A DNA stretch of 48,653 nucleotides from a virus, in the UHGV virus genome UHGV-1372840; one strand, written 5' to 3'. Shown piece after piece: positions 1 to 48,653 of this stretch. The position numbers and the translations under genes were made by a program. Under the pieces are notes generated by a model. The model made no database searches. It had not been told where the DNA came from and saw nothing but the letters and a program-made list of their open reading frames with translations. How positions within the stretch are numbered: position 1 is the first letter of the stretch; each line of letters opens with the position of its first letter.

Positions 1-74
1 AGGAGTTCAGACAGGGGCTGTTGTGAGGGTGGAATTACATTTGACGGAAAAGCCATTTCACACCCCTATGTTAA

Positions 75-392
75 TTAAGAGGCGGCTTTTGCTGCCTCAA
101 TTTCTTGCTGAAGTCGTGACTTCTTCCAGCGCGCGTCAACTTTGATACCCAGTTCTTCGGCTTCTGCGCGAAGTTCGTCGATGGTCACATCGTCTGCGTC
201 TGAGTCAGGGTTGACCAGTTCACCGGAAATAACCTCCAGTTCACCCGCATTCACGTATGTCGATACGAACTTATATACCGGAATCGTTAGTTCAATCTCC
301 TTCGCATCACCCGGCGCAACAACTCGCTCGTGAATGTCGCCCTTACCCGGAAACGCGAACGCACGCAGTGAGACATTCTTTACAGTAATCAT
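75..392 (-). CDS. Hypothetical head-module protein with a C-terminal Rho-N-like helical motif
   Basis: 105 aa ORF immediately downstream (- strand) of the major capsid gene. C-terminus DELRAEAEELGIKVDARWKKSRLQQEIEAAKAA resembles the Rho_N/SAP-like motif common in phage head-associated small proteins. Confidence 0.45.
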   Translation of the reverse strand: MITVKNVSLRAFAFPGKGDIHERVVAPGDAKEIELTIPVYKFVSTYVNAGELEVISGELVNPDSDADDVTIDELRAEAEELGIKVDARWKKSRLQQEIEAAKAAS

Positions 393-496
393 AAAATCAC
401 CCTTAGTTGTAATACATACCCGTCATTATTCTACCCTTTCCGATAATCAAAGAAAAGCCCTCCGAAGAGGGCTTGGGATGCTACTGAGGGTAGGTA

Positions 497-1531
497 TTAC
501 AGCATATCGAGGTAGATCGCACTCAAAGGATAGCGAATTTCCACACCTGAAATTTTGTACTCTGCTGGTACAGTTACAGCCAGACCCTTATTCTGCGGTG
601 CCAGCATACGGAAAGGAATCGGCTTGGCAACACCCAGGTTGCGGTCGTTCTTCTCGTAGATGAACACACGGTCTTTCGAACCGTTGGACACACCACCTGC
701 GGCCAGTTCCGCAGCGGTCAGCTGGAAACGGATTGCGATGTCGATTTCCTGACCGGTCATCAGAGTGTACGCGTTGTTGGTTTTGAAAAACTCCATCACG
801 GTGGTGTCGGAGTAACCAGTCATCAGCAGGCTGTTCATGCGTTTCCACAGGTCCGGGAACACACGGACGGTATTCGGAACATGGAAATTTTTGGACAGTT
901 TGATGATGTCAAACAGTGGGTCATTGAGCATGTCGAACAACTCTTGACCAGTGGCGGTGGTGTAGTCAACAGTCGCCGAAGTGGTCGTCACATTCGAGTT
1001 GTTGAACAGACCGGCCATTCCCAGCTGTGAGTCACCGAAGTAAGCCACTTTCTGACTGTGCTCTTCGTAGCCACGATATGCCAGCTGCTGCTGCATGGTG
1101 TCAATCGGCATGTTCTGAGACGCAGTGGTGCGCAGCTCGTCAATACTATAGTGGCACTCGATGCCGCCGTAGTTCAGAGGTACAGTGTGGAGTTTCGCAG
1201 ACTGAGCAACACGCGGCAGGTCGGATGCGTTTGCGCCGATGAACTTCCCAATAGTGCGCCCATCGAAGCTCCGATACACCCAGTGGTTCGCATGTTCCGG
1301 GATGCCGGATACAACCGGGATGTCCTGCAGATAGGTGATATCCGCATACGGCGTCTCATAGATAGTCTGCTCAATCTGTGCCAGCTGAGAGATATAGAAC
1401 GCGATACCACCATCAGCATCACGGAATTCAGCCGGAACGCTGATAGCATTCTGACCATCCAGATACTGTTTGACCCACGGGTTACCCGCGATAGTCTGTG
1501 CGTCAAGTACAACGCTGTTTAACTTATCCAT
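497..1531 (-). CDS. Major capsid protein (HK97-fold, DUF2184-like)
   Basis: 344 aa. Position after the decoration-like and scaffold genes in a terminase-portal-morphogenesis-scaffold-capsid order. Size and composition typical of a major capsid protein. Confidence 0.7.
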   Translation of the reverse strand: MDKLNSVVLDAQTIAGNPWVKQYLDGQNAISVPAEFRDADGGIAFYISQLAQIEQTIYETPYADITYLQDIPVVSGIPEHANHWVYRSFDGRTIGKFIGANASDLPRVAQSAKLHTVPLNYGGIECHYSIDELRTTASQNMPIDTMQQQLAYRGYEEHSQKVAYFGDSQLGMAGLFNNSNVTTTSATVDYTTATGQELFDMLNDPLFDIIKLSKNFHVPNTVRVFPDLWKRMNSLLMTGYSDTTVMEFFKTNNAYTLMTGQEIDIAIRFQLTAAELAAGGVSNGSKDRVFIYEKNDRNLGVAKPIPFRMLAPQNKGLAVTVPAEYKISGVEIRYPLSAIYLDML

Positions 1532-1533
1532 TA

Positions 1534-2022
1534 TTAACCCCCAACAACCAGAGACAGTTTAGCCAGACCACCGGATGCCGCGGTAGTGAGGAATTTAGCG
1601 CCAGTAATGGCGACTGATGCGGTAGCTTCGGAACCGACCGTTTTAGCGAAATCACCAGTCTGAGTTGCGCCAACGCGCAGGAATGCAGCGTCACCGGCCT
1701 CGACGTCTTCTGCTACGGTCACCCAGATTGCGCCAGCGGTGAGTACGGATGCCGGACGATCAACCGGAGCACCGAAAGTTGCACCATCAGCGTAAGAGCG
1801 GTTCAGTTCACGAACCAGTACGCCCACGAAGTTGTCAGCTGTGGAATCAGCAGTTGCAGCCTTAAAGCCTTTCTCGCCGCTACGTACAACACCTTTACCA
1901 TATGCGACGGTTGCGGTGTCATCGTTAATTTTGGAAACGATATTCGCTACTTGTCCGTCGGCGACCATCCCGGTAAAGGCTGCGTCGTGATTCAGACCGT
2001 AGCTGGTTGCAGTAATAGCCAT
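1534..2022 (-). CDS. Head decoration or structural protein (DUF2190-like)
   Basis: 162 aa Gly/Ala-rich beta-type protein between the scaffold and the major capsid gene, the conserved gene-order position of DUF2190 head proteins. Confidence 0.5.
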   Translation of the reverse strand: MAITATSYGLNHDAAFTGMVADGQVANIVSKINDDTATVAYGKGVVRSGEKGFKAATADSTADNFVGVLVRELNRSYADGATFGAPVDRPASVLTAGAIWVTVAEDVEAGDAAFLRVGATQTGDFAKTVGSEATASVAITGAKFLTTAASGGLAKLSLVVGG

Positions 2023-2033
2023 CTATGTCACCC

Positions 2034-3122
2034 TTATTTAAGTTTACCAGTCTGACGCAGCAGTGCTTCTTGTGCGCGGGACAGTACAGGTTTTGCGTCG
2101 GCTACCGGCTGTTTGATGTCTTTAGCGCCATCTTTAGCCAGTTGCTCAAGCTGTGAGTCTACCACAGGTTTCACCGGTTCTTCCACAGCCATGTCGAAAG
2201 CGGCTTCAACATAGGCGGCAGATTTTTCGGCCCAGTCAACAGACGGACGTTTAACAGCGAGAGCGGCACGTTTGATTGCAACCGGGTCCATGCTGTCACA
2301 GGTGAATTCATCGCCAGCAACTTTACGCGCCGAGGAGGTAACACGTGCAATTGCTTCCACGCGTGCTTTCAGGGCTTCGTCGCTGCATTTGGTGGTCAGG
2401 TCGGCAACCTGTTCCAGTGCTGCGTCGAGTTGGGCCTGTACGGTTTCTTTGGCGGCTTCGGCGTCACTGACACGCTGTTCTAAGCGTTTGAACGCGTCCA
2501 CCACCGCAGCATCCGCCACATCAACTTTTAGCCCGGTGTCAGTGGTGATTTGATACATGGGTTTTTTCTCCATATTATCGAAGATACGCGCCATTGCACC
2601 CGCACGAGCACGGTCAACAATTGCAACGTGGTTAATTTTAATCTGAGTCTGTCGGAAGTCGTATGGTTCACCTTCCGGCGTTGTCCCTGGTGTATCATCA
2701 TACACCGCCGTGTAACCCGCTGACAACTCACACTTACCAGTTTCAACAGCCTTAATCGCGTCTTTATCCTTGATAACCATGTCCACAACGACGAAATCGC
2801 CATCCTGACGACCGACACTCGTTACAACACCAACGGAAGTGTTACGGTACGTGGAAGCATTGATAAGTGTAGGAGGATGGTTATTCGTGACATCTGCGCC
2901 GAGATAGCTCTGAAGTGATTCATTGTTGAACACTTCTTCGGCGGGACGGTACACACGGATAATGTCGTTCGGTGCGCGGTCTTTTAGCCCCAGTTCCGAA
3001 GCGAGATACTCCTGGATACCAGTACGAGCGGCTTTACCTGGCACACGCAGAAATCCCTCATCCGTGTAAACACGTTGGGAATTCAGTGCAAAACTTTTAC
3101 GGTCATTAATGGTAATTTGCAT
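2034..3122 (-). CDS. Putative prohead protease/scaffolding protein (DUF2213/XkdF-like N-domain plus coiled-coil C-terminus)
   Basis: 362 aa. N-terminal globular half, C-terminal Ala/Glu/Lys-rich predicted coiled coil (AEAAKETVQAQLDAALEQVADL...). Sits directly upstream of the decoration and capsid genes. Confidence 0.5.
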   Translation of the reverse strand: MQITINDRKSFALNSQRVYTDEGFLRVPGKAARTGIQEYLASELGLKDRAPNDIIRVYRPAEEVFNNESLQSYLGADVTNNHPPTLINASTYRNTSVGVVTSVGRQDGDFVVVDMVIKDKDAIKAVETGKCELSAGYTAVYDDTPGTTPEGEPYDFRQTQIKINHVAIVDRARAGAMARIFDNMEKKPMYQITTDTGLKVDVADAAVVDAFKRLEQRVSDAEAAKETVQAQLDAALEQVADLTTKCSDEALKARVEAIARVTSSARKVAGDEFTCDSMDPVAIKRAALAVKRPSVDWAEKSAAYVEAAFDMAVEEPVKPVVDSQLEQLAKDGAKDIKQPVADAKPVLSRAQEALLRQTGKLK

Positions 3123-3151
3123 TGACGAATCCGTCAGAGTATGCCATAGTG
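3123..3151 (+). promoter_or_regulatory. Sigma70-like promoter with palindromic operator TTGACGaatcCGTCAg
   Basis: -35 TTGACG at 3123-3128, 17 nt spacer, -10-like CATAGT. The 16 bp dyad overlaps -35. Drives the rightward accessory-gene island beginning 3197. Confidence 0.45.
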
Positions 3152-3196
3152 ATAATCGTTGAACACATAATACATATATTTCACAGGAGATACAAC

Positions 3197-3586
3197 ATGA
3201 CCACGTGGAACTACATTATCGGTACGCCCGAAATGTTTGCGGGGATGTCCGAAGGTGTAACGCATTTGTTTCGTAGCAAGTTAAGCGGTGTCATTAGAGG
3301 GTATTACCCGTCAATAGCGTGTATTCTTACCCCCAGTGATGATTGGGAACTCATCGGACATCGTGAATCTGCCACCGATGACAGCAAATATAATCGCCCT
3401 TGCAAGGGTATCACCATTGACGTTTATGACGTTCTCAAAGCGTTCAATGTCACATGTCCCGCACTTCAACACCTGATTAAAAAGGCTTTAGCGGTCGGCC
3501 AGCGTGGACACAAGGACGCAAGTGAAGATTTAAAAGACATCCTGGCGAGCGCCAAACGTGCAATTGAACTGTCGGAGGGTGAGTAA
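3197..3586 (+). CDS. Hypothetical protein (accessory-gene island)
   Basis: ATG at 3197 preceded by AGGAGA RBS. The track ORF 3122..3586 extends upstream through the promoter, so the internal start is preferred. Confidence 0.45.
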   Translation: MTTWNYIIGTPEMFAGMSEGVTHLFRSKLSGVIRGYYPSIACILTPSDDWELIGHRESATDDSKYNRPCKGITIDVYDVLKAFNVTCPALQHLIKKALAVGQRGHKDASEDLKDILASAKRAIELSEGE

Positions 3587-3784
3587 ATGAACATCACGTG
3601 GTTTAGCCGTAAATTTACATATAATTGGTTCATGTGCCTGCTGGGGGTATTGTGTGCTAAATGGTTCGGAATGGATGATGCCCTATGGTGGACATTGATT
3701 CCCGCATTGTCTTTCGGTTTATCGAGAGATACCGAGTATTCACATGGATATTGGTTCTTAGAAAATAAGGAGAGCAACAAATGA
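3587..3784 (+). CDS. Small membrane protein
   Basis: 65 aa with hydrophobic segment FMCLLGVLCAKWF...WWTLIPALSFGL. Start overlaps the upstream stop (translationally coupled). Confidence 0.4.
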   Translation: MNITWFSRKFTYNWFMCLLGVLCAKWFGMDDALWWTLIPALSFGLSRDTEYSHGYWFLENKESNK

Positions 3785-3912
3785 ACACACCATACGCATA
3801 CGAAGTGACAACCAACCGTGGTACGACATATCTGGTCCGCGCGGGCAGTGTGGCGCATAACAACGCTGTCATGTTCGGGTATCAACTGAAACCACTGTAT
3901 GAGGGTGAGTAA
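3781..3912 (+). CDS. Small hypothetical protein (43 aa)
   Basis: ATGA overlap with the upstream stop; in-frame ORF MNTPYAYEVTTNRGTTYLVRAGSVAHNNAVMFGYQLKPLYEGE. Below the track cutoff. Confidence 0.3.
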   Translation: MNTPYAYEVTTNRGTTYLVRAGSVAHNNAVMFGYQLKPLYEGE

Positions 3913-3914
3913 TT

Positions 3915-4085
3915 ATGATTTGGACAGTTGGTCGTTATCCTTCCGGTAACTGGGATTCCGGCGGTTTACCTTCCGAATACATGGGAGGCTGGACATGTAG
4001 GGTAGAAGCCAAAGACAGAATTGAGGCTTTAAAGAAAGGTAAAGCAAAATATTACCGTGAGCAAAAGAAGGCTATAAAACCATGA
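3915..4085 (+). CDS. Small hypothetical protein (56 aa)
   Basis: ATG 3915 two nt after the previous stop; ends with an ATGA overlap onto the next gene. Confidence 0.3.
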   Translation: MIWTVGRYPSGNWDSGGLPSEYMGGWTCRVEAKDRIEALKKGKAKYYREQKKAIKP

Positions 4086-4276
4086 CAACCATCCCACGTT
4101 ACCCAACCGGAACACTTGTGAAGTTGTTCCCCAATGGTGTCGTTACGGGTGTTGTCGCAAACGTAATAGCCGATGAGCCACCGCGCTACTATGTACAGTG
4201 GGACGATGGTACTTACAGCTGTCACGCGCAGCGCGATTTGAAACGAGTGGGGACATTGTATGGCAGACTGGATTAA
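4082..4276 (+). CDS. Hypothetical small protein
   Basis: 64 aa ORF coupled to its neighbours. Confidence 0.4.
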   Translation: MTTIPRYPTGTLVKLFPNGVVTGVVANVIADEPPRYYVQWDDGTYSCHAQRDLKRVGTLYGRLD

Positions 4277-4472
4277 GTGTAGTGAGCGGATGCCAAAAAG
4301 CCGTCACGAGGTGTTAGTGGGACGTTGGTGGGGAGAGAAGCCACGGTGGTGTTGCAAATGGGCAACATATATCCCGGGACACCCTGACGCACAGAGTAGT
4401 GGCTGGCTTATTCCCGGCGCGTCGTGGACACCAACACACTGGCAACCATTACCCGAGCCGCCGCAGGAGTGA
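4260..4472 (+). CDS. DUF551-domain protein
   Basis: WIKCSERMP ... THWQPLPEPP matches the hallmark DUF551 motifs (WIpcsErlP / tHWmPLPePP) of enterobacterial phage accessory genes. Confidence 0.55.
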   Translation: MADWIKCSERMPKSRHEVLVGRWWGEKPRWCCKWATYIPGHPDAQSSGWLIPGASWTPTHWQPLPEPPQE

Positions 4473-4529
4473 CACTATGGACTACCTCCTGCTTTGTGTC
4501 GGCGTTGTGATTTGGGTTAAATGTTTATG

Positions 4530-4559
4530 TTGACGAGTTCGTCAGGGATGACGTATACT
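4530..4559 (+). promoter_or_regulatory. Promoter with palindromic operator TTGACGagttCGTCAg
   Basis: -35 TTGACG 4530-4535, -10 TATACT 4554-4559. Confidence 0.5.
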
Positions 4560-4591
4560 CAGTTTATCAACAACAGAGAGGGTGAGACAAA

Positions 4592-4744
4592 ATGAATAAC
4601 ACATTACTTCCCGGCTACAACCGCCCCGTATCAGAGGCGCACATTGTCGATAAAGAATTGTTAAAGACCGCACAACAGCTTGCACGCAAGCATGAAGGTT
4701 GGGTGCTCGCTAACGCTGTGTTACGTGAGGCGTATGGAAAATGA
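4592..4744 (+). CDS. Small hypothetical protein (50 aa)
   Basis: RBS GAGGGTGAG then ATG 4592; ATGA overlap with the next gene. Confidence 0.35.
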   Translation: MNNTLLPGYNRPVSEAHIVDKELLKTAQQLARKHEGWVLANAVLREAYGK

Positions 4745-4938
4745 ACCATAAACCTGTCAAAGCGGTAATGCTCCGCAACAATGACAAATTTATCGATGTG
4801 GACGGTGTTATCACCGTAACAAACTTCAAAATGAACTTCCCCGAGGATATCGTGACATTTACCGCGACTAAAGAGGATGGTTCGGTATCTGAGCGCTGGG
4901 TCGAGATGGACCGACTCGTCAATAAGGTGGTGGGCTAA
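4741..4938 (+). CDS. Hypothetical small protein
   Basis: 65 aa coupled ORF. Confidence 0.4.
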   Translation: MNHKPVKAVMLRNNDKFIDVDGVITVTNFKMNFPEDIVTFTATKEDGSVSERWVEMDRLVNKVVG

Positions 4939-5126
4939 TGGGCATTATTAAAGGTGTACTAATCATCCTGCTTGCGGGGTGGGTAATTCTGGCAACAATC
5001 GCCACGCTGCCTCTGGAACTGGAATACAAGTGGCAGGCATGGGCAATTGTTGCATTTGGCCCGGTTGTTGTATTTGCCGGACTGTGGGAAGTATGTGTGA
5101 GGGTATTCAGAGGACGTGGGAAATAA
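4938..5126 (+). CDS. Small two-helix membrane protein
   Basis: 62 aa: MGIIKGVLIILLAGWVILATIATL...WAIVAFGPVVVFAGLW. Confidence 0.4.
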   Translation: MGIIKGVLIILLAGWVILATIATLPLELEYKWQAWAIVAFGPVVVFAGLWEVCVRVFRGRGK

Positions 5127-5190
5127 CAGTGTCATCGCTTAACATTTGGGTCGGTTTTACCGACCCTTTTGTTGTTAGGTGTTAATCATT

Positions 5191-5808
5191 TTAGCCGATG
5201 TATCTTGCACCTTTCGATGTATTTTCAGAAGCCCATAAAGGTTGTAAATTCGACAGTGAATTTATGATTTTAGAATCTGTGATTCCCCACTCCACCAATA
5301 TCGATATGGGTATAATATGGTCGACATGCCACTCGCCATGATTTTCCCAAGTCATACCTGGTCTGAATAAAGACTCCATATGATTCTTAAATTCATCAAT
5401 TGAGTATCCTAGTTTCCTAATACTCACATTACTTCGGTTCCCATCTAAATATCTGTAGATGAGTTTATTTAGACAACCTCGGATAACGCACGACAATTTA
5501 TAATTTGAGTCAGTTCTATATCTATTTTTGTGCCGCGTGTTTATTTTTATTCTGTTCTCTGGTTTTGCTCTATATTCACGTTGGTACTGTTTCTTTTGTT
5601 CTCTGTTTTCATTGTATTTTCTCTTTTCCTTTTGTTTAATCTTATCTGATTGTTTGACATACGCCCTTTTACAGATTTCCCTACCGCACTCTACGCAGGT
5701 GTGATTACAAGTGAATCGCTCGGAAAGATGCCCATTTCTACATGGTTTACCGGTGAAATAACGAGGGTAACCATTTTCCAATGCTTCAACTCTAGATGTG
5801 ATTTTCAA
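5191..5808 (-). CDS. HNH homing endonuclease with N-terminal zinc ribbon
   Basis: HVDHIIP...NLQPL...N HNH core, Cys cluster CRNGH...CNHTCVEC, basic Lys/Arg-rich linker. Apparent TTG start with a GAGGT RBS. Confidence 0.65.
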   Translation of the reverse strand: MKITSRVEALENGYPRYFTGKPCRNGHLSERFTCNHTCVECGREICKRAYVKQSDKIKQKEKRKYNENREQKKQYQREYRAKPENRIKINTRHKNRYRTDSNYKLSCVIRGCLNKLIYRYLDGNRSNVSIRKLGYSIDEFKNHMESLFRPGMTWENHGEWHVDHIIPISILVEWGITDSKIINSLSNLQPLWASENTSKGARYIG

Positions 5809-5896
5809 AATTTACCTCTGGTCCGAAGGTGGTCAAAATAAAAAAAAAAAACGGCAAATAGTGACCAACTATCTTTCGGACGCCTCCTAGCCGTTT

Positions 5897-6688
5897 TTAC
5901 TTTTTCATTTTACTGTTTTTAATATGTTTTTCAACTTTAAAATCTGGTACAGCGATACTTACACATCTACAATTTATTGGTTGACCGGGAAAAGTAGGAA
6001 CACCATCTACAACCGGCAAATCATCCCATCGAAATACGCCCGGACCATATCCCACATCACGTTTAGCTACCTCTACGTGACTGTGACGTACCCGCTCATC
6101 GTGCGATGTGGTCCATTTAAAGTAATTTATTCCCGAATTAACCTGACGGATGCGGTTCATATCGCCCTGTATTTTACTGGTTTGATCCCTGGCAATTAAT
6201 TTAGCGCGACGTTCCGTGATACCAAACTGTTTAACGAGTGCTTCTTCAATGTAGCTGGGGCGCATACCGTTACGCATGTTGGTCATGACGATGTTCTGCA
6301 CCTGCTCCAGATACTGAGCCGGAATAGACTGAATGAGTTTAGCGTTCTGATATGATGCAGCGCTCAGATATTCCTGCAGCTGTGTATCGCCGCCGTACAG
6401 ATTGATGGCAAATGAGCGGGCGTTATCCTTTGCCGCAGTCTGTACAAACTGTGACGCGATGGTTTCAGCCTGGCGACGAGCAAATGCACCAAGCCACCGT
6501 GTGAGCAGCTGGTTAATTGCCGAGGTGATGGTGTCACTCCAGCCATCAGCCGTGTACTCCGGCGCAAGCTGTTTCACCAGTGGCACGATGTTGGCGTCCA
6601 CATCCTCACGAACAAGCCGGGCAACCTGTTTCAGCTGGCGATAATAATTTAGCTCTGTTTGTCGTGACATGCTTGACGGCCTCGTCAT
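5897..6688 (-). CDS. Head morphogenesis protein (SPP1 gp7 / Mu F-like)
   Basis: Follows the portal gene; Phage_Mu_F-like architecture and size. The track start at 6739 would be a TTG that reads through a + strand promoter, so the ATG at 6688 (MTRPSS) or 6670 is more plausible. Confidence 0.6.
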   Translation of the reverse strand: MTRPSSMSRQTELNYYRQLKQVARLVREDVDANIVPLVKQLAPEYTADGWSDTITSAINQLLTRWLGAFARRQAETIASQFVQTAAKDNARSFAINLYGGDTQLQEYLSAASYQNAKLIQSIPAQYLEQVQNIVMTNMRNGMRPSYIEEALVKQFGITERRAKLIARDQTSKIQGDMNRIRQVNSGINYFKWTTSHDERVRHSHVEVAKRDVGYGPGVFRWDDLPVVDGVPTFPGQPINCRCVSIAVPDFKVEKHIKNSKMKK

Positions 6689-6701
6689 GGTGGTATAGAG
6701 T
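6673..6701 (+). promoter_or_regulatory. Promoter with operator TTGACGgcctCGTCAt plus extended -10 TGgTATAGAGT
   Basis: 19 nt CGTCATGGTGGTATAGAGT identical to the promoter at 20180-20198. Lies inside the 5' end of the opposite-strand morphogenesis gene. Confidence 0.5.
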
Positions 6702-6727
6702 GTACATATTATCACAGGAGAAGAGAG

Positions 6728-6832
6728 ATGAGTAAACAATACGCGGAGCGCGCGATTGATGAAATGGTTCAGTTGTCCGGCGTGTCAATCGGTGCGGCTA
6801 AGATTCTGTATGACGCGGGGTATCGGAAATGA
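6728..6832 (+). CDS. Small hypothetical protein (34 aa)
   Basis: RBS CAGGAGAAGAGAG then ATG. Overlaps the next gene by ATGA. Confidence 0.3.
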   Translation: MSKQYAERAIDEMVQLSGVSIGAAKILYDAGYRK

Positions 6833-7185
6833 GTATATATCGTAAGGGATGGGTCCCGGTATTATATCGCTTCGAACTGGAGAAAAAGCTAAAAGAGCAG
6901 GGATTCGAAAACTGGCAACAAATTTCACAGTTCTTATGTAGTGGTGATGTCACGTCTTGGGATGATGACTTCAACGGTCCGGAACAATACGTTTATCAAG
7001 TGGTAGACAACAGTGAGTGGCGACAACGCCGAGACGCGAAATTCTGGCAAAGATTGAACAGACTATGGTTTATTCCATTATGGGTATTCACGATACCTTT
7101 TCAATGGTTGATTCGGGGAAGGGTTGGTTTCGAAAACGAATCAAAACTCGCCAAAATAATTATAAAATTAACAGGTCTCAGTTAA
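6829..7185 (+). CDS. Accessory membrane protein
   Basis: 118 aa; C-terminal TM WFIPLWVFTIPFQWLI. Rightward gene embedded between the leftward portal and morphogenesis genes. Confidence 0.45.
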   Translation: MSIYRKGWVPVLYRFELEKKLKEQGFENWQQISQFLCSGDVTSWDDDFNGPEQYVYQVVDNSEWRQRRDAKFWQRLNRLWFIPLWVFTIPFQWLIRGRVGFENESKLAKIIIKLTGLS

Positions 7186-7201
7186 CAAACTAACTGGCCC
7201 G

Positions 7202-8596
7202 TTACTGGGCCAGTTTTGCCATTATCTCATCGTGCGACAGTCCGTCAGCTACATATCCGTTGTAGCGTATCCAGAATGCGTCCGTGGTCTGCTCGTCAGG
7301 CTCCGGGCGTTGCACAGTGGACATCTCTTTCTCAGTCTCCGACTGCTCATCAATCTGACCTTCTTCAAACTGATACTCTTCAGCGGCTTCCAGATTACGC
7401 TGCACCTGTGACACGGTGATAACACCCTCGGCGAGATACAACATGTCCTTATCAGCGCGGGTTTTGGCAGCTTGTGCAATCTGCAACTCGTTGGGCTGTG
7501 CGAGTGGATTCCAAACATAGTTAAAGTCGTCAGGCCAGTAACCCAGTGCGCTACGTACCAGCACCTCATCAAGCTGACGCAATCCCGGGTCAACCTGTGT
7601 CAGCTGTTTAGAGCGGATGGAGTTGTTATAGTTGTTCATGTCCCCTTCACCAGTGGCATTCATGCCCTTAGCGGAGGTACCGAACAGGCGCGTAACGGGA
7701 ATGTCAGCCGCACCACTAATCCACGTCATGAACGTCTCAAGCACTGGTGCAACACCACCCAGGTCGAGCGTCTTACGTTCGTATGACTCGTCACCGTCCA
7801 GCAGGGCCATTTGCACCAGTGACTTCATCTGGCTAAACAGGGTGTAACGCGACACAATTGCGTCATCCTGGTCGCTGGCTAACTCATCGGACAGCCCTTC
7901 ACGTTTTACCACATCGACATTAGCTTCCTGCATCAGTTCCGCGATGCCATCCTTTGACGCAACCATGTCCATGATGTCGTCGAGGCACACACGTAACTCA
8001 CTGTCACCCCACCCCTGAGTCTGGACCATCTGGCGACGCGGCAAACGCTTACCACTGAAACGCGCAAAATGGGTCCAGTGGATTTGCTGCCTGCCGCCGG
8101 TGATGGTGTAATACTCCGGCATCATGTAGTTAGGTGCTAGAATATCCCAGGTGTTCATCGTGAGCGGTGACATATCGTGACGGTCAAACACGATGCAACG
8201 CTTCAAATCACCTTTACGAATACGGCGCACGTCGAGTGGCTTTGACAAGTCCTGACCGGTCAACATGAGAATACCGCCACCGCCGTACAGACGCGCCCAT
8301 GTGACAGCCTCCTGCACGCTGGCAGGGACCATCAGACGGTCCTCTTCGATACGGATGTCATCGGCTTCCTTGCATTTGATAGTGCGCCACTCGCGGCACA
8401 TATCTTCGGCGGGTATTTCCACAATCTGACGAGCCAGCCAGTTAGTCTGGTAGGCACTGTCGAGGGATTTCCAGTCACCTAAATTGGCGTATGTGAACAT
8501 GTTGTGAGAGCGTTTCGACTTCCATGTCCCTAACCCGGACACCACGTTTACCAGCCCGTCGGCGGTGTGAAGGTTTGTTTTAGCAGCCTTAGCCAT
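7202..8596 (-). CDS. Portal protein
   Basis: 464 aa directly downstream (- strand) of the large terminase gene; size and acidic C-terminus typical of portal proteins. Confidence 0.65.
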   Translation of the reverse strand: MAKAAKTNLHTADGLVNVVSGLGTWKSKRSHNMFTYANLGDWKSLDSAYQTNWLARQIVEIPAEDMCREWRTIKCKEADDIRIEEDRLMVPASVQEAVTWARLYGGGGILMLTGQDLSKPLDVRRIRKGDLKRCIVFDRHDMSPLTMNTWDILAPNYMMPEYYTITGGRQQIHWTHFARFSGKRLPRRQMVQTQGWGDSELRVCLDDIMDMVASKDGIAELMQEANVDVVKREGLSDELASDQDDAIVSRYTLFSQMKSLVQMALLDGDESYERKTLDLGGVAPVLETFMTWISGAADIPVTRLFGTSAKGMNATGEGDMNNYNNSIRSKQLTQVDPGLRQLDEVLVRSALGYWPDDFNYVWNPLAQPNELQIAQAAKTRADKDMLYLAEGVITVSQVQRNLEAAEEYQFEEGQIDEQSETEKEMSTVQRPEPDEQTTDAFWIRYNGYVADGLSHDEIMAKLAQ

Positions 8597-8598
8597 GT

Positions 8599-10047
8599 TT
8601 ATAAAATCTCCGAAACGGTTGCTTTGCCATTGTGGAGCATTTGACTAATTGCATCACACATTGGGTCAATCTGGTCATCGTGAGCGTGTGTGTCATCAGC
8701 GGTGAACGCTTCGCACTCCGTAACGAAGTCATGAACCCACGGGGCATCTTCGGGTATCTTAACATATCCTGACTCAATGTAACCCTGTACGTCCATCACA
8801 CGGGTTAATTTATTTGCTGCCGGCCCACGTGGTATCTCTCGTACGGGTATCACGGGTTTAATTTTGCGACGAATCTTCTGAATAAGTTCCGTACCGGATG
8901 ATTTATCTTCGACAGCCATGTAACGCAAACGACCGTTTTTATCGTTGCGATGTTTGTTCCAGAAGTCAGGGATTTTTACCTCGAGCTCATACGCTTCGAA
9001 CTTATCGCGCATGATGTCGAGGAGATACAGATATCCATCCTCGCCCAGGCCCCACAGTTCGGCAACCTGATAGTCATTATGCTCTTTGGCTTTCTGTGCC
9101 GTATCGATGAACACTGCTTTGTATTTCAGCTTCGGCACAACGGTATAACGTCCGAACCACGACCCCTTCAGAATGCCACCACCGAGCGGTGAGGGGCGCT
9201 GTTGCATCTGACCGGAGAACATGTATGAGTTTTTCTTCTGCATCGCCTTGAGGGCTTCCAGAGAGTGTTTCTGGGGCCATAATGCGCGCTCTGTCGGTAA
9301 ACCTTCATCGACAATGGCGGGAAGCACCAGGTGACGGAAATTATATTCACCGTCTTTCAACAGGGTGCCGCAGAAATCTTCCTCGTGAAGACGCTGCATG
9401 ATGACGATACAAGGCGTCTTCGTGGAGTTAAAACGCGATTTAATGGTTTCATCCCATCGACGGTTAACACCGTTACGTTTTGGGTCAGAATACGCGTCAT
9501 CCGGTTTTAACGGGTCATCGATGATAATCGCACCACCAAAGCCGTTACCGTTCTCAAAGTCGTCGAGTTTACCAGCACCGAAACCGGTGATAGGTCCGCC
9601 CGCCGCCGTCGCATAGAACACGCCGCCCTGGTCAGTACCCCACGCTTTCTTCGAATCCTTGTTCGCCTTGATGGTCACGTGGGGCCACAGTTTCTGAAAC
9701 TCTTCGGACTTCAAAACTGATTTGATGGATTCGGAGTTATCCAGTGCGAGAATATCAGCGTAGGACAGATGAATGAATTCACACTTGGGATTTTTAACGT
9801 AGCACCATGCGGAAAATAATTTAACAGCCAGTTCGGTTTTTGAATAACGTGGCGGCATGTTGATTATTAAATGAGTGGTGCGACCGTAAAATACATCCAT
9901 CAACGCATCACAAATTACATGATGATGGTCACTGAATACAAATTTAGTCCCTTTTAAAACTTTGAAGAAGAAGCGAGCAAATAAAGTAAAATCTTCCTCA
10001 AGTGCGAGGCGCAGTAATTTTAATTCTTTTGGGGAATTAAAATTCAT
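8599..10047 (-). CDS. Terminase large subunit
   Basis: 482 aa after the small subunit gene. N-terminal ATPase region and C-terminal nuclease-like region (FIDTAQ, MAVEDKSSG acidic motifs). Confidence 0.75.
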   Translation of the reverse strand: MNFNSPKELKLLRLALEEDFTLFARFFFKVLKGTKFVFSDHHHVICDALMDVFYGRTTHLIINMPPRYSKTELAVKLFSAWCYVKNPKCEFIHLSYADILALDNSESIKSVLKSEEFQKLWPHVTIKANKDSKKAWGTDQGGVFYATAAGGPITGFGAGKLDDFENGNGFGGAIIIDDPLKPDDAYSDPKRNGVNRRWDETIKSRFNSTKTPCIVIMQRLHEEDFCGTLLKDGEYNFRHLVLPAIVDEGLPTERALWPQKHSLEALKAMQKKNSYMFSGQMQQRPSPLGGGILKGSWFGRYTVVPKLKYKAVFIDTAQKAKEHNDYQVAELWGLGEDGYLYLLDIMRDKFEAYELEVKIPDFWNKHRNDKNGRLRYMAVEDKSSGTELIQKIRRKIKPVIPVREIPRGPAANKLTRVMDVQGYIESGYVKIPEDAPWVHDFVTECEAFTADDTHAHDDQIDPMCDAISQMLHNGKATVSEIL

Positions 10048-10492
10048 CGTTGAACGCCTTTTTAAATACTTTCACATCTTCGGCGGTGATGTTGATATTT
10101 GTATTCACATTATCCAGACCACCGGACAACTGAACCAGTTGCTTATCCAGTCCCATTAATTTTGCTTTACCGAGCACTGCCGCCACAGCTGCGGATGATT
10201 GCGGCGTCTCGGCAGACAGCGCAACGTTTTTAATTTCTTCCAGTTCCGCAACGAGTGAATCGACTGTCACATTGTGGCGTTTGGTGTGAGTTTCACGTAA
10301 TTGAGCAATTCTTACCCTCACGTTATCCCGGTCTAACATGTTCGATGCTTTAACAGCAATAGTATTCGCACCCATGTTCCCGGCGTTGTACGAGCGGCGG
10401 TATGACTCAGATGCGTTACCCGTCTCCACGTAGGCGCGGCAGAATGCTTCCTGCTGCTCTGTTACGCCGAATTCGTTGTACGGTCTTGCCAT
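10037..10492 (-). CDS. Terminase small subunit
   Basis: 151 aa. N-terminal TEQQEAFCRAYVETGNASESYRRSY matches the Terminase_2 DNA-binding domain signature. Confidence 0.7.
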   Translation of the reverse strand: MARPYNEFGVTEQQEAFCRAYVETGNASESYRRSYNAGNMGANTIAVKASNMLDRDNVRVRIAQLRETHTKRHNVTVDSLVAELEEIKNVALSAETPQSSAAVAAVLGKAKLMGLDKQLVQLSGGLDNVNTNINITAEDVKVFKKAFNDEF

Positions 10493-10493
10493 G

Positions 10494-10712
10494 CTATTTA
10501 CCTTTTCTCAAGTGTTGTTTGACATACGTACTTTTCATGATTTGAGCGAGATGACCGCCGTTACAGAACCTGTCCTGATAGACAATTTGCATTGCCCGAT
10601 ATGGTTCCACGCCGGATAAAACTAAGTTGCAAAATTCTACTCGGTGACTGAACGGTCTGTGCTTCGTCACTTTATCCGGCTTGCCGGTATGTAGATTAGT
10701 TTTCATGGTCAC
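10494..10712 (-). CDS. Hypothetical protein, first gene of the head operon
   Basis: 72 aa ORF coupled to the small terminase gene. Confidence 0.35.
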   Translation of the reverse strand: MTMKTNLHTGKPDKVTKHRPFSHRVEFCNLVLSGVEPYRAMQIVYQDRFCNGGHLAQIMKSTYVKQHLRKGK

Positions 10713-10801
10713 TCACCCGATTGTCTCCAATGCCACGATTTTACCATGACTGTATCGTCATTGCCACATACCCTGATGAAAGTGGTTCAGGGTATTTTTT
10801 C

Positions 10802-11002
10802 GGGTATGAAAAACTCCTTAGTTTTCTGTTACTTACTACTTATTACCCTTATACCCTTATAAAATAGTAATTAATATAGTAGTAAGATAGTAAAAGAATG
10901 TATATATACAGCATACAAACAGTAATAAGAGGAAAGGGAGAATATAGCAAGAATGTACGGGGTTTTCGGTTATGCGCGTAAGCTGCTGATTGTGAAAGTA
11001 AA
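10802..11002. repeat. Copy A of a roughly 200 bp direct repeat (second copy at 45758-45960)
   Basis: About 90% identical to 45758-45960, same orientation. AT-rich core with three TAGTAA repeats and a tandem TACCCTTAT pair. Lies in the divergent intergenic region upstream of the leftward head operon. Confidence 0.85.
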
Positions 11003-11072
11003 TTACCTACCCTGATGATTTACCATTTTCGGGTAAAATGAGGTATTGACACGGTAAACAACCCATGTAACA

Positions 11073-11699
11073 ATGTATAAATCAAATATACAGTATGTAG
11101 GATTTATACAAATGTACCACCTTAGAGAAAATTGCGATTGTAAAACGTTCCATGAAGACACGGGTCTTTGTACACTTTGTGCCCGATACAATCATGAGGA
11201 CTTCGTGAGACATTTCAAAAACAGAACCAATTCTGACGATGAACATGAGCAATGGTTACTCGACCAGTTGTGGAACAACCCGAATAATGGTCTCAGAATC
11301 GGCACCAAACGCATGTCGAAATGTGGTCACCCTGGCGTCTATCGCGGTAGTAAATGTGCGATATGCTCCAAGATTAGTAAAGACGCTAAAGCCTCTCAGT
11401 CGCTTCAAAAAAGCACTAACCATGTAGACACAATGCGTTTCACTCTTGAACAATTAAACGCAACTATTGAGGAAATGAAGCGCCAACGGAAAACACTGGA
11501 ACAGGCCATACAGTTGGCTGAGATGGGATTGAATATCGGCAACATCACTTTAACCACTGTCAAGATGAAAACACCACGTCAAATAGCTATTGAGGCGGGT
11601 CAGAAGTGGTACATGCCTTACGAACCCTGTAAAAACTGCAATACAATATCTGAACGTTATGTAGCAAATGGTCGCTGCCGCAATTGTGGAGGTAAATAA
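11073..11699 (+). CDS. Cys-rich zinc-ribbon protein with coiled-coil segment
   Basis: Three CxxC-type clusters (CDCK...CTLC, CGHP...CAIC, CKNC...CRNC) and a central heptad-rich stretch. Start uncertain (11073 or the internal M). Confidence 0.45.
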   Translation: MYKSNIQYVGFIQMYHLRENCDCKTFHEDTGLCTLCARYNHEDFVRHFKNRTNSDDEHEQWLLDQLWNNPNNGLRIGTKRMSKCGHPGVYRGSKCAICSKISKDAKASQSLQKSTNHVDTMRFTLEQLNATIEEMKRQRKTLEQAIQLAEMGLNIGNITLTTVKMKTPRQIAIEAGQKWYMPYEPCKNCNTISERYVANGRCRNCGGK

Positions 11700-11700
11700 G

Positions 11701-11940
11701 ATGGGTAATGAAAAGTTTCTGATAATGGTTGGACGTATCCTTGTTGCTGGGTTTAAGCTCGACGATATTAAAATAGAACTGCACAAATATGACTCTACAA
11801 CTGGAACGGGGTTCATTGCGCTACGAGCGCCGGATGGTTTATTCGAAGTTATTGCCGATAACACTGGAGACAAACCTGTCAGCTACGTTTTAAAAAAGAA
11901 AGGTATTTATGAATCGCTACTCATGCAATTACGAGACTAA
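11701..11940 (+). CDS. Hypothetical protein (79 aa)
   Basis: GGAGGT RBS then ATG overlapping the upstream stop. The track ORF 11668 extends upstream in a different frame context. Confidence 0.4.
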   Translation: MGNEKFLIMVGRILVAGFKLDDIKIELHKYDSTTGTGFIALRAPDGLFEVIADNTGDKPVSYVLKKKGIYESLLMQLRD

Positions 11941-11964
11941 CCCCAAATAATAGGTAAAAACAAA

Positions 11965-11990
11965 GCCCGCTAAATGCGGGCCTTTTATTT
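11965..11990. terminator. Bidirectional rho-independent terminator
   Basis: GCCCGC-taaat-GCGGGC followed by CTTTTATTT; between convergent genes. Confidence 0.7.
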
Positions 11991-11992
11991 AC

Positions 11993-13147
11993 CTATTTTC
12001 CTTTTCCTTCCAGTCCATACTGGTCCTTAATCATTTCCACGGGGATTGATATTCTACCAATCTCACCGTAATTCCGATGATACGTTATGACTGTAGCACT
12101 TCTTCCGGAGTCGTAACCTCCGTTACTTGAATACTCATCTTTGGCCGCCAGAGTTTGGTGCATCTCAGTGATGAACATGTTGCTCTCTGCTACTTTCCGA
12201 TGATGATAGTGCCCCATGTGTAGGTAGCCAAACTTAGTACGGCCGTAAATCTCCCGGAACTTACTGGCGAATACTGCGTCCAACTTTTCCATCCTGGAAC
12301 AGTGCCCGTGATGTACACCAATCATTACCTTACCGAATTCGATTGCGTAGTAGGGACTTTGTTCGTCTACAATGGTCACGCGGGGATTATTGCTGTACAC
12401 CTCTTTAAACATCTCTCGCAACCATACGGCAGACGCAAGGTCGTGATTACCCGTGGCAATTAGCAGTGTCACTTTCCGATGCTTCTCCAGACACATGTTC
12501 ACGGCTCGCTTAATCACACGGATAGCAGTCTGTACCACTTTGAAGAAACGCGTATCAGAGTCTAGAATATGTCCGGATGTTGGTGTAACCGCCTTCAGGC
12601 CGTCAAAGTGCAGGAAATCCCCCTGAAGGTTAATGAGGCACTCTGTTGCATTGGGTGCCAATGTTGTCGCTGATTTGAACCACGATGATATGAGATGTTC
12701 CGCGATGTTGGTGTCGTAATCGTCTCCACCCTCTTCTTCACATGCCAGCATACCGATGTGCGCATCCGTTACTGTGTACATGTTCAAGAGAGTGCTATCC
12801 TCATCACGGGATATTAAATTAATTTCCTCTAGTGGGGATAAGCACTCTGTAAGCGCCGCAATCGCCTCCTGCATCATTTTCAACTGGCGCTCGGCGTCCA
12901 CATCGGTTTTAACCCATTGCAGCGCTACAGTCCCGTCCTCCTTCACCAGTGACGATGTACCTTTCACCTTGTAACCGTCCGGCACAAAGCGAGACACATT
13001 GCCACCATGACCCAGCCCGCGCGCACCGAGACGTTTGATGCGGCGGTTAATATTGCCGGGGCTCATGCCGTACTTTTTCGCAATGGCATGACCACTCATT
13101 CCCGCAGCCACGTCTGTCAGTAATTGCTCGTCAGTCAGTATACTCAT
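11993..13147 (-). CDS. HTH domain fused to calcineurin-like metallophosphoesterase
   Basis: N-terminal LTDEQLLTDVAAGMSGHAIAKKYGMSPGNINRRIKRL HTH. Phosphoesterase motifs DAH, GDFLHFDG, GNHD, GHYHH in order. Confidence 0.6.
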   Translation of the reverse strand: MSILTDEQLLTDVAAGMSGHAIAKKYGMSPGNINRRIKRLGARGLGHGGNVSRFVPDGYKVKGTSSLVKEDGTVALQWVKTDVDAERQLKMMQEAIAALTECLSPLEEINLISRDEDSTLLNMYTVTDAHIGMLACEEEGGDDYDTNIAEHLISSWFKSATTLAPNATECLINLQGDFLHFDGLKAVTPTSGHILDSDTRFFKVVQTAIRVIKRAVNMCLEKHRKVTLLIATGNHDLASAVWLREMFKEVYSNNPRVTIVDEQSPYYAIEFGKVMIGVHHGHCSRMEKLDAVFASKFREIYGRTKFGYLHMGHYHHRKVAESNMFITEMHQTLAAKDEYSSNGGYDSGRSATVITYHRNYGEIGRISIPVEMIKDQYGLEGKGK

Positions 13148-13443
13148 TACACTTTGCTCCGGCTTTTAACTAACTGGTCGATAACAACCGTAAAGAACTG
13201 GTTACAACCAACATTCGGGTAATCAATGCCGAACTTGTAACCTTTGATGATAAGGTCGGTCGCTGCAGGATTACCGCCCGGGTTAGCCCGTTTAATCATT
13301 TCCTGCACGCCCATCTGTGCACGTTGAGCGCTGCAACCGTTAAAGAGCAGGTTAGCAACCCGTGATTCATTTGTCTCAGCAGTAACAGCTGCGTTAACCT
13401 GAGCGCCCGCCAGGAGCGCTACAAGTGGTAAATATTTAATCAT
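13147..13443 (-). CDS. Small secreted protein
   Basis: MIKYLPLVALLAGAQVNAAV Sec signal peptide; two Cys; 98 aa. Confidence 0.45.
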   Translation of the reverse strand: MIKYLPLVALLAGAQVNAAVTAETNESRVANLLFNGCSAQRAQMGVQEMIKRANPGGNPAATDLIIKGYKFGIDYPNVGCNQFFTVVIDQLVKSRSKV

Positions 13444-13445
13444 GG

Positions 13446-13637
13446 TTAAGGTGCCTCATATAATGGTGTGGGGTCGCTATACTCTTTCAGTTTTGGGTCG
13501 CCAGCGTGAATTAGATAACCTTTATAGGTGATGTAAGCTACCGGATATTTGAATGTTTCCTCTAACTCAGCAACACGCGCCTCAGCCGCTAAACAGCGCT
13601 CCATCAACTGACAGTAACTCAGTGCTTCCATACCCAC
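13446..13637 (-). CDS. Hypothetical small protein
   Basis: 63 aa ORF in the leftward cassette. Confidence 0.35.
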   Translation of the reverse strand: MGMEALSYCQLMERCLAAEARVAELEETFKYPVAYITYKGYLIHAGDPKLKEYSDPTPLYEAP

Positions 13638-13792
13638 TGCTCCTGCACTTTACCTTCAACAATGAGACGAGTGACACACAGCCCGTCCCGGTCAGCCTGT
13701 GCACGCATACGTGACAGTGTGTTCAGCGCCTGAACCTCGGTCATACTACCCAGCAGGTCAGACAGTTTGTGATGGCTGATGATATTTTTCAT
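13619..13792 (-). CDS. Hypothetical small protein (57 aa)
   Basis: GGAGACT RBS before the ATG at 13792 (MKNIISHH...). The longer track ORF has no RBS. Confidence 0.35.
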   Translation of the reverse strand: MKNIISHHKLSDLLGSMTEVQALNTLSRMRAQADRDGLCVTRLIVEGKVQEQWVWKH

Positions 13793-13841
13793 TTGTTTAG
13801 TCTCCTTAATTGTTGTTCCGATGAGTTGAAGATAACCCACC

Positions 13842-13857
13842 TTGACGAGTCCGTCAA
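13842..13857. promoter_or_regulatory. Perfect palindrome TTGACGagtcCGTCAA forming the -35 of a leftward promoter
   Basis: On the - strand: TTGACG, 17 nt, TATCTT, then a GGAGACT RBS and the ATG at 13792. Same operator family as the rightward early promoters. Confidence 0.5.
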
Positions 13858-13866
13858 TACTAATTG

Positions 13867-13895
13867 CAAAAAAAAAGCCCCGAAGGGCTTATTTA
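13867..13895. terminator. Rho-independent terminator after the primase-helicase gene
   Basis: A9-GCCC-cgaa-GGGC-TTATTT; reads as stem plus T9 on the - strand. Confidence 0.7.
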
Positions 13896-16177
13896 GTTTC
13901 CGCAAAGGCAATAGCACTCGTATCACCCTGTGCCGCCGCGTAATGGCGCGCCACGTCTGCTGCATTTGTGAGGTTAGCGTGAATGTGTCCAATCTTGATG
14001 TACAACCGTGGCTTACCACCGTCAATCATTATCACGTTATTCACGCGTCCATCCTTGAGCGCCGGGTGCCAGTCGTAACCTAGTTGACGCATCATGTCAC
14101 GACGTTTACCCACCGGTACAGCGCGGTCGGCACGCATCTGGCGCAACAGGTTGTCCAGTGCCTTACTGCTCACCCAACCACCCGCAAAGCCCTGACGACC
14201 CTCATCAATCGCTTCCATAATTTCCTGCTCAACACTGCCGAGTGATGCTGTCACAGCCTCGTGAGTACTGCTTGTTTCCGGAGCGCGCTGGCAATGTGTT
14301 GCCGGGTTAAATTGTGCGGGAATATCATAGTTCTCCAGATAATGCGTCACTGCTGCAAATCCGCCGCCACGTTTGAGCCAGTCGTACAGGTTGGGGAAGT
14401 AGTCGCCACCCATGCCATCACGCACAATGTCGATATGCTCCTGCTGCGCGGTGTAAAAGATGGCAAAGCGACGGTCATTAGCGGTCTTGCGCACAGCGTT
14501 CTTGTGGTTACTGTTGAACATGAAGTTGGCACACAGTCTGTGCATTACCTGGTCCTGCTGCATCGCACGTTTAGCGAGGTACTCACCGGTAATCATCGGC
14601 TTGAGTATTTCAATCAGCTCTAGTTTCTGCTCCGGAACGTAAATATCCTCCACGCCGATGAATATTTTATCGAATAACCATGCGTTGAACTTCTCACCAA
14701 TTTCCTGCGCTGGCGGCATGTGACTGTAACGTGAACCGACCGCTTCCATTACGCACAGTGTGAACAGTGTTTTACCGTTACCTTCGACGCCCTGCAGTAA
14801 TGGTGCCCATTTAAATTTAGTCCCCTTGTACTGTACACACGCCGCCATGTAGGACAACAGAATCTCACGGTCGCGCTCAACGGGTAACAGTTTGGCCAGA
14901 TGAGTGAGGAAAGGTGTCACATCACCCCGTGCGCTCGCCACCGTCACAGGTACGTATGCGTTGACATGACGCAGACCGTCTTCTTCGATAATGGCACCCT
15001 GCGGCAGGTCCGGACGGAATGTCGAGCGGTCAACCTTCGGGAACATGATGCACTGATTCTCGGTGAAGGCTTCAAAAGCCTTTTTGGTGGTCTTTTCGTT
15101 ACCGTCATCCAGTGCAAACACATAACCACCGTACATTGCATTAAACTGCTCGGACTTCAGCATTTGACCGTTAGGTGTGAGAATCCGGTGGCTGTCTGCC
15201 ACGTATACGCAGCCTTTGAAGTGGTCAACAAGCTGTGAGCCTCCAATGAATTGATACCCGCTTCGGATAACCGGTGCACCCGTCTCGACAACCTGCGCGG
15301 GAGTCACCAGTTCAATCGGTGCGCCGACGCTGTAATAAGTTGTAAGAAGTCCGGCGGCGTTGAGGATGGTGCGCTCCAGATACGACTTATTGGTGAACCA
15401 TTTATCTCTTTTAAGACCACTCTGTAGCATCAGCGATTTAGTTCTTTCGCAGTTCCCACCTGTCCACCATAGAAGCCGGGTGGCGAGAGATGAGTCGAGC
15501 GATGAACGGTCGTCGTCTTCCGATACCACACCATTCCACAGGTCTTTAAAAGTGGCCTTGCCGCCAAAAACAACCGAAACCCCCTCCTTAGCCGCACACG
15601 CTTTTTCGATGAGTTTCGCATCATCCTCAATCGGGTTACTACCCACCTGTGGCGAGTCTGTCCATTTCACCGACACCGTGGATTCTTCTTTCGGAAAATA
15701 GCGTGCAATTACTGTATTTAGCGCCCCCGTGGCATCGTGTTCCCATAACCCTTGCGCACTTGAACCAGTTAAGGCGACGAATCTTTCGGTGTGGTATAAC
15801 TCAATCCCCATCTGAACGTTTTTACAGGCGTGCTCAGGGATGGAAGAATATCGTCCAATGATGTGTAAACCGGTGCCACTCTGTGAAATTTCAACATAGC
15901 ACCCGGCGAAAGTCTGACACAGTTCCACGGCCAACGGAGACCATGTTCCGTCAATTAGACAATGGTCGATATCGATGAAGAAATATGGGTCTGTATCGGT
16001 GAACACAAATCCAACTCCGTCGGCACCCCGTGTGAGTGCGTCACCATACGTCAACCAGTCATTCGGGTTGGTTGTGGAACCGTGGGGCCGCTTGGTTGTT
16101 TTGTCACCCACTTTAACGAGTGAGTAAGGAATGTACTGTTTTCTCTCTGTAATCATCATTTCAGTAACCTCATGCAC
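13889..16177 (-). CDS. Primase-polymerase / D5-family helicase
   Basis: N-terminal bifunctional primase-polymerase-like region (FVFTDTDPYFFIDIDHC). C-terminal Walker A GVEGNGKT and P4/D5-type helicase region. Start may be 16159 (MMITER). Confidence 0.7.
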   Translation of the reverse strand: MHEVTEMMITERKQYIPYSLVKVGDKTTKRPHGSTTNPNDWLTYGDALTRGADGVGFVFTDTDPYFFIDIDHCLIDGTWSPLAVELCQTFAGCYVEISQSGTGLHIIGRYSSIPEHACKNVQMGIELYHTERFVALTGSSAQGLWEHDATGALNTVIARYFPKEESTVSVKWTDSPQVGSNPIEDDAKLIEKACAAKEGVSVVFGGKATFKDLWNGVVSEDDDRSSLDSSLATRLLWWTGGNCERTKSLMLQSGLKRDKWFTNKSYLERTILNAAGLLTTYYSVGAPIELVTPAQVVETGAPVIRSGYQFIGGSQLVDHFKGCVYVADSHRILTPNGQMLKSEQFNAMYGGYVFALDDGNEKTTKKAFEAFTENQCIMFPKVDRSTFRPDLPQGAIIEEDGLRHVNAYVPVTVASARGDVTPFLTHLAKLLPVERDREILLSYMAACVQYKGTKFKWAPLLQGVEGNGKTLFTLCVMEAVGSRYSHMPPAQEIGEKFNAWLFDKIFIGVEDIYVPEQKLELIEILKPMITGEYLAKRAMQQDQVMHRLCANFMFNSNHKNAVRKTANDRRFAIFYTAQQEHIDIVRDGMGGDYFPNLYDWLKRGGGFAAVTHYLENYDIPAQFNPATHCQRAPETSSTHEAVTASLGSVEQEIMEAIDEGRQGFAGGWVSSKALDNLLRQMRADRAVPVGKRRDMMRQLGYDWHPALKDGRVNNVIMIDGGKPRLYIKIGHIHANLTNAADVARHYAAAQGDTSAIAFAETK

Positions 16178-16252
16178 TTTTCTTCTCTTATTTTGGGGTA
16201 AGTGAACCTCGCCCCTCTCCCAGAGGGGTTGTACTTGTTCATTTACCCGTTA

Positions 16253-16570
16253 TTAAAGCAGGGTTGTTAACGCGCGGGTGCGTAACTCCAGTGGTGCAGA
16301 GTTGGCGATAGTGTCACCCAGCGCGATACCTTGTCCGATTAATTCGAGGTTTTCTTCTTCCACTGCTCGTTGCATCACTGCTTCACGAAGTGCGGACATC
16401 CTGACCCAGTGATGGTTAACGCTTCCCATCGCCACGCCAGCCTCGGCCGCAACACCATCGCGGGTAAGAGTACCAAAGCCGTCGCGCTGCGCCATCGTGT
16501 AAGCTACTTCCAGAATATGTTCTTTGCTCATAATTTCGGTTCCATTGGGTAATTTATTGCAGTATGACAC
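16253..16570 (-). CDS. TetR-like HTH DNA-binding protein (short)
   Basis: ILEVAYTMAQRDGFGTLTRDGVAAEAGVAMGSVNHHW follows the TetR_N pattern (ILdaA..Gf..tt...IA..aGvs.g.lyhhF). Only 105 aa. Confidence 0.45.
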   Translation of the reverse strand: MSYCNKLPNGTEIMSKEHILEVAYTMAQRDGFGTLTRDGVAAEAGVAMGSVNHHWVRMSALREAVMQRAVEEENLELIGQGIALGDTIANSAPLELRTRALTTLL

Positions 16571-16593
16571 AGGTTGACGGAGTGGTCAATCCC

Positions 16594-17070
16594 TTACAGG
16601 TCGCCACTTCCGTTCCAGAATTTAAAATCTCCACCCAGCCCAATGATGAGCGTCCCAAATGCAAGCTGTGCCTGTTCGTGTTCCGTACCTTTATACTTCC
16701 ATCCGGCTTTCTTTACCTCACGCGCCACAAACTGTCCAATGGTTGACCCGACCATATCAGGCGTGATAACCACGGGGCGAATACCGATGAGGTCGCTCGA
16801 CTTGATACGCTTGTTCATCGCCGGGGAGTCATTGCAGATGCCATAGCGTACAACTCGACCATTTTCGTCTTTTAACGCGCCGCAATTGTTTCTGAAAAGT
16901 CGCCAGCCCATCTTGCTTGCCAGTAGTCGCGCCTCATCCTGCACACGCGCTTCGGGTGTATCTTTGGTTGAGCGTGGGACATCCAGTCCCACCATTGTCA
17001 CAAGGTCAGCCAGCGCCTCAGCCGTGATACCGTGCTTACGTTGCCATTCGAGAAGTGTTGGGTAGGTCAT
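16594..17070 (-). CDS. VRR-NUC domain nuclease
   Basis: SDLIGIRPV...GQFVAREVKKAG...GTEHEQAQLAF fits the VRR-NUC PD-(D/E)xK core (D...EVK...Q). Confidence 0.5.
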   Translation of the reverse strand: MTYPTLLEWQRKHGITAEALADLVTMVGLDVPRSTKDTPEARVQDEARLLASKMGWRLFRNNCGALKDENGRVVRYGICNDSPAMNKRIKSSDLIGIRPVVITPDMVGSTIGQFVAREVKKAGWKYKGTEHEQAQLAFGTLIIGLGGDFKFWNGSGDL

Positions 17071-17414
17071 TCTATGCCGCCTTTGATTTTCGTAAGCTGA
17101 AGCTCCACGTTCTTCATCAATTTCAACAATTCATCGCTGAAAGGTTCGTTGTGCATTTTACTAAACTCATAGATATGTTTACCCAATTTAATCACCGCAT
17201 CCACGGGGTTATCCAATCGAAACTCCTGATACATGCAGTTTTCCCATTTTTCTTTTTCGTGGTCGTATGTTCTCCATGACAGATACCACGCACCTAAACG
17301 AAATTGCATGGTGTAATGAATATTTGGTGCGATTTTCACCTTCCTGTCTTTGACTGCAAACCAATCGAGTGAGTAATCCCAACTTTTTAATGTTACTGTT
17401 TGCTCATCACTCAT
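17067..17414 (-). CDS. Hypothetical protein
   Basis: 115 aa ORF coupled to the helicase gene. Confidence 0.4.
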   Translation of the reverse strand: MSDEQTVTLKSWDYSLDWFAVKDRKVKIAPNIHYTMQFRLGAWYLSWRTYDHEKEKWENCMYQEFRLDNPVDAVIKLGKHIYEFSKMHNEPFSDELLKLMKNVELQLTKIKGGIE

Positions 17415-19057
17415 AACCCAATCCTCTCTCTTAATTTATCCGCATCGGCCGCTTTGAGCGCCTGCGCCTCCAGCCACGACACACCGTATGTCAGGTAAAA
17501 TTTGCGAAATATTTCACTATCGCTCAGACCTTCCGCACGGCGATATCCAGCCCACTCCGCTAATTTTAAGTCTAACTTGACGAGCGCGTCAAGTCTTTCT
17601 CTCTGGCGTTTGACATTACTCATCACACCAGGTACCGGTACGTTCAATGCAGTCAGTCTGTCACGCATTGCCTCGGGCGTCTCACGTGCTCCCACAACCT
17701 CATTACGCATTTGCGCCAGTACATCCGGGTCAAGCTCGTATAAATCTCCGTCAACCTGAGTAGGTCCTGAGCGGTCTGCCGGTTTTGGTACAGGCTCACC
17801 ACAGTCCGGACATGCGTCACGGAACCGCTCATACACCGCTGCGCAACCTGTACACACGCGCACCGTCGATGGTTTACTTTTACCCGTGCGGCGCTCCCGG
17901 CGGTCAAGACTCCACTCACGCGGTGCATCCGGTAAACCGTGGCGCATGACGTTCGATACAGCATCGATGACCGTGAGATGTGTCTTCCCCGTGTCGGGAC
18001 TGGTCCGTGTGCCTCGTCCAAACATCTGACAAAAAAGCGCGTAGCTTTGCGTGGGTCGCGCAAATGATACGACCTCTAGTGAACTGACATCCGTTCCCTC
18101 CGTCAGAACGCTGTCATTTACAATCTGTAAAACTTTTCCGCTGGCAATATCACGCAGTGCCTGAATACGTTCACTGTCTTTCATCCTCCCCGATACGGCT
18201 ACAGCAGGTACACCTTTTGCGCGGTATGCGTCAGCAACTTCTTCCGCCATATCCACGCCAACTGTGAAAGTCACTCCCCGTTTACCGGGTGTAAATTTAA
18301 GCCAGTGCTGAACAATGTCCCCCACAATGTGGGATTTACCAATTTCCTCCTTGAGTTCTTTTTCGGCATAATCACCAGTCGTGGTGCTGACTTTAACTCT
18401 ATCAAGATGTAAATCGGAAGGTGGACAATAAATTTTGTAATCCACCAGAAAACCCATCTCGATAAGGTCACGCATTCCCGGCCCGATAACGAGTGCGTCA
18501 CCATATCCATCTGTTTCACGTGACAACCCTTTTCCATCCGCCCGACATGGTGTAGCTGTCAACCCTAAACCGCGTGCACCCGCGTTATCAAGCGGTGTAA
18601 AAACACCACCCCACGTTTTTGAGTCGCGCGTATAATGGTGAAACTCATCACCTATAATTGTCAATTTATCGCGATACGCTTTCAGTTCGTCAATGTGTTG
18701 CTGTTTGACAGACTGAACTGATGCTACGGTTATCTTTGCTGACGGGTCGTAATAAGTTCGCCCATGGTCTTCCATGTGGAGCCTGATTGAATACTTTATT
18801 GTTGAGTGTGCTGCGATTATGTTGTGACGGAGTTCGTTTCTCGCCAGCGTGTTACTCAACTGTGATATCAGCTCCGAACGGTGGGCGGTTATCAGCACTC
18901 GCTGTCCTCTTGCTGCTTCGATTCGTGCGATTTCACAAAGCACACTGGCTTTACCACTGCCGGTGGGCATGACTAACACCACAAAGCGTTTACCGACAGC
19001 CCAATTTGCGTATACGTTATCAATTGCATCCTGCTGATATGGTCGCATTATTAACAT
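17411..19057 (-). CDS. SF2 DEAD/DEAH-box DNA helicase with C-terminal Cys4 zinc finger
   Basis: Walker A PTGSGKA, DEFHH box, GLTATP motif III, CTGC...CPDC zinc ribbon. Confidence 0.7.
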   Translation of the reverse strand: MLIMRPYQQDAIDNVYANWAVGKRFVVLVMPTGSGKASVLCEIARIEAARGQRVLITAHRSELISQLSNTLARNELRHNIIAAHSTIKYSIRLHMEDHGRTYYDPSAKITVASVQSVKQQHIDELKAYRDKLTIIGDEFHHYTRDSKTWGGVFTPLDNAGARGLGLTATPCRADGKGLSRETDGYGDALVIGPGMRDLIEMGFLVDYKIYCPPSDLHLDRVKVSTTTGDYAEKELKEEIGKSHIVGDIVQHWLKFTPGKRGVTFTVGVDMAEEVADAYRAKGVPAVAVSGRMKDSERIQALRDIASGKVLQIVNDSVLTEGTDVSSLEVVSFARPTQSYALFCQMFGRGTRTSPDTGKTHLTVIDAVSNVMRHGLPDAPREWSLDRRERRTGKSKPSTVRVCTGCAAVYERFRDACPDCGEPVPKPADRSGPTQVDGDLYELDPDVLAQMRNEVVGARETPEAMRDRLTALNVPVPGVMSNVKRQRERLDALVKLDLKLAEWAGYRRAEGLSDSEIFRKFYLTYGVSWLEAQALKAADADKLRERIGL

Positions 19058-19716
19058 TTTGTCGGCCCCTTATATGTCTGATTCTTACCTTTGAAAGACG
19101 GTTCGGAAATTGCTCGTTCGACAGTCCACCCGTAGCGCGTCAATCGACCTTTCAGGGTGTAATAGTTTACACCTGATAATTCTGAGAGTTCGCGAATGTC
19201 GTACATCTTACCCTTGTATTCATATTTGAGCGTATTGGTTCGGTTTAATGGTTGCTTCTCGTTTTCAATCCAAGTGCAATTTTCGGGACAATAATCACCA
19301 TCTACATCTTTTCTTTCTATTGTCACTTTTTCTTTATACCCTGAGGATATTGCCCAGGCGTGAAATGACTCAAAGTTGTGCCAGTCTTCACAAACCGTAA
19401 TACCGCGACCACCATAATGGGGAAAGTCCTTACACTCCGGGTTGTAACAGCGTTGCTTCATTGCTGTCCAGACCCAATTTAATTTTTGAAAACGTTTGGA
19501 TAGACCGTGCGTCTTCAACGCCGGCGAACAGCCACAATGTGATTTTTTTCCAGATTTTTTAGCAATTAACATTGTACTGACGAGTCGTTCGGTTGTGCCT
19601 CCACATTCACACTTAAATGACCAAATCCAACCACCCCTTTCATTTGTGCGAACTGGTTTTATTGCTGTTAACATTCCAAATTTTTCACCAGTAATATCTT
19701 TTCTATGGTTAGCCAT
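19051..19716 (-). CDS. Putative HNH-like endonuclease / DNA-binding protein
   Basis: RCYNPECKDFPHYGGRGITVCEDW motif typical of a phage HNH-like family; C-terminal HTH-like YDIRELSELSGVNYYTLKGRL. Confidence 0.4.
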   Translation of the reverse strand: MANHRKDITGEKFGMLTAIKPVRTNERGGWIWSFKCECGGTTERLVSTMLIAKKSGKKSHCGCSPALKTHGLSKRFQKLNWVWTAMKQRCYNPECKDFPHYGGRGITVCEDWHNFESFHAWAISSGYKEKVTIERKDVDGDYCPENCTWIENEKQPLNRTNTLKYEYKGKMYDIRELSELSGVNYYTLKGRLTRYGWTVERAISEPSFKGKNQTYKGPTKC

Positions 19717-19778
19717 GTTTCACCTCTTCCAATGTCAAAACGTTGCTCCATTATGAGAGGTGATTCACCACATGTCAA

Positions 19779-20075
19779 CTACATCTCCCACACTTTGCGC
19801 ACGTGGTTCGACTCGACCATGCGTGCTTTTCTGATTAATTTACGTGCCACATACATCGGTATCTGCACATCGTCAAGAAACCATTTGTCTTTCTTACTGA
19901 CCGAGTTGTACCAGCCGTAAGAGGGACGGAGTAGTTGTTTAATTTGTGCCATTGCGTTCACTCCTCGCTTTCCACTCCAACCATGCAACCTGCTGTAATC
20001 CACGCTGGTCCATTGCGGGACGATGTTTAATTTTTGGACGAAAGTTTTCTTCAAACCACTGTTTAAATTCTTCAA
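19779..20075 (-). CDS. Hypothetical protein, first gene of the leftward replication operon
   Basis: 98 aa; GAGAGG RBS before the ATG. Confidence 0.4.
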   Translation of the reverse strand: MKNLNSGLKKTFVQKLNIVPQWTSVDYSRLHGWSGKRGVNAMAQIKQLLRPSYGWYNSVSKKDKWFLDDVQIPMYVARKLIRKARMVESNHVRKVWEM

Positions 20076-20234
20076 GTTCTTTTTCTTCTTTCATTTTATT
20101 TTCCTCTCACTTATTGACGATGACGTCATTATGTCGCACCACCCACCCCGTGTCAAATTTAAAATTAGTGTTGACGAGTGCGTCATGGTGGTATAGAGTT
20201 CACCACATCGACAACAACGGAGGACAGAGAGACA
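20076..20234. promoter_or_regulatory. Divergent promoter region with two palindromic operators
   Basis: Leftward TTGACA-17-CATAAT with TGACGTCATCGTCAA (20104-20119) at its +1. Rightward TTGACGagtgCGTCAT-GGTGGTATAGAGT (20170-20198). Confidence 0.55.
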
Positions 20235-21154
20235 TGAGTAATATCACATTAACCATCCCGAACGACGACCACATTGCGCTGCGTGCGTTTGGTAAAGCAC
20301 TGGAAGAAATGGCACTTGCGCACGGTGCGCCACTACGAGTTAACCCCCACGTGGACGTGGAAAAATTGCGTGAGACAATGGGGAATGCGGAACCAACGTA
20401 TATCGTTCCTGAAGTTGACACCACTGCACAACAGGTTGAGTCACTCGGCGCAACGCACATCATTACCGAGCAGAAATTAGTTGGTGGCCCCGTACATGTG
20501 GGTGACGGTAATTTCTCACAAGGATACGTCGCCACAGTCGAGGAAATTGCTGACCCCGTTGACTCAACTGGCACACCGTGGGACGAACGTATCCACTCCA
20601 CCAGTAAGGCGCTCAATGCGGACGGTACGTGGCGTCTGCGTCGTAAGCCGAAGGATATGGATGAACTGGAATGGGTGGCACTGATTGAGTCGGTTAAGGG
20701 TGAGTTGCATACTCAAACACCGGTAATGACTGATGAAGAAGTTAAAACCCTGGAACCCGTGGAAATTGGCGGACCGACACGGGAAGAAGTCGAACCACCT
20801 GTAACACCACCGGGCGATGATTTCCACACTGACGAGCAAACCGTTGCCGGTATTCCGCCACTTCCTGTACCGCCGCCGGTAGTTGTTGCACCACCTGTAC
20901 CGGAATTTGATGACGGCGTTCCTTTCCCACCATCGGGCACTGTCTCTCCAGCGTTAGAGCGTATGGCGGACCACACTGTATGGGACTTCCCGCGCCTCAT
21001 GACCTTCCTGACCGAGCGTCACGGTAAGATTGATGTGGCAACGGTGAACACGCTGCTGGCGCAGGACGGTATGTCGTCGGTGCAGGAACTGAACGCCCAC
21101 CCGGATAAAATCGGTCCGTTCGTGGCACGTGTTAAAGCGCATTTGGGGGAGTGA
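20235..21154 (+). CDS. Hypothetical early protein with DSTGTPWDERIH motif and Pro-rich linker
   Basis: GGAGGACAGAGAGAC then ATG at 20235. The track N-terminal extension reads through the promoter region and is rejected. Confidence 0.5.
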
Positions 21155-21159
21155 GTTGT

Positions 21160-21675
21160 ATGAAGGAGAAAGCGTTAACACAAGAAACACTCAAGGCTCT
21201 TCTCCATTATGACCCCGTCACAGGGGTCTTTACTTGGTTGGTGAGTCCAAGTTTCACTGTCAAAGCTGGGGATAAGGCCGGGAATGTCACGCCTAAAGGT
21301 TACTGGCAAATCGGGATAAATAGAAAGCGGTATTTGGCACATCGCTTAGCGTGGCTCTACGTACACGGAGTTTTTCCGGAAAAAGACGTTGACCACATTA
21401 ACCGTAATCCAGCAGACAACCGGATTGTTAATTTGAGAGATGTCAGCAATCAATTTAATTTATTTAACACTTCGAAACAAAAAGATAATACCTCCGGTTA
21501 CAAAGGGGTGACTTTCATACCAAAGGTTAAAAAGTGGCAAGCCCAAATCAGAATGAATAGTAAGAAAGTGTACTTAGGTACATTTGATACACCCGAAAGA
21601 GCTGATATAGCACACAGAATTGCTGAATATTTTAGAGAGAAATATTATGACCACTCAACTACCAAAGGTGTCTGA
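21160..21675 (+). CDS. HNH homing endonuclease with AP2 DNA-binding domain
   Basis: DHINRNPADNRIVNLR HNH core plus GVTF...KKWQAQI...VYLGTFDTPERA AP2 domain. Confidence 0.7.
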   Translation: MKEKALTQETLKALLHYDPVTGVFTWLVSPSFTVKAGDKAGNVTPKGYWQIGINRKRYLAHRLAWLYVHGVFPEKDVDHINRNPADNRIVNLRDVSNQFNLFNTSKQKDNTSGYKGVTFIPKVKKWQAQIRMNSKKVYLGTFDTPERADIAHRIAEYFREKYYDHSTTKGV

Positions 21676-22774
21676 TGCTTCCATGTGGATGACCTGTAAC
21701 GGGTCATTCCGGGCGCAACAGGCTTATCCACCACTGGACGTCGAACCATCGCAGTCACGTCTTGAAGGGCGTGCCGCACACGAAGTGGCTCAGAAGTTAT
21801 TCAAAAATGAGCCATTCAGTGGCCTGGTGGGTAGTTTGTCAAAGGATGGAATTATCATCACAGACGAACTGTTTGATGCTGCTCGTGAGTATTTTAACGA
21901 GGTGTGGGGTTATTGTAACACTCACGGGCGAGTGCACGACCTTCACGTTGAGGAAGTGTGTCCTGTTCCGGGTTATGACGACTGGTACTGTATTCCCGAT
22001 GCGTGGGTGTACGTACCGGAAGGGAAGGTACTACGTGTCTGGGACGCGAAATTCGGTCACCGTATTGTTGACCCGTTTGAAAACTGGCAGTTGTTGATTG
22101 AAGCGTTCAGTATTTGCGAACAATTCCAGTCGCCACCGGGCATTATTGAACTGGTCATCGTACAGCCACGCGGATTCACCGGTGAGGGTACGGTGCGTAA
22201 ATGGGCGCTCACATACGATGAACTGTGCGCATACCGGCAGCAGGTGAACGAGACGATACTCCGCGTGCTGGATGCCACGCCGATGTGTACACCCGGACCA
22301 CATTGTCTCGACTGCAGCGCGCGTGCACACTGTGACACGCTGAAGCAACAGAGTTACGCCGCGGTGGACTACGTGACGTCACTGCAGACGCACAATTTGT
22401 CCGGACATGCCCTGGGTGTTGAGTTGAGACTCCTGCAGCGTGCACAGGAGATGATTAAAATGCGTCTCAGTGGTCTGGAGGAACAAGCACTGCATGAGAT
22501 TAAGCAGGGTCGACATGTGACATTCTACACCGCTAAAACCACATACGGTCGTAAGCGCTGGAAGAAAGATGTTCCGGTGGACCAGGTGATATTCATGGCC
22601 GAGTTGCAGGGAGTTGACGTCCGTAAGCCGCAGGAACTGGACACACCCGCACAGTGTGCGAAAAAAGGTATCGACCCGTCTGTTATTGAGCAGTACGCTG
22701 AAACACCTGTCACGGGTGTCAAGCTGGAACAGGTCGATGAACGCAGTATCCGTAGTGTATTTGAGAGGAGGTGA
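21647..22774 (+). CDS. PD-(D/E)xK exonuclease with C-terminal Cys4 cluster (Cas4/AddB-like)
   Basis: YCIPDAWVY...VWDAKFG nuclease motifs. CTPGPHCLDCSARAHC four-Cys cluster typical of FeS-containing Cas4-like recombination nucleases. Confidence 0.55.
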   Translation: MTTQLPKVSDASMWMTCNGSFRAQQAYPPLDVEPSQSRLEGRAAHEVAQKLFKNEPFSGLVGSLSKDGIIITDELFDAAREYFNEVWGYCNTHGRVHDLHVEEVCPVPGYDDWYCIPDAWVYVPEGKVLRVWDAKFGHRIVDPFENWQLLIEAFSICEQFQSPPGIIELVIVQPRGFTGEGTVRKWALTYDELCAYRQQVNETILRVLDATPMCTPGPHCLDCSARAHCDTLKQQSYAAVDYVTSLQTHNLSGHALGVELRLLQRAQEMIKMRLSGLEEQALHEIKQGRHVTFYTAKTTYGRKRWKKDVPVDQVIFMAELQGVDVRKPQELDTPAQCAKKGIDPSVIEQYAETPVTGVKLEQVDERSIRSVFERR

Positions 22775-22777
22775 GAG

Positions 22778-22912
22778 ATGAGTGAGCAATTTCTGGAGTG
22801 GTTCGATAAAACATTCAGTGAAGCACTATTCAAGGGTGAAGAACGTGAATATCTGAAAACGTATACCTGGTTCGCGTGGCGTGACGCCCTCCGCCAAAAT
22901 AATGCGAAATAA
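22778..22912 (+). CDS. Small hypothetical protein (44 aa)
   Basis: Strong RBS GAGGAGGTGAGAG then ATG. Confidence 0.35.
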   Translation: MSEQFLEWFDKTFSEALFKGEEREYLKTYTWFAWRDALRQNNAK

Positions 22913-22916
22913 CTAC

Positions 22917-22945
22917 TTGACGCACTCGTCAAACTAACGTAGTAT
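22917..22945 (+). promoter_or_regulatory. Promoter with perfect palindrome TTGACGcactCGTCAA
   Basis: -35 22917-22922, -10 TAGTAT 22940-22945; upstream of the SSB-like gene. Confidence 0.55.
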
Positions 22946-22955
22946 TCAAATCACC

Positions 22956-22974
22956 GGGAGACAGAGGGTCTCCC
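22956..22974 (+). other. 5'-UTR stem-loop GGGAGAC-agag-GTCTCCC
   Basis: 7 bp stem at the predicted 5' end of the SSB-like transcript. Confidence 0.4.
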
Positions 22975-22999
22975 ACACTTAGCAGAGAGGATTTACAAG

Positions 23000-23812
23000 A
23001 TGGCTCAATTTACTTTCGTTACCCCTGTTGCTCGCCTGATTCACGGTCACCCGCTGAAACAAAATGTACGCGCTGATGGAGTTACAAAACAACCGGTTCT
23101 TGGTAAAGATGGTCAGCCCGTTAAAGAGATTTACATCGGTATTGCAATTCCTAAAACCGGTGAAGCGGACTGGAAAGATACCGAATGGGGTAAACAAATC
23201 GCAATGGCGGCGCTGGACGCTGAAAACGGTTACGATGCCGCCACCACTCGCCGCCCGGATTTTTCCTGGAAAGTAATCGATGGCGATAGCGACATCCCGA
23301 ACAAAGCTGGTCACGCACCGAATGAGGACGAATATAAACGCGGTCACTGGGTCTTGCACCTGAACACCCGCATTCCGTACAACTGTTATCATGTTGGTAA
23401 ATATAATCCGCTCGATGCGATTCAGGACGTAAACGCTATTAAACTCGGCGATTACGTTCGTGTGAATATCGTGGCGAAAGGTAATAAGCCGTCCAAAACT
23501 CCGGGCGTGTATTTGAACCCGAATCTGCTCGAGCTGTCACGTGTGGGCGAAGCGATCATTCGTGAAGGTAGCGGTCCGGACGCGGCAAGCGTATTTGGCG
23601 GTGGCACACCTGCGCAGGCGGCACCAACCCCGGCCCCAGCTGCTCCGGCACCCGCAACACCTCCGCCAGCAACTGACCTGTTGGTAACACCTCCGCCGGT
23701 TGTTGAAGAGAAGTACAGTTACAACGGCGTGGTGTATACCAAAGCACAACTGCTCGGTATGCCCGGCTGGAGCGAAGAGTTAATCGCACAACACTGTCAG
23801 AAAGTAGCATAA
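23000..23812 (+). CDS. Putative ssDNA-binding protein (DUF2815/T7 gp2.5-like) with Pro/Ala-rich linker
   Basis: N-terminus FTFVTPVARLIH fits the DUF2815 opening; long PAPAAPAPATPPPA linker; placement in the replication module. Confidence 0.45.
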   Translation: MAQFTFVTPVARLIHGHPLKQNVRADGVTKQPVLGKDGQPVKEIYIGIAIPKTGEADWKDTEWGKQIAMAALDAENGYDAATTRRPDFSWKVIDGDSDIPNKAGHAPNEDEYKRGHWVLHLNTRIPYNCYHVGKYNPLDAIQDVNAIKLGDYVRVNIVAKGNKPSKTPGVYLNPNLLELSRVGEAIIREGSGPDAASVFGGGTPAQAAPTPAPAAPAPATPPPATDLLVTPPPVVEEKYSYNGVVYTKAQLLGMPGWSEELIAQHCQKVA

Positions 23813-23862
23813 CCACAACGCCCCGGTGTGAGCCGGGGTAATTTAACTGGAGAGGGTGTATC

Positions 23863-23985
23863 ATGACCGAACTCGACCCACGACTGAAAAAGATTGATGA
23901 AAAGTTAGCCGAACTGGAACGCGCTATTAAACAGGTGCAGGAGCAACGCCGGGAATACATCAACCGGAAAGGACTCAATAAATAA
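23863..23985 (+). CDS. Small hypothetical protein (40 aa)
   Basis: GGAGAGGG RBS then ATG; between a weak hairpin (23821-23838) and a terminator. Confidence 0.3.
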   Translation: MTELDPRLKKIDEKLAELERAIKQVQEQRREYINRKGLNK

Positions 23986-23992
23986 TTATCCA

Positions 23993-24016
23993 AGCCCCTT
24001 AACCGGGGCTTTTCTT
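23993..24016 (+). terminator. Rho-independent terminator or attenuator
   Basis: AGCCCC-ttaacc-GGGGCT then TTTCTT. Confidence 0.5.
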
Positions 24017-24032
24017 ACAGAGAGGAACAGAG

Positions 24033-25556
24033 ATGCACTATTTATCGAAATGCGAAGACGCAACTTGCGGTAAAACTTATCCCGCTGACCTCCACAATTG
24101 CCCTTACTGTGGGGCTGATTCAGCGTTTTCCAGCGTTGCACCACTGGACCCACGGGACTGGGGATACGATTTAGAGACATACAAGAACATCTTCACCGCC
24201 TCATTTATTCACGCTGCGACGGGTATGGAGTTAGTCTTCGAAATCAGTGACCGTAAAAACGAGCAGTCGCAATTAATCGAATTCGTGTTCAACCTGGGAC
24301 GCAGTAAGGCCCGTGGGATTGGATTTAATAACCTGGCATTCGACTATCCGGTGCTACACTACGTGGTCAATGCACCGGGTTGTACACTGGAACAGATTTA
24401 TGCGAAGGCGCAATCACAGATTAAGCCCGAAGGTCAGTGGCCAGAAATCATATGGGACCGCGACCAGATTTTCGAGCAGATTGATCTGTACAAAATAAAC
24501 CACTTCGACAATAAAGCCCGACGTACCAGCCTGAAGGCGTTAGAGGTAGGCATGCGGTCCCCCAACGTAAAAGACCTACCATTCCCGGTCGGAATGGTGT
24601 TGAACGATGCGCAGAAAGATGTCCTCATCGCATACAACAAGCACGACGTCCGCGAAACACTTAAATTCTTCGTGCGTTCACTCGACAAAATTCATTTCCG
24701 CGAGGAACTGACAAAGCAATACGGACGTAACTTTATGAACCACGCCGACACTAAAATCGGCAAAGATATATTCGTTCACGAACTGGAGAAGGCCGGGGTA
24801 GATTGCTCGGGAGTAACTATTCGTGAACGTATCGCGCTTGCGGATTGCATACCCCCTTACATCAAATTTGAACGACCGGAGTTCAATCAAATTCTGGAAC
24901 GCATTCGTGGGGTTGTACTCACGAAGAAGCAGCAGGACGAATTACTGACCACAAAAGGTGTGTTTAGTGATATGACCGTCATGGTCGATGGTGTCGAATA
25001 TTCGTTCGGGTTGGGAGGTATCCATAGTGGTATTCCGAACTACGTTGTGCATTCCGGCAACGGTAAGTTATTGAAAAATAAAGATGTTACAAGCATGTAC
25101 CCGTCCATTAGTATAAAGAACAGGTACTATCCGGAACACCTTAGTGAAACTTTTTGTGATGTATATGAACAACTGTTCATTCGTCGCCGTGATGCTAAGC
25201 GAGCGGGAGATAAAACAGTTGATGCCGCATTGAAACTCGCCCTCAACGGCACCTTCGGAAACATGGGGAGTAAATTCAGCCCATTCTGCGACCACAAGTG
25301 TCTTCTGAGTATCACTATTACGGGACAACTTTGTTTGGCAATGTTGATTGATAGATTGATAACGCGAGTTCCAGACATGATTATTCCGCAATCGAATACT
25401 GACGGGGCTGTCATGTACTACCCCGAACAATATGATTCGTTAGTCGAATCTATTTGTGCGGAATGGGAGAAAGACACAATGTTGGGACTTGAGACGGACG
25501 AAGTAAAATCTCTTTATCAGCGTGATGTGAACAATTACATAATGACCATTGGTTGA
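24033..25556 (+). CDS. Family B DNA polymerase, N-terminal fragment (zinc finger, 3'-5' exonuclease, palm)
   Basis: Exo I DLET, Exo II FNNLAFDYP, Exo III YNKHD. Pol motif A DVTSMYPSI, motif B KLALNGTFG, motif C NTDG. Stops about 50 aa after motif C. Confidence 0.75.
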   Translation: MHYLSKCEDATCGKTYPADLHNCPYCGADSAFSSVAPLDPRDWGYDLETYKNIFTASFIHAATGMELVFEISDRKNEQSQLIEFVFNLGRSKARGIGFNNLAFDYPVLHYVVNAPGCTLEQIYAKAQSQIKPEGQWPEIIWDRDQIFEQIDLYKINHFDNKARRTSLKALEVGMRSPNVKDLPFPVGMVLNDAQKDVLIAYNKHDVRETLKFFVRSLDKIHFREELTKQYGRNFMNHADTKIGKDIFVHELEKAGVDCSGVTIRERIALADCIPPYIKFERPEFNQILERIRGVVLTKKQQDELLTTKGVFSDMTVMVDGVEYSFGLGGIHSGIPNYVVHSGNGKLLKNKDVTSMYPSISIKNRYYPEHLSETFCDVYEQLFIRRRDAKRAGDKTVDAALKLALNGTFGNMGSKFSPFCDHKCLLSITITGQLCLAMLIDRLITRVPDMIIPQSNTDGAVMYYPEQYDSLVESICAEWEKDTMLGLETDEVKSLYQRDVNNYIMTIG

Positions 25557-25582
25557 CATCGGGCAAAAGAAAATTTAGGATG
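25554..25582 (+). promoter_or_regulatory. Promoter for the inserted HNH gene
   Basis: TTGACA, 17 nt, TAGGAT, overlapping the end of the polymerase fragment. Confidence 0.4.
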
Positions 25583-25608
25583 GTATAAACAAATCGCAAC
25601 GGTATGAG

Positions 25609-26157
25609 ATGATGATGTGGAAATTGAAATGCAGAGAAGAAATGTCTCTGGAGTTATTAAAAGAACATTTCACTTATAATCCCACGACTGGGGAATTCGC
25701 AAGAATAAAGAGATACGATAGTTATGGTAAACCCAAATCAATATATTCGCCAATAAGGGACTGTAATAATAGGGGCTATTACTGGGCGAATTGTTTTGGG
25801 TTGATGTTTCTCGTACATCGCCTCGTGTGGTTATATATGACGGGTGAACATCCGAATGGTGAAATTGACCATATCAATGGTAATCGAAAGGATAACCGCT
25901 GGGAAAATTTACGTCTTGTTACGGCTTTTGAGAATGCTAGAAATCAGGGTGAACGCAAAGATAACACCTCCGGGTGCAGAGGCGTTACAAGAAATGGTGC
26001 GGGATGGTTGGTACGTATATCACATGAAGGGGTTCGTTATCACTTGGGCACATTCAGAGATAAGAATGAGGCAATCGCCGTTCGCAAGCAAGCTGAGCGC
26101 GATTTAAATTATCACCCCAATCACGCAAAGCGGGAGTCATGGAAATATGAAAATTAA
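25609..26157 (+). CDS. HNH-AP2 homing endonuclease inserted in the DNA polymerase gene
   Basis: DHINGNRKDNRWENLR HNH core plus GVTRNGAGWLVRISHEGVRYHLGTFRDKNEA AP2 domain. Confidence 0.7.
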   Translation: MMMWKLKCREEMSLELLKEHFTYNPTTGEFARIKRYDSYGKPKSIYSPIRDCNNRGYYWANCFGLMFLVHRLVWLYMTGEHPNGEIDHINGNRKDNRWENLRLVTAFENARNQGERKDNTSGCRGVTRNGAGWLVRISHEGVRYHLGTFRDKNEAIAVRKQAERDLNYHPNHAKRESWKYEN

Positions 26158-26731
26158 AAGAAAAGGGTGTTACGAGTACAAATACCAGTGGCATCAAGAC
26201 CCATCGGCGATGATTGTTGCCCGCGCAGCCGAAGCCGCCCTCGTACACGGTGAGGACATCCGCACGTTCATCACGCGGCACCGTGACCCGTTTGACTTTA
26301 TGCTGCGAGCAAAAGTGCCTCGTTCGGCACGTCTGGTGATGCGTTGGCCTGAGTGGGGCGCTGAACAGGAGATGCAGAATACCACACGTGTGTTTATCTC
26401 GCGTAATGGTGGGTCACTGGTTAAGCTGTTACCACCAACCGGTACACCAGGTACATGGAAGCGCAAGAATGGTGTCAAGGACGATGTGTACAATGCGGTA
26501 ATGCGTGAGATTACAGGGCAACCTGGAGACCTCGACAGCATTGGTACACCGTGGGATGAGCGTATCCACACGAAGAGTCGCAGTAAGCACGATGCAGTGC
26601 GCGAAACAAGTATGTGTGCAGGATGGAAGGTGACAGAGTGTGCAGACGCTAAGGATTTCGACTGGGGCAGTCTGGACTACGAATATTATGTGAAAGAAGT
26701 GGAAAAGTTAGTTTTACCGTTGTTGAGGTGA
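26147..26731 (+). CDS. Family B DNA polymerase, C-terminal (thumb) fragment
   Basis: Begins KIKRKGCYEYK, which resembles the post-motif-C KKRY region. Own GGAG RBS; start overlaps the HNH stop. Confidence 0.5.
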   Translation: MKIKRKGCYEYKYQWHQDPSAMIVARAAEAALVHGEDIRTFITRHRDPFDFMLRAKVPRSARLVMRWPEWGAEQEMQNTTRVFISRNGGSLVKLLPPTGTPGTWKRKNGVKDDVYNAVMREITGQPGDLDSIGTPWDERIHTKSRSKHDAVRETSMCAGWKVTECADAKDFDWGSLDYEYYVKEVEKLVLPLLR

Positions 26732-26746
26732 GAAAGTACCGGCGCA

Positions 26747-27061
26747 TCACTGTGCCGGTTTGTTCATCTTTTGACGCATTTCAGCAAGTTCAATTTCCGC
26801 CTTTTCGCGTTCGATTCGCCTAATAATTTCCTTCTCCTTACGCTCGGCGGACTCATTACGAATTCGTTGTATGTGACCACAAATCATGACAACCGTCAGT
26901 ATAATACCACACAAGGTGGCGAAGATACCGACGGTTTCCGGGGTAATGCCGTATTTAGTCATCAGTCCCGTTATCGTCGTCCCGCTCGCCACTACCGTTC
27001 CGACTTGTGTGTTTCCAGTAAAGCTCATAGCGTTTTCTCGCTTCAATGTACCACTCGACAA
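26747..27061 (-). CDS. Small membrane protein with highly charged C-terminus (holin-like candidate)
   Basis: TM segment VGIFATLCGIILTVVMICGHI then RIRNESAERKEKEIIRRIEREKAEIELAEMRQK. Confidence 0.35.
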   Translation of the reverse strand: MSSGTLKRENAMSFTGNTQVGTVVASGTTITGLMTKYGITPETVGIFATLCGIILTVVMICGHIQRIRNESAERKEKEIIRRIEREKAEIELAEMRQKMNKPAQ

Positions 27062-27465
27062 CCCGCACCAACATGAGAACGATGGCCAGAGTTGTCGATA
27101 TGAACCGCAATACCTCCAGCATCGTCACTGTCCTTTTTCAGTATCGTGAAGATTGCCACGCAGTACAGCATCGTGAACGTTGCCGCATAGATGTCGAGTG
27201 GTCGATAGAAAAACCACAGAAACCACCCCATTAGGTTAATCAACATGGAGACAATGCTGATGAGCATCATGTCGAGAGACTTCCGGGATGTTCCAAACCG
27301 ATACAGAATGCCGACCACTGCGAAATCGCAAAATGCGGCGAGGAAAAAGTAAATCGAACCATCCAGATTGCTGCACAACTTCTGGAAAAGAGTCGCCACC
27401 ATCACGAAGAGAAACGAGGCTCCTCGAGGTCTGGCGATCACCGAGGCAATCAGGAGGGCGTACAT
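27043..27465 (-). CDS. Multi-pass membrane protein
   Basis: 3-4 hydrophobic segments; start uncertain. Confidence 0.3.
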   Translation of the reverse strand: MYALLIASVIARPRGASFLFVMVATLFQKLCSNLDGSIYFFLAAFCDFAVVGILYRFGTSRKSLDMMLISIVSMLINLMGWFLWFFYRPLDIYAATFTMLYCVAIFTILKKDSDDAGGIAVHIDNSGHRSHVGAGCRVVH

Positions 27466-27624
27466 TGTTTACTTGGTCCGCCGTTTTACTTTCGCGTCAC
27501 CGGTTTTACCACGAGGTTTAACACACGCCCCACCGGCGTCTCCTGCTTTACGTGATTTAGTCTTGTACATTTTACCGCCCTTGTATGTTAGGATTAAGCC
27601 TAATTGTACAGCAGGTGTTACCGA

Positions 27625-28185
27625 ATGAAAAATCCTTTAAGTAAACAAATGACCGCCCTTCTCACCGCATTTGCAATGGGTGGTACGGGTACCGCGGTAG
27701 TCACGCAGACGGACATCCTCAATCAGTTCCTGAACGAGAAGGAAGGGAACAGGCTGACAGCATATCTGGACAGTGCAAATCCTCCCATCTGGACCATCTG
27801 CCGGGGTGTGACGCGCATCGATGGTAGGCCGGTGACAAAGGGTATGCGACTTACTGAAAAGCAGTGTGACCTTCTGAACGATAAAGAAGCGCAAAAGTCA
27901 CTCAAATGGGTACGCGACAATATCCCGGTAAAACTGAACCCGGTGCAACAGGTCGGCATCGCATCGTTCTGCCCGTACAATATTGGACCTACCAAATGTA
28001 AGGGGTCGACATTCTTCAAATTGCTGCAAAAAGGCGACTGGAAGAACGCGTGCAAACAGATTCCTCGTTGGGTGTTTGATGGTGGTCGTGACTGCCGCAT
28101 TAAAAGTAACAACTGTTCTGGGCAGCCGATTCGCCGGGAGCAGGAAGAGTATTTGTGCCTGTATACACTGGGGGAATCGAAATGA
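27625..28185 (+). CDS. SAR endolysin (T4-lysozyme family, GH24)
   Basis: E-x8-D-x5-T catalytic spacing (EGNRLTAYLDSANPPIWT). N-terminal weakly hydrophobic Gly/Ala-rich signal-anchor-release segment TALLTAFAMGGTGTAVV. Confidence 0.7.
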   Translation: MKNPLSKQMTALLTAFAMGGTGTAVVTQTDILNQFLNEKEGNRLTAYLDSANPPIWTICRGVTRIDGRPVTKGMRLTEKQCDLLNDKEAQKSLKWVRDNIPVKLNPVQQVGIASFCPYNIGPTKCKGSTFFKLLQKGDWKNACKQIPRWVFDGGRDCRIKSNNCSGQPIRREQEEYLCLYTLGESK

Positions 28186-28511
28186 CAATGTTACAGCGGG
28201 TAGTAATTGTTGTAGGAATCGTATTCGTGATATGTACATATTGGCTAGGTTATTATCACGGTAAGCAGTCAGTCAAGCTGGACGATTTCAAAGAATATAA
28301 GGCAGCTGTCGAAGCCCGTGATGCGCTGCAGGAAAAACTCAATGCTTCCGATGTGGAATTGCAGAAAATGCAACGGGAACTAAAAGAAGCCCGGGACAAA
28401 AAAGTTGTTGAGAAAGTCACCATTTACCGCGACCGAATCAAAGACTCCACCACCGCTCAGTGTGTCAAAGAGAGCGGTATCCTCGACCTGTATGATGCGA
28501 CCGTAAAATGA
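28182..28511 (+). CDS. i-spanin (Rz-like)
   Basis: N-terminal TM plus periplasmic coiled coil; ATGA overlap with the endolysin stop. Confidence 0.6.
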   Translation: MTMLQRVVIVVGIVFVICTYWLGYYHGKQSVKLDDFKEYKAAVEARDALQEKLNASDVELQKMQRELKEARDKKVVEKVTIYRDRIKDSTTAQCVKESGILDLYDATVK

Positions 28512-28744
28512 AAAAACTCATCCTGCTGATATCTGTACTTATTTTAACCGCGTGTACTCAGGAAGTGCGCAAATGCCCGCCACCATCTAACGACCTGCTT
28601 ACGCCGAGTGGTGAATTGTGGACAACCGATGGCGACCCCGAAAAGGCCGCTACGGTAATTCCACATAACGGGGAAGTTCTGATGGCCGACCGGGACAGAG
28701 TGTCCCGGTGGCAAAACTGGTGGGAAGGTTGTAAAACCTTATGA
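28508..28744 (+). CDS. o-spanin (Rz1-like outer-membrane lipoprotein)
   Basis: Lipobox LTAC, Pro-rich mature part, ATGA overlap with the i-spanin gene. Confidence 0.65.
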   Translation: MKKLILLISVLILTACTQEVRKCPPPSNDLLTPSGELWTTDGDPEKAATVIPHNGEVLMADRDRVSRWQNWWEGCKTL

Positions 28745-29596
28745 ATATTCCTCGACAATCAGAATACCGGCGGTACCTGCTCCGCCGGTACACGATGTTC
28801 CACTGAGTGCGGTGTCATAAGCACCACCGCCACCAGAGCCTGGCGCTTTACCAGCGATACCACCACCCGCACCGGCACGACCACCGCCGCCCATGTAGGA
28901 AGATGCACCGTTGCCGGTAACAAAATAGGTTCCGGTTTGTCCGTCGCTACCATCACCGCCGCGAATGTTAACAAGACCGCCGGTAGCGGTACCGCCAGCG
29001 CCACCCGGGGTGTTAGTCGCCGATATTCTGGATGCACCACCACCACCGCCAGCAGTCAGACTACCGAATACACTACTACCGCCAGCGGAACCCGCTGCAG
29101 CACCTACACCGCCCGCACCACCAGTACCAATGGTCACGGAATACGATGATGCCAGAGAAGTAATCCATGCGATAACAGTTGCACCGGCACCACCGCCACC
29201 ACCGGAGAAAGTGGATGAGGTTGCCGAAGCCTGACAACCACCACCACCACCACCACCACCCACCAGTGTGACTTTAATGGCCTTTGTACCAGTGGTGGGA
29301 GTGTAAATTGCCGAAGATGTGAGTGTACGCACATTCAACAATCGCCCCGGTGTTGCAGTCATGAGCGCGTCGTACATCTGACTGTCTGACCCCGTGTCGA
29401 TATCACCATTTGGCGTAACACCCGCCACGTTGAGCACACGAGCAAAAAAACCATCCCAGTCATTGGCCCAGTCTGCTTCAAAGTAAGAACCATCTTCCGC
29501 CGTTGGTGATGTGCGGTTTTTAAATGCACCCTGGGGTGATGCAGTTGTGGGATTCTCAAACCTTCCCGGGTAACGGTTGCTACGGTCTAAAGCCAT
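28739..29596 (-). CDS. Tail fiber protein with Gly-rich collagen-like repeats
   Basis: 285 aa with long GGxGG tracts and an N-terminal conserved fiber-like region. Confidence 0.55.
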   Translation of the reverse strand: MALDRSNRYPGRFENPTTASPQGAFKNRTSPTAEDGSYFEADWANDWDGFFARVLNVAGVTPNGDIDTGSDSQMYDALMTATPGRLLNVRTLTSSAIYTPTTGTKAIKVTLVGGGGGGGGCQASATSSTFSGGGGGAGATVIAWITSLASSYSVTIGTGGAGGVGAAAGSAGGSSVFGSLTAGGGGGASRISATNTPGGAGGTATGGLVNIRGGDGSDGQTGTYFVTGNGASSYMGGGGRAGAGGGIAGKAPGSGGGGAYDTALSGTSCTGGAGTAGILIVEEYS

Positions 29597-29599
29597 TGT

Positions 29600-30313
29600 T
29601 TAAACTCCTACAAATCCGGTCGCTTGTGTCAATGAGTCACCAAATTGCATTGATGAGTCACCTGCCTGTACATAATCGTAAGCCTCAAGGAAACCATTGA
29701 ATTTTACACCCTGCGGCTTCGGAACAAAAGAGGCATTGACGAGCGCCCACCGTTCGAGGTCTGTAATTTCTCCGTAGAATTCTACGGAGAAACTCATATC
29801 CTCACCATCAACCAGACGGGTGACCTGTGCATTGGGTAACAGGAAATTCATTCCATTAATAATGTCTTCAATGGTCGCGTATGAGTTGTTTTTGAGAATT
29901 TTAGATTTAATTGCCAGGCGATATAAGTTGTCCGACATGCTCTCGTCTGAATCGATACTCGGCGTGCTGCACATTGCGGAGGTATCGCCGAATTCGGCCG
30001 GACCATTGACATCGCTGGCACACATGGCGGTATCCATGGATACCTTTCCCATGAAATCACGAGATATAACGACTATTCGCCCAATAACATCGAGTTGTTC
30101 ACCTTCCACCATATCAATCGAATACATGATACGCACAGCTGCGGCCACATCTGCAATCTGTGTGGCCAGGCTACGTGTGATGTTATACCACGCAACGGCC
30201 TTTGGCTTGTTACGGTACTGAGCGTAGATGCGATTCGGAGCATCTGACTCATTTGCGACGTAGCCGCTGACAATTGTCAGCGGTACGAAGTAGGGAGCGG
30301 GGAAGAAGTTCAT
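29600..30313 (-). CDS. Tail-associated protein
   Basis: 237 aa between fiber genes in the tail operon. Confidence 0.35.
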   Translation of the reverse strand: MNFFPAPYFVPLTIVSGYVANESDAPNRIYAQYRNKPKAVAWYNITRSLATQIADVAAAVRIMYSIDMVEGEQLDVIGRIVVISRDFMGKVSMDTAMCASDVNGPAEFGDTSAMCSTPSIDSDESMSDNLYRLAIKSKILKNNSYATIEDIINGMNFLLPNAQVTRLVDGEDMSFSVEFYGEITDLERWALVNASFVPKPQGVKFNGFLEAYDYVQAGDSSMQFGDSLTQATGFVGV

Positions 30314-30316
30314 TCG

Positions 30317-30574
30317 TTAACCCAAGAGTAACGTGAGTGTTTCCTCTACAATTGCTTTTTGCGTAGCGCCATCACCGTCTGCACTGATGAACCGCTCCTG
30401 AAGTTCCAATACCTGCTCGTCCAGTGAGTCGTCGCAGATGATGCCATTATCGGCAACAATCTTGTCTCGCTTCGACAACATTTCCACTGTTGCATCGAGA
30501 GCGGAAATTGTTGAAAAATATTCAATTATTCCACGATAGAGCATGCCCGCGTCTTTTGATGCTGTACCTTTCAT
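30317..30574 (-). CDS. Hypothetical small tail-module protein
   Basis: 85 aa acidic. Confidence 0.35.
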   Translation of the reverse strand: MKGTASKDAGMLYRGIIEYFSTISALDATVEMLSKRDKIVADNGIICDDSLDEQVLELQERFISADGDGATQKAIVEETLTLLLG

Positions 30575-30577
30575 TTA

Positions 30578-32851
30578 TTACCCCCAATATGAGATGCGAA
30601 TTTCTTTCATGTAGTTGTCGATTACATTGTTGTACATATATAAGTGTACATACCACGAGCCATCAAGTCCATTAGTTGTGTCCGTCATTCTCACAAGTCC
30701 CGGACTGACGCTGGTGCTGTATTGTGCGGTTAGAGTCGTATCCGTTTGTCCCGTTGCTGCCACCCTCGTGTTTGAAAACGCACTATAAGGTGCTGTAGAT
30801 ATATTACCATCAAACGCGACCATCTGAATCAATTCGGCCTGAATGGTTGAGCCGGCAGTAAAAGCGGCATCACTGCTTGCGTTGAAGCTACAAAATAGAG
30901 AAATAGTGTCAACTGCTTTAAAGCTGGCCGGAACTTCCCATAAGAAATGTAAGTCCGTGGATGCTTTAGTTCTCACCATCTTACCGTATGACCACGCGGT
31001 GGTATCACTCTTGCTGTTCGTAAGTATGTCGGCAGGACGAAGATATTTATACCGGCGTAAATAACCTTTAACGGTGTTATTCTGGAGATACTGTCTGAAG
31101 AATACGGTTGCACTCTCAATCACACCGAATGATGCTGGTTCGCTCCGCACGATGTTACCACTGGCGTTCACGTTAGCGAACAAGATGTCATAAGGCGTTG
31201 TACTATCGGCGTTAAAATCGGAAAAAATATCGTATTTTGACGCTACAGAAATCAACGCTACGGTTGCTTGTCCGCTCACATTACTAATGTAGTTGGGTTT
31301 GGTCGAATCCAGATATGATACATTCGTGTAGAAGGTCGCAACCGTGCGTTTGCAGTTTCTCACATTGATGTTAGAAACTGTACACCCTTTCGAATTGTTG
31401 AGTAAAACACCCTCAGCAGTATTAGACAGCCCAAGGTTGGGTACGTTCATGTTTGTAATTGAGCAGTTTTCAACAACATTTGTAGCAACGCATGAGCCGT
31501 GGTCAATATCCGCAGGATAAGAGCTGTGTTGCCACATTTTATCGATGGAACAATCCGTACTATTGGAAATAAAGCCAACGCTGTAAAAAGTCCTTGCCTG
31601 GTTAGGCTTATCGACATGTAAGTTCCAAGCGTGACAGTTATAGCACGATGGAGTTTCGGGTGAAGTATCAGACCCCATACCTATCAACTGAGTCCATCCG
31701 TCACCACCACCCCATATGTTATACGCAACACAATTCTGTGCGTTAACAAAATTGATACCGTAACCACCGTTTGTATTTGTTCCGGTATATGTGGCAACTA
31801 AATACAAATCGTGAATCTTAGCCCCAGTAATTTGTACAAAAGACTGGTTGTCACGAAGAAATGCTCCGAGGGTTGGGTTTACAAATGATGTGTTTTCGGT
31901 GGACGCAGCAGGGTAAGTACCAGCGCGATAATTCGCCAGTGTTGTATCTCTGTTAGCCTCCACGGATGACCCCATAACAAATCCACCGCGGCCTTTGTTG
32001 AATATTGGGTCTTGAAATATAATTCTTGAACCTCTACCGGCACCATATACTTCGACATTGTCGAAGAGATGAACCGGGTATGTCATCAGGTAGCCACTGG
32101 TTGTCGGTGGGATATAAATAGATGCACCACCCAAACTCTGAGCAAACAAACACGCTTGCTGGAGTTTCCACGCATTATCAGTAGTACCATCGGCTACAGG
32201 TTCCCATTCAATAAATGAGATATTACCGTTGTTTTTTAATTTCCACCGCTTTCCTCCTGTGGTAACAACCACACCCCCTGACAGGTCTTCACTTGTAGTA
32301 TCGGACGCATCGTGATAGTAGACAGACCCCCACGACATGGTGATTCGCTGTCCGTCTGTCACCGGTTCAACGGTGCGTAGAGTTGCGATATCCGGACAAG
32401 CCCCAATCAGACCAAACCCCTCTGTAGCGCTGAGATTGTCACGCAATATCTGGTCACTGTCTACCGCCCAAAACCCAACAGCAATACCACCCGTACCCGC
32501 AACCGTGGAACCAGCCGGTACGGTCACAGGATAAGTACCCGTCCAGTAATACAGATAAGTACCGTCACTGATACGGTCAAGATTACTGTTCAAAGTACCA
32601 CCAGTCGTGAAAGTGACAGTGCTCTTAACAGCGCTCACAATTGCTGTGGCAGCATTAGACGCGGAGTTAGCTGCATCTAATGCGCTGTTTGCGGATGCTG
32701 TGGCGCTACTCGCAGCGGCTGCAGCTGAAGCCGATGCACTCGATACGGCCGCTGATGCGGCGGCTGTCAAATCATCGACCTGCTGGAAATTGTTGTCCAG
32801 TTCGTCCCACGTTAAGGGCCGACCCAGGTCTGCGCGTTTGATAATGGTCAT
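30578..32851 (-). CDS. Tailspike / tail fiber with right-handed beta-helix (pectate-lyase-like) domain
   Basis: 757 aa. N-terminal Ala/Ser-rich anchor (ELDNNFQQV). Central repetitive N/G/S-rich beta-helix-type segments (CSITNMNVPNLGLSNTAEGVLLNNSKGCTVSNINVRNC). Confidence 0.55.
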   Translation of the reverse strand: MTIIKRADLGRPLTWDELDNNFQQVDDLTAAASAAVSSASASAAAAASSATASANSALDAANSASNAATAIVSAVKSTVTFTTGGTLNSNLDRISDGTYLYYWTGTYPVTVPAGSTVAGTGGIAVGFWAVDSDQILRDNLSATEGFGLIGACPDIATLRTVEPVTDGQRITMSWGSVYYHDASDTTSEDLSGGVVVTTGGKRWKLKNNGNISFIEWEPVADGTTDNAWKLQQACLFAQSLGGASIYIPPTTSGYLMTYPVHLFDNVEVYGAGRGSRIIFQDPIFNKGRGGFVMGSSVEANRDTTLANYRAGTYPAASTENTSFVNPTLGAFLRDNQSFVQITGAKIHDLYLVATYTGTNTNGGYGINFVNAQNCVAYNIWGGGDGWTQLIGMGSDTSPETPSCYNCHAWNLHVDKPNQARTFYSVGFISNSTDCSIDKMWQHSSYPADIDHGSCVATNVVENCSITNMNVPNLGLSNTAEGVLLNNSKGCTVSNINVRNCKRTVATFYTNVSYLDSTKPNYISNVSGQATVALISVASKYDIFSDFNADSTTPYDILFANVNASGNIVRSEPASFGVIESATVFFRQYLQNNTVKGYLRRYKYLRPADILTNSKSDTTAWSYGKMVRTKASTDLHFLWEVPASFKAVDTISLFCSFNASSDAAFTAGSTIQAELIQMVAFDGNISTAPYSAFSNTRVAATGQTDTTLTAQYSTSVSPGLVRMTDTTNGLDGSWYVHLYMYNNVIDNYMKEIRISYWG

Positions 32852-34056
32852 ACGATGGTCACCGTGATGTTTGAGGTTGTCCAGCGGGATAATTCATTAA
32901 AGTCAATGGTAACATTCGCAGTGCCACCATTCAACGTCATACTGTTAACGTAACTGTTACCGTATGAACCAATAACTTTGTTAATAGGCGTGTAGAGCGA
33001 ACTGTACGGTACTGTTTCACCGATATCAAACCCATCCGGCTTAAACCCGTACTCTGTCGGAATCAGACCGCCAGCGGCGTATTCCATGATTGCATCCTGA
33101 ATGAGTGGCTCGAGAGTTGCCTGAGACGGTAGAGAACCATCATCTTTGATTTCAATAGCTACCACCATGTCCACATATACGGGGCGACTAAATTTGATAT
33201 CTTTGGTCATCGTCGGGTAAGTGGGCGATGTGACAGTCACGGTCACGCCGGTTCCAGCCTGATAAAGTGTGACACCCGGATTTTTTTTAAGGTAGATGGC
33301 CATCGCTACGTCGTCGTCCGTACCACCATCGACAATGGGAGCAATACTGTGACCCGGCTGACCGTTGCTGTCGGTGGTGGCTTCGTCGTTCTCATAGACA
33401 CGCACACGGCGTACACCTTCAACATTGAACAACTGACCCAGCATTGAATCAACCTGGTTGCTACCCGGCAGACCTACGGCCGTCGCTCGTTTAAGGCGTA
33501 ACGACCCATCCGATTCAGCAGATGTACCGGGTGTTGCTGGAGTGGGGTTATTAACCGATACTAATCCGGCAACCGTGTCCACAATAGTCGTGATGGTGTT
33601 GGCGTCTGCTTCGATTTCACCAACCGTGGTACAGGTGATATCAACCGTTGCGGTACCTGAACTATCCAGCGTCCACGTCTGGTCGAGAGTGAATCGATAA
33701 CCTGTCACAGATGATTCAAAGCGTGTGCCCGCAGGAACCTGAGTACCAGCAACACCCGTTAACACAAACCCTGTAACAGTCGATGCGGTACCTTCACTCC
33801 GGACGGTACCTGTCAGCGCGCAAATCACGTCGAGGTCGTAGCCGCTGGCTTTGTTCGGGTCTTTGGAGTTGTACGCCTGTTGCAACACTTCGTCGAGCGC
33901 GGAGAAGATTTCAGCATCGTGCGCCATCTTCAACCCATCGGGGGTGGATGGGTCAAGATTCCAGTTACTGTCGATACCCAGATATAACTGTTTTTCTTCG
34001 TCAAACCAGTCATTCTGTGATTTTACGCTATAGCCGGTACTGGTTAATTCAGCCAT
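32848..34056 (-). CDS. Baseplate wedge protein (P2 J / T4 gp6-like)
   Basis: 402 aa following the gp25/W-like gene in the conserved V-W-J order. Confidence 0.45.
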   Translation of the reverse strand: MAELTSTGYSVKSQNDWFDEEKQLYLGIDSNWNLDPSTPDGLKMAHDAEIFSALDEVLQQAYNSKDPNKASGYDLDVICALTGTVRSEGTASTVTGFVLTGVAGTQVPAGTRFESSVTGYRFTLDQTWTLDSSGTATVDITCTTVGEIEADANTITTIVDTVAGLVSVNNPTPATPGTSAESDGSLRLKRATAVGLPGSNQVDSMLGQLFNVEGVRRVRVYENDEATTDSNGQPGHSIAPIVDGGTDDDVAMAIYLKKNPGVTLYQAGTGVTVTVTSPTYPTMTKDIKFSRPVYVDMVVAIEIKDDGSLPSQATLEPLIQDAIMEYAAGGLIPTEYGFKPDGFDIGETVPYSSLYTPINKVIGSYGNSYVNSMTLNGGTANVTIDFNELSRWTTSNITVTIV

Positions 34057-34396
34057 TCTCGGTCACCGTTAATAATCCGTAGGAGGTCAACACGCTGGCG
34101 GTGACCGTATAAGTTTTGTTGTCGATGTCGAAATCGGTGCTAAAACTGGTTAACTGCAGGACACCCGGAGTACCGGAGATGCGTTCACGGAGGCGTGCTT
34201 CGCGGACATCCATGGAAGTTTGTTTGTCGAGTATCTCCTGAAACCACGGTGTGCCGTCAGTCACATCCCGGAAATACTCACCCAGAAACAGGCGCAGACG
34301 GGTACGTATCGTCTGCTCTATTTCCAGTTGTTCAGTGATAAACATCGAACCCTGAGTAACGATGTCACCATCTTCATCTAATTTACGTACTGTCAT
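34049..34396 (-). CDS. Baseplate wedge protein (gp25/W-like)
   Basis: 115 aa in the V-W-J order. Confidence 0.45.
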   Translation of the reverse strand: MTVRKLDEDGDIVTQGSMFITEQLEIEQTIRTRLRLFLGEYFRDVTDGTPWFQEILDKQTSMDVREARLRERISGTPGVLQLTSFSTDFDIDNKTYTVTASVLTSYGLLTVTENG

Positions 34397-35130
34397 CAGT
34401 TATTCGGCCCCGTATTAGAACCACCGGAAGCAACGCCGCCGTGGGTGTGTCCGTCAATTTCTTTACCGTTTAAAATAAGTGAACCAGGGGCGACAATATT
34501 ACCATCTTTATCAATTGTCACCCCGTTGATATTTGCGGTTCCATCTGCGAGTAATGTCACGTGGCCATTTGCATTTTTAATCATACATGACGTATCGTTT
34601 TTTAACCAGACGTACTGTGATGCGTCCACGTTGCGCAAGCGAATACCATCATTAACGAAACCGGCTATGAGGTTATCAAGTGAACGAATTCCCGGTACAA
34701 ACATTGCGTCCTGTTTGTGGTGAAAGCGTTTGACGGGATTAGCAGCAATGCCGCCGGTCTGCTTCCATCCATCAATGCAACGTTGACTAAAATGTACCAT
34801 GCCCTCACAACCGGGTTTAATCTCGAACTCCAGTACGAAGTCATCGCCCGGGAAACTTACGGGAACGTCCACGATGGGTGGTGGGTCAAACGTAGTTTTG
34901 GCGACATCATCGGTCCGGGTGATTCCCAGTTGAATTTGTGCGCGCTGCGTATCCGGGTCGAACGTCAGCACGTAACCCGGGATGCACGTATACACGTCCT
35001 TCATGTTCTCGAAAAACGTGTCATTGGTGACGTTCTGTAAAAACGAGCGGCGCTGGTTAATGTCGGTCATGTCGCCCTCCTGTGAAAATAATGTCAAGTA
35101 TACTATTGACACTCGCGTCAAACAATGCAA
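34396..35130 (-). CDS. Baseplate central spike (P2 gpV / Mu gp45-like)
   Basis: 244 aa. C-terminal beta-helical spike repeats and a terminal H-x-H-GGV motif. Confidence 0.5.
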   Translation of the reverse strand: MHCLTRVSIVYLTLFSQEGDMTDINQRRSFLQNVTNDTFFENMKDVYTCIPGYVLTFDPDTQRAQIQLGITRTDDVAKTTFDPPPIVDVPVSFPGDDFVLEFEIKPGCEGMVHFSQRCIDGWKQTGGIAANPVKRFHHKQDAMFVPGIRSLDNLIAGFVNDGIRLRNVDASQYVWLKNDTSCMIKNANGHVTLLADGTANINGVTIDKDGNIVAPGSLILNGKEIDGHTHGGVASGGSNTGPNN

Positions 35131-35592
35131 TTATTTATTCACAGGCATGTAGCACATGTGTCTTTAGCGGTCCGGGGTGTCCTATTCCTTCGCATCAGCG
35201 GGTAGCCGGAATGTGTAGCCAGGCATGCACGAATGCGGTTGGTCACCGTGGCGGTTCGACTAATACAACAGGTGAGCGTATTGGGTAATGTCAGCCCTGG
35301 TTCGAAGTCGAAAGACATGCGGTAATACCCAGCCCAGGTTCCAATACGCTCACCTGTTGTAACCCCCGAGGAGGTGGTCAACATCTTGCTGACGGGTAAG
35401 CCGTAAGTGACTGGAGTAATGTTGTGAAACATAACAACAGTTGCGAAATGGTTTTCGGATAAAAGCATTGCTCTTGTTCATTAGTAGGTCCCACGACTCA
35501 AACCCAAACGATGAAATCAGTGCTTTTAACAGTAAACCATAATCTCTCTGTTGTGCTCCTGCATGTTTGCCCCGTACTCCGGGGCTTTTTTT
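35106..35592 (+). ncRNA. Candidate noncoding or antisense RNA unit inside the tail operon
   Basis: Palindromic promoter TTGACActcgCGTCAA with -10 AATTAT. 19 bp perfect inverted repeat (35266-35284 / 35341-35359). Terminator GCCCCG-tactc-CGGGGC-T7 at 35569-35592. No ORF with an RBS. Confidence 0.4.
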
Positions 35593-36241
35593 ACAAATCC
35601 AAAAGTGTCGTAACCTGACCGGCAACATTCGTTGCGGCTGTCTTTACGTTAATGTAACCACGCTCAATCAGTCCGGATATGGAGGTGCTGGAAACGTCGT
35701 TACTGTTTAGCTGATACTGTGCCGGTTGTGAACCGTTCGCCACGCGGTCAAGTGTGACAATCTGTTGCAGTTCAGCAACAAATATCAGTCCGTTCTCATT
35801 CTCCGGGTCTTTAGAGCGCCCGATACGCTGAATGACCATGTTGTTCAGCGTAATTTCACCCGTATCCACTGTGAATACCTGCCCGGAATACATGAAATCG
35901 AGCAAAGTGTTCAGTGTCGTACTGGAGCGAGTCTCATTTGAGCCGCTCAACCATCCCGCGAACAGACCAGCACCCGTGGCAATAAATGGGTTGTCATCGA
36001 CGAGATTTGTCAACGCCCCGGTGAAATCGGTGATACTAACTTTCAACGGGTTGTTCGATACCGCACCCGTCATCGTGTAACGAATAGGCTGATAAATGAT
36101 GTGGTCAGCAATTGGCGTACCTGTTTCAATAGGGTACTGCACAATGTCCACGCTGGCGTCAAGGTCATCAGACAGGACGGCATCGAACTGAAGCGACCCA
36201 AGCTGTGGACCGCGCTTTACCAGAAGGTTAATTAAACTCAT
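35591..36241 (-). CDS. Putative baseplate protein
   Basis: 216 aa in the baseplate region. Confidence 0.4.
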   Translation of the reverse strand: MSLINLLVKRGPQLGSLQFDAVLSDDLDASVDIVQYPIETGTPIADHIIYQPIRYTMTGAVSNNPLKVSITDFTGALTNLVDDNPFIATGAGLFAGWLSGSNETRSSTTLNTLLDFMYSGQVFTVDTGEITLNNMVIQRIGRSKDPENENGLIFVAELQQIVTLDRVANGSQPAQYQLNSNDVSSTSISGLIERGYINVKTAATNVAGQVTTLLDL

Positions 36242-37662
36242 AACATGTACGCCTTACCTTGTCTGAATCGTTCCTCAACACGTCGCCACACGTCACCGAC
36301 AGTAATGTAACCTTTATGGTCCGTGTCAAGCCCTGCGTTCTGATTGTACGCTTTGGACGGTGATGAGTACATCACGGTTGTGGATGGTTTGCCGATGAAT
36401 GCCGGACTGAATACAGCCATGTACACATCACCCATTGTTTTGTAACGCCCTTTATACTGGTTGAGATAATCAGTAATCGGACCCCTCACCTGTTCGGCTG
36501 CGGTCATTGACAGGATGACATTTTTATTGCGTCCATATTTAGTCTGAAACGCACTCGTCCAGCCGGCATTAGTAAACTGAATCAGTCCTACCGCGCCGGA
36601 TTTGCTGTTCTTTGACTGTGGATTGAAGTTAGACTCTGCAGATATTACAGCCATAATCCAGTTGGGACTAATACCCAGACTTTGCCCAAGTTTACGTACC
36701 TCGGTGCGGAAATCCTGCTGCTGACTGGCATCCTCACCCTGCACGCCAACACGCCCGTAAATAAGACGATTACCAACATCAGTGTTCGTCGTGGTGGTAT
36801 CCATTGACCCGGCACGCACAGCTTTGACAAATGTGTACCAGTCAGGACCGTGTGTGTCTCCGGTATGCTGAATCGTCTGAACGTTCCAGTCACCTTCCAG
36901 TTTAGCGTCAACGGTTGACTGGAATTCTACCGCGCCGAAATCGAATTTAGGCCATTTCGATTCAATATTAAGCACCGATGCAGGTGTCATACGGGGGTCA
37001 AGACGCATCTTAACGTCACAGAATACACCATCAATGCCGCCGTGAAGCGTGGGCGCATCAATCATCCCGGTGGCGGAACTGATTTTGATGGGGGTGGCTT
37101 TACGGTCATCAGACGGAAATCCGACAAACACTTGACCAGCGTATAAATGCCATTCGAAGCCATACGCTTTAGCCAGAATGTCAAGTTCCTTACTTATATC
37201 GGAGCTGACATTATAGCCGCCAGCCATGACAATAGAGGTAAATTTGTCCTCACCATTGACAAGATACAGCGGCTTCGACCAGTCCTGTGCGAGACTGGTC
37301 AAGATATCAAACAATGTCACGCCCTTACCGAAACTCGCACTCGTTGTCCCACCGTCGAGCACGTTGCTACCGCTGCGACACGTCACACGGGTGATGATGT
37401 CAGTACCGTCACGAATGGTGAAAACGTTGGTGACAAATCCGGTAAAAATCTGACCGATGCGCGACTGATACCCCGCGCGAAAAACAACGGTTTGATTTGG
37501 CTCAATCTTCGTTGTCGGTGCAAGGTTCCACAAACGAAACTCGCAGGTACTCAGACTGTCGCCGGTATACGTTGTCACATCGAACGAGCACCGGAGCATC
37601 GGGTACGACTGTGTGATGAAATTCTTTGTGTCAATGAGTATTTCATACTGGCGCAAATCCAT
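36238..37662 (-). CDS. Tail/baseplate hub protein with C-terminal lytic transglycosylase (SLT) domain
   Basis: AVISAESNFNPQSKNSKSGAVGLIQFTNAGW is the SLT catalytic-Glu / GLMQ-type signature; 474 aa. Confidence 0.6.
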   Translation of the reverse strand: MDLRQYEILIDTKNFITQSYPMLRCSFDVTTYTGDSLSTCEFRLWNLAPTTKIEPNQTVVFRAGYQSRIGQIFTGFVTNVFTIRDGTDIITRVTCRSGSNVLDGGTTSASFGKGVTLFDILTSLAQDWSKPLYLVNGEDKFTSIVMAGGYNVSSDISKELDILAKAYGFEWHLYAGQVFVGFPSDDRKATPIKISSATGMIDAPTLHGGIDGVFCDVKMRLDPRMTPASVLNIESKWPKFDFGAVEFQSTVDAKLEGDWNVQTIQHTGDTHGPDWYTFVKAVRAGSMDTTTTNTDVGNRLIYGRVGVQGEDASQQQDFRTEVRKLGQSLGISPNWIMAVISAESNFNPQSKNSKSGAVGLIQFTNAGWTSAFQTKYGRNKNVILSMTAAEQVRGPITDYLNQYKGRYKTMGDVYMAVFSPAFIGKPSTTVMYSSPSKAYNQNAGLDTDHKGYITVGDVWRRVEERFRQGKAYML

Positions 37663-37664
37663 TG

Positions 37665-39002
37665 TCAGTAACTCCTTTGCCGGGTCTGGTCAATTGCCTG
37701 CGGATACACCTGCGTCTCAAGATGATTCACGGTATAACGACCAATTGCGTTACCGTCCAGTATCACGTCACCCTGTGTAGTGAAATTGCCGTTAAGCTGA
37801 ATCGGACGGTTTATGGACTCCATAATCTGAGTCAGTTGCTGACTTTGCTGCGCGTAATTATTAGTCACCGGACTTGCTTCAGCACCATACGAACCGTCGT
37901 TAGCACCCATTGCCCACGGGGGCAATTGTTCGTTGTTTACGCTGCCATTAATAATCGAATCATTAACGGACTTACCGTTATTATTGAGAAAATCCTGTGT
38001 GTTTTTGCCGACGTTCCGGGGGTCAAATCCTGTTTTATCGCCAATCCATGCGGCGGCTTTGTCAGCACTTCCCACCACATACTTGTCATACCATGAACCA
38101 CTAGAGATATCATCAATGAGGTCACGGTGATTGTTCATCCAGTTGGTTACACCACTGGCAAGCGTCAGCAGGTCATCAGCCAGGGTTTTAATGCTGGGCG
38201 CAAGAATATCGGCAATGGTGTTACCCAGCCCTTCCATTTTCTGTTGGGTGTCGAGAATAGTCTGATTGATTGCGTTCAGCGCGGCATTGTGCTGTTCAGT
38301 GTAACCCAGTTCAGCGGCACGGGCTTTCGACACTTCCAGCGTTGTAGCGCCGAACTCCTGCCATACCCTGACGGTAGCCGGGTCGAGACCTAAAACCTCC
38401 GCTACGTTGCTCTGACGCGTCGTATCGAGGCGCTGGAACTGTCCAGCAATGTCGCTGTAAATATCTTCGCGTGTACGCCCAGTGGGATTATCGACACGAA
38501 TTCCTGCAACCGCCAGTTGCTGAATCATCCCGGCATCACCGGTCTGAATGCGGTTAATCCCACGCTCGATATTTAAAAGGCTGTTTGTCGTTGCTTGTCG
38601 GTCGCCGCCGCGCTGTTCAGCCAGTGCACCAAGTCCGTAAACCTCAGTGGGTCCAAACTGGCTGGTCACGAGCTGGTTATTCAGGTCGTAAGCCTGTTGC
38701 GCTTTCTTCGACTCAAACGCCCACGCTGCGCCGACTCCCGCGGCAACACCTGACATCGCAAGTCCGGCAGCTTTGAAAGTGGTGACCAAACTCATAATGC
38801 GTGATTTTGAATTTTCTACGCCGGTCTTAACGCCCTTGTCAAGGGACTTACCGACATCGTCCATCTGGCTACCGGCTTGCTCCGCTGATTTGCCGAGATT
38901 GTCAATGTCTTTTTCAGCCTGTTCGGCACCCTTACCATCGTAAGAGATGCCGAGACCGATGAGGAACTGCGTGATGATGTTAGCCATTATTCGGGTACCC
39001 AC
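37665..39002 (-). CDS. Tape measure protein
   Basis: 445 aa, largely helical, Gln/Ala-rich; position between the chaperone and the hub. Confidence 0.5.
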   Translation of the reverse strand: MGTRIMANIITQFLIGLGISYDGKGAEQAEKDIDNLGKSAEQAGSQMDDVGKSLDKGVKTGVENSKSRIMSLVTTFKAAGLAMSGVAAGVGAAWAFESKKAQQAYDLNNQLVTSQFGPTEVYGLGALAEQRGGDRQATTNSLLNIERGINRIQTGDAGMIQQLAVAGIRVDNPTGRTREDIYSDIAGQFQRLDTTRQSNVAEVLGLDPATVRVWQEFGATTLEVSKARAAELGYTEQHNAALNAINQTILDTQQKMEGLGNTIADILAPSIKTLADDLLTLASGVTNWMNNHRDLIDDISSGSWYDKYVVGSADKAAAWIGDKTGFDPRNVGKNTQDFLNNNGKSVNDSIINGSVNNEQLPPWAMGANDGSYGAEASPVTNNYAQQSQQLTQIMESINRPIQLNGNFTTQGDVILDGNAIGRYTVNHLETQVYPQAIDQTRQRSY

Positions 39003-39283
39003 AGAAGATGGTTATCAACGCCGAGGTTATCAATGGTTACCTCATCACCCACGAAGAAGAAGCGGCCCAGTCCGGCGCGGTATGCCTTACTAACCTCAGC
39101 ATTTGGGACAAGCATTGCACCGGTGATGTAGTTAATACCATCCTGTGAGACAGTCATTGTCCACGCGGGCTTGTCGGTATAGCTGATGTAATCCAGCGCA
39201 AAGTCGAGAACATTGTCGCCCAGCTTGACCGTGAAGGTCTGATGAGAGTTGGACGCACCGTTATTTAGGGGAATTTCTTGCAT
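38987..39283 (-). CDS. Tail protein
   Basis: 98 aa coupled to the tape measure gene. Confidence 0.35.
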   Translation of the reverse strand: MQEIPLNNGASNSHQTFTVKLGDNVLDFALDYISYTDKPAWTMTVSQDGINYITGAMLVPNAEVSKAYRAGLGRFFFVGDEVTIDNLGVDNHLLWVPE

Positions 39284-39469
39284 TGTTTATCGCCTCAATA
39301 TACTTACCCTGCAACTCATCCATCGCAAAGTGAAATTGTTCGACTTCAGCAAGCGATATTGTACCATCTTTTAACTGCGCCCATGTACAAAGAGGTGGGC
39401 ACACTCCCTCGATACCCGTGCAAACACGCATAAAGTACCAGTTAACCGGGCTGGGTCGCCCGGTGCCCC

Positions 39470-39844
39470 TTACTCGTCTTTGTTTGCGTTTTGCACGTAA
39501 TCGAAAAAATCAGCGTAAACCCACAGAAACAATTCGGCCAGCAGAGTGTTGAAACTCATCATGCGTCCGGCAAAATCGGCAACATCGACCTTACGTTCCT
39601 GACCGGCGACGAAAGTTTTACTCAGTAACACTTCCGAAATGCGCTTTTTGACAACGTGCGGTAGCGTGGTGAGCATTAGGACAACATCCTTGACCGACAA
39701 TGTACCACCGTTCTTATAGACGTTCCCGGCGTGCACGATGAATTGTGCGCCAACCAATGACAAGATTTCGTCCTGCTCAATTGCGGACGGCATTGCGGCG
39801 TTGTATGTTGTGTCGCCCACTGTGAAAGATTTAACAAGTGACAT
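39470..39844 (-). CDS. Putative tail assembly chaperone
   Basis: 124 aa between the tube-side and tape-measure-side genes. Confidence 0.35.
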   Translation of the reverse strand: MSLVKSFTVGDTTYNAAMPSAIEQDEILSLVGAQFIVHAGNVYKNGGTLSVKDVVLMLTTLPHVVKKRISEVLLSKTFVAGQERKVDVADFAGRMMSFNTLLAELFLWVYADFFDYVQNANKDE

Positions 39845-39968
39845 TTTATTCCCCTCAGTTAGATATCATCAATTCTATCGTTAATCGTGACCATAAACAA
39901 ATCGATTTGAACGGGTCGCGATTTTCATCGAAAGTACACTCACACGAACAAGAGAGGAGATACAAAAT

Positions 39969-40685
39969 ATGAATGACTTAATGACTGTCGACGATGTACA
40001 AACGATGTCCAGCCGTGAGATTGCGGAATTGACAGGGAAGAACCACGCGGATGTGTGTCGGGATGTTCGCGTGATGCTAGCGGGTCTGTATGGTGGTCAG
40101 GCTTCCGAATACGTGCGTAAAGCAAATCTGCTTCACATTACAAATCAAGGGGTTAATTGTGAGAGGTACGACAACCAGAACCCAAACGCTTGGGAGTATC
40201 TATTAGACAGGCGACATACGGAAATTTTAGTCACCGGGTACGACGTGAAGCGAAGAGCTGCTGTAATCGACAGGTGGTTCGAGCTAGAAAGTAATAAAAG
40301 TAAACTATCGTTACCACAAAACTATATTCAAGCACTTGAAGCGCTGCTGGAAAGCGAGAAAGAGAAAGAACGTCTCGCACTAGAGAACAAGGAGATGACA
40401 CCAAAAGCAGACGTCTACGACCGGATTGTAGAACGCAATGGTCTCTATAACGCCACTCAGATCGCCCAGAAGTTCGGACAATCAGCGATATGGCTAAACA
40501 AACAACTAGCCTCGATGGACGTCTACAATCGCTCCGTGAAGCGTGGACGTGTATTTCAGCAATGGTTCATCGATAGAGGGTACGGGATAATGCGGGAGAC
40601 AGAGAATGGGTTCTCGCAACCCATGTTCTATGCTGAAGGTGAAATGTGGATCGTTAGAAAATTATCCGAAGAAGGTTTGATTTAA
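39969..40685 (+). CDS. Rha/KilAC antirepressor-like protein, copy 1
   Basis: N-terminal MSSREIAELTGKNHADVCRDVR is the Phage_pRha signature; C-terminal KilAC/ANT-type domain. Confidence 0.65.
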   Translation: MNDLMTVDDVQTMSSREIAELTGKNHADVCRDVRVMLAGLYGGQASEYVRKANLLHITNQGVNCERYDNQNPNAWEYLLDRRHTEILVTGYDVKRRAAVIDRWFELESNKSKLSLPQNYIQALEALLESEKEKERLALENKEMTPKADVYDRIVERNGLYNATQIAQKFGQSAIWLNKQLASMDVYNRSVKRGRVFQQWFIDRGYGIMRETENGFSQPMFYAEGEMWIVRKLSEEGLI

Positions 40686-40705
40686 GTTAAAACAACAGGG
40701 GAGAT

Positions 40706-40960
40706 GTGAAAATGTTAAACAAATTTGGAACCGGGTTGGTTGTTATCGTGGCTGCGGCAATTTACTGCAGTGGTGCCCACGGTGCTCAGAGCGAGCAATT
40801 CCAGATTTACGATGAGCAAACCGATACGATTTGCACGTATCATGAAAATGAATACGGTTACGCGGAAAGTGACGACCCGGCGTACATGGGTACCGGGATT
40901 TGCTGGCGTAAAGAAATGATGGACAAAGCGGACTTCCACATTCGGAGTAAAAGAAAATAA
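40706..40960 (+). CDS. Small secreted protein
   Basis: Signal peptide MKMLNKFGTGLVVIVAAAIYCSGAHGA; 84 aa. Confidence 0.4.
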   Translation: MKMLNKFGTGLVVIVAAAIYCSGAHGAQSEQFQIYDEQTDTICTYHENEYGYAESDDPAYMGTGICWRKEMMDKADFHIRSKRK

Positions 40961-41076
40961 CTAAGAGGTCAATTGTGATCAATCACATCGTTAATCGTGA
41001 TCATGAATAAATCGATTCGAACGGGTCGTGATTTTTATCGAAACTACACTCACACGAACAAGAGGGGAGAACAGAG

Positions 41077-41793
41077 ATGAACGATTTAGTAAACACAAAA
41101 TCGGAACTAACCATGTCTAGCCGCGAGATTGCGACGCTAGTTGAGAAGCGTCACGACAATGTTTGCAGAGACATTCGCTCAATGCTCTGCGCTCTACATG
41201 GTGGTCACGATGAAGATTATGTTCGTAACTCAAATTTGAGTTACGTTACGAATCATGGGGTTACGTGCATTCAGTATGATACCACCAACCCAAACGCATG
41301 GGAGTACCGGCTGGATAAAGATAACACCATCTGCCTGGTGTCAGGGTATAACGCTCAATTACGAATGAAGATAATCAAGCGTTGGCAAGAGCTGGAATCA
41401 CGGGTGAATACACCCGCACTACCACAAAACTATATTCAAGCACTTGAAGCGCTGCTGGAAAGCGAGAAAGAGAAAGAACGTCTCGCACTAGAGAACAAGG
41501 AGATGACACCAAAAGCAGACGTCTACGACCGGATTGTAGAACGCAATGGTCTCTATAACGCCACTCAGATCGCCCAGAAGTTCGGACAATCAGCGATATG
41601 GCTAAACAAACAACTAGCCTCGATGGACGTCTACAATCGCTCCGTGAAGCGTGGACGTGTATTTCAGCAATGGTTCATCGATAGAGGGTACGGGATAATG
41701 CGGGAGACAGAGAATGGGTTCTCGCAACCCATGTTCTATGCTGAAGGTGAAATGTGGATCGTTAGAAAATTATCCGAAGAAGGTTTGATTTAG
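41077..41793 (+). CDS. Rha/KilAC antirepressor-like protein, copy 2
   Basis: Same length as copy 1. The C-terminal 120 aa are identical at the nucleotide level; the N-terminal Rha domain has diverged. Confidence 0.65.
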   Translation: MNDLVNTKSELTMSSREIATLVEKRHDNVCRDIRSMLCALHGGHDEDYVRNSNLSYVTNHGVTCIQYDTTNPNAWEYRLDKDNTICLVSGYNAQLRMKIIKRWQELESRVNTPALPQNYIQALEALLESEKEKERLALENKEMTPKADVYDRIVERNGLYNATQIAQKFGQSAIWLNKQLASMDVYNRSVKRGRVFQQWFIDRGYGIMRETENGFSQPMFYAEGEMWIVRKLSEEGLI

Positions 41794-41806
41794 TTAACAA
41801 AATGAC

Positions 41807-41832
41807 TAAGGGGCCTGACGGCCCCTTTTGTT
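41807..41832. terminator. Bidirectional terminator GGGGCC-tgac-GGCCCC-TTTT
   Basis: Between the convergent antirepressor and tail-tube genes. Confidence 0.7.
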
Positions 41833-42248
41833 TAGCTTGCGGGACCCTTTGACGCAGTCCACGAACTGAACTCAAAAATCCACTGGTCATCGGTAATTGT
41901 CTGACCGCCGCGCCCGCGCGGACCATCGTTCACAATCACACCTTCTGTACCCACAGCGGCGTCAAGTGTGCCGATTTGAGTATAGGTCAACTCGATGTTG
42001 GCCTTACTCTGAAACAGTCCGTTAATATACGCGGAGTCAGCCGAACCGGGGTTTAGGTTCAGTGTGACACGACGACCCGGGTTGATACGGTCCAGACGAA
42101 TAGCATTACCACCCAGACCACGACGTAATACGGTGGATGCGTCAATCGGCTCATCGGTATACGGCGGGTCAGACTCCCCGAAATCAGAAATGATTCGGCC
42201 ATTTACAGTAATGACCGTGTTACTTGTGGAAAAGTTTTCTAATGACAT
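41832..42248 (-). CDS. Tail tube protein
   Basis: 138 aa directly after the sheath gene. Confidence 0.5.
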   Translation of the reverse strand: MSLENFSTSNTVITVNGRIISDFGESDPPYTDEPIDASTVLRRGLGGNAIRLDRINPGRRVTLNLNPGSADSAYINGLFQSKANIELTYTQIGTLDAAVGTEGVIVNDGPRGRGGQTITDDQWIFEFSSWTASKGPAS

Positions 42249-42261
42249 CGGTCATCCTCCA

Positions 42262-43395
42262 TTAATAAACATCCACCTGAACTTCACAAATTCTGACGCT
42301 ACCAGCTTTGAACACGCGCATGTTAATCGGTGCAGACTTACGTGCCGCGCGGTCAGAATCGGACAGGTCGAGAATATCCGTCGCTTTGGTCAGCACTTCG
42401 AAGCCATCGGTGTACGCTTCCAGACCAGTGTCGGGGCTGGTGTAATTGCGCGGGCCGAGATAGCGGTTACGGATGTACTGTTTACCGACACGTTTGGCCG
42501 CACCAATGAGCGCTTCCTGACCAACCGGAGTCTGCGGAAGTTTGGTGGTCTGGTTAACGATGGTGTTGTACAGTTCCACGCGCAGAGAGTTTACAAATGC
42601 GTCCAAATCGACGATATCGGAAATAGACTCACCGTAGGTACTGTGTGACCACGTCTGCAGCCAGCGACCGCTGTCGGTGCTGCCCTGCAGGTCAAGCACG
42701 CTGTAGAATGCGCAACGTTTGGCGACCATCGCGTTCTGTTCAGTGTCGGACAGGTCTTCGGCAGCAACACCCGGAGATTTCTTAAACTCAGTGTCAATAG
42801 TGCTGTTGTCGGCGCTGTAATTGACCGAGGCGGAATGCTTGATGAGTGCATAAGCCGCATACGGGTCGGTTGCATGAGCCACAGTGAACGCGTGACGATA
42901 GCCCAGCGTGTTCAGCTTCGAACAGATGTCATCACTGGCGTCCGGGTTGCGAATTTTAACCACAGCCTCACCGGTCTGACTGTTCGGGAACATGATGCTG
43001 TTCTCTTCACACCAGGATGCAATCGACAATACGTCCGCCTCTGTTGCCAGCACGTCTTTGGTAACGAGGGTCCAGTACCAGTAATGCTTGTCAAATGCTT
43101 TGGTCAGCGTTGCCTTGATATCAGCATCATCGTCAGCGGTAGCCCACACGGTGAGTTTCGGTACCGCCGGAGTAGAGCCGAGGAATTTGGCACCGGCCTT
43201 GTACGTCTCGGTTGTGGTGGCAAAGTCAGCAGCGAGGGAAGCGGTGGAATAGTAGGTGCGCACCGTGTCTTCGGTGAAACCTACCGGGAGTTCAGAGTTT
43301 TTGGCAAACAACATCGCGGAAGCGAAGTTTGCTGTACTCAATCCCACCGGGGAAATCCGGGTTGTAATCGGGATGATTTGTTCAATTGGAAACAT
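42262..43395 (-). CDS. Tail sheath protein (DUF3383-like)
   Basis: 377 aa upstream of the tube gene; composition and position consistent with the short sheath family of Mu-like myoviruses. Confidence 0.5.
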   Translation of the reverse strand: MFPIEQIIPITTRISPVGLSTANFASAMLFAKNSELPVGFTEDTVRTYYSTASLAADFATTTETYKAGAKFLGSTPAVPKLTVWATADDDADIKATLTKAFDKHYWYWTLVTKDVLATEADVLSIASWCEENSIMFPNSQTGEAVVKIRNPDASDDICSKLNTLGYRHAFTVAHATDPYAAYALIKHSASVNYSADNSTIDTEFKKSPGVAAEDLSDTEQNAMVAKRCAFYSVLDLQGSTDSGRWLQTWSHSTYGESISDIVDLDAFVNSLRVELYNTIVNQTTKLPQTPVGQEALIGAAKRVGKQYIRNRYLGPRNYTSPDTGLEAYTDGFEVLTKATDILDLSDSDRAARKSAPINMRVFKAGSVRICEVQVDVY

Positions 43396-43437
43396 GTTTA
43401 CGAGTCCTCGTAAGTTACAGTGTGCACACGTTGACCA

Positions 43438-44019
43438 TTATATCGAAATTTCACTGGATTGATAGTTCACGCCGGGTTCGGTATCAACATATCTTAACTG
43501 AAGCGTGCCGTTTTCGAAATATACCTGGTCCACACCCTCACCAATGGTGAAAGGAACGTGCAGAATGTTATTCACTGTCACTGTATTCACCGCTTCGTAA
43601 AGCAGTTTAACGATGATTTGCGCACGCTGTTCGAAGTTGCTCGCCTGCAGCGCTGTCAGGTTGTTGACCGGTTCAGTACCACCCCATCCGATACCAGCTT
43701 TCCACAGGGGCCAGCACACGTCCGGGCGCTTGTGACATTCCTTCAGCATTTCGGCGTACTGCATTGCTTCACCGCGGAAGAAATTAATTTCACAGGATGC
43801 GACAATCTGTGCGCGAATTTCATACACGATAGTGTCATTTGCGCCGTCGGTCATGATGATGTTCGCCTGACCACGTTCACGGATGCTCTGACGTGGCCGC
43901 ACAGACGCGTATGGGCCGTCCGGAGACGGTCCGTTAGGGTCGGCAAGGATACACTCGCTGACACCCGTCACGTTGAGTATGTGCGGTCTGAGAGCCGCAA
44001 AGATTTCATTGTTGGTCAT
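43438..44019 (-). CDS. Neck / tail completion protein
   Basis: 193 aa between the head-tail genes. Confidence 0.35.
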   Translation of the reverse strand: MTNNEIFAALRPHILNVTGVSECILADPNGPSPDGPYASVRPRQSIRERGQANIIMTDGANDTIVYEIRAQIVASCEINFFRGEAMQYAEMLKECHKRPDVCWPLWKAGIGWGGTEPVNNLTALQASNFEQRAQIIVKLLYEAVNTVTVNNILHVPFTIGEGVDQVYFENGTLQLRYVDTEPGVNYQSSEISI

Positions 44020-44359
44020 AGCGGTCCACGATTACCTTACAGTATTTACGCCACGGGCGATTGTCGGTGCGAATAACTTTCCAGCGCTGACCCAGGAACA
44101 CCCATTCACCATCAAGTGCTATTGAGTCGAGGTCGCCATTGTTGACGTATATTTTACGCGGGTCAACGATGCGCTGACCACCTTGTTGCAAGAAATCAAT
44201 TTCCTTGTCACTCAGTGGCTGAATGTTCACCGTGAATGCGATTGGTCCGGATGTCACGGGGGTCCAGACACCGTCCACGTATGAGCCAGATTTACCCACG
44301 TGTGTGGCCGGTACAGATTTAAACACGTTGTCAATATGACCACGCATTGACAGACTCAT
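44006..44359 (-). CDS. Neck / head-tail joining protein
   Basis: 117 aa. Confidence 0.35.
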   Translation of the reverse strand: MSLSMRGHIDNVFKSVPATHVGKSGSYVDGVWTPVTSGPIAFTVNIQPLSDKEIDFLQQGGQRIVDPRKIYVNNGDLDSIALDGEWVFLGQRWKVIRTDNRPWRKYCKVIVDRYDQQ

Positions 44360-45099
44360 AAGATAATCCCCAATCGTTTAAGATTTAAAACACATCGCTC
44401 GTGTCTCCAAATCTTATGCACATACGTAGGATTCATACCGTATTTAGCGGCTATTTCAGAAACAGGAACATGACCTTTAGACGTATAGACGTCGTATATG
44501 ACCTCATCGGAATACTTACTCTTTCGGTCGCCGTTCTCCCAACTTCTGGAAAGTGCATCAGATTTTTTCTTTCTGGTAGCATCGGTGTCTTTTTTACCGG
44601 TGTGTGCAGCTATCTGTCGGTTACGGTATGTTTCATCATTCCATTTTGCCAGCAACCCGTCACTTATTTTACTCCTGACAACGTCATTATCCATTCCCTT
44701 ACGGGTCGCTTCAGATATGGCTAACCTTTCGGATTCATTGTTGAATCTAATTTTCTGTACTTTTGAGTTATGCGCTCTCATTTCATCATTAGGCGTATAG
44801 CCGGGACACCCAGCGCCACCAGTACATATGTTAACCAAAATCCCGCCGTCTGAGATTCTACCGAAAAGTGATATCAGACTTTTCTCAGCATCGAAAGCAT
44901 CCGATTTATTCTCATAAGTCCCAATTATACGGTAGGAGAGACTGAGACCTTTCTCACGATGTTCATCCACTATTTTCTGAACTTCCGGTCTACCACCTCT
45001 CTTTCCAGAAAAATGCTGTTGGGGCCTATCTTCCCTACCCGCCCCAACATAAAACGGAATCCCATCGTGGTTCATTAGCACGTATGTTACATATTTCAT
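44356..45099 (-). CDS. GIY-YIG homing endonuclease with NUMOD-like C-terminal repeats
   Basis: YVTYVLMNHDGIPFYVGAG...R...E core; repeated K-S-D-x-L-x-x-x-W-E NUMOD3-like motifs; C-terminal HTH. Confidence 0.65.
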   Translation of the reverse strand: MKYVTYVLMNHDGIPFYVGAGREDRPQQHFSGKRGGRPEVQKIVDEHREKGLSLSYRIIGTYENKSDAFDAEKSLISLFGRISDGGILVNICTGGAGCPGYTPNDEMRAHNSKVQKIRFNNESERLAISEATRKGMDNDVVRSKISDGLLAKWNDETYRNRQIAAHTGKKDTDATRKKKSDALSRSWENGDRKSKYSDEVIYDVYTSKGHVPVSEIAAKYGMNPTYVHKIWRHERCVLNLKRLGIIL

Positions 45100-45596
45100 A
45101 ATCCACCGTCCGGCTTTTCACTTGTCACCTTGTATGTTATGGATTGTAACAAAGAACCTGTATCAATTAAAGGATTGTCCGAACCTTTCTGTTCGATTGT
45201 GTAATCGCTGTTCGGTGGCGTGCGAAGGTCAGTCATGTACTGCTGCACCGCACCGGCTGCGAATGCGCCCACTTGTTCAAGCACATGGTCAAGCGGTAAA
45301 TCATTAGCCACGCCGTGAGCGATGGTGTCCACGATGTCCTGCTTACCGCTCTGTACACCGGGTATCAGCCAGGGGCGCGGTGGAATAGGTGCGGGATTAC
45401 CGTATAGCTTGTTATTCGGGTTACCGTAATTTAGCAATGCGCCAAGCTGTGCGTTAGTGATTCCCGAGTCAGGATGTTCACCCGCGTCCGAATGGATTCC
45501 GACAGTCACAGTCTTCTGACTGGCTTTAGCGTATTGCTCCAGTTTCGAACGTATTGCCTGTTTGGCTTGCCGCAGCGCTTTGATGTTGACCGACAT
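45096..45596 (-). CDS. Virion morphogenesis / head completion protein
   Basis: 166 aa; first gene of the tail/neck operon; GAGGAGGG RBS. Confidence 0.4.
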   Translation of the reverse strand: MSVNIKALRQAKQAIRSKLEQYAKASQKTVTVGIHSDAGEHPDSGITNAQLGALLNYGNPNNKLYGNPAPIPPRPWLIPGVQSGKQDIVDTIAHGVANDLPLDHVLEQVGAFAAGAVQQYMTDLRTPPNSDYTIEQKGSDNPLIDTGSLLQSITYKVTSEKPDGGL

Positions 45597-45757
45597 CGCG
45601 TACCCTCCTCACGTTTGTCAAGACATTATCACACAACGCCACAATAAAGCCACAGAATGCGGGTTTCGGAGTAAAAGCAGTACGATTCACTACCTTTTCG
45701 TTCGGAAGCCAGTGTTTTATGTCAATACCCTTAATACCCCCATCCATAATCCTCTGT

Positions 45758-45960
45758 GGGGTATGAAAAACTCCTTAGTTTTCATTACTATATATTACTA
45801 TACCCCTATACCCCTATAAAATAGTAATTAATATAGTAGTAAGATAGTAAAAGAATGTATATATACAGCATACAAACAGTAATAAAAGAGAAGGGAGAAT
45901 ATAGCAAGAATGTACGGGGTTTTCGGTTATGCGCGTAAGCTGCTGATTGTGAAAGTAAAA
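45758..45960. repeat. Copy B of the roughly 200 bp direct repeat
   Basis: See copy A; upstream of the leftward tail operon. Confidence 0.85.
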
Positions 45961-46038
45961 TTCATACCCCGTGGTTGGGGTTGGATGAGGGTATTTTCGG
46001 GTAATCGTTCATTTTTTTGTACAGAATAAAATTACAGT

Positions 46039-46168
46039 AATTATACGGTAGTACACTATAATTATATTGTACTACAAAGTTGTTCACTTTTTGATCGGAA
46101 TGAAATTATACGGTAGTACACTATAATTATATTGTACTACAAAGTTGTTCACTTTTTGATCGGAATGA
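46039..46168. repeat. Tandem 2 x 65 bp direct repeat, each with an internal palindrome GTAGTACA-N13-GTACTAC
   Basis: Exact duplication of ATTATACGGTAGTACACTATAATTATATTGTACTACAAAGTTGTTCACTTTTTGATCGGAATGAA. Confidence 0.85.
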
Positions 46169-46186
46169 AATTAGCCTCGACGTCAT

Positions 46187-46216
46187 CGTGTGGTATTGAC
46201 GGGTTCGTCAACCATT
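46187..46216 (+). promoter_or_regulatory. Promoter with perfect palindrome TTGACGggttCGTCAA
   Basis: -35 46187-46192, 17 nt, -10 TACACT. Confidence 0.5.
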
Positions 46217-46259
46217 GATACACTCAGTACACGAATTAGAGTGAGAGGGTTTATAAATT

Positions 46260-46559
46260 ATGGGAAGCCTTGTTGAAGATATCCTGCGTCATGTCCCCAC
46301 GAAACAATGGCGTAAGAAGTGTGACAGGATTGCGTCGCGTGAGTTACATCTCGCACGAGTTCCAGGGATTCATCACAGGTATGGTAAGTGGGAGGCAGTG
46401 GTCTTCTACAGGAATGTCACGCTGACGATCGGTTGTTTCAATACTCCACATCGCGCGTTGTTGGCAAGAAAACTGTGGTACTTCTGGCGTGAGCGCGGAT
46501 TCACTCCGCAGGAGATACCGAAAGGTCCAAAACGCGAACCATATTCGAGGTCACGATGA
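46260..46559 (+). CDS. Small AP2-like DNA-binding protein
   Basis: GIHHRYGKWEAVVFYRNVTLTIGCFNTPHRALLARKLWYF resembles an AP2 fold (YrGV..GKW.A.i.....lG.F.t.e.A). Confidence 0.4.
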   Translation: MGSLVEDILRHVPTKQWRKKCDRIASRELHLARVPGIHHRYGKWEAVVFYRNVTLTIGCFNTPHRALLARKLWYFWRERGFTPQEIPKGPKREPYSRSR

Positions 46560-46690
46560 GAACAAAACACTATCGTAGCTTCTTCATTATCAGAGGTATC
46601 GTGGTCGAGGATGAAGGGTATTTATGTGCTGACAAGGTTGTCATGAAGTATTACGGTCGTCACTATGTGGACAGGATTGGTAAATAAAGC
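46556..46690 (+). CDS. Small hypothetical protein (44 aa)
   Basis: ATGA-coupled to the upstream gene. Confidence 0.25.
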
Positions 46691-46710
46691 CCCGTGAGGG
46701 GCTCATATTA
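46686..46710. terminator. Terminator hairpin GCCCC-gtga-GGGGC
   Basis: Followed by TTTATTTA on the - strand. Confidence 0.55.
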
Positions 46711-46711
46711 A

Positions 46712-47341
46712 TTAGTTCGATGCAATAATGCCAGAGGCACGCAGTTGGGTAAGCAGGTTATTTAATTTTGTCGCCACCGTGTTAACAGCCGTAGTTGCCG
46801 AGGCAGCCACGGCTGCCGCATCCTCTCCCGATACCGTCTGCGATCCGACATTGGGGACCGCTGAGCCTTGCGCGAACTTATCACCAGCCATTGCCGTTGT
46901 TGCAGTTGTGCCAATGACCAGACTTGAAGTGCCCGCGCCAATTGCGGTACGTGCTTCGGCGGCGTCCGCACCCGCAGCGATAACAGCGGGTTTCCCGGTA
47001 ATATCACCCCACGCCACAGGGCCGCTACTTGAAGGGGTCACGGTTCCCATCATTTGAACCATTGTATTGTTACGGATGATTGGCGCACCTAATGGCTGAA
47101 TCTCATCAGTCATGACAGCCATTACAGCGTCAGCCAGACCCTGGGGGTCTACACCAACAACAGCCTGATAATCGTCGGAGATGTACCCGCTTACAGGCTC
47201 ACCTGTGACAACCACCTGTCGAGGCATACCACCTCGGATGAATATCTCACCAAGTGGCGTTTTACCTGTTGCAGCATTGACGAGCGCAACGAGTTCGCTA
47301 ACTGTATTAGCAGAAAGAACTTCGTGAGTTGTTACCGACAT
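46712..47341 (-). CDS. Tail fiber-like protein
   Basis: C-terminal GADAAEARTAIGAG resembles the conserved side-tail-fiber motif (aAR.alG.G). Confidence 0.45.
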   Translation of the reverse strand: MSVTTHEVLSANTVSELVALVNAATGKTPLGEIFIRGGMPRQVVVTGEPVSGYISDDYQAVVGVDPQGLADAVMAVMTDEIQPLGAPIIRNNTMVQMMGTVTPSSSGPVAWGDITGKPAVIAAGADAAEARTAIGAGTSSLVIGTTATTAMAGDKFAQGSAVPNVGSQTVSGEDAAAVAASATTAVNTVATKLNNLLTQLRASGIIASN

Positions 47342-47350
47342 TCAATTACC

Positions 47351-47770
47351 TCATATGGCTAATGCGCCCATACCGACGCGTTTACGGAGCCTGTAGAACT
47401 GCTGCCCATATACGGACCAGGTTAGCCAGTCATTGTTGACCTCAAGCATTGCCGGGACACGATATGAAATAGACTCATCCCCTACGGATTTTGTCGCCAC
47501 GTTAAGACGTGCTTCCTGATTGACATCACTGTTCAGTCCTTCCGGATAGTAAACAGCGAGCCAGTGTGCGGCATAATAGAACATTCCGCGTTGTTTCAGG
47601 TTCCCGCACGCCGCCTCGTAACTTCCCCAGCGCTTACTACCCGTCTCGGTATCAGCCTCACACAATGCGTACTGAATGAGGCTGTCCGGGAAATCGGTAG
47701 TGGACGAGAAAGCCTGACCGCCGAGCGGCCAGATGCGAAAATCTGCGATGACTTCGGCGGTGATATCCAT
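47351..47770 (-). CDS. Hypothetical tail-module protein
   Basis: Start at MDITAEV, 1 nt after the upstream stop. The longer track ORF overlaps the upstream gene and is rejected. Confidence 0.4.
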
Positions 47771-47771
47771 G

Positions 47772-48128
47772 TTACATACCCACAGTGAATACAGCGACGA
47801 CTTTGGCAATGTCAGTACCAGTGATACCAGACAGTACGATACGACCTTTCGTTGCAGACGTGTTGAACACCGGGGGACTGTATGTCGCAGCGGCACCGCA
47901 TTTCGTTGCATCCACGCTCACATCACCGGTGCCGGGTGCCATCCACTGACCGGGAAGTAACTGCATCGTTGGTGTGACGGTGCCGGCTGTCGGCGTAACG
48001 ATAGCACCACTGGAGTTATAGAACGCCACACGGAAGTCGCATTTGTTGTGATTCTGGTCAATGAGTCCAGTCTCATACGTGCCGTCTGCCGTTGTAGTCA
48101 GTGTGATAGTGTATTGATAACCGCTCAT
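47772..48128 (-). CDS. Hypothetical structural protein
   Basis: 118 aa Thr/Gly-rich beta-type. Confidence 0.35.
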
Positions 48129-48529
48129 AGATTGACCCCGTTATAGCTTACAAACTGACCATTCTGAATGACCAGTCCTGGAATTGTTGGTGGTTCGGCC
48201 CAGCGCAAATGTGATGCAATGTTCTGCGCCGCGTTAGTGTCACGATTCGTCAGTACCAGATTAAGCACTGCGCCTGGTAAAATCAATTGTGGACTTGATA
48301 TCGCACTCAATGCTGCGCCTCTGGACTGGTTACTGGTATTACCGAAAATATATTTTACCGAACGGGTCTGGACACCGTCTGTCGTCACCGTTGCACCGCT
48401 GTAGATGTTGGCCGTATTGGCCTGTGCAATAATGTCATTGGCGTTGTTAATTTCAGTAACAAGTGTGCCACCCGTGTACGTGGGTGCACGAAAGATTGCG
48501 GCATTCACACCGACGCCATCATATGACAA
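48125..48529 (-). CDS. Hypothetical structural protein
   Basis: 134 aa coupled. Confidence 0.35.
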   Translation of the reverse strand: MSYDGVGVNAAIFRAPTYTGGTLVTEINNANDIIAQANTANIYSGATVTTDGVQTRSVKYIFGNTSNQSRGAALSAISSPQLILPGAVLNLVLTNRDTNAAQNIASHLRWAEPPTIPGLVIQNGQFVSYNGVNL

Positions 48530-48532
48530 CTG

Positions 48533-48653
48533 ACGGTCGAAGAGAATTACCGGACGTGACCCAGCGACGAAGATGGTCTTATTCGATGCACCCGCAGCAA
48601 CGCTGGTAACAGTGGAAGCCTCAAAAACATACCCCTGTCTCTCCCAGATATCC
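48533..48653 (-). CDS. Partial ORF continuing beyond the window end
   Basis: Open frame on the - strand to the window edge. Confidence 0.25.

Follow-up and report, generated by a model that had tools for sequence, protein, structure and literature searches.

Dyads and promoters in the window

The window analyzed here is a 48,653-nucleotide stretch of DNA from a Klebsiella phage (UHGV virus genome UHGV-1372840), in which a scan places a 16 bp palindrome, TTGACG-N4-CGTCAA, on 11 host-type promoters. These promoters, with the downstream genes that they would drive, and the gene of a small TetR-like protein are as follows.

3122..3150, plus strand: promoter TTGACG-17-(TG)CATAGT, with dyad TTGACGAATCCGTCAG at 3122-3137 as -35 box plus spacer; precedes a rightward accessory island (3197-4472) that runs antisense to the head genes and contains DUF551 and genes with no assigned function
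4530..4559, plus strand: promoter TTGACG-18-TATACT, with dyad TTGACGAGTTCGTCAG at 4530-4545; precedes small genes at 4592-5126, with a rightward terminator at 5148-5166
6673..6701, plus strand: promoter TTGACG-17-TAGAGT, with dyad TTGACGGCCTCGTCAT at 6673-6688; precedes 6829-7185 (phrog_21746, function not assigned)
13829..13857, minus strand: promoter TTGACG-17-TATCTT, with perfect dyad TTGACGGACTCGTCAA at 13857-13842; lies directly past the primase terminator and precedes 13619-13792, 13446-13631, 13147-13443 and the exonuclease gene 11993-13147
16561..16589, minus strand: promoter TTGACC-17-(TG)CATACT, with variant dyad TTGACCACTCCGTCAA (dyad 16574); the TTGACGGAGTGGTCAA stretch at 16574 is directly 5′ of the TetR-like gene, and the promoter is 58 nt 5′ of its start codon
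16253..16531, minus strand: mini-TetR gene, for a 92-aa TetR_N-only protein, the proposed dyad-binding repressor
17563..17592, minus strand: promoter TTGACG-18-TAAAAT, with perfect dyad TTGACGCGCTCGTCAA (dyad 17577); lies within the 3′ end of the helicase ORF (17411-19057) and would serve 17067-17414, 16594-17070 and the mini-TetR gene
20114..20156, minus strand: promoter with dyad ATGACGTCATCGTCAA at 20129-20114, a proposed operator separate from the -35 box; precedes 19939-20094 and the helicase operon
20171..20199, plus strand: promoter TTGACG-17-TAGAGT, with dyad TTGACGAGTGCGTCAT at 20171-20186, 57 bp away from the 20114 dyad; precedes 20234-21154, an HNH gene and the exonuclease gene 21647-22774
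22917..22945, plus strand: promoter TTGACG-17-TAGTAT, with perfect dyad TTGACGCACTCGTCAA; precedes a Gp2.5-like SSB gene (23000-23812) and DNA polymerase genes
35106..35134, plus strand: promoter TTGACA-17-(TG)AATTAT, with variant dyad TTGACACTCGCGTCAA (one mismatch); would give a rightward transcript of ~455 nt ending at the terminator 35569-35592, with no supported ORF and antisense to the baseplate/tail operon
46196..46224, plus strand: promoter TTGACG-17-TACACT, with perfect dyad TTGACGGGTTCGTCAA; precedes 46260-46559 (phrog_9632, function not assigned) and 46556-46687

Exact copies of TTGACG-N4-CGTCA occur at nine places in the window (3122, 4530, 6673, 13842, 17577, 20114, 20171, 22917, and 46196) against 0.04 expected, and the pattern TTGACGNNNNCGTCA likewise gives 13 both-strand matches at nine places with 0.04 expected. 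The original prediction listed the one-mismatch site at 35106 as a copy, missed 17577 and 16574, and placed four sites 1-10 nt away from their positions (3123 for 3122, 20104 for 20114, 20170 for 20171, and 46187 for 46196). No other 5-Nx-5 palindrome reaches more than two copies in the window, which leaves the dyad as the sole enriched one. When the window was scanned with a weight matrix trained on relatives, 11 sites scored 16.5-24.4 bits, clear of the next best match at 12.6 bits, and one of 50 mononucleotide shuffles attained 19.9 bits. Within the matrix the N4 positions hold ~0.1 bit of information, compared to 1.6-2.0 bits for half-site positions. A dyad partner accompanies 15 of 47 TTGACG hexamers and one of 48 TTGACA hexamers. 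Because the promoter-like sites that have no dyad use TTGACA, the G6/C11 pair is specific to the operator and not a preference of sigma-70.

At 10 sites, as had been anticipated, the left half-site doubles as a sigma-70-type -35 box, with a TAnnnT-like -10 box following after a spacer of 17-18 nt. The copy at 20114 was also correctly described as lying at the start of a leftward promoter: it spans approximately -8 to +8 of TTGACA(20156-20151)-17-CATAAT(20133-20128). This promoter has its own TTGACA -35 box, which shows that the dyad is an element in its own right, whether or not it serves as a -35 box. Six exact sites and the 35106 variant serve rightward promoters, and three (13842, 16574, and 17577) plus the operator at 20114 belong to leftward ones, in place of the seven and two first counted. 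The idea of a single regulon for all early transcription does not hold, since strong promoter-like sites without a dyad stand at 19778(-), preceding an HNH endonuclease gene, and at 11046(+), and two Rha/KilAC genes have an upstream element in common that is distinct from the dyad. Additionally, Pfam gives no support (E ≤ 0.1) for the "AP2-like" label of 46260-46559.

The same geometry bears on whether a dyad-bound protein activates or remodels these promoters, as a class II activator, a MerR-like protein, or a reader of a MotA-like -30 box would. The dyad is centered near -27.5, within the core promoter, a location from which MerR-type activators and T4 MotA also work, and several of the -10 boxes are imperfect (CATAGT, TAGAGT, and TATCTT). 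We nonetheless regard activation as very improbable. The -35 boxes are near consensus and the spacers are at the optimal 17-18 nt, whereas MerR-type activation needs 19-20 nt, and an operator over the transcription start of a consensus promoter, as at 20114, can only obstruct RNA polymerase. The TetR family, moreover, consists overwhelmingly of repressors (PMC3511530).

The mini-TetR protein and other candidate binders

The TetR-like protein predicted at 16253-16570 does carry a TetR-type helix-turn-helix (HTH), with a Pfam TetR_N match of 27.3 bits (cut-off 24) and an alignment to the HTH of solved TetR proteins. The listed ORF, which begins at a GTG at 16570, is probably too long and the real start is probably 16531, because every homologue has 92 aa (and not 105) and begins MSKEH. 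It is not a canonical TetR either, as only the N-terminal domain is present and the C-terminal domain by which TetR proteins dimerise is missing. An AlphaFold2 monomer model is of moderate quality (pLDDT 76, pTM 0.51), with its minimum at residues 34-42, the start of the recognition helix, and a significant PDB fold match for this model was not found. Among distant homologues the recognition helix differs (AMGSVNHHW, ATGTVSFAF, and STGIVSYYY); the TTGAC core of the dyad is constant. One subfamily of ~165 aa has two HTH units per chain, which fits paired action of these units. Among 40 ORFs scanned with Pfam and/or PHROGs, chiefly from the early and accessory regions, the Rha/KilAC pair was the sole other regulatory-type family, and no further DNA-binding regulator domain was found.

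Numerous small early proteins have no assignable function in Pfam or PHROGs, and the abundance of such proteins leaves room for the dyad to be an operator read by another of them. A host regulator of the TetR family resembling RutR could also be the reader of TTGAC-N6-GTCAA, in which case the phage would couple its early transcription to host physiology. The RutR consensus TTGACCAnnTGGTCAA matches the dyad at 10 of 14 specified positions with the same 16-bp geometry, in vivo RutR sites at the lowest fit only 7-11 of the 14 (PMC2475637), and the mini-TetR promoter itself bears a RutR-like TTGACC half. Co-occurrence also fails to separate the mini-TetR gene from the rest of the replication module, as described below. 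Even so, we judge a different binder, of either kind, to be rather unlikely. RutR wants C6 A7 and T10 G11, but the dyad keeps G6/C11 at 1.6 bits; the motif is retained across phages of diverse hosts, which makes one host factor less economical than a shared regulator gene; and the conserved operator on the mini-TetR gene's own promoter is what one classically sees with repressors under autoregulation.

Conservation in close and distant relatives

Orthologous dyad places were located through their downstream flank alone in up to 25 related contigs. Nucleotide diversity across them is 0.00 for the left half and 0.03 for the right half, compared with 0.23 for N4 and 0.38 for the upstream flank; thus the half-sites are nearly invariant and N4 and the upstream flank drift freely. 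Sixteen relatives and AAM22 have a dyad at the position that corresponds to 17577. At 16574, the TTGACC half is present in 24 of 24 flank-located relatives of Jedunavirus type and also in AAM22, and the distance from the dyad promoter to the start codon of the mini-TetR gene downstream is ~58-60 nt, both in the window and in relatives with 51-62% protein identity. These results leave hardly any credence for an unread right half-site, with the dyad as a promoter cassette that spread by duplication or recombination with accessory genes and is symmetric only incidentally. The accessory islands are indeed mosaic, and in some relatives (L017, L018, and L030) the dyad occurs twice, 354 bp apart. However, outside the half-sites both the -10 boxes and the flanks are unrelated between different window sites, CGTCA is constant in orthologous sites despite the free N4 and upstream drift, and at 20114 the dyad exists apart from any -35 box. 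It also recurs in CP-T1 and PEi21, neither of which has megablast-level DNA similarity (~85% or more) to the 24.5 kb of the window that was searched.

In more distant phages we counted TTGAC-N6-GTCAA with at most one mismatch, a count with a non-trivial background, given that the unrelated, sigma-70-dependent phage T1 has six such loose matches. JD001, PEAT2, AAM22, CP-T1, and PEi21 have 13-21 matches per genome versus ~2 expected, and the mini-TetR proteins of Pantoea phage AAM22, Vibrio phage CP-T1, and Edwardsiella phage PEi21 are 53%, 37%, and 33% identical to that of the window. ZF40, which has the same virion module and no mini-TetR gene, shows one match versus 1.6 expected; it lacks the entire replication module, so co-occurrence cannot be tied with proof to the mini-TetR gene. 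Of 23 metagenomic viral loci whose mini-TetR has 30-62% identity, 19 contain three or more such sites, often with one 5′ of the mini-TetR gene, and the other four show no enrichment. Overall, phages of Klebsiella, Pantoea, Pectobacterium, Edwardsiella, and Vibrio have retained the dyad, as have GC-rich metagenomic contigs.

CP-T1 raises the question of whether the mini-TetR, together with its operators, serves an immunity-type function instead of lytic timing, with all early promoters silenced in a quiescent carrier or pseudolysogenic state that confers superinfection immunity. This phage has both the mini-TetR and the dyads and is reported to be temperate, yet its genome is without known lysogeny genes (PMC3391216). 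Two Rha/KilAC antirepressor-type proteins in the window, an annotated Ant protein in PEi21, and operators on the replication-gene promoters as well would suit such a role. We consider it unlikely all the same: Jedunavirus phages were isolated and described as lytic, and integrase and partition genes are not annotated in JD001, AAM22, or PEi21. Scans with short peptide patterns, of limited sensitivity and with one genome per species, found no mini-TetR relatives of the Jedunavirus/AAM22 or CP-T1 type in 185,579 species-representative bacterial genomes. A repressor gene within an early operon and under its own operator also points to feedback and not to bistable maintenance.

A proposed circuit and its relation to known systems

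A dimeric DNA-binding protein is by far the best explanation of the dyad, as originally suggested, because its half-sites are conserved, its N4 is free, and the same motif is found in distant phages with the same protein. With a confidence a little above even, we favor the dyad as the operator of a phage repressor, most likely a mini-TetR dimer, that would repress its own gene together with an early regulon of dispersed promoters. Points against this reading are the mini-TetR's missing dimerisation domain, its moderate structure model, its variable recognition helix, co-occurrence with the whole replication module, the four loci without enrichment, the background of loose matches in T1, and the strong promoter-like sites that have no dyad. 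At ten promoters the left half of the operator would coincide with the sigma-70 -35 hexamer and its right half would take up the start of the spacer, so that a bound dimer would exclude sigma region 4 and the mini-TetR would compete with sigma-70 for that box. In the divergent early region, the operator of the leftward promoter would instead cover the transcription start. The dyad promoters look intrinsically strong, with -35 boxes near consensus and spacers of 17-18 nt, and should therefore fire once DNA enters the cell. They would express the replication genes, the repressor, and the small accessory genes that are inserted in antisense orientation among late genes. Build-up of the repressor would turn down the whole promoter set, including its own, weaker TTGACC promoter, whose dyad at 16574 is presumed to be the autoregulatory operator. 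Silencing of the antisense islands would also free the late operons from head-on transcription. The analysis establishes the motif, where it sits, its selective conservation, and its co-occurrence with the mini-TetR gene; we infer mini-TetR binding, repression, and timing, including the early-to-late shut-off originally predicted. Such a circuit would be shared widely among small myoviruses. The searchable literature yielded neither a description of this circuit nor binding, footprint, or transcript reports for this phage group.

In the GenBank record of KpV52, a 29-mer identical to the 20171 promoter is annotated "promoter", as is the site orthologous to 22917 in the KpV52 and KpV79 records. 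These annotations fall on the same sequences at orthologous places (e.g., TTGACGAGTGCGTCATGGTGGTATAGAGT), are predictions, and mark only -35 to -10 stretches at a few sites; dyad symmetry, an operator reading, and a TetR-like link are absent from the features and notes shown and from the searchable literature. RutR of E. coli likewise has a TetR_N helix-turn-helix, and its 16-bp palindrome agrees with the dyad in spacing and in the outer TTGAC...GTCAA bases (PMC2475637), but the phage dyad has G/C and not C/G at positions 6/11. Most TetR-family members are autoregulated repressors, as proposed here, and the 92-aa mini-TetR has no ligand-binding/dimerisation domain, so small-molecule induction is not expected.

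In phi29, p4 and p6 are likewise a virulent phage's own DNA-binding proteins that repress host-polymerase early promoters mid-infection. There p4 also activates the late promoter, a role that is not visible for the dyad, and p6 acts in a nucleoid-like manner. The P1 C1 repressor, with its many dispersed operators, and mycobacteriophage L5 gp71, with its "stoperators", resemble the proposed circuit in that one phage repressor governs a regulon of many short genome-wide sites. The P1 and L5 sites are asymmetric and serve prophage maintenance, with those of L5 often within transcription units, whereas the sites here are symmetric and on core promoters of a lytic phage. The Cro proteins of lambda and P22, which act on OR/OL during lytic growth, are also small phage HTH dimers made from an early transcript, whose ~17-bp dyads overlap early promoters and whose accumulation turns early transcription down, their own included. 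Cro, however, works at two operator clusters of three sites each, in a bistable switch with CI, whereas the phage described here has no CI partner or lysogeny genes and instead has single dyads dispersed around its genome at 11 or more promoters, with a TetR-type HTH as the proposed reader and a half-site that is the -35 hexamer itself.

Genome Layout and the Dyad Sites

The window represents the genome, complete or nearly so, of a Klebsiella myovirus of the Jedunavirus type. Over most of its length it has 90-98% identity to RCIP0015, KpV52, KpV79, pKp383, and JD001, and its genes are ordered as in JD001. The late structural genes are oriented leftward. At ~20.1 kb lies a divergent early region with a leftward arm of helicase, TetR-like, and primase genes and a rightward arm of exonuclease, Gp2.5-like SSB, and DNA polymerase genes, and several short rightward islands of small genes sit antisense among the late genes. 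In JD001, RefSeq gp48 (30700-33396) carries the label "terminase large subunit" at a place occupied by the helicase in relatives, which is likely an error. Several HNH homing-endonuclease genes (19051-19716 on the minus strand, 21160-21675, 25615-26157, and 5191-5808) split early operons, and the DNA polymerase gene has one of them between its two parts.

The original prediction described nine copies of a 16-bp palindrome, TTGACG-N4-CGTCAA (the dyad). The motif is real, since TTGACGNNNNCGTCA occurs at 9 places (13 with both strands of perfect palindromes counted) against 0.04 expected from shuffles, although four of the coordinates first assigned were off by 1-10 nt. The exact places are 3122, 4530, 6673, 13842, 17577, 20114, 20171, 22917, and 46196; allowing one mismatch in the full 16-mer adds 16574 and 35106. 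The 35106 copy, listed at first with the others, is thus a variant, and two sites had been missed, one of them preceding the TetR-like gene. When all 5-Nx-5 palindromes were counted without bias, the dyad had 9 copies and no other had more than 2. A weight matrix trained solely on relatives, the scan that had been proposed as a check, scored 11 sites at 16.5-24.4 bits, well clear of the next match at 12.6 bits, and 1 of 50 mononucleotide shuffles reached 19.9 bits. G6 and C11 are present at 9 of the 11 sites, and positions 7-10 carry ~0.1 bit.

Dyad sites of the window and the predicted promoters at which they lie
3122, rightward promoter, -10 box CATAGT
4530, rightward promoter, -10 box TATACT
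6673, rightward promoter, -10 box TAGAGT
13842, leftward promoter, -10 box TATCTT
16574, leftward promoter, -10 box CATACT
17577, leftward promoter inside the helicase 3' end, -10 box TAAAAT
20129-20114, minus strand, operator beginning within the -10 box of PL, the leftward promoter TTGACA (20156-20151)-17-CATAAT (20133-20128), and covering about -8 to +8
20171, rightward promoter, -10 box TAGAGT
22917, rightward promoter, -10 box TAGTAT
35106, rightward promoter, TG-extended -10 box AATTAT
46196, rightward promoter, -10 box TACACT

Promoter Placement and Half-Site Conservation

At ten sites the left half forms the -35 hexamer of a predicted promoter with a spacer of 17-18 nt and a TAnnnT-type -10 box, a geometry that bears out the proposed double use of the left half-site. 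These promoters match the sigma-70 type at 9-10 of 12 positions, and seven of them (3122, 4530, 6673, 13842, 20171, 22917, and 46196) are followed 40-70 nt downstream by a Shine-Dalgarno sequence and start codon. The remaining copy lies, as had been predicted, at +1 of PL, and because of this copy the dyad must be regarded as a unit of its own, more than a -35 box whose spacer is conserved. The promoters themselves are not new, given that the depositors of KpV52 and KpV79 had already annotated the orthologous 29-mers as "promoter"; what is new is the dyad reading. A bidirectional -35 element, with TTGACG on both strands, was considered and rejected, as the reverse reading is not consistently accompanied by a -10 box or a gene.

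A single regulon for all early transcription, as first envisaged, does not hold, for promoter-like sites without a dyad occur at 11046(+), before 11112-11699, and at 19778(-). The latter is the HNH gene 19051-19716(-)'s own consensus promoter, TTGACA-17-CATAAT at 19750-19778(-). The "AP2-like" label given to 46260-46559 is unsupported by Pfam. Upstream of the late operons, no late-promoter motif was seen by eye. The -35 box of PL, 19778, and 11046 is the sigma-70 consensus TTGACA and not a dyad half-site, and a partner half accompanies 15 of the 47 TTGACG hexamers in the window versus 1 of the 48 TTGACA hexamers. Both observations mark G6 and C11 as a feature of the operator rather than of polymerase recognition.

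To follow the sites among relatives, the orthologous places were located, in up to 25 contigs of related phages, by the 60 nt downstream of each dyad only, which avoids the ascertainment bias of sites picked by the motif itself. The dyad was present at every place so located. The 30 nt upstream had a nucleotide diversity of 0.38, compared with 0.00 for the left half, 0.23 for the N4 center, and 0.03 for the right half, where the variation is mostly in the outermost base; at the 13842 promoter, invariant halves enclose seven different N4 sequences. Conserved halves around a free center are the predicted footprint of a dimeric protein. As expected of a repressor-operator system, the same symmetric site lies over the -35 box, spacer, or +1 of several promoters, with the half-sites under selection and the center free. 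The dyad is thus very probably a protein-binding operator. The bound protein could in principle activate these promoters, but this is unlikely given that the spacers are already optimal and one operator lies at +1.

Several neighboring features deserve mention. The islands with dyad promoters (3122-5185, 6673-7185, and 46196-46687) are all opposed to the flanking late structural operons, setting island early transcription head-on against late transcription, and Pantoea phage AAM22 and phages CP-T1 and PEi21 are laid out likewise. In AAM22, gp73 (40278-40616) carries a probable public annotation error in which a TTG start is annotated inside the operator; the conserved MTKERIL start lies 20 codons after it. 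At 35106-35595(+), a ~455-nt rightward stretch runs from the dyad-variant promoter to an intrinsic terminator (35569-35592). This stretch is antisense to the baseplate/tail operon, falls in a gap without annotation in JD001, and folds at -163 kcal/mol (z = -4.2 vs shuffles) with a predicted near-perfect helix of ~22 pairs at ~35264-35361. No part of the window matched a known Rfam family, and the minus-strand ORF overlapping this stretch, 35139-35468, matched no PHROG. A syntenic dyad occupies this place in AAM22, CP-T1, PEi21, PEAT2, and JD001, and the ~455-nt transcript is a candidate structured non-coding RNA. In some relatives two copies of the same dyad (TTGACGGGTGCGTCAA), separated by 354 bp, precede the SSB gene:

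L017, dyads at 3446 and 3800
L018, dyads at 3265 and 3619
L030, dyads at 3636 and 3990

The doubling points to a duplicated promoter cassette or, alternatively, an inserted small gene that would have brought its own promoter copy.

A 92-Residue Candidate Repressor

The TetR-like protein put forward as the regulator has part of what that name implies. Pfam TetR_N (PF00440) matches residues 19-65 of the 105-aa ORF 16253-16570(-) at 27.3 bits against a cut-off of 24, and because the homologues are all 92 aa and start MSKEH, the gene is better drawn as 16253-16531. All 120 close homologues listed contain PF00440, and the 36 solved TetR-family chains matched by phmmer all align within the N-terminal HTH (query residues 2-73). 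By contrast, the C-terminal helical domain of the TetR family (~130-150 aa, for dimerization and ligand binding, within a total taken here as ~180-220 aa) is missing from a protein of 92 aa; the solved relatives have 186-273 aa, and the alignment is confined to their first 60-100 residues. We refer to the protein as mini-TetR. Its family comprises 141 clusters at 50% identity in a representative library (E<=1e-10), mostly of 90-115 aa, and a profile search of a 5.8-billion protein set returned only close relatives among the matches listed. A subfamily of ~165 aa (P0140, P0142, P0149, and ~40 other clusters) consists of a full mini-TetR unit to which an additional TetR-type HTH is fused at the N terminus, a natural "single-chain" two-HTH version.

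The C-terminal 40 residues of mini-TetR (consensus LELIAQGIALGD..A.SAP) have about as many invariant positions as the HTH and are modelled at pLDDT ~90, for which reasons we take them as the likely dimer interface. The AlphaFold2 monomer model (24 close homologues) is only moderate, and a Foldseek search with it against the PDB gave nothing significant. The promoter of the mini-TetR gene itself has a dyad 58 nt before the start codon, always as a TTGACC variant, in all 24 flank-located relatives and in AAM22, and metagenomic relatives with 51-62% identity have a dyad 59-60 nt ahead of the gene. A 16-bp dyad with a conserved site on the protein's own promoter is consistent with a TetR-type homodimer on a predicted operator of ~15-16 bp. 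Among 40 ORFs, mostly of the early and accessory regions, Pfam and/or PHROGs identified no other DNA-binding regulator domain. On these grounds we lean toward mini-TetR binding the dyad and repressing its promoters.

The only other regulatory-type family among those 40 ORFs is a pair of Rha/KilAC proteins (antirepressor-type). The paralogous genes, 39969-40685(+) and 41077-41793(+), are 77% identical with identical C-terminal halves, and both have a conserved dyad-free upstream element (39880-39960 and 40985-41065), ATCGTTAATCGTGA...AAATCGATT...TCGCGATTTT.ATCGAAA.TACACT, which suggests a second, separate control element.

A host protein such as RutR might occupy the dyad instead, and the geometry of the RutR box, TTGACCAnnTGGTCAA, does fit (PMC2475637). 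However, that box has C6 A7 and T10 G11 (PMC2475637), so its inner bases are wrong for a site that favors G6 and C11 and is nearly free between them. A single TTGACCA half was found in the 11 sites, solely at the mini-TetR promoter. A host factor is the less simple reading, as it also explains less readily the conservation of the dyad across hosts.

Relatives of the Proposed Circuit and a Working Model

Phages with mini-TetR are enriched in the site. With up to one mismatch, TTGAC-N6-GTCAA gave 13-21 matches per phage against ~2 expected in JD001, PEAT2, AAM22 (53% protein identity), CP-T1 (37%), and PEi21 (33%). The syntenic places are the divergent early region, the SSB promoter, the helicase 3' end, upstream of the mini-TetR gene, after the primase gene, upstream of the baseplate-spike gene, and the antisense islands. 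Phage ZF40, which has the virion module in common, lambda-like cI/cro control, and no mini-TetR, gave 1 match against 1.6 expected; as ZF40 is without the whole replication module, the dyad is linked to that module and not strictly to the mini-TetR gene. The unrelated phage T1 has 6 loose matches. Among 23 viral loci from metagenomes whose mini-TetR has 30-62% identity, 19 have at least 3 sites, and TGACG-N4-CGTCA is the top palindrome in 13 of them, one at 62% G+C. The TTGAC core is identical in all groups and offers no evidence either way on whether recognition helix and half-site covary. Locus L057, the one whose top palindrome differs, was set aside as a case of covariation, since it holds three copies of a >100-bp repeat unrelated to promoters.

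The literature on Jedunavirus, JD001, KpV52/79, PEi21/MSW-3, CP-T1, and phage TetR-like repressors mentions at most the presence of a "tetR" gene, and the papers searched yielded no EMSA, footprint, or infection transcriptome for this phage group; a lead from UmuDAb proved irrelevant, TTGACG there being confined to oligonucleotide flanks. The chances are somewhat better than even that mini-TetR binds the dyad and represses, in which case the sites would form a phage repressor-operator regulon centered on a TetR_N-only mini-protein that uses the -35 hexamer as its half-site.

Repression at the start site and at -35 to -20 is classical, and the dyad takes both positions. The dyad promoters look strong unaided; a dimer at -35 to -20 would exclude sigma region 4, and the copy at PL would block the start of transcription. 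The gene of the candidate repressor is part of the leftward early operon and would be transcribable from PL, the 17577 promoter, and its own weaker operator-promoter, an arrangement predicting delayed negative feedback on the whole promoter set. Five dyad promoters (3122, 4530, 6673, 35106, and 46196) oppose the surrounding late operons, and switching them off would also relieve head-on transcription.

Jedunavirus phages are under development for Klebsiella therapy, and their gene regulation is uncharted. The analysis offers a testable map that comprises eleven promoters with one operator, together with a single candidate regulator of 92 aa that has a presumed autoregulatory site. Because the circuit is kept in phages of hosts as far apart as Klebsiella and Vibrio, and also in many viral contigs from metagenomes, regulon annotation could extend to an entire group of small myoviruses. 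For synthetic circuits, a repressor of 92 aa whose 16-bp operator also serves as a strong -35 box would make a compact component.

Comeau et al. noted that CP-T1 behaves as temperate without any known lysogeny genes (PMC3391216), and a genome-wide repressor is a candidate to fill this gap and explain the behavior. Against an immunity-type system, integration and partition functions are not annotated in JD001, AAM22, and PEi21. We hold this reading at low probability because species-representative bacterial genomes, in a search of limited sensitivity, contained no prophage copies of Jedunavirus-, AAM22-, or CP-T1-type mini-TetR and because the architecture resembles feedback more than a switch. 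Bolder still, and quite improbable, is the view that TetR_N-only proteins form a large undescribed family of phage "mini-repressors" with the -35 hexamer as half-site, in which one 92-aa protein would silence all host-polymerase promoters and, in some phages such as CP-T1, would underlie a temperate or pseudolysogenic carrier state outside the three known lysogeny mechanisms. If the feedback repressor reading is true, mini-TetR would be a TetR HTH working without the canonical dimerization and ligand domain.

Follow-up and report, generated by a model that had tools for sequence, protein, structure and literature searches.

A duplicated array of GGGTA sites upstream of the packaging and tail operons of a Jedunavirus as a putative platform for late gene activation

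The genome analysed here contains two near-identical direct repeats, 35 kb apart, which form the core of two longer arrays of GGGTA/TACCC sites, one upstream of the packaging operon and the other upstream of the neck and tail operon. The whole stretch of DNA (48,653 nt, referred to here as the window) is from a Jedunavirus most closely related to Klebsiella phage pKp383, to which it is 98% identical over the region. The anatomy of the element, its conservation, its synteny and the promoter-like sequences associated with it are established here. The reading that we favour, with a probability of about 0.5, is that the repeat is the core of a duplicated cis-regulatory platform for a phage activator and has been kept uniform through gene conversion. 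We found no publication that describes the repeat in the literature on Jedunavirus, MMNM, KpV79, HHU1, IME346, dwarf myoviruses and related phages.

Repeat finding, alignment and BLAST agree on two direct repeats with a constant offset of 34,957 nt, the right-hand ends of which (11012 and 45969) lie about 10 nt past the limits given in the original prediction.

10802-11012, strand not assigned: head-side copy of the direct repeat, core of the head-side module
45759-45969, strand not assigned: tail-side copy of the direct repeat

Each copy begins with a block of 25 nt that is 100% identical between the two (10802-10826 against 45759-45783), separated by a divergent patch of 17 nt from a segment of 169 nt with 95% identity (10844-11012 against 45801-45969). 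BLAST of the two copies gave a concordant alignment of 214 nt at 92%. The head copy contains the motifs that had been predicted, namely three TAGTAA sequences (at 10865, 10880 and 10888) and an overlapping tandem pair of TACCCTTAT (10844-10860). A chance origin of the repeat is excluded, as the same arrangement of two copies is found in 71 phage records. No tRNA or tmRNA was found.

Both copies are in divergent intergenic regions and have the same orientation. The head copy is flanked on one side by a minus-strand ORF of 70-72 amino acids (start at about 10706-10712), after which come terS, terL and portal on the same strand, and on the other by the plus-strand gene at 11073. The tail copy lies between the minus-strand tail-completion gene (start 45596), with tail-completion, sheath and tube genes on the minus strand after the copy, and a plus-strand gene for a protein of 99 amino acids at 46260-46559; in both cases the gene order follows the annotation of pKp383. 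Since all the late genes concerned are on the minus strand, the element is read here in that direction.

10494-10712, minus strand: small ORF that opens the packaging operon, with terS (10037-10492) and terL (8599-10047) after it
45096-45596, minus strand: first gene of the neck/tail operon, tail completion/Neck1

The repeat had been described as lying immediately upstream of both leftward late operons. The divergent intergenic placement upstream of operons was borne out for both copies, but the tail copy ends 162 nt from its gene, and there are not two leftward structural transcription units but at least five, of which only two carry the module. No similar elements were found upstream of the remaining late units of the window.

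The internal anatomy of the element was derived from alignments of 27, and later 38, distinct copies, read in the late direction. There are 7 GGGTA/TACCC sites per 300 bp in the head copy and 8 in the tail copy, while the maximum in 300 Markov-simulated genomes was 5. The module is approximately 270-330 bp in length and can be divided into parts A to F. Part A, next to the rightward promoter, is the inverted pair TACCC(C)-N17-20-(G)GGGT. Part B is a nearly invariant box of 55 nt with AAAACCCCGTAC at its 3' end, and one or two ACCCC sites precede the polypyrimidine run that makes up part C. Part D is an AT-rich spacer that occurs as two main sequence types with insertions and deletions. Part E is the highly conserved sequence ATTACTATTTTATA-GGGGTA-TA-GGGGTA-ATAAGTAGTA ... 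GAGTTTTT-(G/C)A-TACCCC, and part F consists of a second TACCCC, approximately 12-14 nt, GGGGTA and then TGTGG. In most genomes the repeat spans A to F (~300 nt), while in the window it spans B to E and the flanks have diverged. The features of the arrays, located from site positions, cluster statistics, multi-genome alignments and a genome-wide scan, are as follows.

10768-11035, minus strand: full head-side module, bounded by the downstream and upstream inverted pairs and holding 7 GGGTA/TACCC sites
45726-46003, minus strand: full tail-side module with 8 GGGTA/TACCC sites
10844-10860, minus strand: tandem GGGTA pair, the same as the TACCCTTAT pair, with its tail-side equivalent at 45801-45817
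10768-10795, minus strand: downstream inverted pair ATACCCTGA-N10-TCAGGGTAT, the 3' arm of which abuts the -35 region
11008-11035, minus strand: upstream inverted pair TACCC-N18-GGGTA, adjoining the rightward promoter
45654-45758, minus strand: tail-copy-specific segment of ~105 nt between the repeat and the tail promoter

The tandem GGGTA pair, together with the TTTTA on its 5' side, is the best-conserved block across all lineages. The stretch of TATA-like and TAGTAA motifs, which the original prediction had listed in the conserved segments, is the least conserved part, being variable in length and GC-rich in one relative. The best-supported reading is that the functional core is the GGGTA array and not this stretch. 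Across the 38 distinct copies the downstream geometry is fixed as tandem pair, 50 nt, TACCC, 13 nt, TACCC, 21 nt and GGGTA. The distances across the spacer in these copies are 153, 156, 160, 162, 167 and 168 nt, and over this range of 153-168 nt no helical phasing was found between the upstream and downstream clusters of sites. The loops of the inverted pairs range from 3 to approximately 40 nt across relatives, a spread more easily reconciled with independent sites or hairpins than with a single dimeric operator of fixed form. The tail-copy-specific segment is ~70 nt longer than the corresponding stretch in most relatives, carries its own TACCCC...GGGGTA, GGGTA and TTGACA, and is common only to the window, pKp383 and one metagenomic contig. 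A possible IHF site in the B box (10979-10991) matches the consensus but was rejected, as the 6 matches in the window are not significant against 3.5 expected.

The strongest and best-conserved sigma70-like matches in the late direction lie directly after part F. A shared late promoter or activator site had been proposed, and while a shared cis-acting element is the reading that fits the comparative data best, the promoter-like elements themselves lie outside 10802-11002. We found nothing to indicate that a phage-specific polymerase or sigma factor is used.

10738-10767, minus strand: predicted promoter of the head operon, GTGGCA-18-TGgTAAAAT, with an extended -10 and a weak -35, outside the repeat
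45625-45653, minus strand: predicted promoter of the tail operon, GTGGCT-17-TGtGATAAT, with an extended -10 and a weak -35, outside the repeat
11046-11074, plus strand: rightward sigma70-like promoter of the Cys-rich protein gene, TTGACA-17-AACAAT

Both predicted late promoters have an extended -10 element (TGgTAAAAT at 10738-10746 and TGtGATAAT at 45625-45633), and the -35 hexamers are poor (GTGGCA 4/6, GTGGAT 2/6). The combination TGTGG-N17-22-TGNKAWAAT is expected 0.01 times per window. The TGTGATAAT/TGTGACAAT of the tail promoter is kept in the other genomes, and the best-conserved match for the tail operon reads GTGGCT/TGGATA-17-TGtGATAAT. The final GGGTA of the head copy ends about 25 nt before the -10 hexamer, which places it at approximately -42 to -38, and the same holds for the tail copy of most relatives. 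In L085, AAM22, MSW-3 (head copy) and KsaM-C1, where TGgTAT(T/C)AT is the equivalent extended -10, a GGGTA or GGGGT likewise stops 25-27 nt short of the hexamer. A poor -35 abutted near -41 by a conserved site is the layout of a class II promoter, and it is found in the Jedunavirus head and tail copies and in these four, but not in the tail copies of the window and of MSW-3; in the window tail copy the final site is not at about -40, as ~105 nt intervene before the tail promoter. The remainder of the genome uses another class of promoter, with a good -35 that lies within a palindromic operator, TTGACG-N4-CGTCA, present in nine perfect copies, so the two array-linked promoters form a separate class. 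The KpV52 and KpV79 records annotate only predicted AT-rich "promoter" features in the repeat. Sigma70 promoters within the repeat, including those predicted features, were rejected as weak AT-rich matches that are not kept in distant relatives.

The element was identified by BLAST in 71 phage records, comprising 65 from Klebsiella, 3 from Escherichia, 2 of Pectobacterium PEAT2 and 1 labelled Acinetobacter. In these records, which cover Jedunavirus and Peatvirus, it nearly always occurs twice, once 5' of terS and once 5' of the tail-completion gene, with a spacing between copies of 13.7 and 35 kb. This answers the suggestion that further copies should be sought in related phages: the records with apparent matches in three places (KpV79 and SBP) are linear records whose ends cut one copy, and a third copy is therefore rejected. 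More distant relatives were located using the gene for the Cys-rich protein beside the head copy as an anchor, giving vB_KsaM-C1, Pantoea AAM22, Edwardsiella MSW-3 and a metagenomic contig. In these the nucleotide similarity of the intergenic regions is beyond BLAST alignment, but the architecture is unchanged and an array of 7-11 GGGTA/TACCC sites is kept. The upstream part consists of an inverted TACCCC/GGGGT pair, adjacent (T)ACCC-ACCCC sites, a polypyrimidine run and a spacer, and the downstream part of TTTTA-(N)-GGGTAT-N-GGGTA-AAAGTAGTA, two TACCCC, GGGGT, and GGGTA/GGGGT before TGgTAT(T/C)AT. Nine genomes were scanned in full for GGGTA/ACCCC clusters. In eight, vB_KsaM-C1 and Edwardsiella MSW-3 included, the top clusters are those at the two syntenic places, and in pKp383 these places rank among the top ones.

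Within vB_KsaM-C1 and MSW-3 the similarity between head and tail copies is confined to blocks of 30-50 nt. The shared blocks of KsaM-C1 are TTTACCCAAAACCCCGATGGTGC, of 30 nt, and a block of 52 nt ending in CTTTTAACGGGGTATCGGGGTATTT, and mark the parts required by both copies. The distant relatives do not keep the B box, the TAGTAA motifs or the AT-rich composition of the spacer, and in the MSW-3 tail copy the spacer is GC-rich. This copy lies between genes on the same strand and abuts the ATG, at an annotated start that is backed by protein alignment, and so has no space for a downstream promoter.

Head and tail copies from the same genome are up to 99% identical in several genomes, compared with a mean of 78% over all copies, which indicates concerted evolution by gene conversion. 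The suggestion that the repeat mediates intragenomic recombination is thus supported in this form. The repeat contains the ends of many metagenomic contigs, of 33-35 kb or 11-15 kb, and several GenBank records open inside or beside it. The repeat therefore breaks assemblies, and such record starts are choices of assembly or annotation. Terminal redundancy of the packaged genome, which the original prediction had named as a finding that would count against a promoter, is refuted: in every relative both copies are internal and syntenic, and IME346 was found to lack fixed genome termini (PMC9007800).

The leading candidate for a protein that binds the arrays, by association, is a Cys-rich protein encoded divergently from the head copy.

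11073-11699, plus strand: gene for a Cys-rich protein of 195-208 amino acids with three CxxC pairs and a long helix

The gene is at the same place in 7 of 7 complete genomes (38-100% identity), and is divergent from terS in every case inspected. The protein is found in 79 phage records, including those of vB_KsaM-C1, Pantoea AAM22, Edwardsiella MSW-3 and PEi21, and in metagenomic contigs down to 30% identity. It is predicted to contain a helix of 55 residues and a coiled-coil (AF2 pLDDT 83), and its C-terminus carries a nearly invariant zinc-ribbon-like motif, SPRQ..KWYMP.EPC..C....ERYVANGRCR.C. Searches for a Pfam, family or fold match to the Cys-rich protein returned none. A second candidate, also by association, is the TetR-type helix-turn-helix protein encoded at 16253-16570, which has a TetR_N domain, is present in all genomes compared and is >90% conserved; this protein could instead serve the TTGACG-N4-CGTCA palindromes. 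The protein encoded at 46260-46559, beside the tail copy, has an AP2 domain that was confirmed by fold and profile. ZCEC13 and SBP keep both arrays but lack this protein, and the gene at this position differs between genomes, so it was dropped as a general partner of the array.

From the arrangement of sites and promoters we infer protein binding, activation and late timing, as follows. Host sigma70 RNA polymerase would use the weak array-linked promoters only with a phage-encoded protein, the Cys-rich coiled-coil protein beside the head copy being the leading candidate, on the GGGTA array, and the last GGGTA site would contact the polymerase in the manner of a class II activator site. The same occupancy of the array could shut the divergent rightward promoters. 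Gene conversion keeps both copies of the module alike. The ~105-nt segment of the window tail copy, the placement of the MSW-3 tail copy and the variable loops of the inverted pairs leave some probability for a role at the RNA level, or for another role at the DNA level.

Part of the repeat may have been conserved for a different reason. The B box reads as a micro-ORF in the direction opposite to the late genes, beginning ATG TAC GGG GTT TTC GGT TAT GCG CGT AAG CTG CTG ATT GTG AAA GTA AAT... on the plus strand.

10953-11015, plus strand: B box and micro-ORF, MYGVFGYARKLLIVKVNYLP followed by a stop, which also holds an ACCCC site
45910-46029, plus strand: tail-side copy of the micro-ORF, 39 amino acids, the first 16 residues identical to the head-side copy

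The B box would then be kept because it codes for a rightward protein of 20-39 amino acids (MYGVFGYARK..IVKVN), and the repeat would in part be a duplicated micro-gene. Of 42 distinct copies, 41 have an intact micro-ORF complete with the ATG. The micro-ORF is preceded by a purine-rich run and is annotated in ZCEC13 as gp02 and gp31. The minimum numbers of substitutions by codon position are 3:4:11 in the 42 distinct copies and 4:4:12 with L083 added (binomial p ~0.013), and 9 of the 12 changes at third positions leave the amino acid (V, A, R, K, P or Y) as it is, while the 51 nt flanking the micro-ORF have ~4 times more changes, spread evenly over the three codon positions. This codon signal is, however, based on approximately 20 changes, and the 3' part of the micro-ORF overlaps ACCCC/GGGGT sites that are conserved as DNA. 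The C-terminus is variable, from 20 to 39 amino acids, and the Shine-Dalgarno spacing of the window type is poor (~12 nt). The micro-ORF is also absent from the PEAT2 head copy, both KsaM-C1 copies, L085, L087, AAM22 and MSW-3, though the array is kept in these. We tentatively regard it as a possible lineage-specific addition that is compatible with any other reading, and not as the reason for the repeat; that it explains the B box is a minority prospect.

It is less likely that the module acts as RNA. In such a case it would be transcribed in the late direction, with TACCCC/GGGGUA hairpins in a long 5' leader or in intercistronic RNA. A factor from the phage or the host would bind these hairpins and thereby control antitermination, the stability of the mRNA or how the first late gene is translated. 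This would suit the MSW-3 tail copy, which runs between same-strand structural genes up to the ATG and in which the last GGGG is the sole Shine-Dalgarno-like sequence, and also the window tail copy, in which a longer segment (~105 nt) before the gene is tolerated. There are also lineage-specific extensions of the stems, TGA/TCA in the window, GAA/TTC in the PEAT type and GTAT/ATAC in AAM22, although these are anecdotal, and several stems have G-T pairs that are allowed only in RNA of the late direction. The distant relatives fold better on the late-direction strand, but this asymmetry can arise from G+T richness. Against this, a search for a conserved late-direction promoter upstream of the module found none (the best match, TTCACA-16-CATAAC, scored 5.6). 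Rfam gave nothing at gathering thresholds and only chance-level matches at E<10, folding energies on both strands were no better than those of shuffled sequences (z +0.67 and -0.79), and the consensus fold of 27 copies was weak. In the downstream inverted pair, two candidate helices reach 77-86% pairing, with covariation that is not above shuffle controls. A structured RNA was rejected on these four results.

A role in replication or packaging has a smaller share of the probability again. The arrays could be the iterons of a two-part origin, similar to ori and crr of the satellite phage P4, on which the primase-polymerase/helicase of the phage would act, or a pac or terminase-loading site beside terS. 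A second origin had also been raised in the original prediction, and is possible but not favoured. Short repeated sites flanking a spacer that is usually AT-rich and variable in length are the classic layout of an origin, and the window encodes a primase-helicase of the D5/NrS-1 type at 13889-16177, according to the Pfam families of a homologue. But the position and orientation of the arrays relative to the same two operons are the same in at least four lineages, which is required by promoter control and not by an origin, and in the MSW-3 tail copy GC-rich sequence has replaced the AT-rich spacer. The minimum of cumulative GC skew, itself weak evidence, is near 20 kb in the divergent region of replication genes and not at the repeats, and inspection by eye found no DnaA box better than 7/9. 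The head copy is always beside terS, and packaging is of the headful type, without fixed ends (PMC9007800). We know of no precedent for a second pac site upstream of tail genes.

Finally, a neutral or selfish repeat, whether a duplicated intergenic fragment, a mobile element or terminal redundancy acting via recombination only, would account for the concerted evolution, by which the copies recombine, and for the assemblies that break at them, but is very improbable given that the array and its geometry are kept across genera despite decayed nucleotide similarity, that there are always exactly two copies at fixed syntenic sites, that target-site duplications and a transposase are absent, and that the copies are internal to genomes with no fixed ends.

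Returning to the duplicated platform for an activator, it may extend to a late-gene switch that is new. As a tentative model, GGGTA arrays and the adjacent Cys-rich coiled-coil protein would together form an enhancer-like, multi-site nucleoprotein complex in Jedunavirus, Peatvirus, Yokohamavirus and the unclassified relatives vB_KsaM-C1 and Pantoea AAM22, turning the packaging and neck/tail operons on and the divergent genes off, and the activator would belong to a family without a recognisable fold. If the Cys-rich protein is the activator, it would define a new phage transcription factor family.

Few groups of Klebsiella phages are isolated for therapy as often as the jedunaviruses, and we know of no information on the timing of their late genes. 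With a conserved element, two candidate regulators and precise predictions of the promoters, this question is directly testable. The element also offers handles for engineering, for example where payloads are to be placed under late control. On a practical level, the repeat splits short-read assemblies into pieces of approximately 35 kb and 14 kb and sets the point at which many GenBank records open.

Among known systems the module would work most like the activator-dependent late promoters of P2 (Ogr), Mu (C) and phi29 (p4). The late promoters of P2, 186 and P4 are activated by the zinc-finger proteins Ogr, B and Delta with the host sigma70 polymerase. The resemblance lies in a shared upstream recognition element at several morphogenetic operons and a poor -35, and in those phages the activator is small and zinc-binding. 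P2, however, uses a single dyad, TGT-N12-ACA near -55, at four promoters, while here there are 7-11 GGGTA sites over ~300 bp, two operons only and an extended -10. The neighbouring Cys-rich protein is three times larger than Ogr or Delta and has a long helix, no Ogr_Delta Pfam match was obtained for the neighbouring proteins even at E<10, and the dyad here is TACCC(C)...(G)GGGTA, which places the system outside the Ogr/Delta group.

In phage Mu the late promoters Plys, PI, PP and Pmom are activated by protein C. There too, weak sigma70 promoters at the start of separate late operons have an activator site in common, which overlaps their -35, but each Mu promoter has a single dyad, without a long repeat, an array of sites or concerted evolution over 200-300 bp. 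The switch of phi29 (p4 with p6, at A2c/A2b and A3) is similar in being a divergent early/late region of ~200-300 bp with several inverted-repeat sites. One regulator activates the late promoter of phi29 from a site abutting the -35 and represses the opposite promoters, and we propose a parallel arrangement here. Phi29 has one such region where there are two here, the sequences and proteins are unrelated, and the binding and bending that are established for phi29 are only inferred here. The ori and crr of P4, iterons bound by the alpha primase-helicase, resemble the arrays in being two separated clusters of short motifs in a small genome with a D5-type primase-helicase. The P4 clusters are defined by their function in replication, whereas the clusters described here keep a set position and orientation relative to two late operons.

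The repeat is a frequent break point in the public assemblies of these phages, yielding contigs of approximately 35 kb and 14 kb, and many records are opened within it or beside it. Such cases were seen in related loci and contigs of our comparison (L009, L012, L014, L025, L036, L041, L073, L076, L079 and L081) and, in GenBank, in KpV79, SBP, HHU1, ZCEC13, LAPP1, MSW-3 and AAM22. Kpn112, at 35,560 bp, is probably a partial genome that results from a break at the repeat. In the stretch nt 1-498 of Edwardsiella phage MSW-3 (L091) the start of terS is annotated at nt 1, while the predicted extended -10 promoter (TGTGGTATTAT, approximately nt 35-45) lies downstream of this start, so that the annotated start has probably been placed too far upstream.

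The tail copy is adjoined by a perfect tandem duplication of 65 bp (46039-46168), in which each unit contains one TATAAT flanked on its two sides by the palindrome GTAGTACA...TGTACTAC; the unit is single in related genomes while the window has two. A published description of MMNM reports an intergenic poly-G length variant at nt 3958 (PMC11633184). This position of MEW1/MMNM is approximately 80 nt away from the MEW1 tail copy (3667-3880), and the variant probably corresponds to the GGGGG run (45737-45741 of the window) of a GGGGGTA site within the tail-copy-specific segment.

The features of the window considered here are as follows.

Perfect TTGACG-N4-CGTCA palindromes: 3122, 4530, 6673, 13842, 17577, 20114, 20171, 22917 and 46196
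TTGACG-N4-CGTCA with one mismatch: 16574 and 35106
Tandem paralogous Rha/KilAC ("anti-repressor Ant") genes: 39969-40685 and 41077-41793
Stand-alone AP2-domain protein of 99 aa, assigned by predicted fold and profile matches to Pfam AP2 proteins: 46260-46559

The palindrome is present in nine perfect copies, and allowing up to two mismatches gives 45 matches in the window against 19 expected. Most copies have a -10-like hexamer approximately 17 nt 3' of TTGACG, and these sites look like an ordinary sigma70 promoter class with one common operator, which could possibly be the target of the TetR-like protein encoded at 16253-16570. In the head late promoter, the spacer contains a degenerate version of the palindrome, ATGACGATACAGTCAT (10746-10761).

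The two Rha/KilAC genes have an identical stretch of 300 nt in common (40312-40611 and 41420-41719), and the regions upstream of them are also alike (39868-39960 and 40978-41070). The AP2-domain protein is found in the window, pKp383, JD001, KpV79 and PEAT2, where it is unannotated, and is missing from ZCEC13 and SBP; an AP2 domain is also present in the HNH endonuclease of SBP.

The Cys-rich family, represented in the window at 11073-11699, consists of proteins of approximately 190 aa with a 55-residue helix and two conserved zinc-ribbon-like motifs. The structural model is confident (pLDDT 83), yet fold comparison returned no match. Homologues occur in 79 phage records, and in Jedunavirus, Peatvirus, Yokohamavirus, Pantoea phage AAM22 and vB_KsaM-C1 the gene and terS invariably point away from each other.

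Follow-up and report, generated by a model that had tools for sequence, protein, structure and literature searches.

[quoted passage not shown] The locus lies in a 48,653-nt stretch of viral DNA (UHGV-1372840), which is referred to here as the window. A first-pass annotation, made from the letters of the window, had proposed both the interruption and the two-subunit enzyme. The three ORFs, each in a different frame, lie where they had been placed (Table 1), and every element of the proposal that could be checked computationally is supported, with the physical assembly of the two proteins being a prediction.

Table 1. Features of the polN–HNH–polC locus, in coordinates of the window
Feature	Coordinates	Strand	Description
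polN ORF	24033..25556	+	N-terminal fragment of family B DNA polymerase, 507 aa, frame 0
Zinc-ribbon-like four-cysteine segment	24051..24113	+	polN N-terminus; C7, C12, C23, C26
Exo I	24165-24182	+	YDLETY, residues 45-50 of polN
Exo II	24324-24356	+	FNNLAFDYPVL, residues 98-108 of polN
Exo III	24633-24656	+	YNKHDVRE, residues 201-208 of polN
Motif A	25083-25106	+	DVTSMYPS, residues 351-358 of polN
Motif B	25233-25259	+	KLALNGTFG, residues 401-409 of polN
Motif C	25389-25406	+	QSNTDG, residues 453-458 of polN
Last polN strand	25521..25553	+	RDVNNYIMTIG; NNY is the KxY-equivalent motif
Sigma70-like promoter match	25553..25581	+	TTGACA-17-TAGGAT; consensus match, putatively for the endonuclease gene
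Spacer between polN and HNH	25557-25608		52 nt
HNH ORF	25609..26157	+	182 aa, frame 1; free-standing I-HmuI-like putative homing endonuclease gene
Shine-Dalgarno sequence for polC	26132..26136	+	GGGAG, within the 3' end of the HNH ORF
polC ORF	26147..26731	+	C-terminal fragment, 194 aa, frame 2; predicted docking strand (KIKRKG) and thumb domain
Terminator-like hairpin	26738..26759	+	Directly 3' of polC; end of the polN–HNH–polC unit

The domains recognized in polN are a zinc ribbon, an exonuclease domain, the palm (motifs A and C), the fingers (motif B), and a strand equivalent to the one that carries the KxY motif. All of the exonuclease and polymerase motifs that had been reported were found, and the reading frame stops 49 aa past motif C, in keeping with the earlier estimate of about 50. 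Conservation was judged on a 36-sequence family alignment, across which the motif residues of polN do not vary. The exonuclease residues D46, E48, N99, D104, Y201, and D205 are invariant in the 36 homologues, and the zinc-ribbon cysteines are invariant or nearly so. Motifs B and C also align with those of Sulfolobus PolB1 and Thermococcus PolB (1s5j, 8s84).

Pfam performs poorly on the separate fragments. Its PolB models fall below threshold, the sole match on polN is a weak, sub-threshold one to DNA_pol_B_exo2 (6.6e-4), and polC has no Pfam match. Therefore, the family assignment rests on PHROGs, a PDB sequence search, and a fold search. The polN product matches the DNA polymerase profile phrog_1252 (4.4e-163) over positions 24-505 of 663, and polC matches positions 512-650 of the same profile as well as phrog_15833 (6.9e-91). 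The PDB sequence search returned matches to PolB only. When an AlphaFold model of an uninterrupted homologue (pLDDT 87) was compared with the PDB by Foldseek, the top 50 matches were all family B enzymes (best E 4.5e-14, probability 1.00, TM 0.44-0.50), the best of them being the archaeal 9N, KOD, and Tgo polymerases at E about 5e-14. Identity to archaeal PolB is 12-14%, which denotes a distant relationship. The enzyme thus belongs to the family B DNA polymerases by sequence and predicted fold, as originally claimed.

Together, polN and polC are collinear, end to end, with the uninterrupted polymerases of the sister phages ZCEC13 (704 aa) and MEW1 (724 aa), and coverage is contiguous across the junction, which is the alignment result that the first-pass annotation had anticipated. 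The fragments add up to 507 + 194 = 701 aa versus 704 aa for the uninterrupted protein, and about two residues are lost at the junction. Where the uninterrupted sequence reads NNYIQVGTDGKIKRKG, the window encodes NNYIMTIG-stop / MKIKRKG, with the MTIG of the polN tail taking the place of the ancestral hairpin turn QVGTDG.

One detail of the earlier description has to be revised. The stretch KIKRKGCYEYK near the start of polC had been taken for a KKRY-like motif, but the KxY-equivalent is VNNY at the end of polN, whose counterparts in the alignment are KKNY in Sulfolobus PolB1 and KKKY in Thermococcus PolB. Its Tyr is invariant and its Lys is replaced by Asn, and KIKRKG aligns with the strand that follows KK(x)Y in both archaeal enzymes. 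The model of the uninterrupted homologue has a hairpin at this point, with strands at residues 500-505 and 510-513 and a turn at 506-509. On this model, the split falls in the beta-hairpin turn just past the KxY-equivalent motif, between palm and thumb. When polC is modelled by itself, residues 20-194 have pLDDT values above 90 and residues 1-13 fall below 50 (disordered); the stretch matching those first 13 residues, which includes strand 510-513, has block-mean pLDDT values of 87-93 in the full-length model.

The inserted gene encodes an HNH domain that is recognized by Pfam (HNH_3, 1.5e-18, residues 68-111) and by PHROGs (phrog_99, 6.6e-54). The best PDB match of the protein is I-HmuI (1u3e, 8e-5), and EIDHINGNRKDNRWENLRLVTAFEN aligns with the catalytic segment of that enzyme. 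Both endonuclease activity and target are putative. At this polymerase site, PVN06 and L015 have orthologues (68% and 77% aa identity, respectively), and a conserved N-terminus, MMWK, suggests that translation starts at 25612. The GC content of the gene is 0.42, versus 0.46-0.52 in its flanks.

This gene had been described as a free-standing HNH-AP2 endonuclease gene that splits the polymerase. Its free-standing nature is borne out by an ORF of its own, by the separate frames, and by the lack of any intron model match at the locus. The HNH half of the domain assignment is secure from Pfam, PHROGs, and the PDB; the AP2 half is not confirmed, since a Pfam search relaxed to E<=10 detects no AP2 domain in the window protein. 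Indirect support for AP2 comes from the HNH protein at the same site in BUCT_49532, which carries this domain (Pfam, 5.7e-11) and is 33% identical to the window protein over 159 aa. The C-termini of these two proteins alone align weakly (E 0.001).

A search of positions 23700-27000 for sigma70-like consensus sequences gave its best match (10/12) in the spacer, where the -35 element overlaps the polN stop codon; TGgTATAAA comes next, at 25580-25589. At the equivalent relative position, L015, a metagenomic phage with a 77%-identical cassette, has TTGACG-16-TAAAAT, and an equivalent match is absent in the Edwardsiella phage PVN06. The promoter ascribed to the HNH gene therefore stands as a consensus match that is conserved in L015 and missing in PVN06, and its role is putative. 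In the window, the HNH ORF itself is preceded by a weak Shine-Dalgarno sequence. The downstream ORF does have the ribosome-binding site attributed to it, 10 nt upstream of its ATG. The two ORFs overlap by 11 nt, so that the start of polC overlaps the HNH stop (TAA, 26155-26157) as had been noted. Of the cassette types examined, 5/5 provide polC with a Shine-Dalgarno sequence and a start codon, and the spacing is 6-10 nt in the other types.

Split and uninterrupted genes are distributed sporadically among relatives. About 22 of 48 Klebsiella Jedunavirus genomes carry the split gene versus 26 with an uninterrupted one, and within Yokohamavirus the gene is split in PVN06 and uninterrupted in PEi21 and MSW-3. 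The split is at the same codon position throughout, and polN is always 1524 nt long. The occupants of the site are unrelated endonuclease genes that comprise two HNH lineages (the second being HNH-AP2), T5orf172/MUG113 genes with 1-4 zinc-finger repeats, and a classical GIY-YIG gene. Every cassette provides a stop codon together with a Shine-Dalgarno sequence and start codon for the C-terminal fragment. One apparent exception, the 503-aa P0060 taken as polN lacking polC, was rejected because it is an uninterrupted gene cut off by the start of its contig. The flanks of the site are mosaic: over the 600 nt that precede the junction, identity is 96-100% to JD001 and BUCT_49532, which have different endonucleases, and 53-76% to ZCEC13, and the downstream flank matches a different set of partners, with the switch occurring at the junction. 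A literature search (Jedunavirus, JD001, KpV79, FZ14) found no description of the split polymerase.

We propose that an HNH gene became lodged in the hairpin turn of the one DNA polymerase gene that the phage has. The cassette would be self-sufficient, in that it would terminate the upstream frame to leave a polN of 507 aa, supply a promoter-like sequence along with its own start, and hold the Shine-Dalgarno sequence and ATG of polC in its last codons. Translation would give PolN and PolC as separate products, probably of a single transcript, and translation of polC would be coupled to that of the endonuclease ORF. These products are then predicted to bind non-covalently: the hairpin would be rebuilt as the N-terminal strand of PolC pairs with the final strand of PolN, and the thumb would pack on the palm to yield a two-subunit polymerase whose activity is expected by analogy with other split enzymes. 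The endonuclease gene may spread during co-infection: alleles without it would be cut or nicked, and recombinational repair would then copy it in. This homing would drag flanking polymerase sequence along.

The same present-day mechanism could have arisen through another history, in which the HNH gene entered a gene that was already split or replaced another endonuclease, with the intercistronic gap offering a safe landing site. JD001 (T5orf172) and BUCT_49532 (HNH-AP2) have the identical polN tail ATGGTAATAGAATGA and unrelated endonucleases; from this, and from their 96-100% identical upstream sequence, it follows that cassettes do get swapped in a pre-split gene. A similar ambiguity was raised for gene 43 of phages 25 and 44RR (PMC2988022). 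However, the window lineage has its own tail (MTIG-stop, with MTVD-stop in L015), its own spacer, and its own promoter match. Its tail still resembles the ancestral sequence (ATTGGTTGAC versus GTTGGTACGGAC), which would accord with an insertion made directly into an intact gene, and PVN06, from a second genus, has this HNH lineage at that site too. We regard prior splitting as a plausible though somewhat doubtful history for the window.

A more far-reaching reading holds that the hairpin turn hosts interchangeable gene-splitting cassettes, that PolN and PolC form an obligate heterodimer, and that the split state is possibly selected. The cassettes (two HNH lineages, T5orf172, GIY-YIG) would replace one another in an essential gene, each contributing a stop codon as well as a Shine-Dalgarno sequence with start codon, and in some cases a promoter. 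The heterodimer would depend on cassette-derived tails for its intermolecular beta-hairpin. The split, occupied state itself might be selected because the allele is protected from cleavage and the polymerase gene of co-infecting relatives is damaged. Taken jointly, these proposals are tentative and on the whole rather unlikely.

Our preferred reading, a working two-subunit polymerase, also competes with the view that the split gene is dead or dying, such that its fragments make no working enzyme and replication falls to host polymerases or to polN alone. The fact that Pfam yields a weak exonuclease-domain match and nothing else would fit this view. Among seven split alleles, dN/dS is 0.04-0.22 for polN and 0.02-0.19 for polC (0.02-0.22 overall), which indicates purifying selection on both fragments, with the qualification that, since the alleles recombine, part of the signal could predate the split. 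Every split genome examined retains both ORFs intact, the catalytic residues are invariant, and the start signals of polC are re-created in each cassette type. No second DNA polymerase is annotated in JD001, and the split-gene phages are productive lytic isolates, with titres of 1e8-4e9 for FZ14. Given these findings, a defunct gene is quite improbable.

Even less probable is that the HNH gene is borne by a group I or group II intron, in which case splicing would restore a continuous polymerase mRNA and the separate ORFs would be an illusion of annotation. Group I introns with HNH genes are common in phage DNA polymerase genes, as exemplified by I-HmuI of SPO1, and it is this enzyme that best matches the window protein in the PDB. 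The DNA polymerase gene of phage Pf-WMP3 provides another instance of a group I intron (PMC3428280). Rfam scans covered positions 25300-26400 at E<=10, the whole window at the gathering threshold, and seven related loci. They gave, respectively, no intron or other relevant match, nothing at all, and no intron match, and the group I intron model RF00028 matched in none of them. Covariance models can miss cores that are interrupted by a large ORF, but a missed core would still leave unexplained the relatives with other endonucleases, whose inserts overlap polN at its stop (ATGA) as well as polC at its start and thus leave zero non-coding DNA.

In the window, the non-coding DNA amounts to just the 52-nt spacer, whose predicted RNA fold is no better than that of shuffled sequences (z = 0.29); this agrees with the earlier argument that there is too little room for a group I intron core. 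The 3' end of the insert codes for both the HNH protein and polC, and the unrelated inserts of relatives share no sequence that could form a core. Furthermore, polC has a Shine-Dalgarno sequence and start codon in every cassette type, neither of which a spliced gene would need. The absence of Rfam intron matches, the unstructured spacer, and the relatives without non-coding DNA make splicing very unlikely, and the original preference for two polypeptides over splicing is sustained.

Split inteins do adjoin endonuclease genes in fractured replication genes (PMC2677866), but post-translational joining of the fragments by protein trans-splicing is vanishingly unlikely here because 701 versus 704 aa leaves no surplus residues for intein halves, the junction has no Cys, Ser, or Thr nucleophile context, and polN ends at a stop codon in a frame different from that of polC. 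Translational bypass or frameshifting was rejected because 596 nt with a full conserved ORF separate the frames, and a sequencing artefact because the same structure is present in >20 independent isolates.

The split polymerase is of the known ‘gene in pieces’ kind; what is new is the phage group and the position within the enzyme. I-HmuI and I-HmuII are HNH endonucleases encoded in a group I intron of the DNA polymerase genes of SPO1 and SP82, respectively. I-HmuI (1u3e) is the solved structure closest to the window HNH protein, and the genes for both lie inside a phage DNA polymerase gene. However, I-HmuI is encoded by an intron in the gene for a family A polymerase whose mRNA is spliced, whereas the window locus has no intron and its gene stays split.

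According to the work of Petrov et al. (2006, 2010) as summarized in PMC2988022 and PMC3061061, gene 43 is split into 43A and 43B in the T4-related Aeromonas and Acinetobacter phages 25, 44RR, 31, 65, and 133, a seg-type endonuclease gene lies in the gap in phage 25, and the split PolB fragments co-purify and are active. In both systems, the family B replicative polymerase of a phage is encoded by two neighbouring cistrons, and at least one phage has a free-standing homing endonuclease gene in the gap. The gp43A/B splits are at the fingertip of the fingers domain (PMC3061061), whereas the Jedunavirus split is in the hairpin at the palm-thumb boundary. Unlike the gene 43 case, at least four endonuclease lineages share one site in Jedunavirus, and the polymerases of the two systems are distantly related. 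A non-phage parallel is PolB1/PolB2 of Methanothermobacter thermautotrophicus, co-expression of which gives a soluble 1:1 active dimer (Kelman et al. 1999, as cited in PMC3061061). It too consists of a large N-terminal and a small C-terminal fragment, with the break in the palm region past motif C. According to the same report, its genes are 85 kb apart with no endonuclease, unlike the window locus, and its split lies about 83 residues after Pfu residue 467, upstream of KxY, whereas the split described here is just downstream of the KxY-equivalent.

In Aeromonas phage Aeh1, nrdA is split by the free-standing HNH gene mobE, and the NrdA fragments co-purify and are active (Friedrich et al. 2007; Crona et al. 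2011, PMC3045599). There, as in the window, an essential gene of DNA metabolism is interrupted by an HNH gene in a conserved region close to the active site, and the result is two ORFs with short new tails at the break; the Aeh1 products reassemble, whereas assembly is predicted here. The Aeh1 enzyme is a ribonucleotide reductase whose tails have been shown to be essential for assembly, and the tail and head in the window are 4 residues and 1-2 residues long. The features that mark the Aeh1 case, namely a contiguous orthologue in relatives, collinear fragments, and translation signals for each, are all seen at this locus. Likewise, T4 topoisomerase genes 39 and 60 are separated by mobA and correspond to a single polypeptide in relatives (PMC2988022). 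That case shares with ours a free-standing HNH-family gene that parts two pieces of a replication enzyme, but the enzyme is different and the split is fixed in its lineage, whereas the Jedunavirus split is polymorphic within the genus.

To our knowledge, it is rare for an essential gene to stay functional after being broken by a free-standing homing endonuclease. Thinking on non-lethal gene fragmentation by selfish DNA is based on the handful of cases that have been studied, namely T4-like gp43A/B, Aeh1 NrdA, and T4 gp39/60. Jedunavirus offers a natural series: Klebsiella phages that are easy to grow and otherwise about 90% identical have either the split or the intact allele, and at least four endonuclease lineages are found in one beta-turn. 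The junction is also structurally simple, with one hairpin strand per subunit. This combination makes the assembly of a split polymerase, the competition of endonucleases for one site, and the reshaping of a catalytic domain by homing directly testable. In phages that are therapeutic candidates, automatic annotation often mislabels these three genes, which appear as ‘hypothetical protein’, as a truncated ORF in JD001, or as ‘type 2 secretion system protein’ in JustaPhage and JYSS3.

Across positions 23800-26900, the window is 98.5-98.7% identical to the Klebsiella phages RCIP0091, RCIP0030, and vB_KpnM_KpVB3, and 73 phage records match this region, nearly all from Jedunavirus, the genus of JD001-like myoviruses (~48 kb). 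It carries three ORFs, each in a different frame: polN and polC, which encode the N- and C-terminal fragments (PolN and PolC) of a family B DNA polymerase (PolB), and an HNH endonuclease ORF between them. The positions proposed for these ORFs in the first-pass annotation were exact, and its estimate of ~52 nt of noncoding DNA corresponds to a spacer of 52 nt between polN and the HNH ORF. As had been claimed, Exo I-III and motifs A, B, and C all reside in polN, where their residues are invariant among 36 homologues, and polN ends 49 residues past motif C (about 50 had been counted). The HNH ORF and polC overlap by 11 nt, with GGGAG 10 nt upstream of the polC ATG, in agreement with the overlapping start and separate ribosome-binding site originally described. 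Assignment of the inserted ORF as an HNH gene is likewise solid (Pfam HNH_3, 1.5e-18; phrog_99, 6.6e-54; best solved relative I-HmuI, 8e-5).

Features of the split polymerase locus and related sites (window coordinates unless another record is named)
Feature	Coordinates	Product
polN	24033-25556	507 aa
HNH ORF	25609-26157	182 aa
polC	26147-26731	194 aa
GC-rich hairpin and T-run	23986-24032	
Zinc-ribbon-like segment	24051-24113	
Palm and fingers with divergent alleles	~25000-25550	codons ~325-507
Sigma70-like match	25553-25581	
Terminator-like site after polC	26738-26759	
Second HNH-AP2-type ORF	21151-21675 (+)	174 aa
ORF preceding the second HNH-AP2-type ORF	19946-21154	
Exonuclease gene	21620-22774	
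JD001 endonuclease	NC_020204.1 38766-39596 (3081-3911 of locus L003)	276 aa

Two sister phages have the polymerase as one uninterrupted gene: ZCEC13 of Escherichia (704 aa) and MEW1 of Klebsiella (724 aa). When polN and polC of the window are aligned with such a polymerase, the fit is end to end, as the first reading had anticipated, and by this alignment the fragments are one polymerase in two pieces. At the junction, ZCEC13 reads ...RDVNNYIQVGTDGKIKRKGAYEY..., the uninterrupted sequence of ZCEC13 or MEW1 is ...AACTATATTCAGGTTGGTACGGACGGTAAAATCAAGCG..., and the window reads ...RDVNNYIMTIG(stop) and then MKIKRKGCYEY.... Resemblance between the polN tail and the ancestral turn persists at the DNA level (ATTGGTTGAC vs GTTGGTACGGAC). 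Intein halves at the polN and polC ends are ruled out because 507 + 194 = 701 aa leaves no space for them.

The Pfam PolB models did not reach threshold on the window polymerase. Membership in family B, claimed at the outset, is upheld by a phmmer search of the PDB, which matched family B enzymes only (Sulfolobus PolB1 1s5j, 7.8e-5, and Thermococcus polymerases), and by an AlphaFold model of an uninterrupted homologue (pLDDT 87.3), which matched archaeal PolB structures (E ~5e-14, probability 1.00). The “KKRY-like” label given to KIKRKG at the start of PolC was mis-assigned, because in the PDB alignments the family B KK(x)Y motif lies opposite “VNNY” at the polN end, and “GKIKRKG” lies opposite the strand that follows this motif (KOD: KKKYAVIDEEGKITTRGLE). 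In the model of this homologue, the hairpin is formed by residues 500-505 and 510-513, and the turn joining these two strands is where the gene is broken. Other known natural PolB splits lie elsewhere: at the fingertip in T4-like phages, between motif C and KxY in Methanothermobacter, and at the N/palm boundary in RM378 (PMC3061061). At its N-terminus, the window polymerase has a zinc-ribbon-like segment with four conserved cysteines (C7, C12, C23, C26). This segment is unusual for family B polymerases and is probably why JGI names some homologues “Nop10.”

The cassettes, or endonuclease genes inserted at the polymerase site, are mutually unrelated. T5orf172/MUG113 nucleases, each with between one and four repeats of a treble-clef zinc finger, are present in JD001, BUCT791, KpV79, FZ14, KLPPOU148, RCIP0093, and RCIP0033, a classical GIY-YIG is present in KpTRp1, and BUCT_49532 has a second HNH-AP2 lineage with just 33% identity to the HNH of the window. 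The repeat of the T5orf172 endonucleases, a treble-clef zinc finger (DUF4379) of ~63 aa, varies in copy number (1 to 3-4) among FZ14, KLPPOU148, RCIP0033, and RCIP0093, and the RCIP0033 gene consists of two overlapping ORFs with the break at a repeat boundary. For JD001, RefSeq lists just a 63-aa ORF where there is really an intact T5orf172-type endonuclease with 99% identity to the annotated “HNH endonuclease” of BUCT791. The window also contains a second free-standing HNH-AP2-type ORF, which overlaps both of its neighbors, has 50% identity to the polymerase-site HNH of BUCT_49532 and 34% to that of the window, and has no counterpart gene at that position in JD001.

Splicing would require an intron, and the first-pass annotation had argued that there is too little room for one and that two polypeptides are more likely. 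Consistent with this, an Rfam search of 25300-26400 at E<=10 gave no intron, and neither the whole window at the gathering threshold nor seven related loci had any hit. The predicted fold of the spacer RNA is no more stable than that of shuffled sequence (z = 0.29). The strongest argument against splicing is the comparison with split relatives. In the eight relatives carrying T5orf172 cassettes or the BUCT_49532 HNH cassette, the length of polN is always 1524 nt; the inserted ORF runs over the polN stop (ATGA) at one end and shares 10-14 nt with the polC start at the other, which leaves zero noncoding DNA. The exception is KpTRp1, split at the same site, with a polN of 1521 nt and a 40-nt gap between the polN stop and the GIY-YIG ORF. 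No sequence common to the different inserts could form a ribozyme core. Moreover, each cassette type provides a Shine-Dalgarno sequence 6-10 nt before the ATG or GTG of polC, whose product begins M-(S)-K-[IV]-K-R-K-G in all types. These signals are needed only if polC is translated independently, and splicing is very unlikely.

The preferred reading is that a free-standing homing endonuclease gene splits the polymerase gene and that two subunits are made. By our own tally, the polymerase is split in ~22 distinct Klebsiella Jedunavirus genomes; it is uninterrupted in ~26 genomes. The gap from the last polN codon to the second polC codon is 18 nt in uninterrupted genomes and about 489, 502, 596-599, 696, 714, 813-831, 885, or 1147 nt in split genomes, for some of which the cassette type is assigned from gap size only. 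Edwardsiella phage PVN06 (Yokohamavirus) and the metagenomic phage contig L015 also carry the HNH lineage of the window at the polymerase site, with 68% and 77% aa identity, respectively; in Yokohamavirus PEi21 and MSW-3, the polymerase is intact. In the 600-nt flank upstream of the junction, identity among the window, JD001, and BUCT_49532 is 96-100% even though their endonucleases differ; to ZCEC13 it is just 53-76%. Downstream, the window pairs with FZ14, KpV79, and RCIP0033 (91-96%), and JD001 falls to 67-69%. The common polN tail and upstream flank of JD001 and BUCT_49532, combined with unrelated cassettes, imply that cassettes must replace one another in genes that are already split. For the catalytic palm and fingers of polN, there are several classes of highly divergent alleles, with 43-76% identity in nucleotide sequence; the rest of the polymerase is ~85-100% identical in these phages. 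Most of this divergence lies upstream of the endonuclease site, a pattern expected from repeated co-conversion or escape from cleavage.

The proposal that the HNH gene has its own promoter stands in part. Across 23700-27000, TTGACA-17-TAGGAT scores best as a sigma70-like match, and its -35 overlaps the polN stop. At the corresponding position, L015 has TTGACG-16-TAAAAT, in which TG precedes the -10, despite a diverged spacer; PVN06 has no such match. The T5orf172 and BUCT_49532 HNH cassettes lack a spacer and, through the ATGA overlap, are translationally coupled to polN. Taken together, these observations make a separate promoter plausible for the HNH lineage of the window. On the + strand, no terminator-like site was found between polN, the HNH ORF, and polC; one follows polC. 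The hairpin and T-run (AAGCCCCTTAACCGGGGCTTTTCTT) directly upstream of the polN ribosome-binding site are absent from the terminator scan listing, and the KpV79 equivalent is annotated as a rho-independent terminator. Given this hairpin, polymerase transcription may depend on read-through.

We infer that the split enzyme is functional. Both polN and polC are intact in all split genomes examined (dN/dS 0.02-0.22), JD001 has no further annotated DNA polymerase, and FZ14, whose polymerase gene is split, reaches 1e8-4e9 PFU/ml (PMC7789013). Modeled alone, PolC is confident from residue 20 (pLDDT >90) and its first 13 residues are disordered (<50), whereas the equivalent stretch in the single-chain model has block-mean pLDDT values of 87-93 and holds the second hairpin strand. 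This difference between the models fits docking of the PolC N-terminus on the last PolN strand by strand complementation. By analogy, precedents show that fragments like these do assemble. Phage 25 gp43A/B co-purify and polymerize (PMC2988022), and Mth PolB1/PolB2 and an engineered split Pfu each yield a 1:1 active dimer on co-expression (PMC3061061). For Aeh1 NrdA-a/NrdA-b, the tails created by mobE insertion are required (PMC3045599).

In how it works, the window arrangement parallels two known situations: the “genes in pieces” that free-standing homing endonucleases have produced, and the PolB encoded by two cistrons in some T4-related phages. What sets it apart from known split cases is the polymerase lineage, a divergent family of phage PolB (phrog_1252) with a zinc ribbon at the N-terminus; together with its relatives, it also stands out for where the split lies and for how many endonuclease families have converged on one turn. 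The GenBank entries for relatives list “DNA polymerase” twice with an endonuclease between, and our literature searches found no paper discussing a split polymerase in Jedunavirus (JD001, KpV79, FZ14). The interest of the split polymerase lies in the tractable natural system it offers, not in any surprise. In many relatives (loci L001, L002, L005, L006, and L010 were compared), a DUF2493 gene of 342 nt overlaps the end of the polymerase gene; the window (26732 onward), KpVB3, and KpV79 are without it, and their polC is 3 aa shorter (...PLLR vs ...PLLGVTK).

What the first reader, a model, noticed from the sequence alone, without database searches (positions are those of the whole stretch)
35106..35592. 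460 bp noncoding insert in the middle of the tail operon with its own promoter, a 19 bp perfect stem and a strong terminator: candidate ncRNA or antisense RNA
The tail genes on the - strand are tightly coupled everywhere except between the spike (V-like) and hub genes. There the + strand carries a palindromic-operator promoter, a long hairpin (CAACAGGTGAGCGTATTGG, then a 56 nt loop, then its reverse complement) and GCCCCG-tactc-CGGGGC-T7. No ORF has an RBS. The unit would be antisense to the read-through tail transcript.
Basis: seen in the sequence. Interest (0 to 1): 0.7.

Follow-up and report, generated by a model that had tools for sequence, protein, structure and literature searches.

The report
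Modular phage noncoding RNA cassette
The 520-base gap in the tail operon is a self-contained gene for a roughly 450-nucleotide noncoding RNA, built from several conserved folded modules that also occur, unannotated, in hundreds of unrelated phages and prophages, often next to tRNA genes.

Summary
The gap 35071-35590 lies between a gpV-like spike gene and a Dit-like gene of a Klebsiella Jedunavirus. On the + strand it carries a strong sigma-70 promoter, a perfect hairpin (21 bp, 56-nt loop) and an intrinsic terminator. It has no conserved ORF.

It is not one hairpin RNA. It is a chain of modules:
- A (35143-35262): a pseudoknotted 5' domain with strong covariation.
- H (35264-35361): a long-stem scaffold. 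The same stem encloses at least 37 unrelated loop "cargos" elsewhere.
- C (35368-35446): a 12-nt "super Shine-Dalgarno" segment plus two covarying helices, one capped by a GNRA tetraloop.
- D (35461-35527): a second scaffold hairpin.
- A conserved tail with the terminator.

A and C each occur in more than 118 viral contigs. Nothing matches Rfam 15. In relatives the same cassette carries tRNA-Arg, tRNA-like scaffolds, a 16S helix-11 mimic, rrn boxA or a DicF-like end.

My best reading is an autonomous stable-RNA operon (an "RNA moron") whose products act in trans, probably on the translation or tRNA machinery. Antisense control of the tail operon is not a family feature: only 9 of 48 contexts are antisense to both neighbours. 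The function is unproven.

The parts
35106..35134 (+). Sigma-70 promoter: -35 TTGACA (35106-35111), extended -10 TGcAATTAT (35126-35134). It overlaps the palindrome TTGACACTCGCGTCAA (35106-35121). Predicted start is near 35141.
   Evidence: 10 of 12, TG. The palindrome family is enriched 15 vs 2.3 expected, with the same -35/-10 geometry at other sites. Homologous GCAATTATT -10 regions lie upstream of module A in prophages. 42% of A copies have a >=9/12 promoter upstream on the same strand, against 10% on the opposite strand and 0% at a control position.
35143..35262 (+). Module A, the 5' pseudoknotted domain. P1: 35143-35151 with 35155-35163 (GCA triloop). P2: 35176-35180 with 35192-35196 (loop CCUAUUCCUUC, conserved YCCUU). 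Invariant AGCGGGUAGCCGGAAUGUG: 35197-35215. S1: 35235-35238 with 35246-35249. Pseudoknot S2: 35240-35244 with 35258-35262.
   Evidence: Alignment A5 of 31 non-redundant copies: 93.7% of cells paired vs 78.6% in shuffles (0/500). 15 pairs change on both sides. Covariation score 0.48 vs 0.19; slid controls <=0.10. CM R1 scores the window at 99 bits. More than 118 viral contigs carry its 16-mer.
35264..35361 (+). Module H, a long-stem scaffold hairpin. Arms 35264-35284 and 35341-35361 (21 bp, perfect). The 56-nt cargo (35285-35340) has an inner helix CCUGG/CCAGG and a GUC-GAAA-GAC hairpin.
   Evidence: The same element is about 90% identical in unrelated phages (Skate, seszw, LASTA, PhAPEC5, St11Ph5), with compensatory stem changes and one in the cargo helix. 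The family has 76 unique hairpins, 53 stems and 37 unrelated cargos.
35368..35446 (+). Module C. Super-SD GAGGAGGUGGUC: 35368-35379. Hairpin ACGG-GUAAG-CCGU: 35392-35404. Helix 35407-35412 with 35439-35444. Helix 35416-35423 with 35428-35435, capped by GUGA (35424-35427).
   Evidence: Alignment A6 of 46 non-redundant copies: the two helices are 95% and 91% paired, with 146 double-change cells vs 49.5 in shuffles (0/500). Duplex with the 16S 3' tail is -22 kcal/mol in the window; the family mean is -17 vs -5.7 shuffled. More than 118 viral contigs carry its 18-mer.
35461..35527 (+). Module D, a second scaffold hairpin: AAAAGCAUUG (35461-35470) pairs with CAGUGCUUUU (35518-35527). It shares the GCAUUG...CAGUGC inner stem with the H family. 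Its cargo is found only in close relatives.
   Evidence: z = -3.7. Read directly from the sequence. Other Jedunaviruses carry a tRNA-like GUUGUGGUG..CACCACAAC module or a small hairpin here.
35529..35592 (+). Conserved 3' tail: CUGUAAACCAUAAUCUCUCUGUUGUGCUCCUGCAUGUUU, then the terminator stem 35569-35574/35580-35585 and U7 (35586-35592). It has the look of an sRNA 3' end.
   Evidence: Present in every Jedunavirus gap, including the minimal 288-nt one. Terminator scan. There is no T-run on the - strand, so the tail operon can read through.

Best explanation
The gap is an autonomous noncoding-RNA gene cassette, an "RNA moron". Host RNA polymerase starts at a phage-family sigma-70 promoter near 35141 and stops at the terminator at 35585-35592, giving a structured RNA of about 450 nt.

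The RNA is a chain of independently folding, independently exchangeable modules:
- A pseudoknotted 5' domain (A) that hides the 5' end in a hairpin.
- Two long-stem scaffolds (H, D) that display variable cargo loops.
- A GNRA-capped domain (C) carrying an unusually long sequence complementary to the 3' end of 16S rRNA.
- An sRNA-like 3' tail.

By analogy with the homologous cassettes that carry tRNA-Arg or tRNA-like scaffolds in the same slots, the primary transcript is probably cut at the 19-22-bp stems (RNase III) and at tRNA-like junctions (RNase P/E) into stable small RNAs.

These would act in trans on the translation/tRNA apparatus, by binding 30S subunits and mimicking tRNA or rRNA pieces. 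Possible purposes are tuning translation or decoying host nucleases that attack tRNA or rRNA.

Shown here: the anatomy, the conservation, RNA-level structure on the + strand, modular exchange, and the association with tRNA genes. Inferred only: transcription, processing, and any effect on ribosomes or defence systems.
For: - Promoter, terminator and hairpin verified. The promoter belongs to a repeated phage promoter family.
- Module A: four helices including a pseudoknot, with covariation far above shuffled and slid controls.
- Module C: two helices likewise.
- G.U pairs and one-strand-only folding put the function on the + strand RNA.
- The Jedunavirus gap ranges from 288 to 1004 nt by whole-module swaps, while promoter, A and the 3' tail stay.
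- A and C each occur in more than 118 IMG/VR contigs, and in E. coli and Klebsiella prophages and phage-plasmids. Named phages of many families carry them.
- 16 of 121 unique A contexts have tRNA-Arg(UCU) about 170 nt downstream on the same strand; none has a tRNA upstream or on the opposite strand.
- The H element lies upstream of tRNA genes on the same strand in Skate, LASTA and PhAPEC5.
- All 72 H hairpins near A lie downstream of it. The A-H block is shared with the unrelated 61.6-kb phage in L009.
- Relatives carry rrn boxA (8 of 114), a 16S helix-11 mimic (E 1e-7) and a DicF-like end. All three are hallmarks of stable-RNA operons.
- Module C pairs with the 16S 3' tail at -22 kcal/mol.
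- No coding signal: no PHROG or Pfam hits, and 157 of 170 internal gap runs in the module A alignment have lengths that are not multiples of 3.
Against: - There is no expression data for this or any homologous cassette; transcription and processing are inferred from sequence only.
- Module A's fold is not more stable than shuffled sequence by nearest-neighbour energy (z = +0.27). Its support rests on covariation.
- The invariance of the 16-mer and 18-mer cores is partly forced by how the homologues were collected.
- The helix first proposed around the SD-like segment of C is not supported (76% paired, no covariation).
- The window itself has no tRNA gene, and no tRNA-like module was seen in its gap, so the tRNA link comes from relatives.
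- The decoy and ribosome-binding roles are conjecture. No partner protein was identified.
Confidence: 0.6

Rival explanations
1. Antisense regulator. The + strand RNA pairs with the untranslated spacer of the read-through tail mRNA. RNase III cuts the duplex, or transcription collides, uncoupling or timing expression of the spike and downstream baseplate genes.
For: In this phage the unit is antisense to the tail operon. No - strand promoter precedes the spike gene inside the gap, so tail transcripts must cross it. Several prophage copies also sit antisense, between the portal and terminase genes.
Against: Orientation is not conserved: 26 of 48 contexts are co-directional with both neighbours and only 9 are antisense to both. 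The covarying helices, pseudoknot and GNRA loop have no obvious role in a perfectly complementary antisense RNA. The same modules are up to about 90% identical in phages where they lie among genes on the same strand or next to tRNAs.
Confidence: 0.12
2. Selfish mobile DNA. The hairpin is a MITE-like or homing-associated element with terminal inverted repeats, and the gap is simply a tolerated insertion hotspot with no function for the phage.
For: The 96-nt element is about 90% identical in unrelated phages. The gap is a hotspot that also takes an HNH endonuclease gene and a 180-nt insert. The stem could be read as TA-flanked terminal inverted repeats.
Against: There is a single copy per genome. 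No target-site duplication is seen: genomes without the 56-nt cargo still carry a smaller hairpin on the same ACAAC...UGU base. The element is always downstream of A and on its strand (72 of 72). 67 of those 72 fold only on that strand because of G.U pairs. Stems show compensatory changes, while cargos differ completely under one conserved stem. This fits a scaffold and does not fit a transposon end.
Confidence: 0.08
3. Decayed remnant of a phage tRNA cluster. The promoter, leader and terminator of a former tRNA operon survive while the tRNA genes have been lost, and the remaining RNA has no role of its own.
For: Homologous cassettes carry tRNA-Arg(UCU), or lie beside tRNA-Ile or tRNA-Arg genes. 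The window has no tRNA.
Against: Modules A, H and C are under clear purifying and compensatory selection in cassettes without a tRNA (105 of 121 unique A contexts). The lytic Jedunaviruses keep promoter, A and the 3' tail in every genome inspected. The H cargo is nearly invariant across hosts.
Confidence: 0.08
4. A DNA-level element: a packaging (pac/cos) site, genome terminus, replication origin or recombination site.
For: Four GenBank records (JD001, KB2, 1611E-K2-1, KLPPOU148) begin or end inside this gap. Three of them break at the terminator T-run.
Against: Terminus analysis of the Jedunavirus IME346 found no fixed ends (PMC9007800). G.U-dependent, strand-specific pairing and a pseudoknot argue for RNA rather than duplex DNA. 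The modules occur at many different genome positions in other phages.
Confidence: 0.04
5. It encodes a small protein, for example the 109-aa - strand ORF 35139-35468 or the 6-codon mini-ORF behind the strong SD-like site.
For: The - strand is unusually free of stop codons across A and C. A very strong SD-like sequence lies 11 nt upstream of a TTG.
Against: No PHROG or Pfam hit. Different homologues are open in different frames. In the module A alignment, 157 of 170 internal gap runs have lengths that are not multiples of 3. Module swaps remove the ORFs in sister phages. The TTG is TGG or CGG in some C copies.
Confidence: 0.03

Closest known systems
Phage tRNA/stable-RNA clusters, such as the T4 tRNA region with its species 1 and 2 RNAs and the phi80 M3 RNA (from my own knowledge; no paper was retrieved)
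   Same: Short untranslated transcription units in phage genomes. They yield several small stable RNAs, some tRNA-like, processed from one precursor, with long-unknown function.
   Different: The window has no tRNA. The modules (A, C, H scaffolds) show no sequence or Rfam relation to those RNAs. The modular cargo exchange under conserved stems has not been described for them.
Bacterial Y RNAs (YrlA/YrlB, Yrn1/2; PMC4201824)
   Same: A long stem closes a module that can contain a T-arm. They are made as polycistronic precursors together with a tRNA, and several different modules sit side by side. Short motif echoes exist: GUCGAAAG fits GNCGAAN0-1G, and GGUCCGG resembles GGUCCGA.
   Different: No Ro60/Rsr (TROVE) gene in the phage. 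No match to the Rfam YrlA or Y_RNA models, even at E <= 10. The motif echoes are short and are not conserved across the H family.
Engineered tRNA scaffold for recombinant RNA expression (Ponchon and Dardel; PMC3753655)
   Same: In relatives, a tRNA-like frame (acceptor stem, D- and T-like arms) carries foreign RNA in place of the anticodon arm. One example is a 16S helix-11 mimic. The H and D hairpins of the window similarly display variable cargos on a constant stem.
   Different: This is natural rather than engineered. The window uses hairpin scaffolds, not the tRNA-like one. Stability and processing have not been tested.
Prophage sRNA genes and morons, such as DicF in the Qin dicB operon (Rfam RF00039)
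   Same: A promoter-to-terminator unit inserted between phage genes, with an sRNA-like 3' end. Prophage homologues end in a DicF-like module (22.7 and 27.7 bits).
   Different: The DicF-like hits are below the gathering score (48). The window's 3' tail is not DicF-like. The cassette is multi-domain and much longer than typical sRNAs.
GOLLD and ROOL large ornate RNAs (Rfam RF01998, RF03087; from my own knowledge)
   Same: Large structured noncoding RNAs of phages and prophages, frequently adjacent to tRNA genes, with unknown function.
   Different: No Rfam match. The hosts differ (Enterobacterales). Here the RNA is a chain of swappable modules rather than one conserved architecture.

Membership tests
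Any Rfam 15 family | Score at or above the family's gathering threshold | tested here: not met
   0 hits in the whole window at gathering thresholds. In 34900-35800 at E <= 10 only chance-level hits appear, the best being mir-556 at 21 bits against a gathering score of 84. Homologous cassettes give only their true tRNAs, plus sub-threshold DicF, RprA and SSU-fragment hits.
tRNA | Cloverleaf recognised by ARAGORN or Rfam RF00005 | tested here: not met
   ARAGORN finds 0 tRNA or tmRNA genes in the window. There is no RF00005 hit in the gap at E <= 10. Relatives do have tRNA-Arg or tRNA-Ile downstream.
Bacterial Y RNA (YrlA) | Encoded within a few kb of a Ro60/Rsr (TROVE) gene on the same strand | tested here: not met
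   No TROVE domain in 10 of the 15 window ORFs of at least 330 aa that were scanned, nor in the two genes flanking the gap. None is annotated in the sister phage Geezett.
Bacterial Y RNA (YrlA) | Conserved T- and D-arm pair plus the 5' GNCGAAN0-1G motif, detectable with the YrlA covariance model | tested here: not met
   No YrlA or Y_RNA hit at E <= 10 or at E <= 1 in relatives. GUCGAAAG is present in the H cargo, but it is internal, and other H cargos lack it.
Bacterial Y RNA (YrlA) | Binding to Ro60/Rsr | not testable with these tools
   Needs co-immunoprecipitation from an Rsr-containing host.
MITE / transposon-derived inverted-repeat element | Multiple dispersed copies and target-site duplication | tested here: not met
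   Single copy in the window. No duplication appears at the boundary when compared with RCIP0080. Position and strand relative to module A are fixed.
Cis-antisense RNA | Conserved opposite-strand overlap with a target transcript | tested here: not met
   Only 9 of 48 homologous contexts are antisense to both neighbours; 26 of 48 are co-directional.
Structured noncoding RNA (generic) | Compensatory base changes that maintain helices, on one strand | tested here: met
   Module A, module C, H stems, and strand specificity.
rrn-type antiterminated stable-RNA operon | boxA (UGCUCUUUAACAA) in the leader | tested here: inconclusive
   8 of 114 homologous cassettes have a perfect or near-perfect boxA at a fixed position. 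The window's gap has only a 9-of-13 resemblance (TGCTCTTGTTCAT, 35469-35481), and that lies inside the D stem.
Hfq-dependent trans-acting sRNA (3' tail) | Rho-independent terminator with a U tail preceded by a single-stranded seed; Hfq binding; mRNA targets | tested here: inconclusive
   The terminator with U7 and the conserved upstream segment are present. Hfq binding and targets were not testable.

The most novel reading that the evidence does not exclude
Enterobacterial phages share a natural, modular "RNA display" system. Conserved long-stem and tRNA-like scaffolds, headed by a pseudoknotted leader (module A), express interchangeable cargo RNAs. These cargos mimic pieces of the translation apparatus: T-arms, 16S helix 11, and Shine-Dalgarno or anti-Shine-Dalgarno sequences. 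The cargos act as decoys or sponges for ribosomes, tRNA-processing enzymes or tRNA/rRNA-cleaving immune nucleases. They are swapped between phages like defence or anti-defence genes.
Probability: 0.25. Interest if true: 0.9.

Novelty: new variant of a known kind. Interest (0 to 1): 0.75.

Why it matters
Phage genome annotation is almost entirely protein-centred, and this gap is left blank in nearly every record, or is covered by spurious "hypothetical protein" or "tail fiber" calls.

The analysis shows that it belongs to a widespread family of RNA cassettes in phages and prophages of Klebsiella, Escherichia, Salmonella and other Enterobacterales (also seen in two Stenotrophomonas phage records). 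These hosts include therapy-relevant phages. The family includes at least two well-supported new structured-RNA motifs, A and C, and a scaffold-plus-cargo design.

If the RNAs bind ribosomes or decoy tRNA/rRNA-targeting defences, they would form a new class of RNA-based host-takeover or anti-defence factors. Tracking the cargos could help explain phage host range. The scaffolds could also serve as natural chassis for stable RNA expression.

The covariance models that can be built from these alignments make the family searchable straight away.

Tried and rejected
- Rfam at gathering and permissive thresholds, on the window and on 14 homologous loci: nothing relevant.
- ARAGORN on the window: no tRNA or tmRNA.
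- Thermodynamic folding of module A alone: not better than shuffles. This was misleading because of the pseudoknot. RNAalifold on raw MAFFT alignments recovered only parts of the structures.
- A 5' helix around the SD-like segment of module C: not supported.
- The genome-contig scan with the 16-mer was dominated by chance hits. Only 4 of the 120 returned loci were real A copies (Kosakonia, Klebsiella).
- BLAST of all cassettes against the E. coli rrnH operon found boxA. It found no significant rRNA mimicry in the window's own modules; the 10-nt GCGGUAAUAC match to the 16S 530 loop is within chance.
- Literature: Pas sRNAs are unrelated. No paper contains the core sequences. The Fremin 2023 catalogue of viral structured RNAs has no searchable supplement, so overlap with its unnamed candidates cannot be excluded. 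Jedunavirus papers report no tRNA genes and do not mention this region.
- The genome-terminus idea was rejected on the IME346 terminus analysis.
- Y-RNA membership was rejected: no TROVE gene and no model hit.
- Protein-coding was rejected.
Full report
**What is there.** The window is a Klebsiella Jedunavirus: 100% identical over the gap to phage phiYH65 and JD001-like. The - strand tail genes are contiguous on both sides of a 520-nt gap at 35071-35590. The gap lies between a gpV-like spike gene (34396-35070; PF18352 plus the Apex motif) and a Dit-like gene (35591-36241; PF21821).

The + strand of the gap carries the following:
- The best sigma-70-like promoter in a 20-kb scan: TTGACA-17-AATTAT with an upstream TG, at 35106-35134.
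- A perfect inverted repeat that is 21 bp rather than 19: 35264-35284 with 35341-35361, with a 56-nt loop.
- A GC-rich hairpin plus T7 terminator at 35569-35592.

The promoter's palindrome TTGAC-N6-GTCAA is not peculiar to this site. It occurs 15 times in the window with at most 1 mismatch, against 2.3 expected. Most copies have a -10 element at the same distance, so the cassette is driven by a member of the phage's own promoter family. The terminator has no T-run on the - strand, and no - strand promoter was found in the gap. Tail transcripts therefore must read through it.

**The gap is modular.** In sister phages the gap ranges from 288 nt (RCIP0080) to 1004 nt (RCIP0033). Three things are constant: the promoter, a 120-nt 5' module (A), and the last 60 nt with the terminator. 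The middle is a set of swappable cassettes.
- Several different hairpins share the same CAACAGG...CCUGUUG base but have unrelated loops.
- A domain C is present or absent.
- A second hairpin (D) is replaced in some phages by a tRNA-like module closed by GUUGUGGUG...CACCACAAC.
- RCIP0033 has an HNH endonuclease gene in place of A.
- P5026 has a 180-nt insert after the promoter.

**Each module is found far outside the genus.**
- The 96-nt hairpin element is about 90% identical in Salmonella phages Skate, seszw and PJN025, Klebsiella phage LASTA, and the N4-like E. coli phages PhAPEC5 and St11Ph5. In Skate, LASTA and PhAPEC5 it lies in unannotated stretches upstream of a tRNA gene on the same strand.
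- Module A matches a Stenotrophomonas phage, E. coli prophages and Klebsiella plasmid-borne prophages at about 72%.
- Module C matches E. coli prophages and Enterobacter and Salmonella phage-plasmids at about 80%.
- Searches with prophage versions reach mEp390, phiV10, SPN1S, Stx2c and cdtI phages, HK633, 9NA, dozens of N4-like phages, and jumbo Klebsiella phages. Scaffold halves are 97-100% identical over about 38 nt.
- None of this is annotated, and Rfam 15 has no family for it.

**RNA-level structure.**
- Module A, 31 non-redundant copies: P1, P2 and an H-type pseudoknot (S1/S2) are 93.7% paired, against 78.6% in shuffles (0/500). 15 pairs change on both sides. The covariation score is 0.48 against 0.19, and at most 0.10 when partners are slid. 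About 15% of paired cells are G.U, which would be mismatches on the other strand. The nearest-neighbour energy of A is unremarkable, as expected for a pseudoknotted fold.
- Module C, 46 copies: two helices, one capped by a GNRA tetraloop, are 95% and 91% paired, with 146 double-change cells against 49.5 in shuffles.
- The 5' segment of C is a "super Shine-Dalgarno". In the window 12 consecutive bases pair with the 3' tail of 16S rRNA (-22 kcal/mol). The family mean is -17 kcal/mol against -5.7 for shuffles.
- H family: 76 unique hairpins, 53 different stems with compensatory changes, and 37 unrelated cargos. Seven cargos carry T-loop-like GUUCRA hairpins.
- All 72 H hairpins within 1 kb of an A module lie downstream of it. 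67 of them fold only on the A strand.
- A covariance model of A scores the window at 99 bits and a 61.6-kb Klebsiella phage (L009) at 110 bits. In L009, A is followed directly by the same 56-nt-cargo hairpin as in the window, so the A-H block moves as a unit.

**What the relatives say about function.** In prophages the order is: promoter, A, a small hairpin, H, then either tRNA-Arg(UCU) or a tRNA-like scaffold, then a terminal hairpin and terminator.
- 16 of 121 unique A contexts have that tRNA about 170 nt downstream. None has a tRNA on the other strand.
- One tRNA-like scaffold displays, in the anticodon-arm position, a 47-nt copy of the 16S rRNA helix-11 fold (Rfam SSU model, E 1e-7).
- Eight cassettes have a perfect or near-perfect rrn boxA at a fixed position.
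- The terminal module of several resembles DicF, below threshold.

These are features of stable-RNA operons. The cassette sits at different places: in the baseplate operon, between the portal and terminase genes, and downstream of cI. In 26 of 48 cases it runs with its neighbours. It therefore behaves as an autonomous moron, not as an antisense partner of a particular operon.

**Interpretation.** Shown:
- An independent, promoter-to-terminator unit on the + strand.
- At least two new covariation-supported RNA motifs (A, C).
- A scaffold-plus-cargo hairpin family (H, D).
- Modular exchange between unrelated phages.
- Physical linkage to tRNA genes in relatives.

Inferred:
- The roughly 450-nt transcript is made early by host polymerase.
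- It is processed at its 19-22-bp stems and tRNA-like junctions.
- Its products act in trans on ribosomes or on tRNA/rRNA-directed enzymes.

The recent finding that phage tRNAs neutralise tRNA-cleaving defences (PMC11464382, PMC11555353) makes a decoy role plausible, but nothing here tests it.

**Rivals.**
- Antisense control: the geometry is right in this phage but is not conserved.
- MITE: rejected. The element is single copy with no target duplication, it has a fixed position and strand, and stems covary under changing cargos.
- tRNA-cluster relic: unlikely, because the modules remain under selection in cassettes without a tRNA.
- Genome end or pac site: four records break here, but a Jedunavirus terminus analysis found no fixed ends (PMC9007800).
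- Small protein: no family hits, inconsistent open frames, and indels not in multiples of three.

**Comparison with known systems.** The cassette works most like phage tRNA/stable-RNA clusters and, in design, like bacterial Y-RNA loci and the engineered tRNA scaffold (PMC4201824, PMC3753655). It is not a member of the Y RNA family: there is no Ro60/TROVE gene and no model hit. It is not in Rfam, and the core sequences were not found in the searchable literature. Unnamed candidates in large viral RNA catalogues could overlap.

**Verdict.** This is a real and non-trivial feature. It is a new variant of a known kind, namely phage stable-RNA cassettes. It contains new motif families and an unusual modular architecture. 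Its function remains open.

Noticed in passing
window 3122, 4530, 6673, 13842, 16574, 17577, 20171, 22917, 35106, 46196 and others: The palindrome TTGAC(G)-N4/6-(C)GTCAA occurs 15 times with at most 1 mismatch, against 2.3 expected. It usually forms the -35 of a TTGACG-N4-CGTCAx-N7-(-10) promoter. This looks like a phage-wide promoter/operator family, possibly bound by a phage regulator; a TetR-like protein is annotated in the sister phage Geezett.
   Followed up: partly
window 46048-46075 and 46113-46140: Two copies of a 28-nt near-palindrome, GTAGTACACTATAATTATATTGTACTAC, lie 37 nt apart. They overlap a TATAAT box and look like an operator pair.
   Followed up: no
L021:950-1531 (Klebsiella phage RCIP0033): An HNH homing-endonuclease gene (PHROG 1872, E 9e-29) sits directly after the cassette promoter and replaces module A. 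This shows that the locus is a target for mobile insertions.
   Followed up: partly
L016:866-1045 (Klebsiella phage P5026): A 180-nt unrelated insert lies between the promoter and module A. The C-tract at the H-C junction is expanded to C8, against C5 in the window at 35363-35367.
   Followed up: no
L085:898-944 (-): A tRNA-like scaffold of a prophage cassette carries a 47-nt mimic of the 16S rRNA helix-11 region (Rfam SSU model, 33-38 bits, E 1e-7).
   Followed up: partly
L085:774-823 (-), L047:802-854 (-): The terminal module and terminator of the prophage cassettes resemble the DicF sRNA (22.7 and 27.7 bits; the gathering score is 48).
   Followed up: no
L048 and 7 other A-containing loci, +125 to +132 from the A 16-mer: A perfect or near-perfect rrn boxA (TGCTCTTTAACAA) preceded by a small hairpin. 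It suggests NusB/E-type antitermination of these untranslated transcripts.
   Followed up: partly
L015:3190-3309 (Stenotrophomonas phage BUCT708): A sub-threshold RprA-like hit (50 bits; gathering score 70; E 0.0013) lies just downstream of that phage's module A.
   Followed up: no
GenBank records JX866719 (JD001), MT757392 (KB2), MG197810 (1611E-K2-1), NC_071128 (KLPPOU148): These records start or end inside this gap, and three of them break at the terminator T-run. Given the reported lack of fixed termini, this is probably an assembly or linearisation artefact at the hairpin or homopolymer.
   Followed up: partly
L019:996-1090 (Pectobacterium phage PEAT2): The H slot holds a 41-nt mini-hairpin on the same CAACAGG base, tandemly duplicated together with its 3' linker.
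   Followed up: no
window 35591-36241 and homologues: The Dit-like gene next to the gap is annotated as "tail fiber protein" in several records. Spurious "hypothetical protein" calls cover the noncoding gap in others.
   Followed up: no

Follow-up and report, generated by a model that had tools for sequence, protein, structure and literature searches.

In the satellite phage P4, two separated cis elements, ori and crr, contain the same short iteron and are bound by an AEP primase-SF3 helicase fusion; the P4 alpha protein has a defined C-terminal origin-binding domain. Clusters of short sites on both sides of a spacer, with involvement of IHF, are present at P1 pac, at SPP1 pac (pacL-pacC-pacR) and at lambda cosB. 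In the Bacillus phage SPP1, two origins of similar organisation, separated by about 13 kb of the circular map, combine direct repeats with an AT-rich unwinding element; one of them, oriR, is located in the late region beside moron genes, and binding of gp38 as well as oriL-dependent replication have been demonstrated (PMC6316719). In phi29, a control region comprises the promoters A2c, A2b and A3 together with the proteins p4 and p6 (PMC3100819).

The stretch of DNA analyzed here in its entirety, hereafter called the window (48,653 nucleotides, UHGV virus genome UHGV-1372840), is a near-complete genome of a Jedunavirus-like Klebsiella myophage. As therapeutic phages against Klebsiella, Jedunaviruses are collected widely. 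We found no mention of the repeat described below in the literature on Jedunavirus, JD001 and vB_KsaM-C1, and the Jedunavirus papers searched and read did not mention a packaging site, any switch of late genes or an origin either, nor did we find in them a described replication origin for the clade. The phage encodes replication machinery of its own, whose primase is a homologue of the NrS-1 prim-pol and its helicase ring.

Two copies of a non-coding repeat

A sequence-only reading of the window had drawn attention to the second copy of a 200-bp repeat at positions 45758-45960. Gapped alignment places this copy (copy B, plus strand) just a few bases off, at 45759-45969, and its partner (copy A, plus strand) at 10802-11012, upstream of ORF72 and the terS/head-packaging operon. 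Copy B comprises a left arm, inner-left sites, an AT-rich core, a purine run, inner-right sites and an IHF-like site. The two copies are 92.1% identical over 214 columns in the gapped alignment and 95% identical across 169 nt without gaps (10844-11012 versus 45801-45969), and the likeness extends past both repeat edges, albeit more weakly and at the level of motifs. The distance between them on the circular map is 13.7 kb. The repeat was matched at 156 places in 71 related GenBank records, about two per genome, and two copies are present in all of the approximately 71 GenBank relatives listed. The repeat, the tandem block and the promoter that follow each other in this region are not chance matches. 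In every genome inspected, the small-terminase/head operon and the neck/tail operon each have one copy upstream: copy A always precedes terS and the head genes and copy B always precedes Neck1 and the tail genes, in constant orientation. Searches for homologues of the module in plasmids and E. coli genomes found none, and a search for distant B loci with a Neck1 profile gave nothing new.

The degree of identity between A and B differs widely. It amounts to 99-100% in ZCEC13 and SBP and to 54-70% in PEAT2 and the contigs 051106 and 066185, with A alleles common to several genomes, i.e., a mosaic pattern, while the copies of vB_KsaM-C1 share merely stretches of 30-52 nt. PEAT2 and the contigs 051106 and 066185 have another sequence in place of the right arm of copy A, and copy A can therefore not fully duplicate the role of copy B, which keeps the canonical right arm in every inspected genome with a complete B copy. 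Of the two copies, copy B is the better conserved; the best-conserved part of all is the left arm of copy A adjoining the terS promoter (0.886 mean pairwise identity).

The GenBank records of KpV79, SBP and Geezett start or stop inside the repeat, but in different copies, and many IMG/VR contigs of both inter-repeat lengths (33-35 kb and 11-14 kb) stop in it. Genuine genome termini inside the repeat were considered and rejected, since different copies form the record ends and contigs of inter-repeat length indicate assembly breaks.

The region had also been described as free of ORFs. This is correct for positions 45820-46259, within which no ORF of at least 50 aa is wholly contained; the left edge is overlapped by two mechanical ORFs (45526-45747 on the minus strand and 45562-45819 on the plus strand), which we judge to be spurious. 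Rfam returned no matches for the whole window at gathering thresholds, and when the region was searched at E values up to 5, just sub-threshold matches of the miRNA type appeared, all of them on the tandem hairpins. The predicted RNA folds of both arms were, on both strands, not better than those of shuffled sequences (z -1.4 to +1.3).

Architecture of the module

A and B form a paralogous pair of modules of 210-330 bp each, in which two arms made of many copies of one short site surround an AT-rich core. The short site has the core CGGGG and mostly takes the form CGGGGTA/TACCCCG; about nine sites are present per module in a conserved arrangement, and they occur on both flanks of the core in every lineage. 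In ten diverse modules, GGGGTA/TACCCC was enriched 24-fold and ACCCCG/CGGGGT 20-fold over the genome. Several copies of a short site, a hallmark of initiator-type origins, are thus present at the level of sequence alone. Each arm contains a convergent site pair spaced by 43-45 nt, and the middle of this pair is occupied by an IHF-like bend site in the right arm and by an A/T-tract in the left arm.

In copy B, the two inner-left sites (TACCCC at 45801 and 45809, minus strand, together 45801-45814) follow each other with an 8-nt period and abut the AT-rich core. An equivalent pair exists in every lineage, the version in vB_KsaM-C1 being TACCCCGATACCCCG. The core with its purine-rich run (45815-45914, plus strand) is C-depleted on the plus strand. 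Over all lineages, cores measure 78-119 nt (78, 91, 101-107 and 117-119 nt, without helical phasing), have an AT content of 73-83% and are C-depleted on the top strand. No island of the window is more AT-rich than the two cores, that of copy B ranking second for 60-nt and 100-nt islands (0.82 and 0.78 AT, respectively, at a genome mean of 0.51). With a GC skew of +0.57 and a purine fraction of 0.72, the core of copy B belongs to the top 0.2% of 110-nt windows, and this polarity is conserved with GC skews from +0.36 to +1.0 in all lineages. Indels cluster in the core (12.8 gapped columns versus fewer than one in the arms), and its sequence has been swapped between lineages, while AT-richness and strand polarity (a purine-rich, near C-free top strand) stay. 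The module thus offers an AT-rich region of low stability and unconstrained sequence, as is typical of origins. Since the core varies in length without phasing, collects indels and has its sequence exchanged, it behaves like an unwinding element and not like a phased loop.

On the other side of the core, the inner-right sites (45915-45929, plus strand) consist of CGGGGT followed by a degenerate second site, TTTTCGGTTA; their equivalent in both copies of vB_KsaM-C1 is CGGGGTTTTGGGTA. The adjacent IHF-like site AATCAGCAGCTTA (45936-45948, minus strand) has one mismatch to the consensus WATCAANNNNTTR. One such site is found at a fixed position in every canonical right arm, with constant consensus positions and variable N positions, and the match is perfect in the relative L058 and in copy B of vB_KsaM-C1. 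Conservation of this kind is what a real IHF site would be expected to show. The outer-right site cluster (45963-46003, plus strand) is composed of TACCCCG (45965-45971), GGGGT (45977-45981), GGGTAT (45989-45994) and TTTTCGGGTA (45994-46003). On the left, an alignment of A and B copies from seven genomes together with the motif map revealed a lineage-specific replacement of about 105-118 nt (45654-45758) in place of the palindrome TACCCCG-N12-CGGGGTA that forms the outer-left part in other genomes. The replacement retains the sites TACCC (45726) and TACCCCC (45735), and an inverted repeat connects 45733-45746 with 45982-45995. The outer-left palindrome of copy A (10768-10795) reads ATACCCTGA-N10-TCAGGGTAT and is a variant allele of TACCCCG-N12-CGGGGTA in which both half-sites are changed.

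In distant relatives, sequence similarity is lost and the design is kept, i.e., site arrays, IHF-like site and C-depleted core. As the design survives in vB_KsaM-C1 although the A and B copies of this phage share so little sequence, it must be maintained by selection beyond gene conversion.

Flanking promoter-like sites and neighbouring genes

Divergent promoter-like sites are present at both borders of the module, their temporal class being assigned from gene function alone, and the repeat spans the distance from the -35 hexamer of the leftward to that of the rightward promoter. The candidate promoter of the neck/tail operon (45625-45653, minus strand) combines the -35 hexamer GTGGCT (45648-45653) and a 17-nt spacer with the extended -10 element TGTGATAAT (45625-45633), which is conserved in all B copies. 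A simple promoter scan left this promoter, which was read off the sequence, unflagged in the window and flagged the homologous site in ZCEC13 (TGGATA-17-GATAAT with TG). The candidate promoter of the terS operon (10738-10767, minus strand) reads GTGGCA-18-TAAAAT with TG, and its -35 hexamer abuts the outermost site, a juxtaposition that is conserved in the relative L057 and in vB_KsaM-C1. In Jedunavirus, L057 and vB_KsaM-C1, the outermost CGGGGTA is located 1-4 nt from the weak -35 hexamer of leftward extended -10 promoters. This fixed position is seen in most genomes and is broken for copy B in the lineage of the window, where insertions on both sides have moved the flanking promoters about 110 nt to the left and about 200 nt to the right. 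A rightward promoter (11046-11074, plus strand; TTGACA-17-AACAAT with TG) marks the right edge of copy A. There is also a leftward promoter-like element that carries the two inner-left sites in its spacer (TTAACG-17-TATAGT in vB_KsaM-C1), and the promoters annotated by the depositors of the KpV79 genome coincide with it. A DnaA-box-like sequence left of the B copies, GTATCCACA, was discarded as a candidate; it is not conserved in vB_KsaM-C1 and coincides with the -35 region of the neck promoter.

The first gene of the tail operon that has copy B upstream (45096-45596, minus strand) encodes a Neck1/tail-completion protein (phrog_222, 'tail completion or Neck1', E 4.6e-45), and its synteny is identical in JD001, PEAT2, KpV79, ZCEC13, Geezett, SBP and vB_KsaM-C1. 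The terS product was assigned to PF03592 (E 2.7e-9). ORF72 (10494-10712) was rejected as a second terS-like DNA-binding protein, given that it has neither similarity to terS nor a Pfam match. The genes to the right of copy B vary by phage and include the gene for a 99-aa protein, a dUTPase, a methyltransferase and others. In the window, it is the 99-aa protein (46260-46559, plus strand; phrog_9632) that is encoded here. It has an AP2/ERF-like DNA-binding core at residues ~33-80, modelled by AF2 as three strands followed by a helix, with AtERF1 (1gcc; probability 0.99, E 0.08) and the AP2 domain of TEM1 as top Foldseek matches; Pfam returned no match. This protein was rejected as a universal binder of CGGGGTA, as its gene is absent from many module-bearing relatives. 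A terminator-like GC hairpin, AGCCCCGTGAGGGGCT (46688-46703), separates the rightward operon from the head-gene cluster that converges on it.

Copy A is adjoined in all lineages, including L057, L058 and vB_KsaM-C1, by a conserved gene that is transcribed away from it (11073-11699, plus strand). The encoded 208-aa Zn-ribbon/coiled-coil protein is a candidate binder of the motif. Its full-length homologues are clade-restricted; the AF2 model has a pLDDT of 73, and Foldseek, a PDB sequence search and Pfam returned no match. The C-terminal Zn-ribbon module recurs in many unannotated proteins that give no functional clue.

Tandem block and palindromic promoter

The sequence-only reading had joined copy B, a tandem repeat of two 65-bp units within 80 bp of it and a palindromic-operator promoter into one dense stack of regulatory DNA. 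All three elements exist. The tandem array (46007-46173, plus strand) consists of a diverged partial unit (46007-46038), two perfect 65-nt units (46039-46168; TRF: 2.1 copies, 100% matches, score 270), the first of which starts 69 nt past the end of copy B, and the beginning of one more. Every unit contains the inverted repeat GTAGTACA-N12-TGTACTAC with TATAAT in the spacer; this pattern has two matches in the window, at an expectation of 0.12, and none outside the units. The number of units is one in JD001, two in the window and KpV79, three in L027 and four in L009/L045. The block occurs in only 26 of about 71 related records and is absent from Geezett, SBP, ZCEC13, PEAT2, vB_KsaM-C1 and L085; in L085 it is missing though the downstream gene is the same as in the window. 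The idea of an 'iteron-like' component of the element thus has to be abandoned: iterons would be conserved, and this is a lineage-specific insertion of one to four units that most relatives lack. We regard the array as unstable and as inserted later, between the module and the promoter beside it.

The adjacent promoter, which drives a small rightward operon, was located at 46196-46224 (plus strand; TTGACG-17-TACACT, -10 hexamer at 46219-46224). Its -35 hexamer TTGACG forms half of the perfect palindrome TTGACGGGTTCGTCAA (46196-46211). In Geezett, SBP, ZCEC13, PEAT2, L085 and vB_KsaM-C1, the rightward promoter directly abuts the repeat. The window contains 15 sites of this palindromic promoter family against 3.0 expected, a number reached in none of 100 shuffles, and 46196-46224 displays the family pattern, TTGACG-N4-CGTCAA with a -10-like hexamer about 7 nt later, upstream of a gene. 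It is an ordinary member of this genome-wide family of sigma-70-type promoters. As the 65-bp block is lineage-specific and the palindromic promoter belongs to a genome-wide family, the stack is not one device but three things that differ in age and generality.

Discussion

The region had been put forward as an origin of replication or a control region. The evidence supports the term control region for the module, a non-coding stretch conserved across the whole phage clade, with divergent promoter-like sites at its borders and many copies of a short motif inside. With regard to its function, our narrow first choice, at a probability of roughly 0.38, is a paired origin-type assembly site that may resemble oriL/oriR of SPP1. 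In its favour are the AT-rich, polar core between site arrays, the IHF-like site, the persistence of the design in vB_KsaM-C1, the phage's own replication machinery and the precedent of SPP1. From the architecture, we infer protein binding, use of IHF, melting and a link to replication. Copy B would be one of two paralogous protein-DNA assembly modules and would be transcribed little or not at all. A phage protein would bind to the site arrays, candidates being the NrS-1-like primase-polymerase/SF3-helicase (13889-16177) and the 208-aa Zn-ribbon protein encoded beside copy A. The right arm would be bent by host IHF, and negative supercoiling generated by the divergent promoters on either side would melt the AT-rich core and give the helicase-primase access. 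Copy B would act as the main origin because of its invariably canonical right arm, and copy A, because this arm is replaced in several genomes, as a secondary or protein-binding-only site like SPP1 oriR. The location of both copies at the starts of late structural operons and not at replication genes counts against an origin and is just what a transcription switch would lead one to expect; the replaced right arm and the highly conserved left arm of copy A also count against an origin. Origins usually, if not universally, reside in or beside replication genes; neither copy does, although the replication-gene operon ends at a distance of about 1 kb from copy A. Another plausible origin site is the region near 20 kb between the divergent replication-gene operons. 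The minimum of the cumulative GC skew falls there, but mapping of the origin by GC skew was rejected as uninformative, since the skew follows gene orientation. The stretch TTTCGGTTA in the conserved block resembles TTTGGTTA, the recognition site of the NrS-1 primase (PMC8718748), and was retained as a lead only; it is simply the site motif in its degenerate second copy, and L057, L058 and vB_KsaM-C1 have not conserved it.

The same layout can also be explained by a different function, and we consider it nearly as likely that the modules are early/late transcription switch regions of the phi29 type, one per large late operon. A regulator on the CGGGGTA arrays would, with IHF and a flexible AT-rich core, fold the DNA between divergent promoters, such that the rightward early promoter is repressed and the leftward head or tail late promoter is activated or de-repressed. 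The phi29 control region is a precedent for such a device (PMC3100819). In line with it, the position and orientation of A before terS/head and of B before Neck1/tail are the same in every genome examined, the repeat reaches from one flanking -35 hexamer to the other, no block is more conserved than the left arm of copy A, and the leftward promoter-like element with the inner-left sites in its spacer falls where a promoter was annotated in KpV79. That the outermost sites abut flanking -35 hexamers in several diverged lineages (1-4 nt from the weak leftward -35 in Jedunavirus, L057 and vB_KsaM-C1) suggests promoter control and speaks against an origin. However, the module was looked for and not found upstream of three other leftward late-gene blocks, so it is not present at late promoters generally. 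In the lineage of the window, moreover, insertions lie between copy B and each of its promoters although the module has not decayed, and the fact that copy B is still 92-95% identical to A argues for a function independent of promoter contact. The distance from arm to arm varies by non-integral helical turns, which is awkward for a folded complex joining the arms, and neither the extreme AT-richness nor the strand polarity of the core is needed for a switch. The late promoters also have extended -10 elements, and extended -10 promoters usually require no activator. Finally, the temporal classes rest on gene function only. A combination of both functions appears improbable: as dual-purpose hubs, the modules would be bound on their CGGGGTA arrays by one protein that opens the core for the prim-pol/helicase and couples replication to late transcription, and the same complex, or its fork or R-loop, would turn on the adjacent head and tail operons. 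The copies would be kept matched by gene conversion since both must answer to one protein. If true, this would be a replication-licensed late switch in a phage without T4-type late machinery.

It is likewise improbable that the module has no function and is a conserved boundary kept alike by gene conversion, serving at most as a homology anchor for swaps of accessory cassettes to its right. The mosaic A/B identity (99-100% in ZCEC13 and SBP, 54-70% in PEAT2, 051106 and 066185) and the variable genes right of copy B would fit, but vB_KsaM-C1, L057 and L058, in which similarity and conversion are gone, still have the motif arrangement, the polar AT-rich core and the IHF-like site, and this requires selection on the design itself. 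Still somewhat more doubtful are pac sites, with small-terminase binding sites around an AT-rich cleavage zone plus an IHF site, copy A being the working site and copy B a second or vestigial one. While the terS operon directly follows copy A and the sites-spacer-sites layout with an IHF-like site is reminiscent of P1 pac and lambda cosB, copy B, 13.7 kb away from terS and not adjoining it as a single pac or cos site would, is the better conserved, and several genomes have lost the right arm of A together with the IHF-like site. In the close relative IME346, no fixed termini were found (PMC9007800), and assembly breaks explain the record and contig ends inside the repeat. Very unlikely, and largely refuted, is a small RNA or a small protein encoded by the repeat (candidate ORF MYGVFGYARKLL..., start at 45911). 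Modules commonly contain a Shine-Dalgarno-like purine-rich run with an ATG behind it, and the block after the ATG is almost invariant within Jedunavirus. Nevertheless, the ORF measures 39 aa in copy B versus 20 aa in copy A and 7 aa in L057, is unrelated in L058 and lacks its ATG in vB_KsaM-C1, and the substitutions are without synonymous bias. The candidate product MYGVF... was rejected because neither its length nor its sequence is conserved outside Jedunavirus. A structured RNA is at odds with inverted repeats that pair copies of one motif with changing partners and spacings.

The module is the best-defined cis-acting element of Jedunavirus genomes, the obvious place to hunt for an origin or a late switch, and a handle for engineering these phages. 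In short-read assemblies, the repeat also causes breaks that leave fragments of about 35 kb and about 14 kb, and it can yield chimeric small 'circles', and this breakage alters how such phages look in metagenomes.

Comparison with known systems

The 65-bp block resembles the iterons of plasmid and lambdoid origins in being arranged head-to-tail beside AT-rich DNA and in varying in copy number among relatives. However, at 65 bp its unit is three times as long as a usual iteron, all units of a genome are identical, each is centred on one palindrome like an operator, and the block is missing in most members of the clade. The module itself shares with P1 pac, SPP1 pac and lambda cosB the site clusters around a spacer and the IHF-like site, and copy A lies beside the small-terminase gene. 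It differs from them by a second, better-conserved copy far from terS, and no fixed termini were reported for a close relative. P4 is similar in that two separated elements with a common short site occur along with a primase-helicase of the same broad class; when the primase of the window was compared with solved structures by sequence search, only primases of the NrS-1 type were matched and P4 alpha was not.

Like the control region of phi29, the module has divergent promoters, here putatively early and late, at a distance of a few hundred bp, along with several putative regulator sites in inverted repeat and bendable AT-rich DNA between the promoters, with a higher-order folded complex as the proposed switch. 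In phi29, however, there is one such region and not two, and its sites are based on A-tracts, whereas the sites described here are G-rich with unphased distances between the arms.

The likeness to the origins of SPP1 consists in two similar elements per genome, about 13 kb apart there and 13.7 kb here, with short repeats of the protein-binding type and an AT-rich region, one of which (here copy B) resides in the late region beside accessory genes and between transcription signals. In SPP1, function has been demonstrated, whereas the module is known from its sequence. SPP1 oriL is located inside the initiator gene, while neither module copy lies within a gene; SPP1 uses a DnaB-type helicase with a loader in place of an NrS-1-like prim-pol/SF3 helicase, and its site sequences are unrelated to CGGGGTA. 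If the paired origin proves true, it would be a second, unrelated case of the oriL/oriR arrangement of SPP1, now with a prim-pol/SF3-helicase replisome.

Two copies of one non-coding module precede the head and tail operons

The window of 48,653 nt represents, in essence, a complete Klebsiella myophage genome from the Jedunavirus group. Gene order is the same as in JD001, KpV79, PEAT2, ZCEC13, Geezett and SBP, and the nearest GenBank record, RCIP0113, shows 96% identity across the region of the finding. The late (structural) genes, carried by the minus strand, are interrupted by small plus-strand gene clusters. Copy A of the repeat (10802-11012) and copy B (45759-45969) are 92.1% identical over 214 aligned columns, with an ungapped stretch of 169 nt that is 95% identical, and lie 13.7 kb apart on the circular map. 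Copy A has the leftward small-terminase/head operon (terS, PF03592) on one side and a rightward operon of two genes on the other; copy B is situated between the leftward Neck1/tail operon (phrog_222) and another small rightward operon. The same placement was found in every relative inspected (seven annotated genomes, three further GenBank loci, 19 Neck1 and 18 terS loci from IMG/VR); among the IMG/VR loci, those of close relatives have the repeat immediately upstream of the Neck1 or terS gene. One IMG/VR contig, L009, is 100% identical to the repeat query (279/281 nt). GenBank holds 156 repeat places in 71 related records, i.e., about two per genome. Apparent 'third' places in KpV79 and SBP, whose linear records were checked, stem from a record start that falls inside a copy, and Geezett is similarly split, with the record origin within copy A.

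Metagenome contigs of related phages often terminate inside the repeat (L029, L034, L035, L037, L039, L040, L042, L050, L051, L013-L016) and measure about 33-35 kb or 11-14 kb, corresponding to the two inter-repeat segments. The 11.5-kb IMG/VR contig L010 links the right flank of copy B with the left flank of A; this arrangement stems either from chimeric assembly through the repeat or from a genuine circle formed by recombination.

Anatomy of the module

When the copies A and B of seven genomes are aligned, the repeat measures about 330 bp in most of them and extends from the -35 element of a leftward promoter to the -35 element (TTGAC) of a rightward promoter. From left to right it consists of an outer-left cluster (TACCCCG-N12-CGGGGTA-N6-CGGGGTA), a stretch of A- and T-tracts of about 37 nt, two inner-left sites TACCC[C/T] with a period of 8-9 nt, an AT-rich core, a purine-rich run, the inner-right sites (CGGGGT, then a degenerate second site), a spacer of about 45 nt and an outer-right cluster (CACCCCG-N6-CGGGTAT-N2-CGGGGTA). 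In ten diverse modules, GGGGTA/TACCCC is enriched 24-fold and ACCCCG/CGGGGT 20-fold relative to the genome. Each arm contains a convergent site pair 43-45 nt apart, and the midpoint of the right-arm pair holds exactly one match with at most one mismatch to the IHF consensus AATCA[G/T/A]NNNNTTA. Its consensus positions are constant and its N positions differ among lineages; the match is perfect in L058, a distantly related IMG/VR contig, and in copy B of vB_KsaM-C1 (ON807605).

Among all 60- and 100-nt islands of the genome, the two cores of the window have the highest and second-highest AT content (0.83 and 0.82 vs a genome mean of 0.51; the 65-bp tandem block ranks third). Core sequence is swapped from lineage to lineage, core length between the inner sites is 78, 91, 101-107 or 117-119 nt, and indels cluster here (12.8 gapped columns vs <1 in the arms). 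What is conserved is AT-richness and polarity: in all lineages purines make up 60-73% of the plus strand, C is almost lacking and GC skew ranges from +0.36 to +1.0. By GC skew the cores of the window rank within the top 0.2% of 110-nt windows.

Several local features accompany this plan. In the lineage of the window (RCIP0113, pKp383 and other members), the outer-left palindrome of B has given way to about 118 nt of unrelated sequence (45654-45758), which retains two sites of the TACCC type and makes up a 14-nt inverted repeat together with 45982-45995. A leftward promoter-like element whose spacer contains the two inner-left sites reads TTAACG-17-TATAGT in vB_KsaM-C1 (locus L083, 39610-39638) and has 8/12 consensus matches in the window (about 45795-45835, minus strand), and two promoters were annotated at this place by the depositors of KpV79 (locus L001, 1534-1590, equal to record positions 13482-13538). 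A near-invariant block 3' of the core comprises TTTCGGTTA (45920-45929) and GTGA (45951-45954). Both are similar to the two primase recognition sites reported for the homologous prim-pol of NrS-1, TTTGGTTA and GTG[A/G] (PMC8718748); the likeness, which is not kept in distant relatives, is probably coincidental.

Conservation of the plan and exchange between copies

The module plan is kept in vB_KsaM-C1 and in the IMG/VR contigs L057 and L058 (terS 59% and 51% identical), which have almost no nucleotide similarity to the repeat of the window. One vB_KsaM-C1 copy precedes terS and the other the neck gene; they are 14.3 kb apart, and both contain TACCCCGATACCCCG, about 100 nt of AT-rich DNA and then CGGGGTTTTGGGTA.

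Within ZCEC13 and SBP (99-100% identity between the copies) and Geezett (90%), copy A has its closest relative in copy B and vice versa; in JD001 (93%) and contig 034683 (89%) only one copy has its closest relative in the other. In PEAT2 and contigs 051106 and 066185 the copies are 54-70% identical; here the right arm of copy A is swapped for other sequence, and A alleles are common to several genomes. This pattern indicates that both gene conversion and mosaic exchange occur. The canonical right arm, with inner-right sites and IHF-like site, is present in copy B of every inspected genome with a complete B and is not always retained in copy A.

Neighbouring repeats, promoters and genes

A sequence-only reading had described copy B as followed within 80 bp by a tandem repeat and then by a palindromic promoter, with no ORF, and this arrangement was confirmed: two perfect 65-nt units (46039-46168) begin 69 nt past copy B, and no ORF of at least 50 aa lies wholly within 45820-46259. 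The 65-bp block is a separate feature, younger than the module. It occurs in 26 of about 71 related records, all from Klebsiella phages, with one unit in JD001, two in the window and KpV79, three in L027 and four in L009/L045, near-identical to the window across the compared region. It is absent, with the palindromic promoter directly adjoining the repeat, from Geezett, SBP, ZCEC13, PEAT2, vB_KsaM-C1 and the relative L085; since L085 has the 99-aa downstream gene, the array is not required for that gene. Each unit has a GTAGTACA-N12-TGTACTAC framework with TATAAT on both strands of the spacer, and by its sequence resembles a duplicated operator or promoter more than it does an iteron.

The promoter-like element TTGACG-17-TACACT follows at 46196-46224, with a -35 hexamer that forms one half of a perfect palindrome, TTGACGGGTTCGTCAA. 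TTGACG-N4-CGTCAA (≤2 mismatches) occurs at 15 sites in the window vs 3.0 expected, a number reached in 0/100 shuffles. Most sites have a -10-like hexamer about 7 nt on and precede early/replication-region genes on either strand; members of the promoter family, 16 nt each, lie at 3122, 4530, 6673, 13842, 16574, 17577, 20114, 20171, 22917, 35106 and 46196. One site lies just upstream of the gene for a TetR_N protein (16253-16570), which makes this protein a candidate binder. In vB_KsaM-C1 the same promoter family takes the form of a 48-nt repeat with four copies (L083 11398, 13937, 30047 and 43218).

The 99-aa protein encoded downstream of copy B (46260-46559) has no Pfam match. Its AF2 model has a core of three strands followed by a helix, whose best PDB matches are DNA-binding domains of the plant AP2/ERF type, AtERF1 (1gcc, probability 0.99, E 0.08) and then TEM1 AP2; the predicted fold is AP2/ERF-like, making it a putative stand-alone AP2-like protein in a phage. 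As a general binder of the module motif it was ruled out, because its gene is missing in many module-bearing relatives.

Other loci deserve mention. Two tandem Rha/ANT-KilAC genes in the tail-gene cluster (39969-40685 and 41077-41793, 238 aa each) share 300 nt at 100% identity (40312-40611 = 41420-41719) and 93 upstream nt at 88% (39868-39960/40978-41070), a similarity that points to recent duplication or conversion. A conserved 208-aa protein (11073-11699) has a C-terminal Zn-ribbon module of about 40 aa (residues ~148-189, PRQxAIxxGxKWYMPYEPCxxC....ERYVANGRCRNCG), which is repeated three to six times in tandem in >100 unannotated proteins of 200-430 aa in a library of 1.8 billion proteins; the examples tested matched no Pfam family. 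An HNH_3 endonuclease ORF (25609-26157) divides the DNA polymerase gene (24033-26731) into 507-aa and 194-aa parts, and a second ORF (21151-21675) in the replication operon combines HNH_3 and AP2; both are probably homing endonucleases. Another AT-rich island at 5.4-6.0 kb contains several short direct repeats and an imperfect 24-nt inverted repeat (5832-5855/5890-5913) with a run of 12 A.

Function of the module

That the module is an RNA or peptide gene is the least probable of the explanations considered. The only plausible small ORF (MYGVFGYARKLL..., start 45911) spans 39 aa in copy B, 20 aa in copy A and 7 aa in L057, is unrelated in L058 and absent in vB_KsaM-C1, and shows no synonymous bias among substitutions. 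The repeat has no match in Rfam, and neither strand of its arms folds better than shuffled sequence. The inverted repeats invariably match one copy of a single motif to another, with partners and spacings that change, which looks like binding-site arrays and unlike a defined hairpin. Selection on the module design, beyond A/B copying alone, follows from the vB_KsaM-C1 copies, which keep the plan with only 30- and 52-nt stretches in common; functionless boundary sequence is improbable. More doubtful still is a pac site, given that copy B is the better-conserved copy and that no fixed termini were detected in IME346, a close relative.

We commit to the module as a putative origin-type site (probability about 0.38), nearly equalled by an early/late switch, which is possible. 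In favour of an origin, site arrays border the most melt-prone DNA of the genome, the core is unconstrained in sequence and length, the arm-to-arm distance shows no phasing, the strand polarity of the core is conserved, and an IHF-like site is present. Also counted for an origin are the persistence of copy B in the lineage of the window, though it lies about 110 nt (left) and 200 nt (right) from both promoters, the failure to find the module in front of three other leftward blocks of late genes, and the NrS-1-like prim-pol/SF3-helicase encoded by the phage. A switch is favoured by the position of both copies exactly at the starts of the head and tail operons, by the -35 to -35 span, by an outermost site that, in diverged lineages, is 1-4 nt away from the weak -35 hexamer of the leftward promoters with their extended -10 elements, by the left arm of copy A being the best-conserved block and by the phi29 precedent (PMC3100819). 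The module may combine both roles. The earlier proposal of an origin or control region is partly supported; neither the supposedly iteron-like block nor the palindromic promoter should count as evidence for an origin.

The literature found on Jedunavirus, JD001 and vB_KsaM-C1 does not describe the element, and no relatives of the module were found in plasmids or E. coli genomes. A close precedent for the origin reading is the pair in SPP1, two origins of similar build separated by about 13 kb, with oriR located in the late region next to moron genes (PMC6316719). In kind, the module resembles known cis-elements, whether an origin of the site-array/AT-rich type or a switch between divergent promoters; what is unusual is the conserved pair kept alike by conversion, the two-arm plan with convergent site pairs and the polar core.
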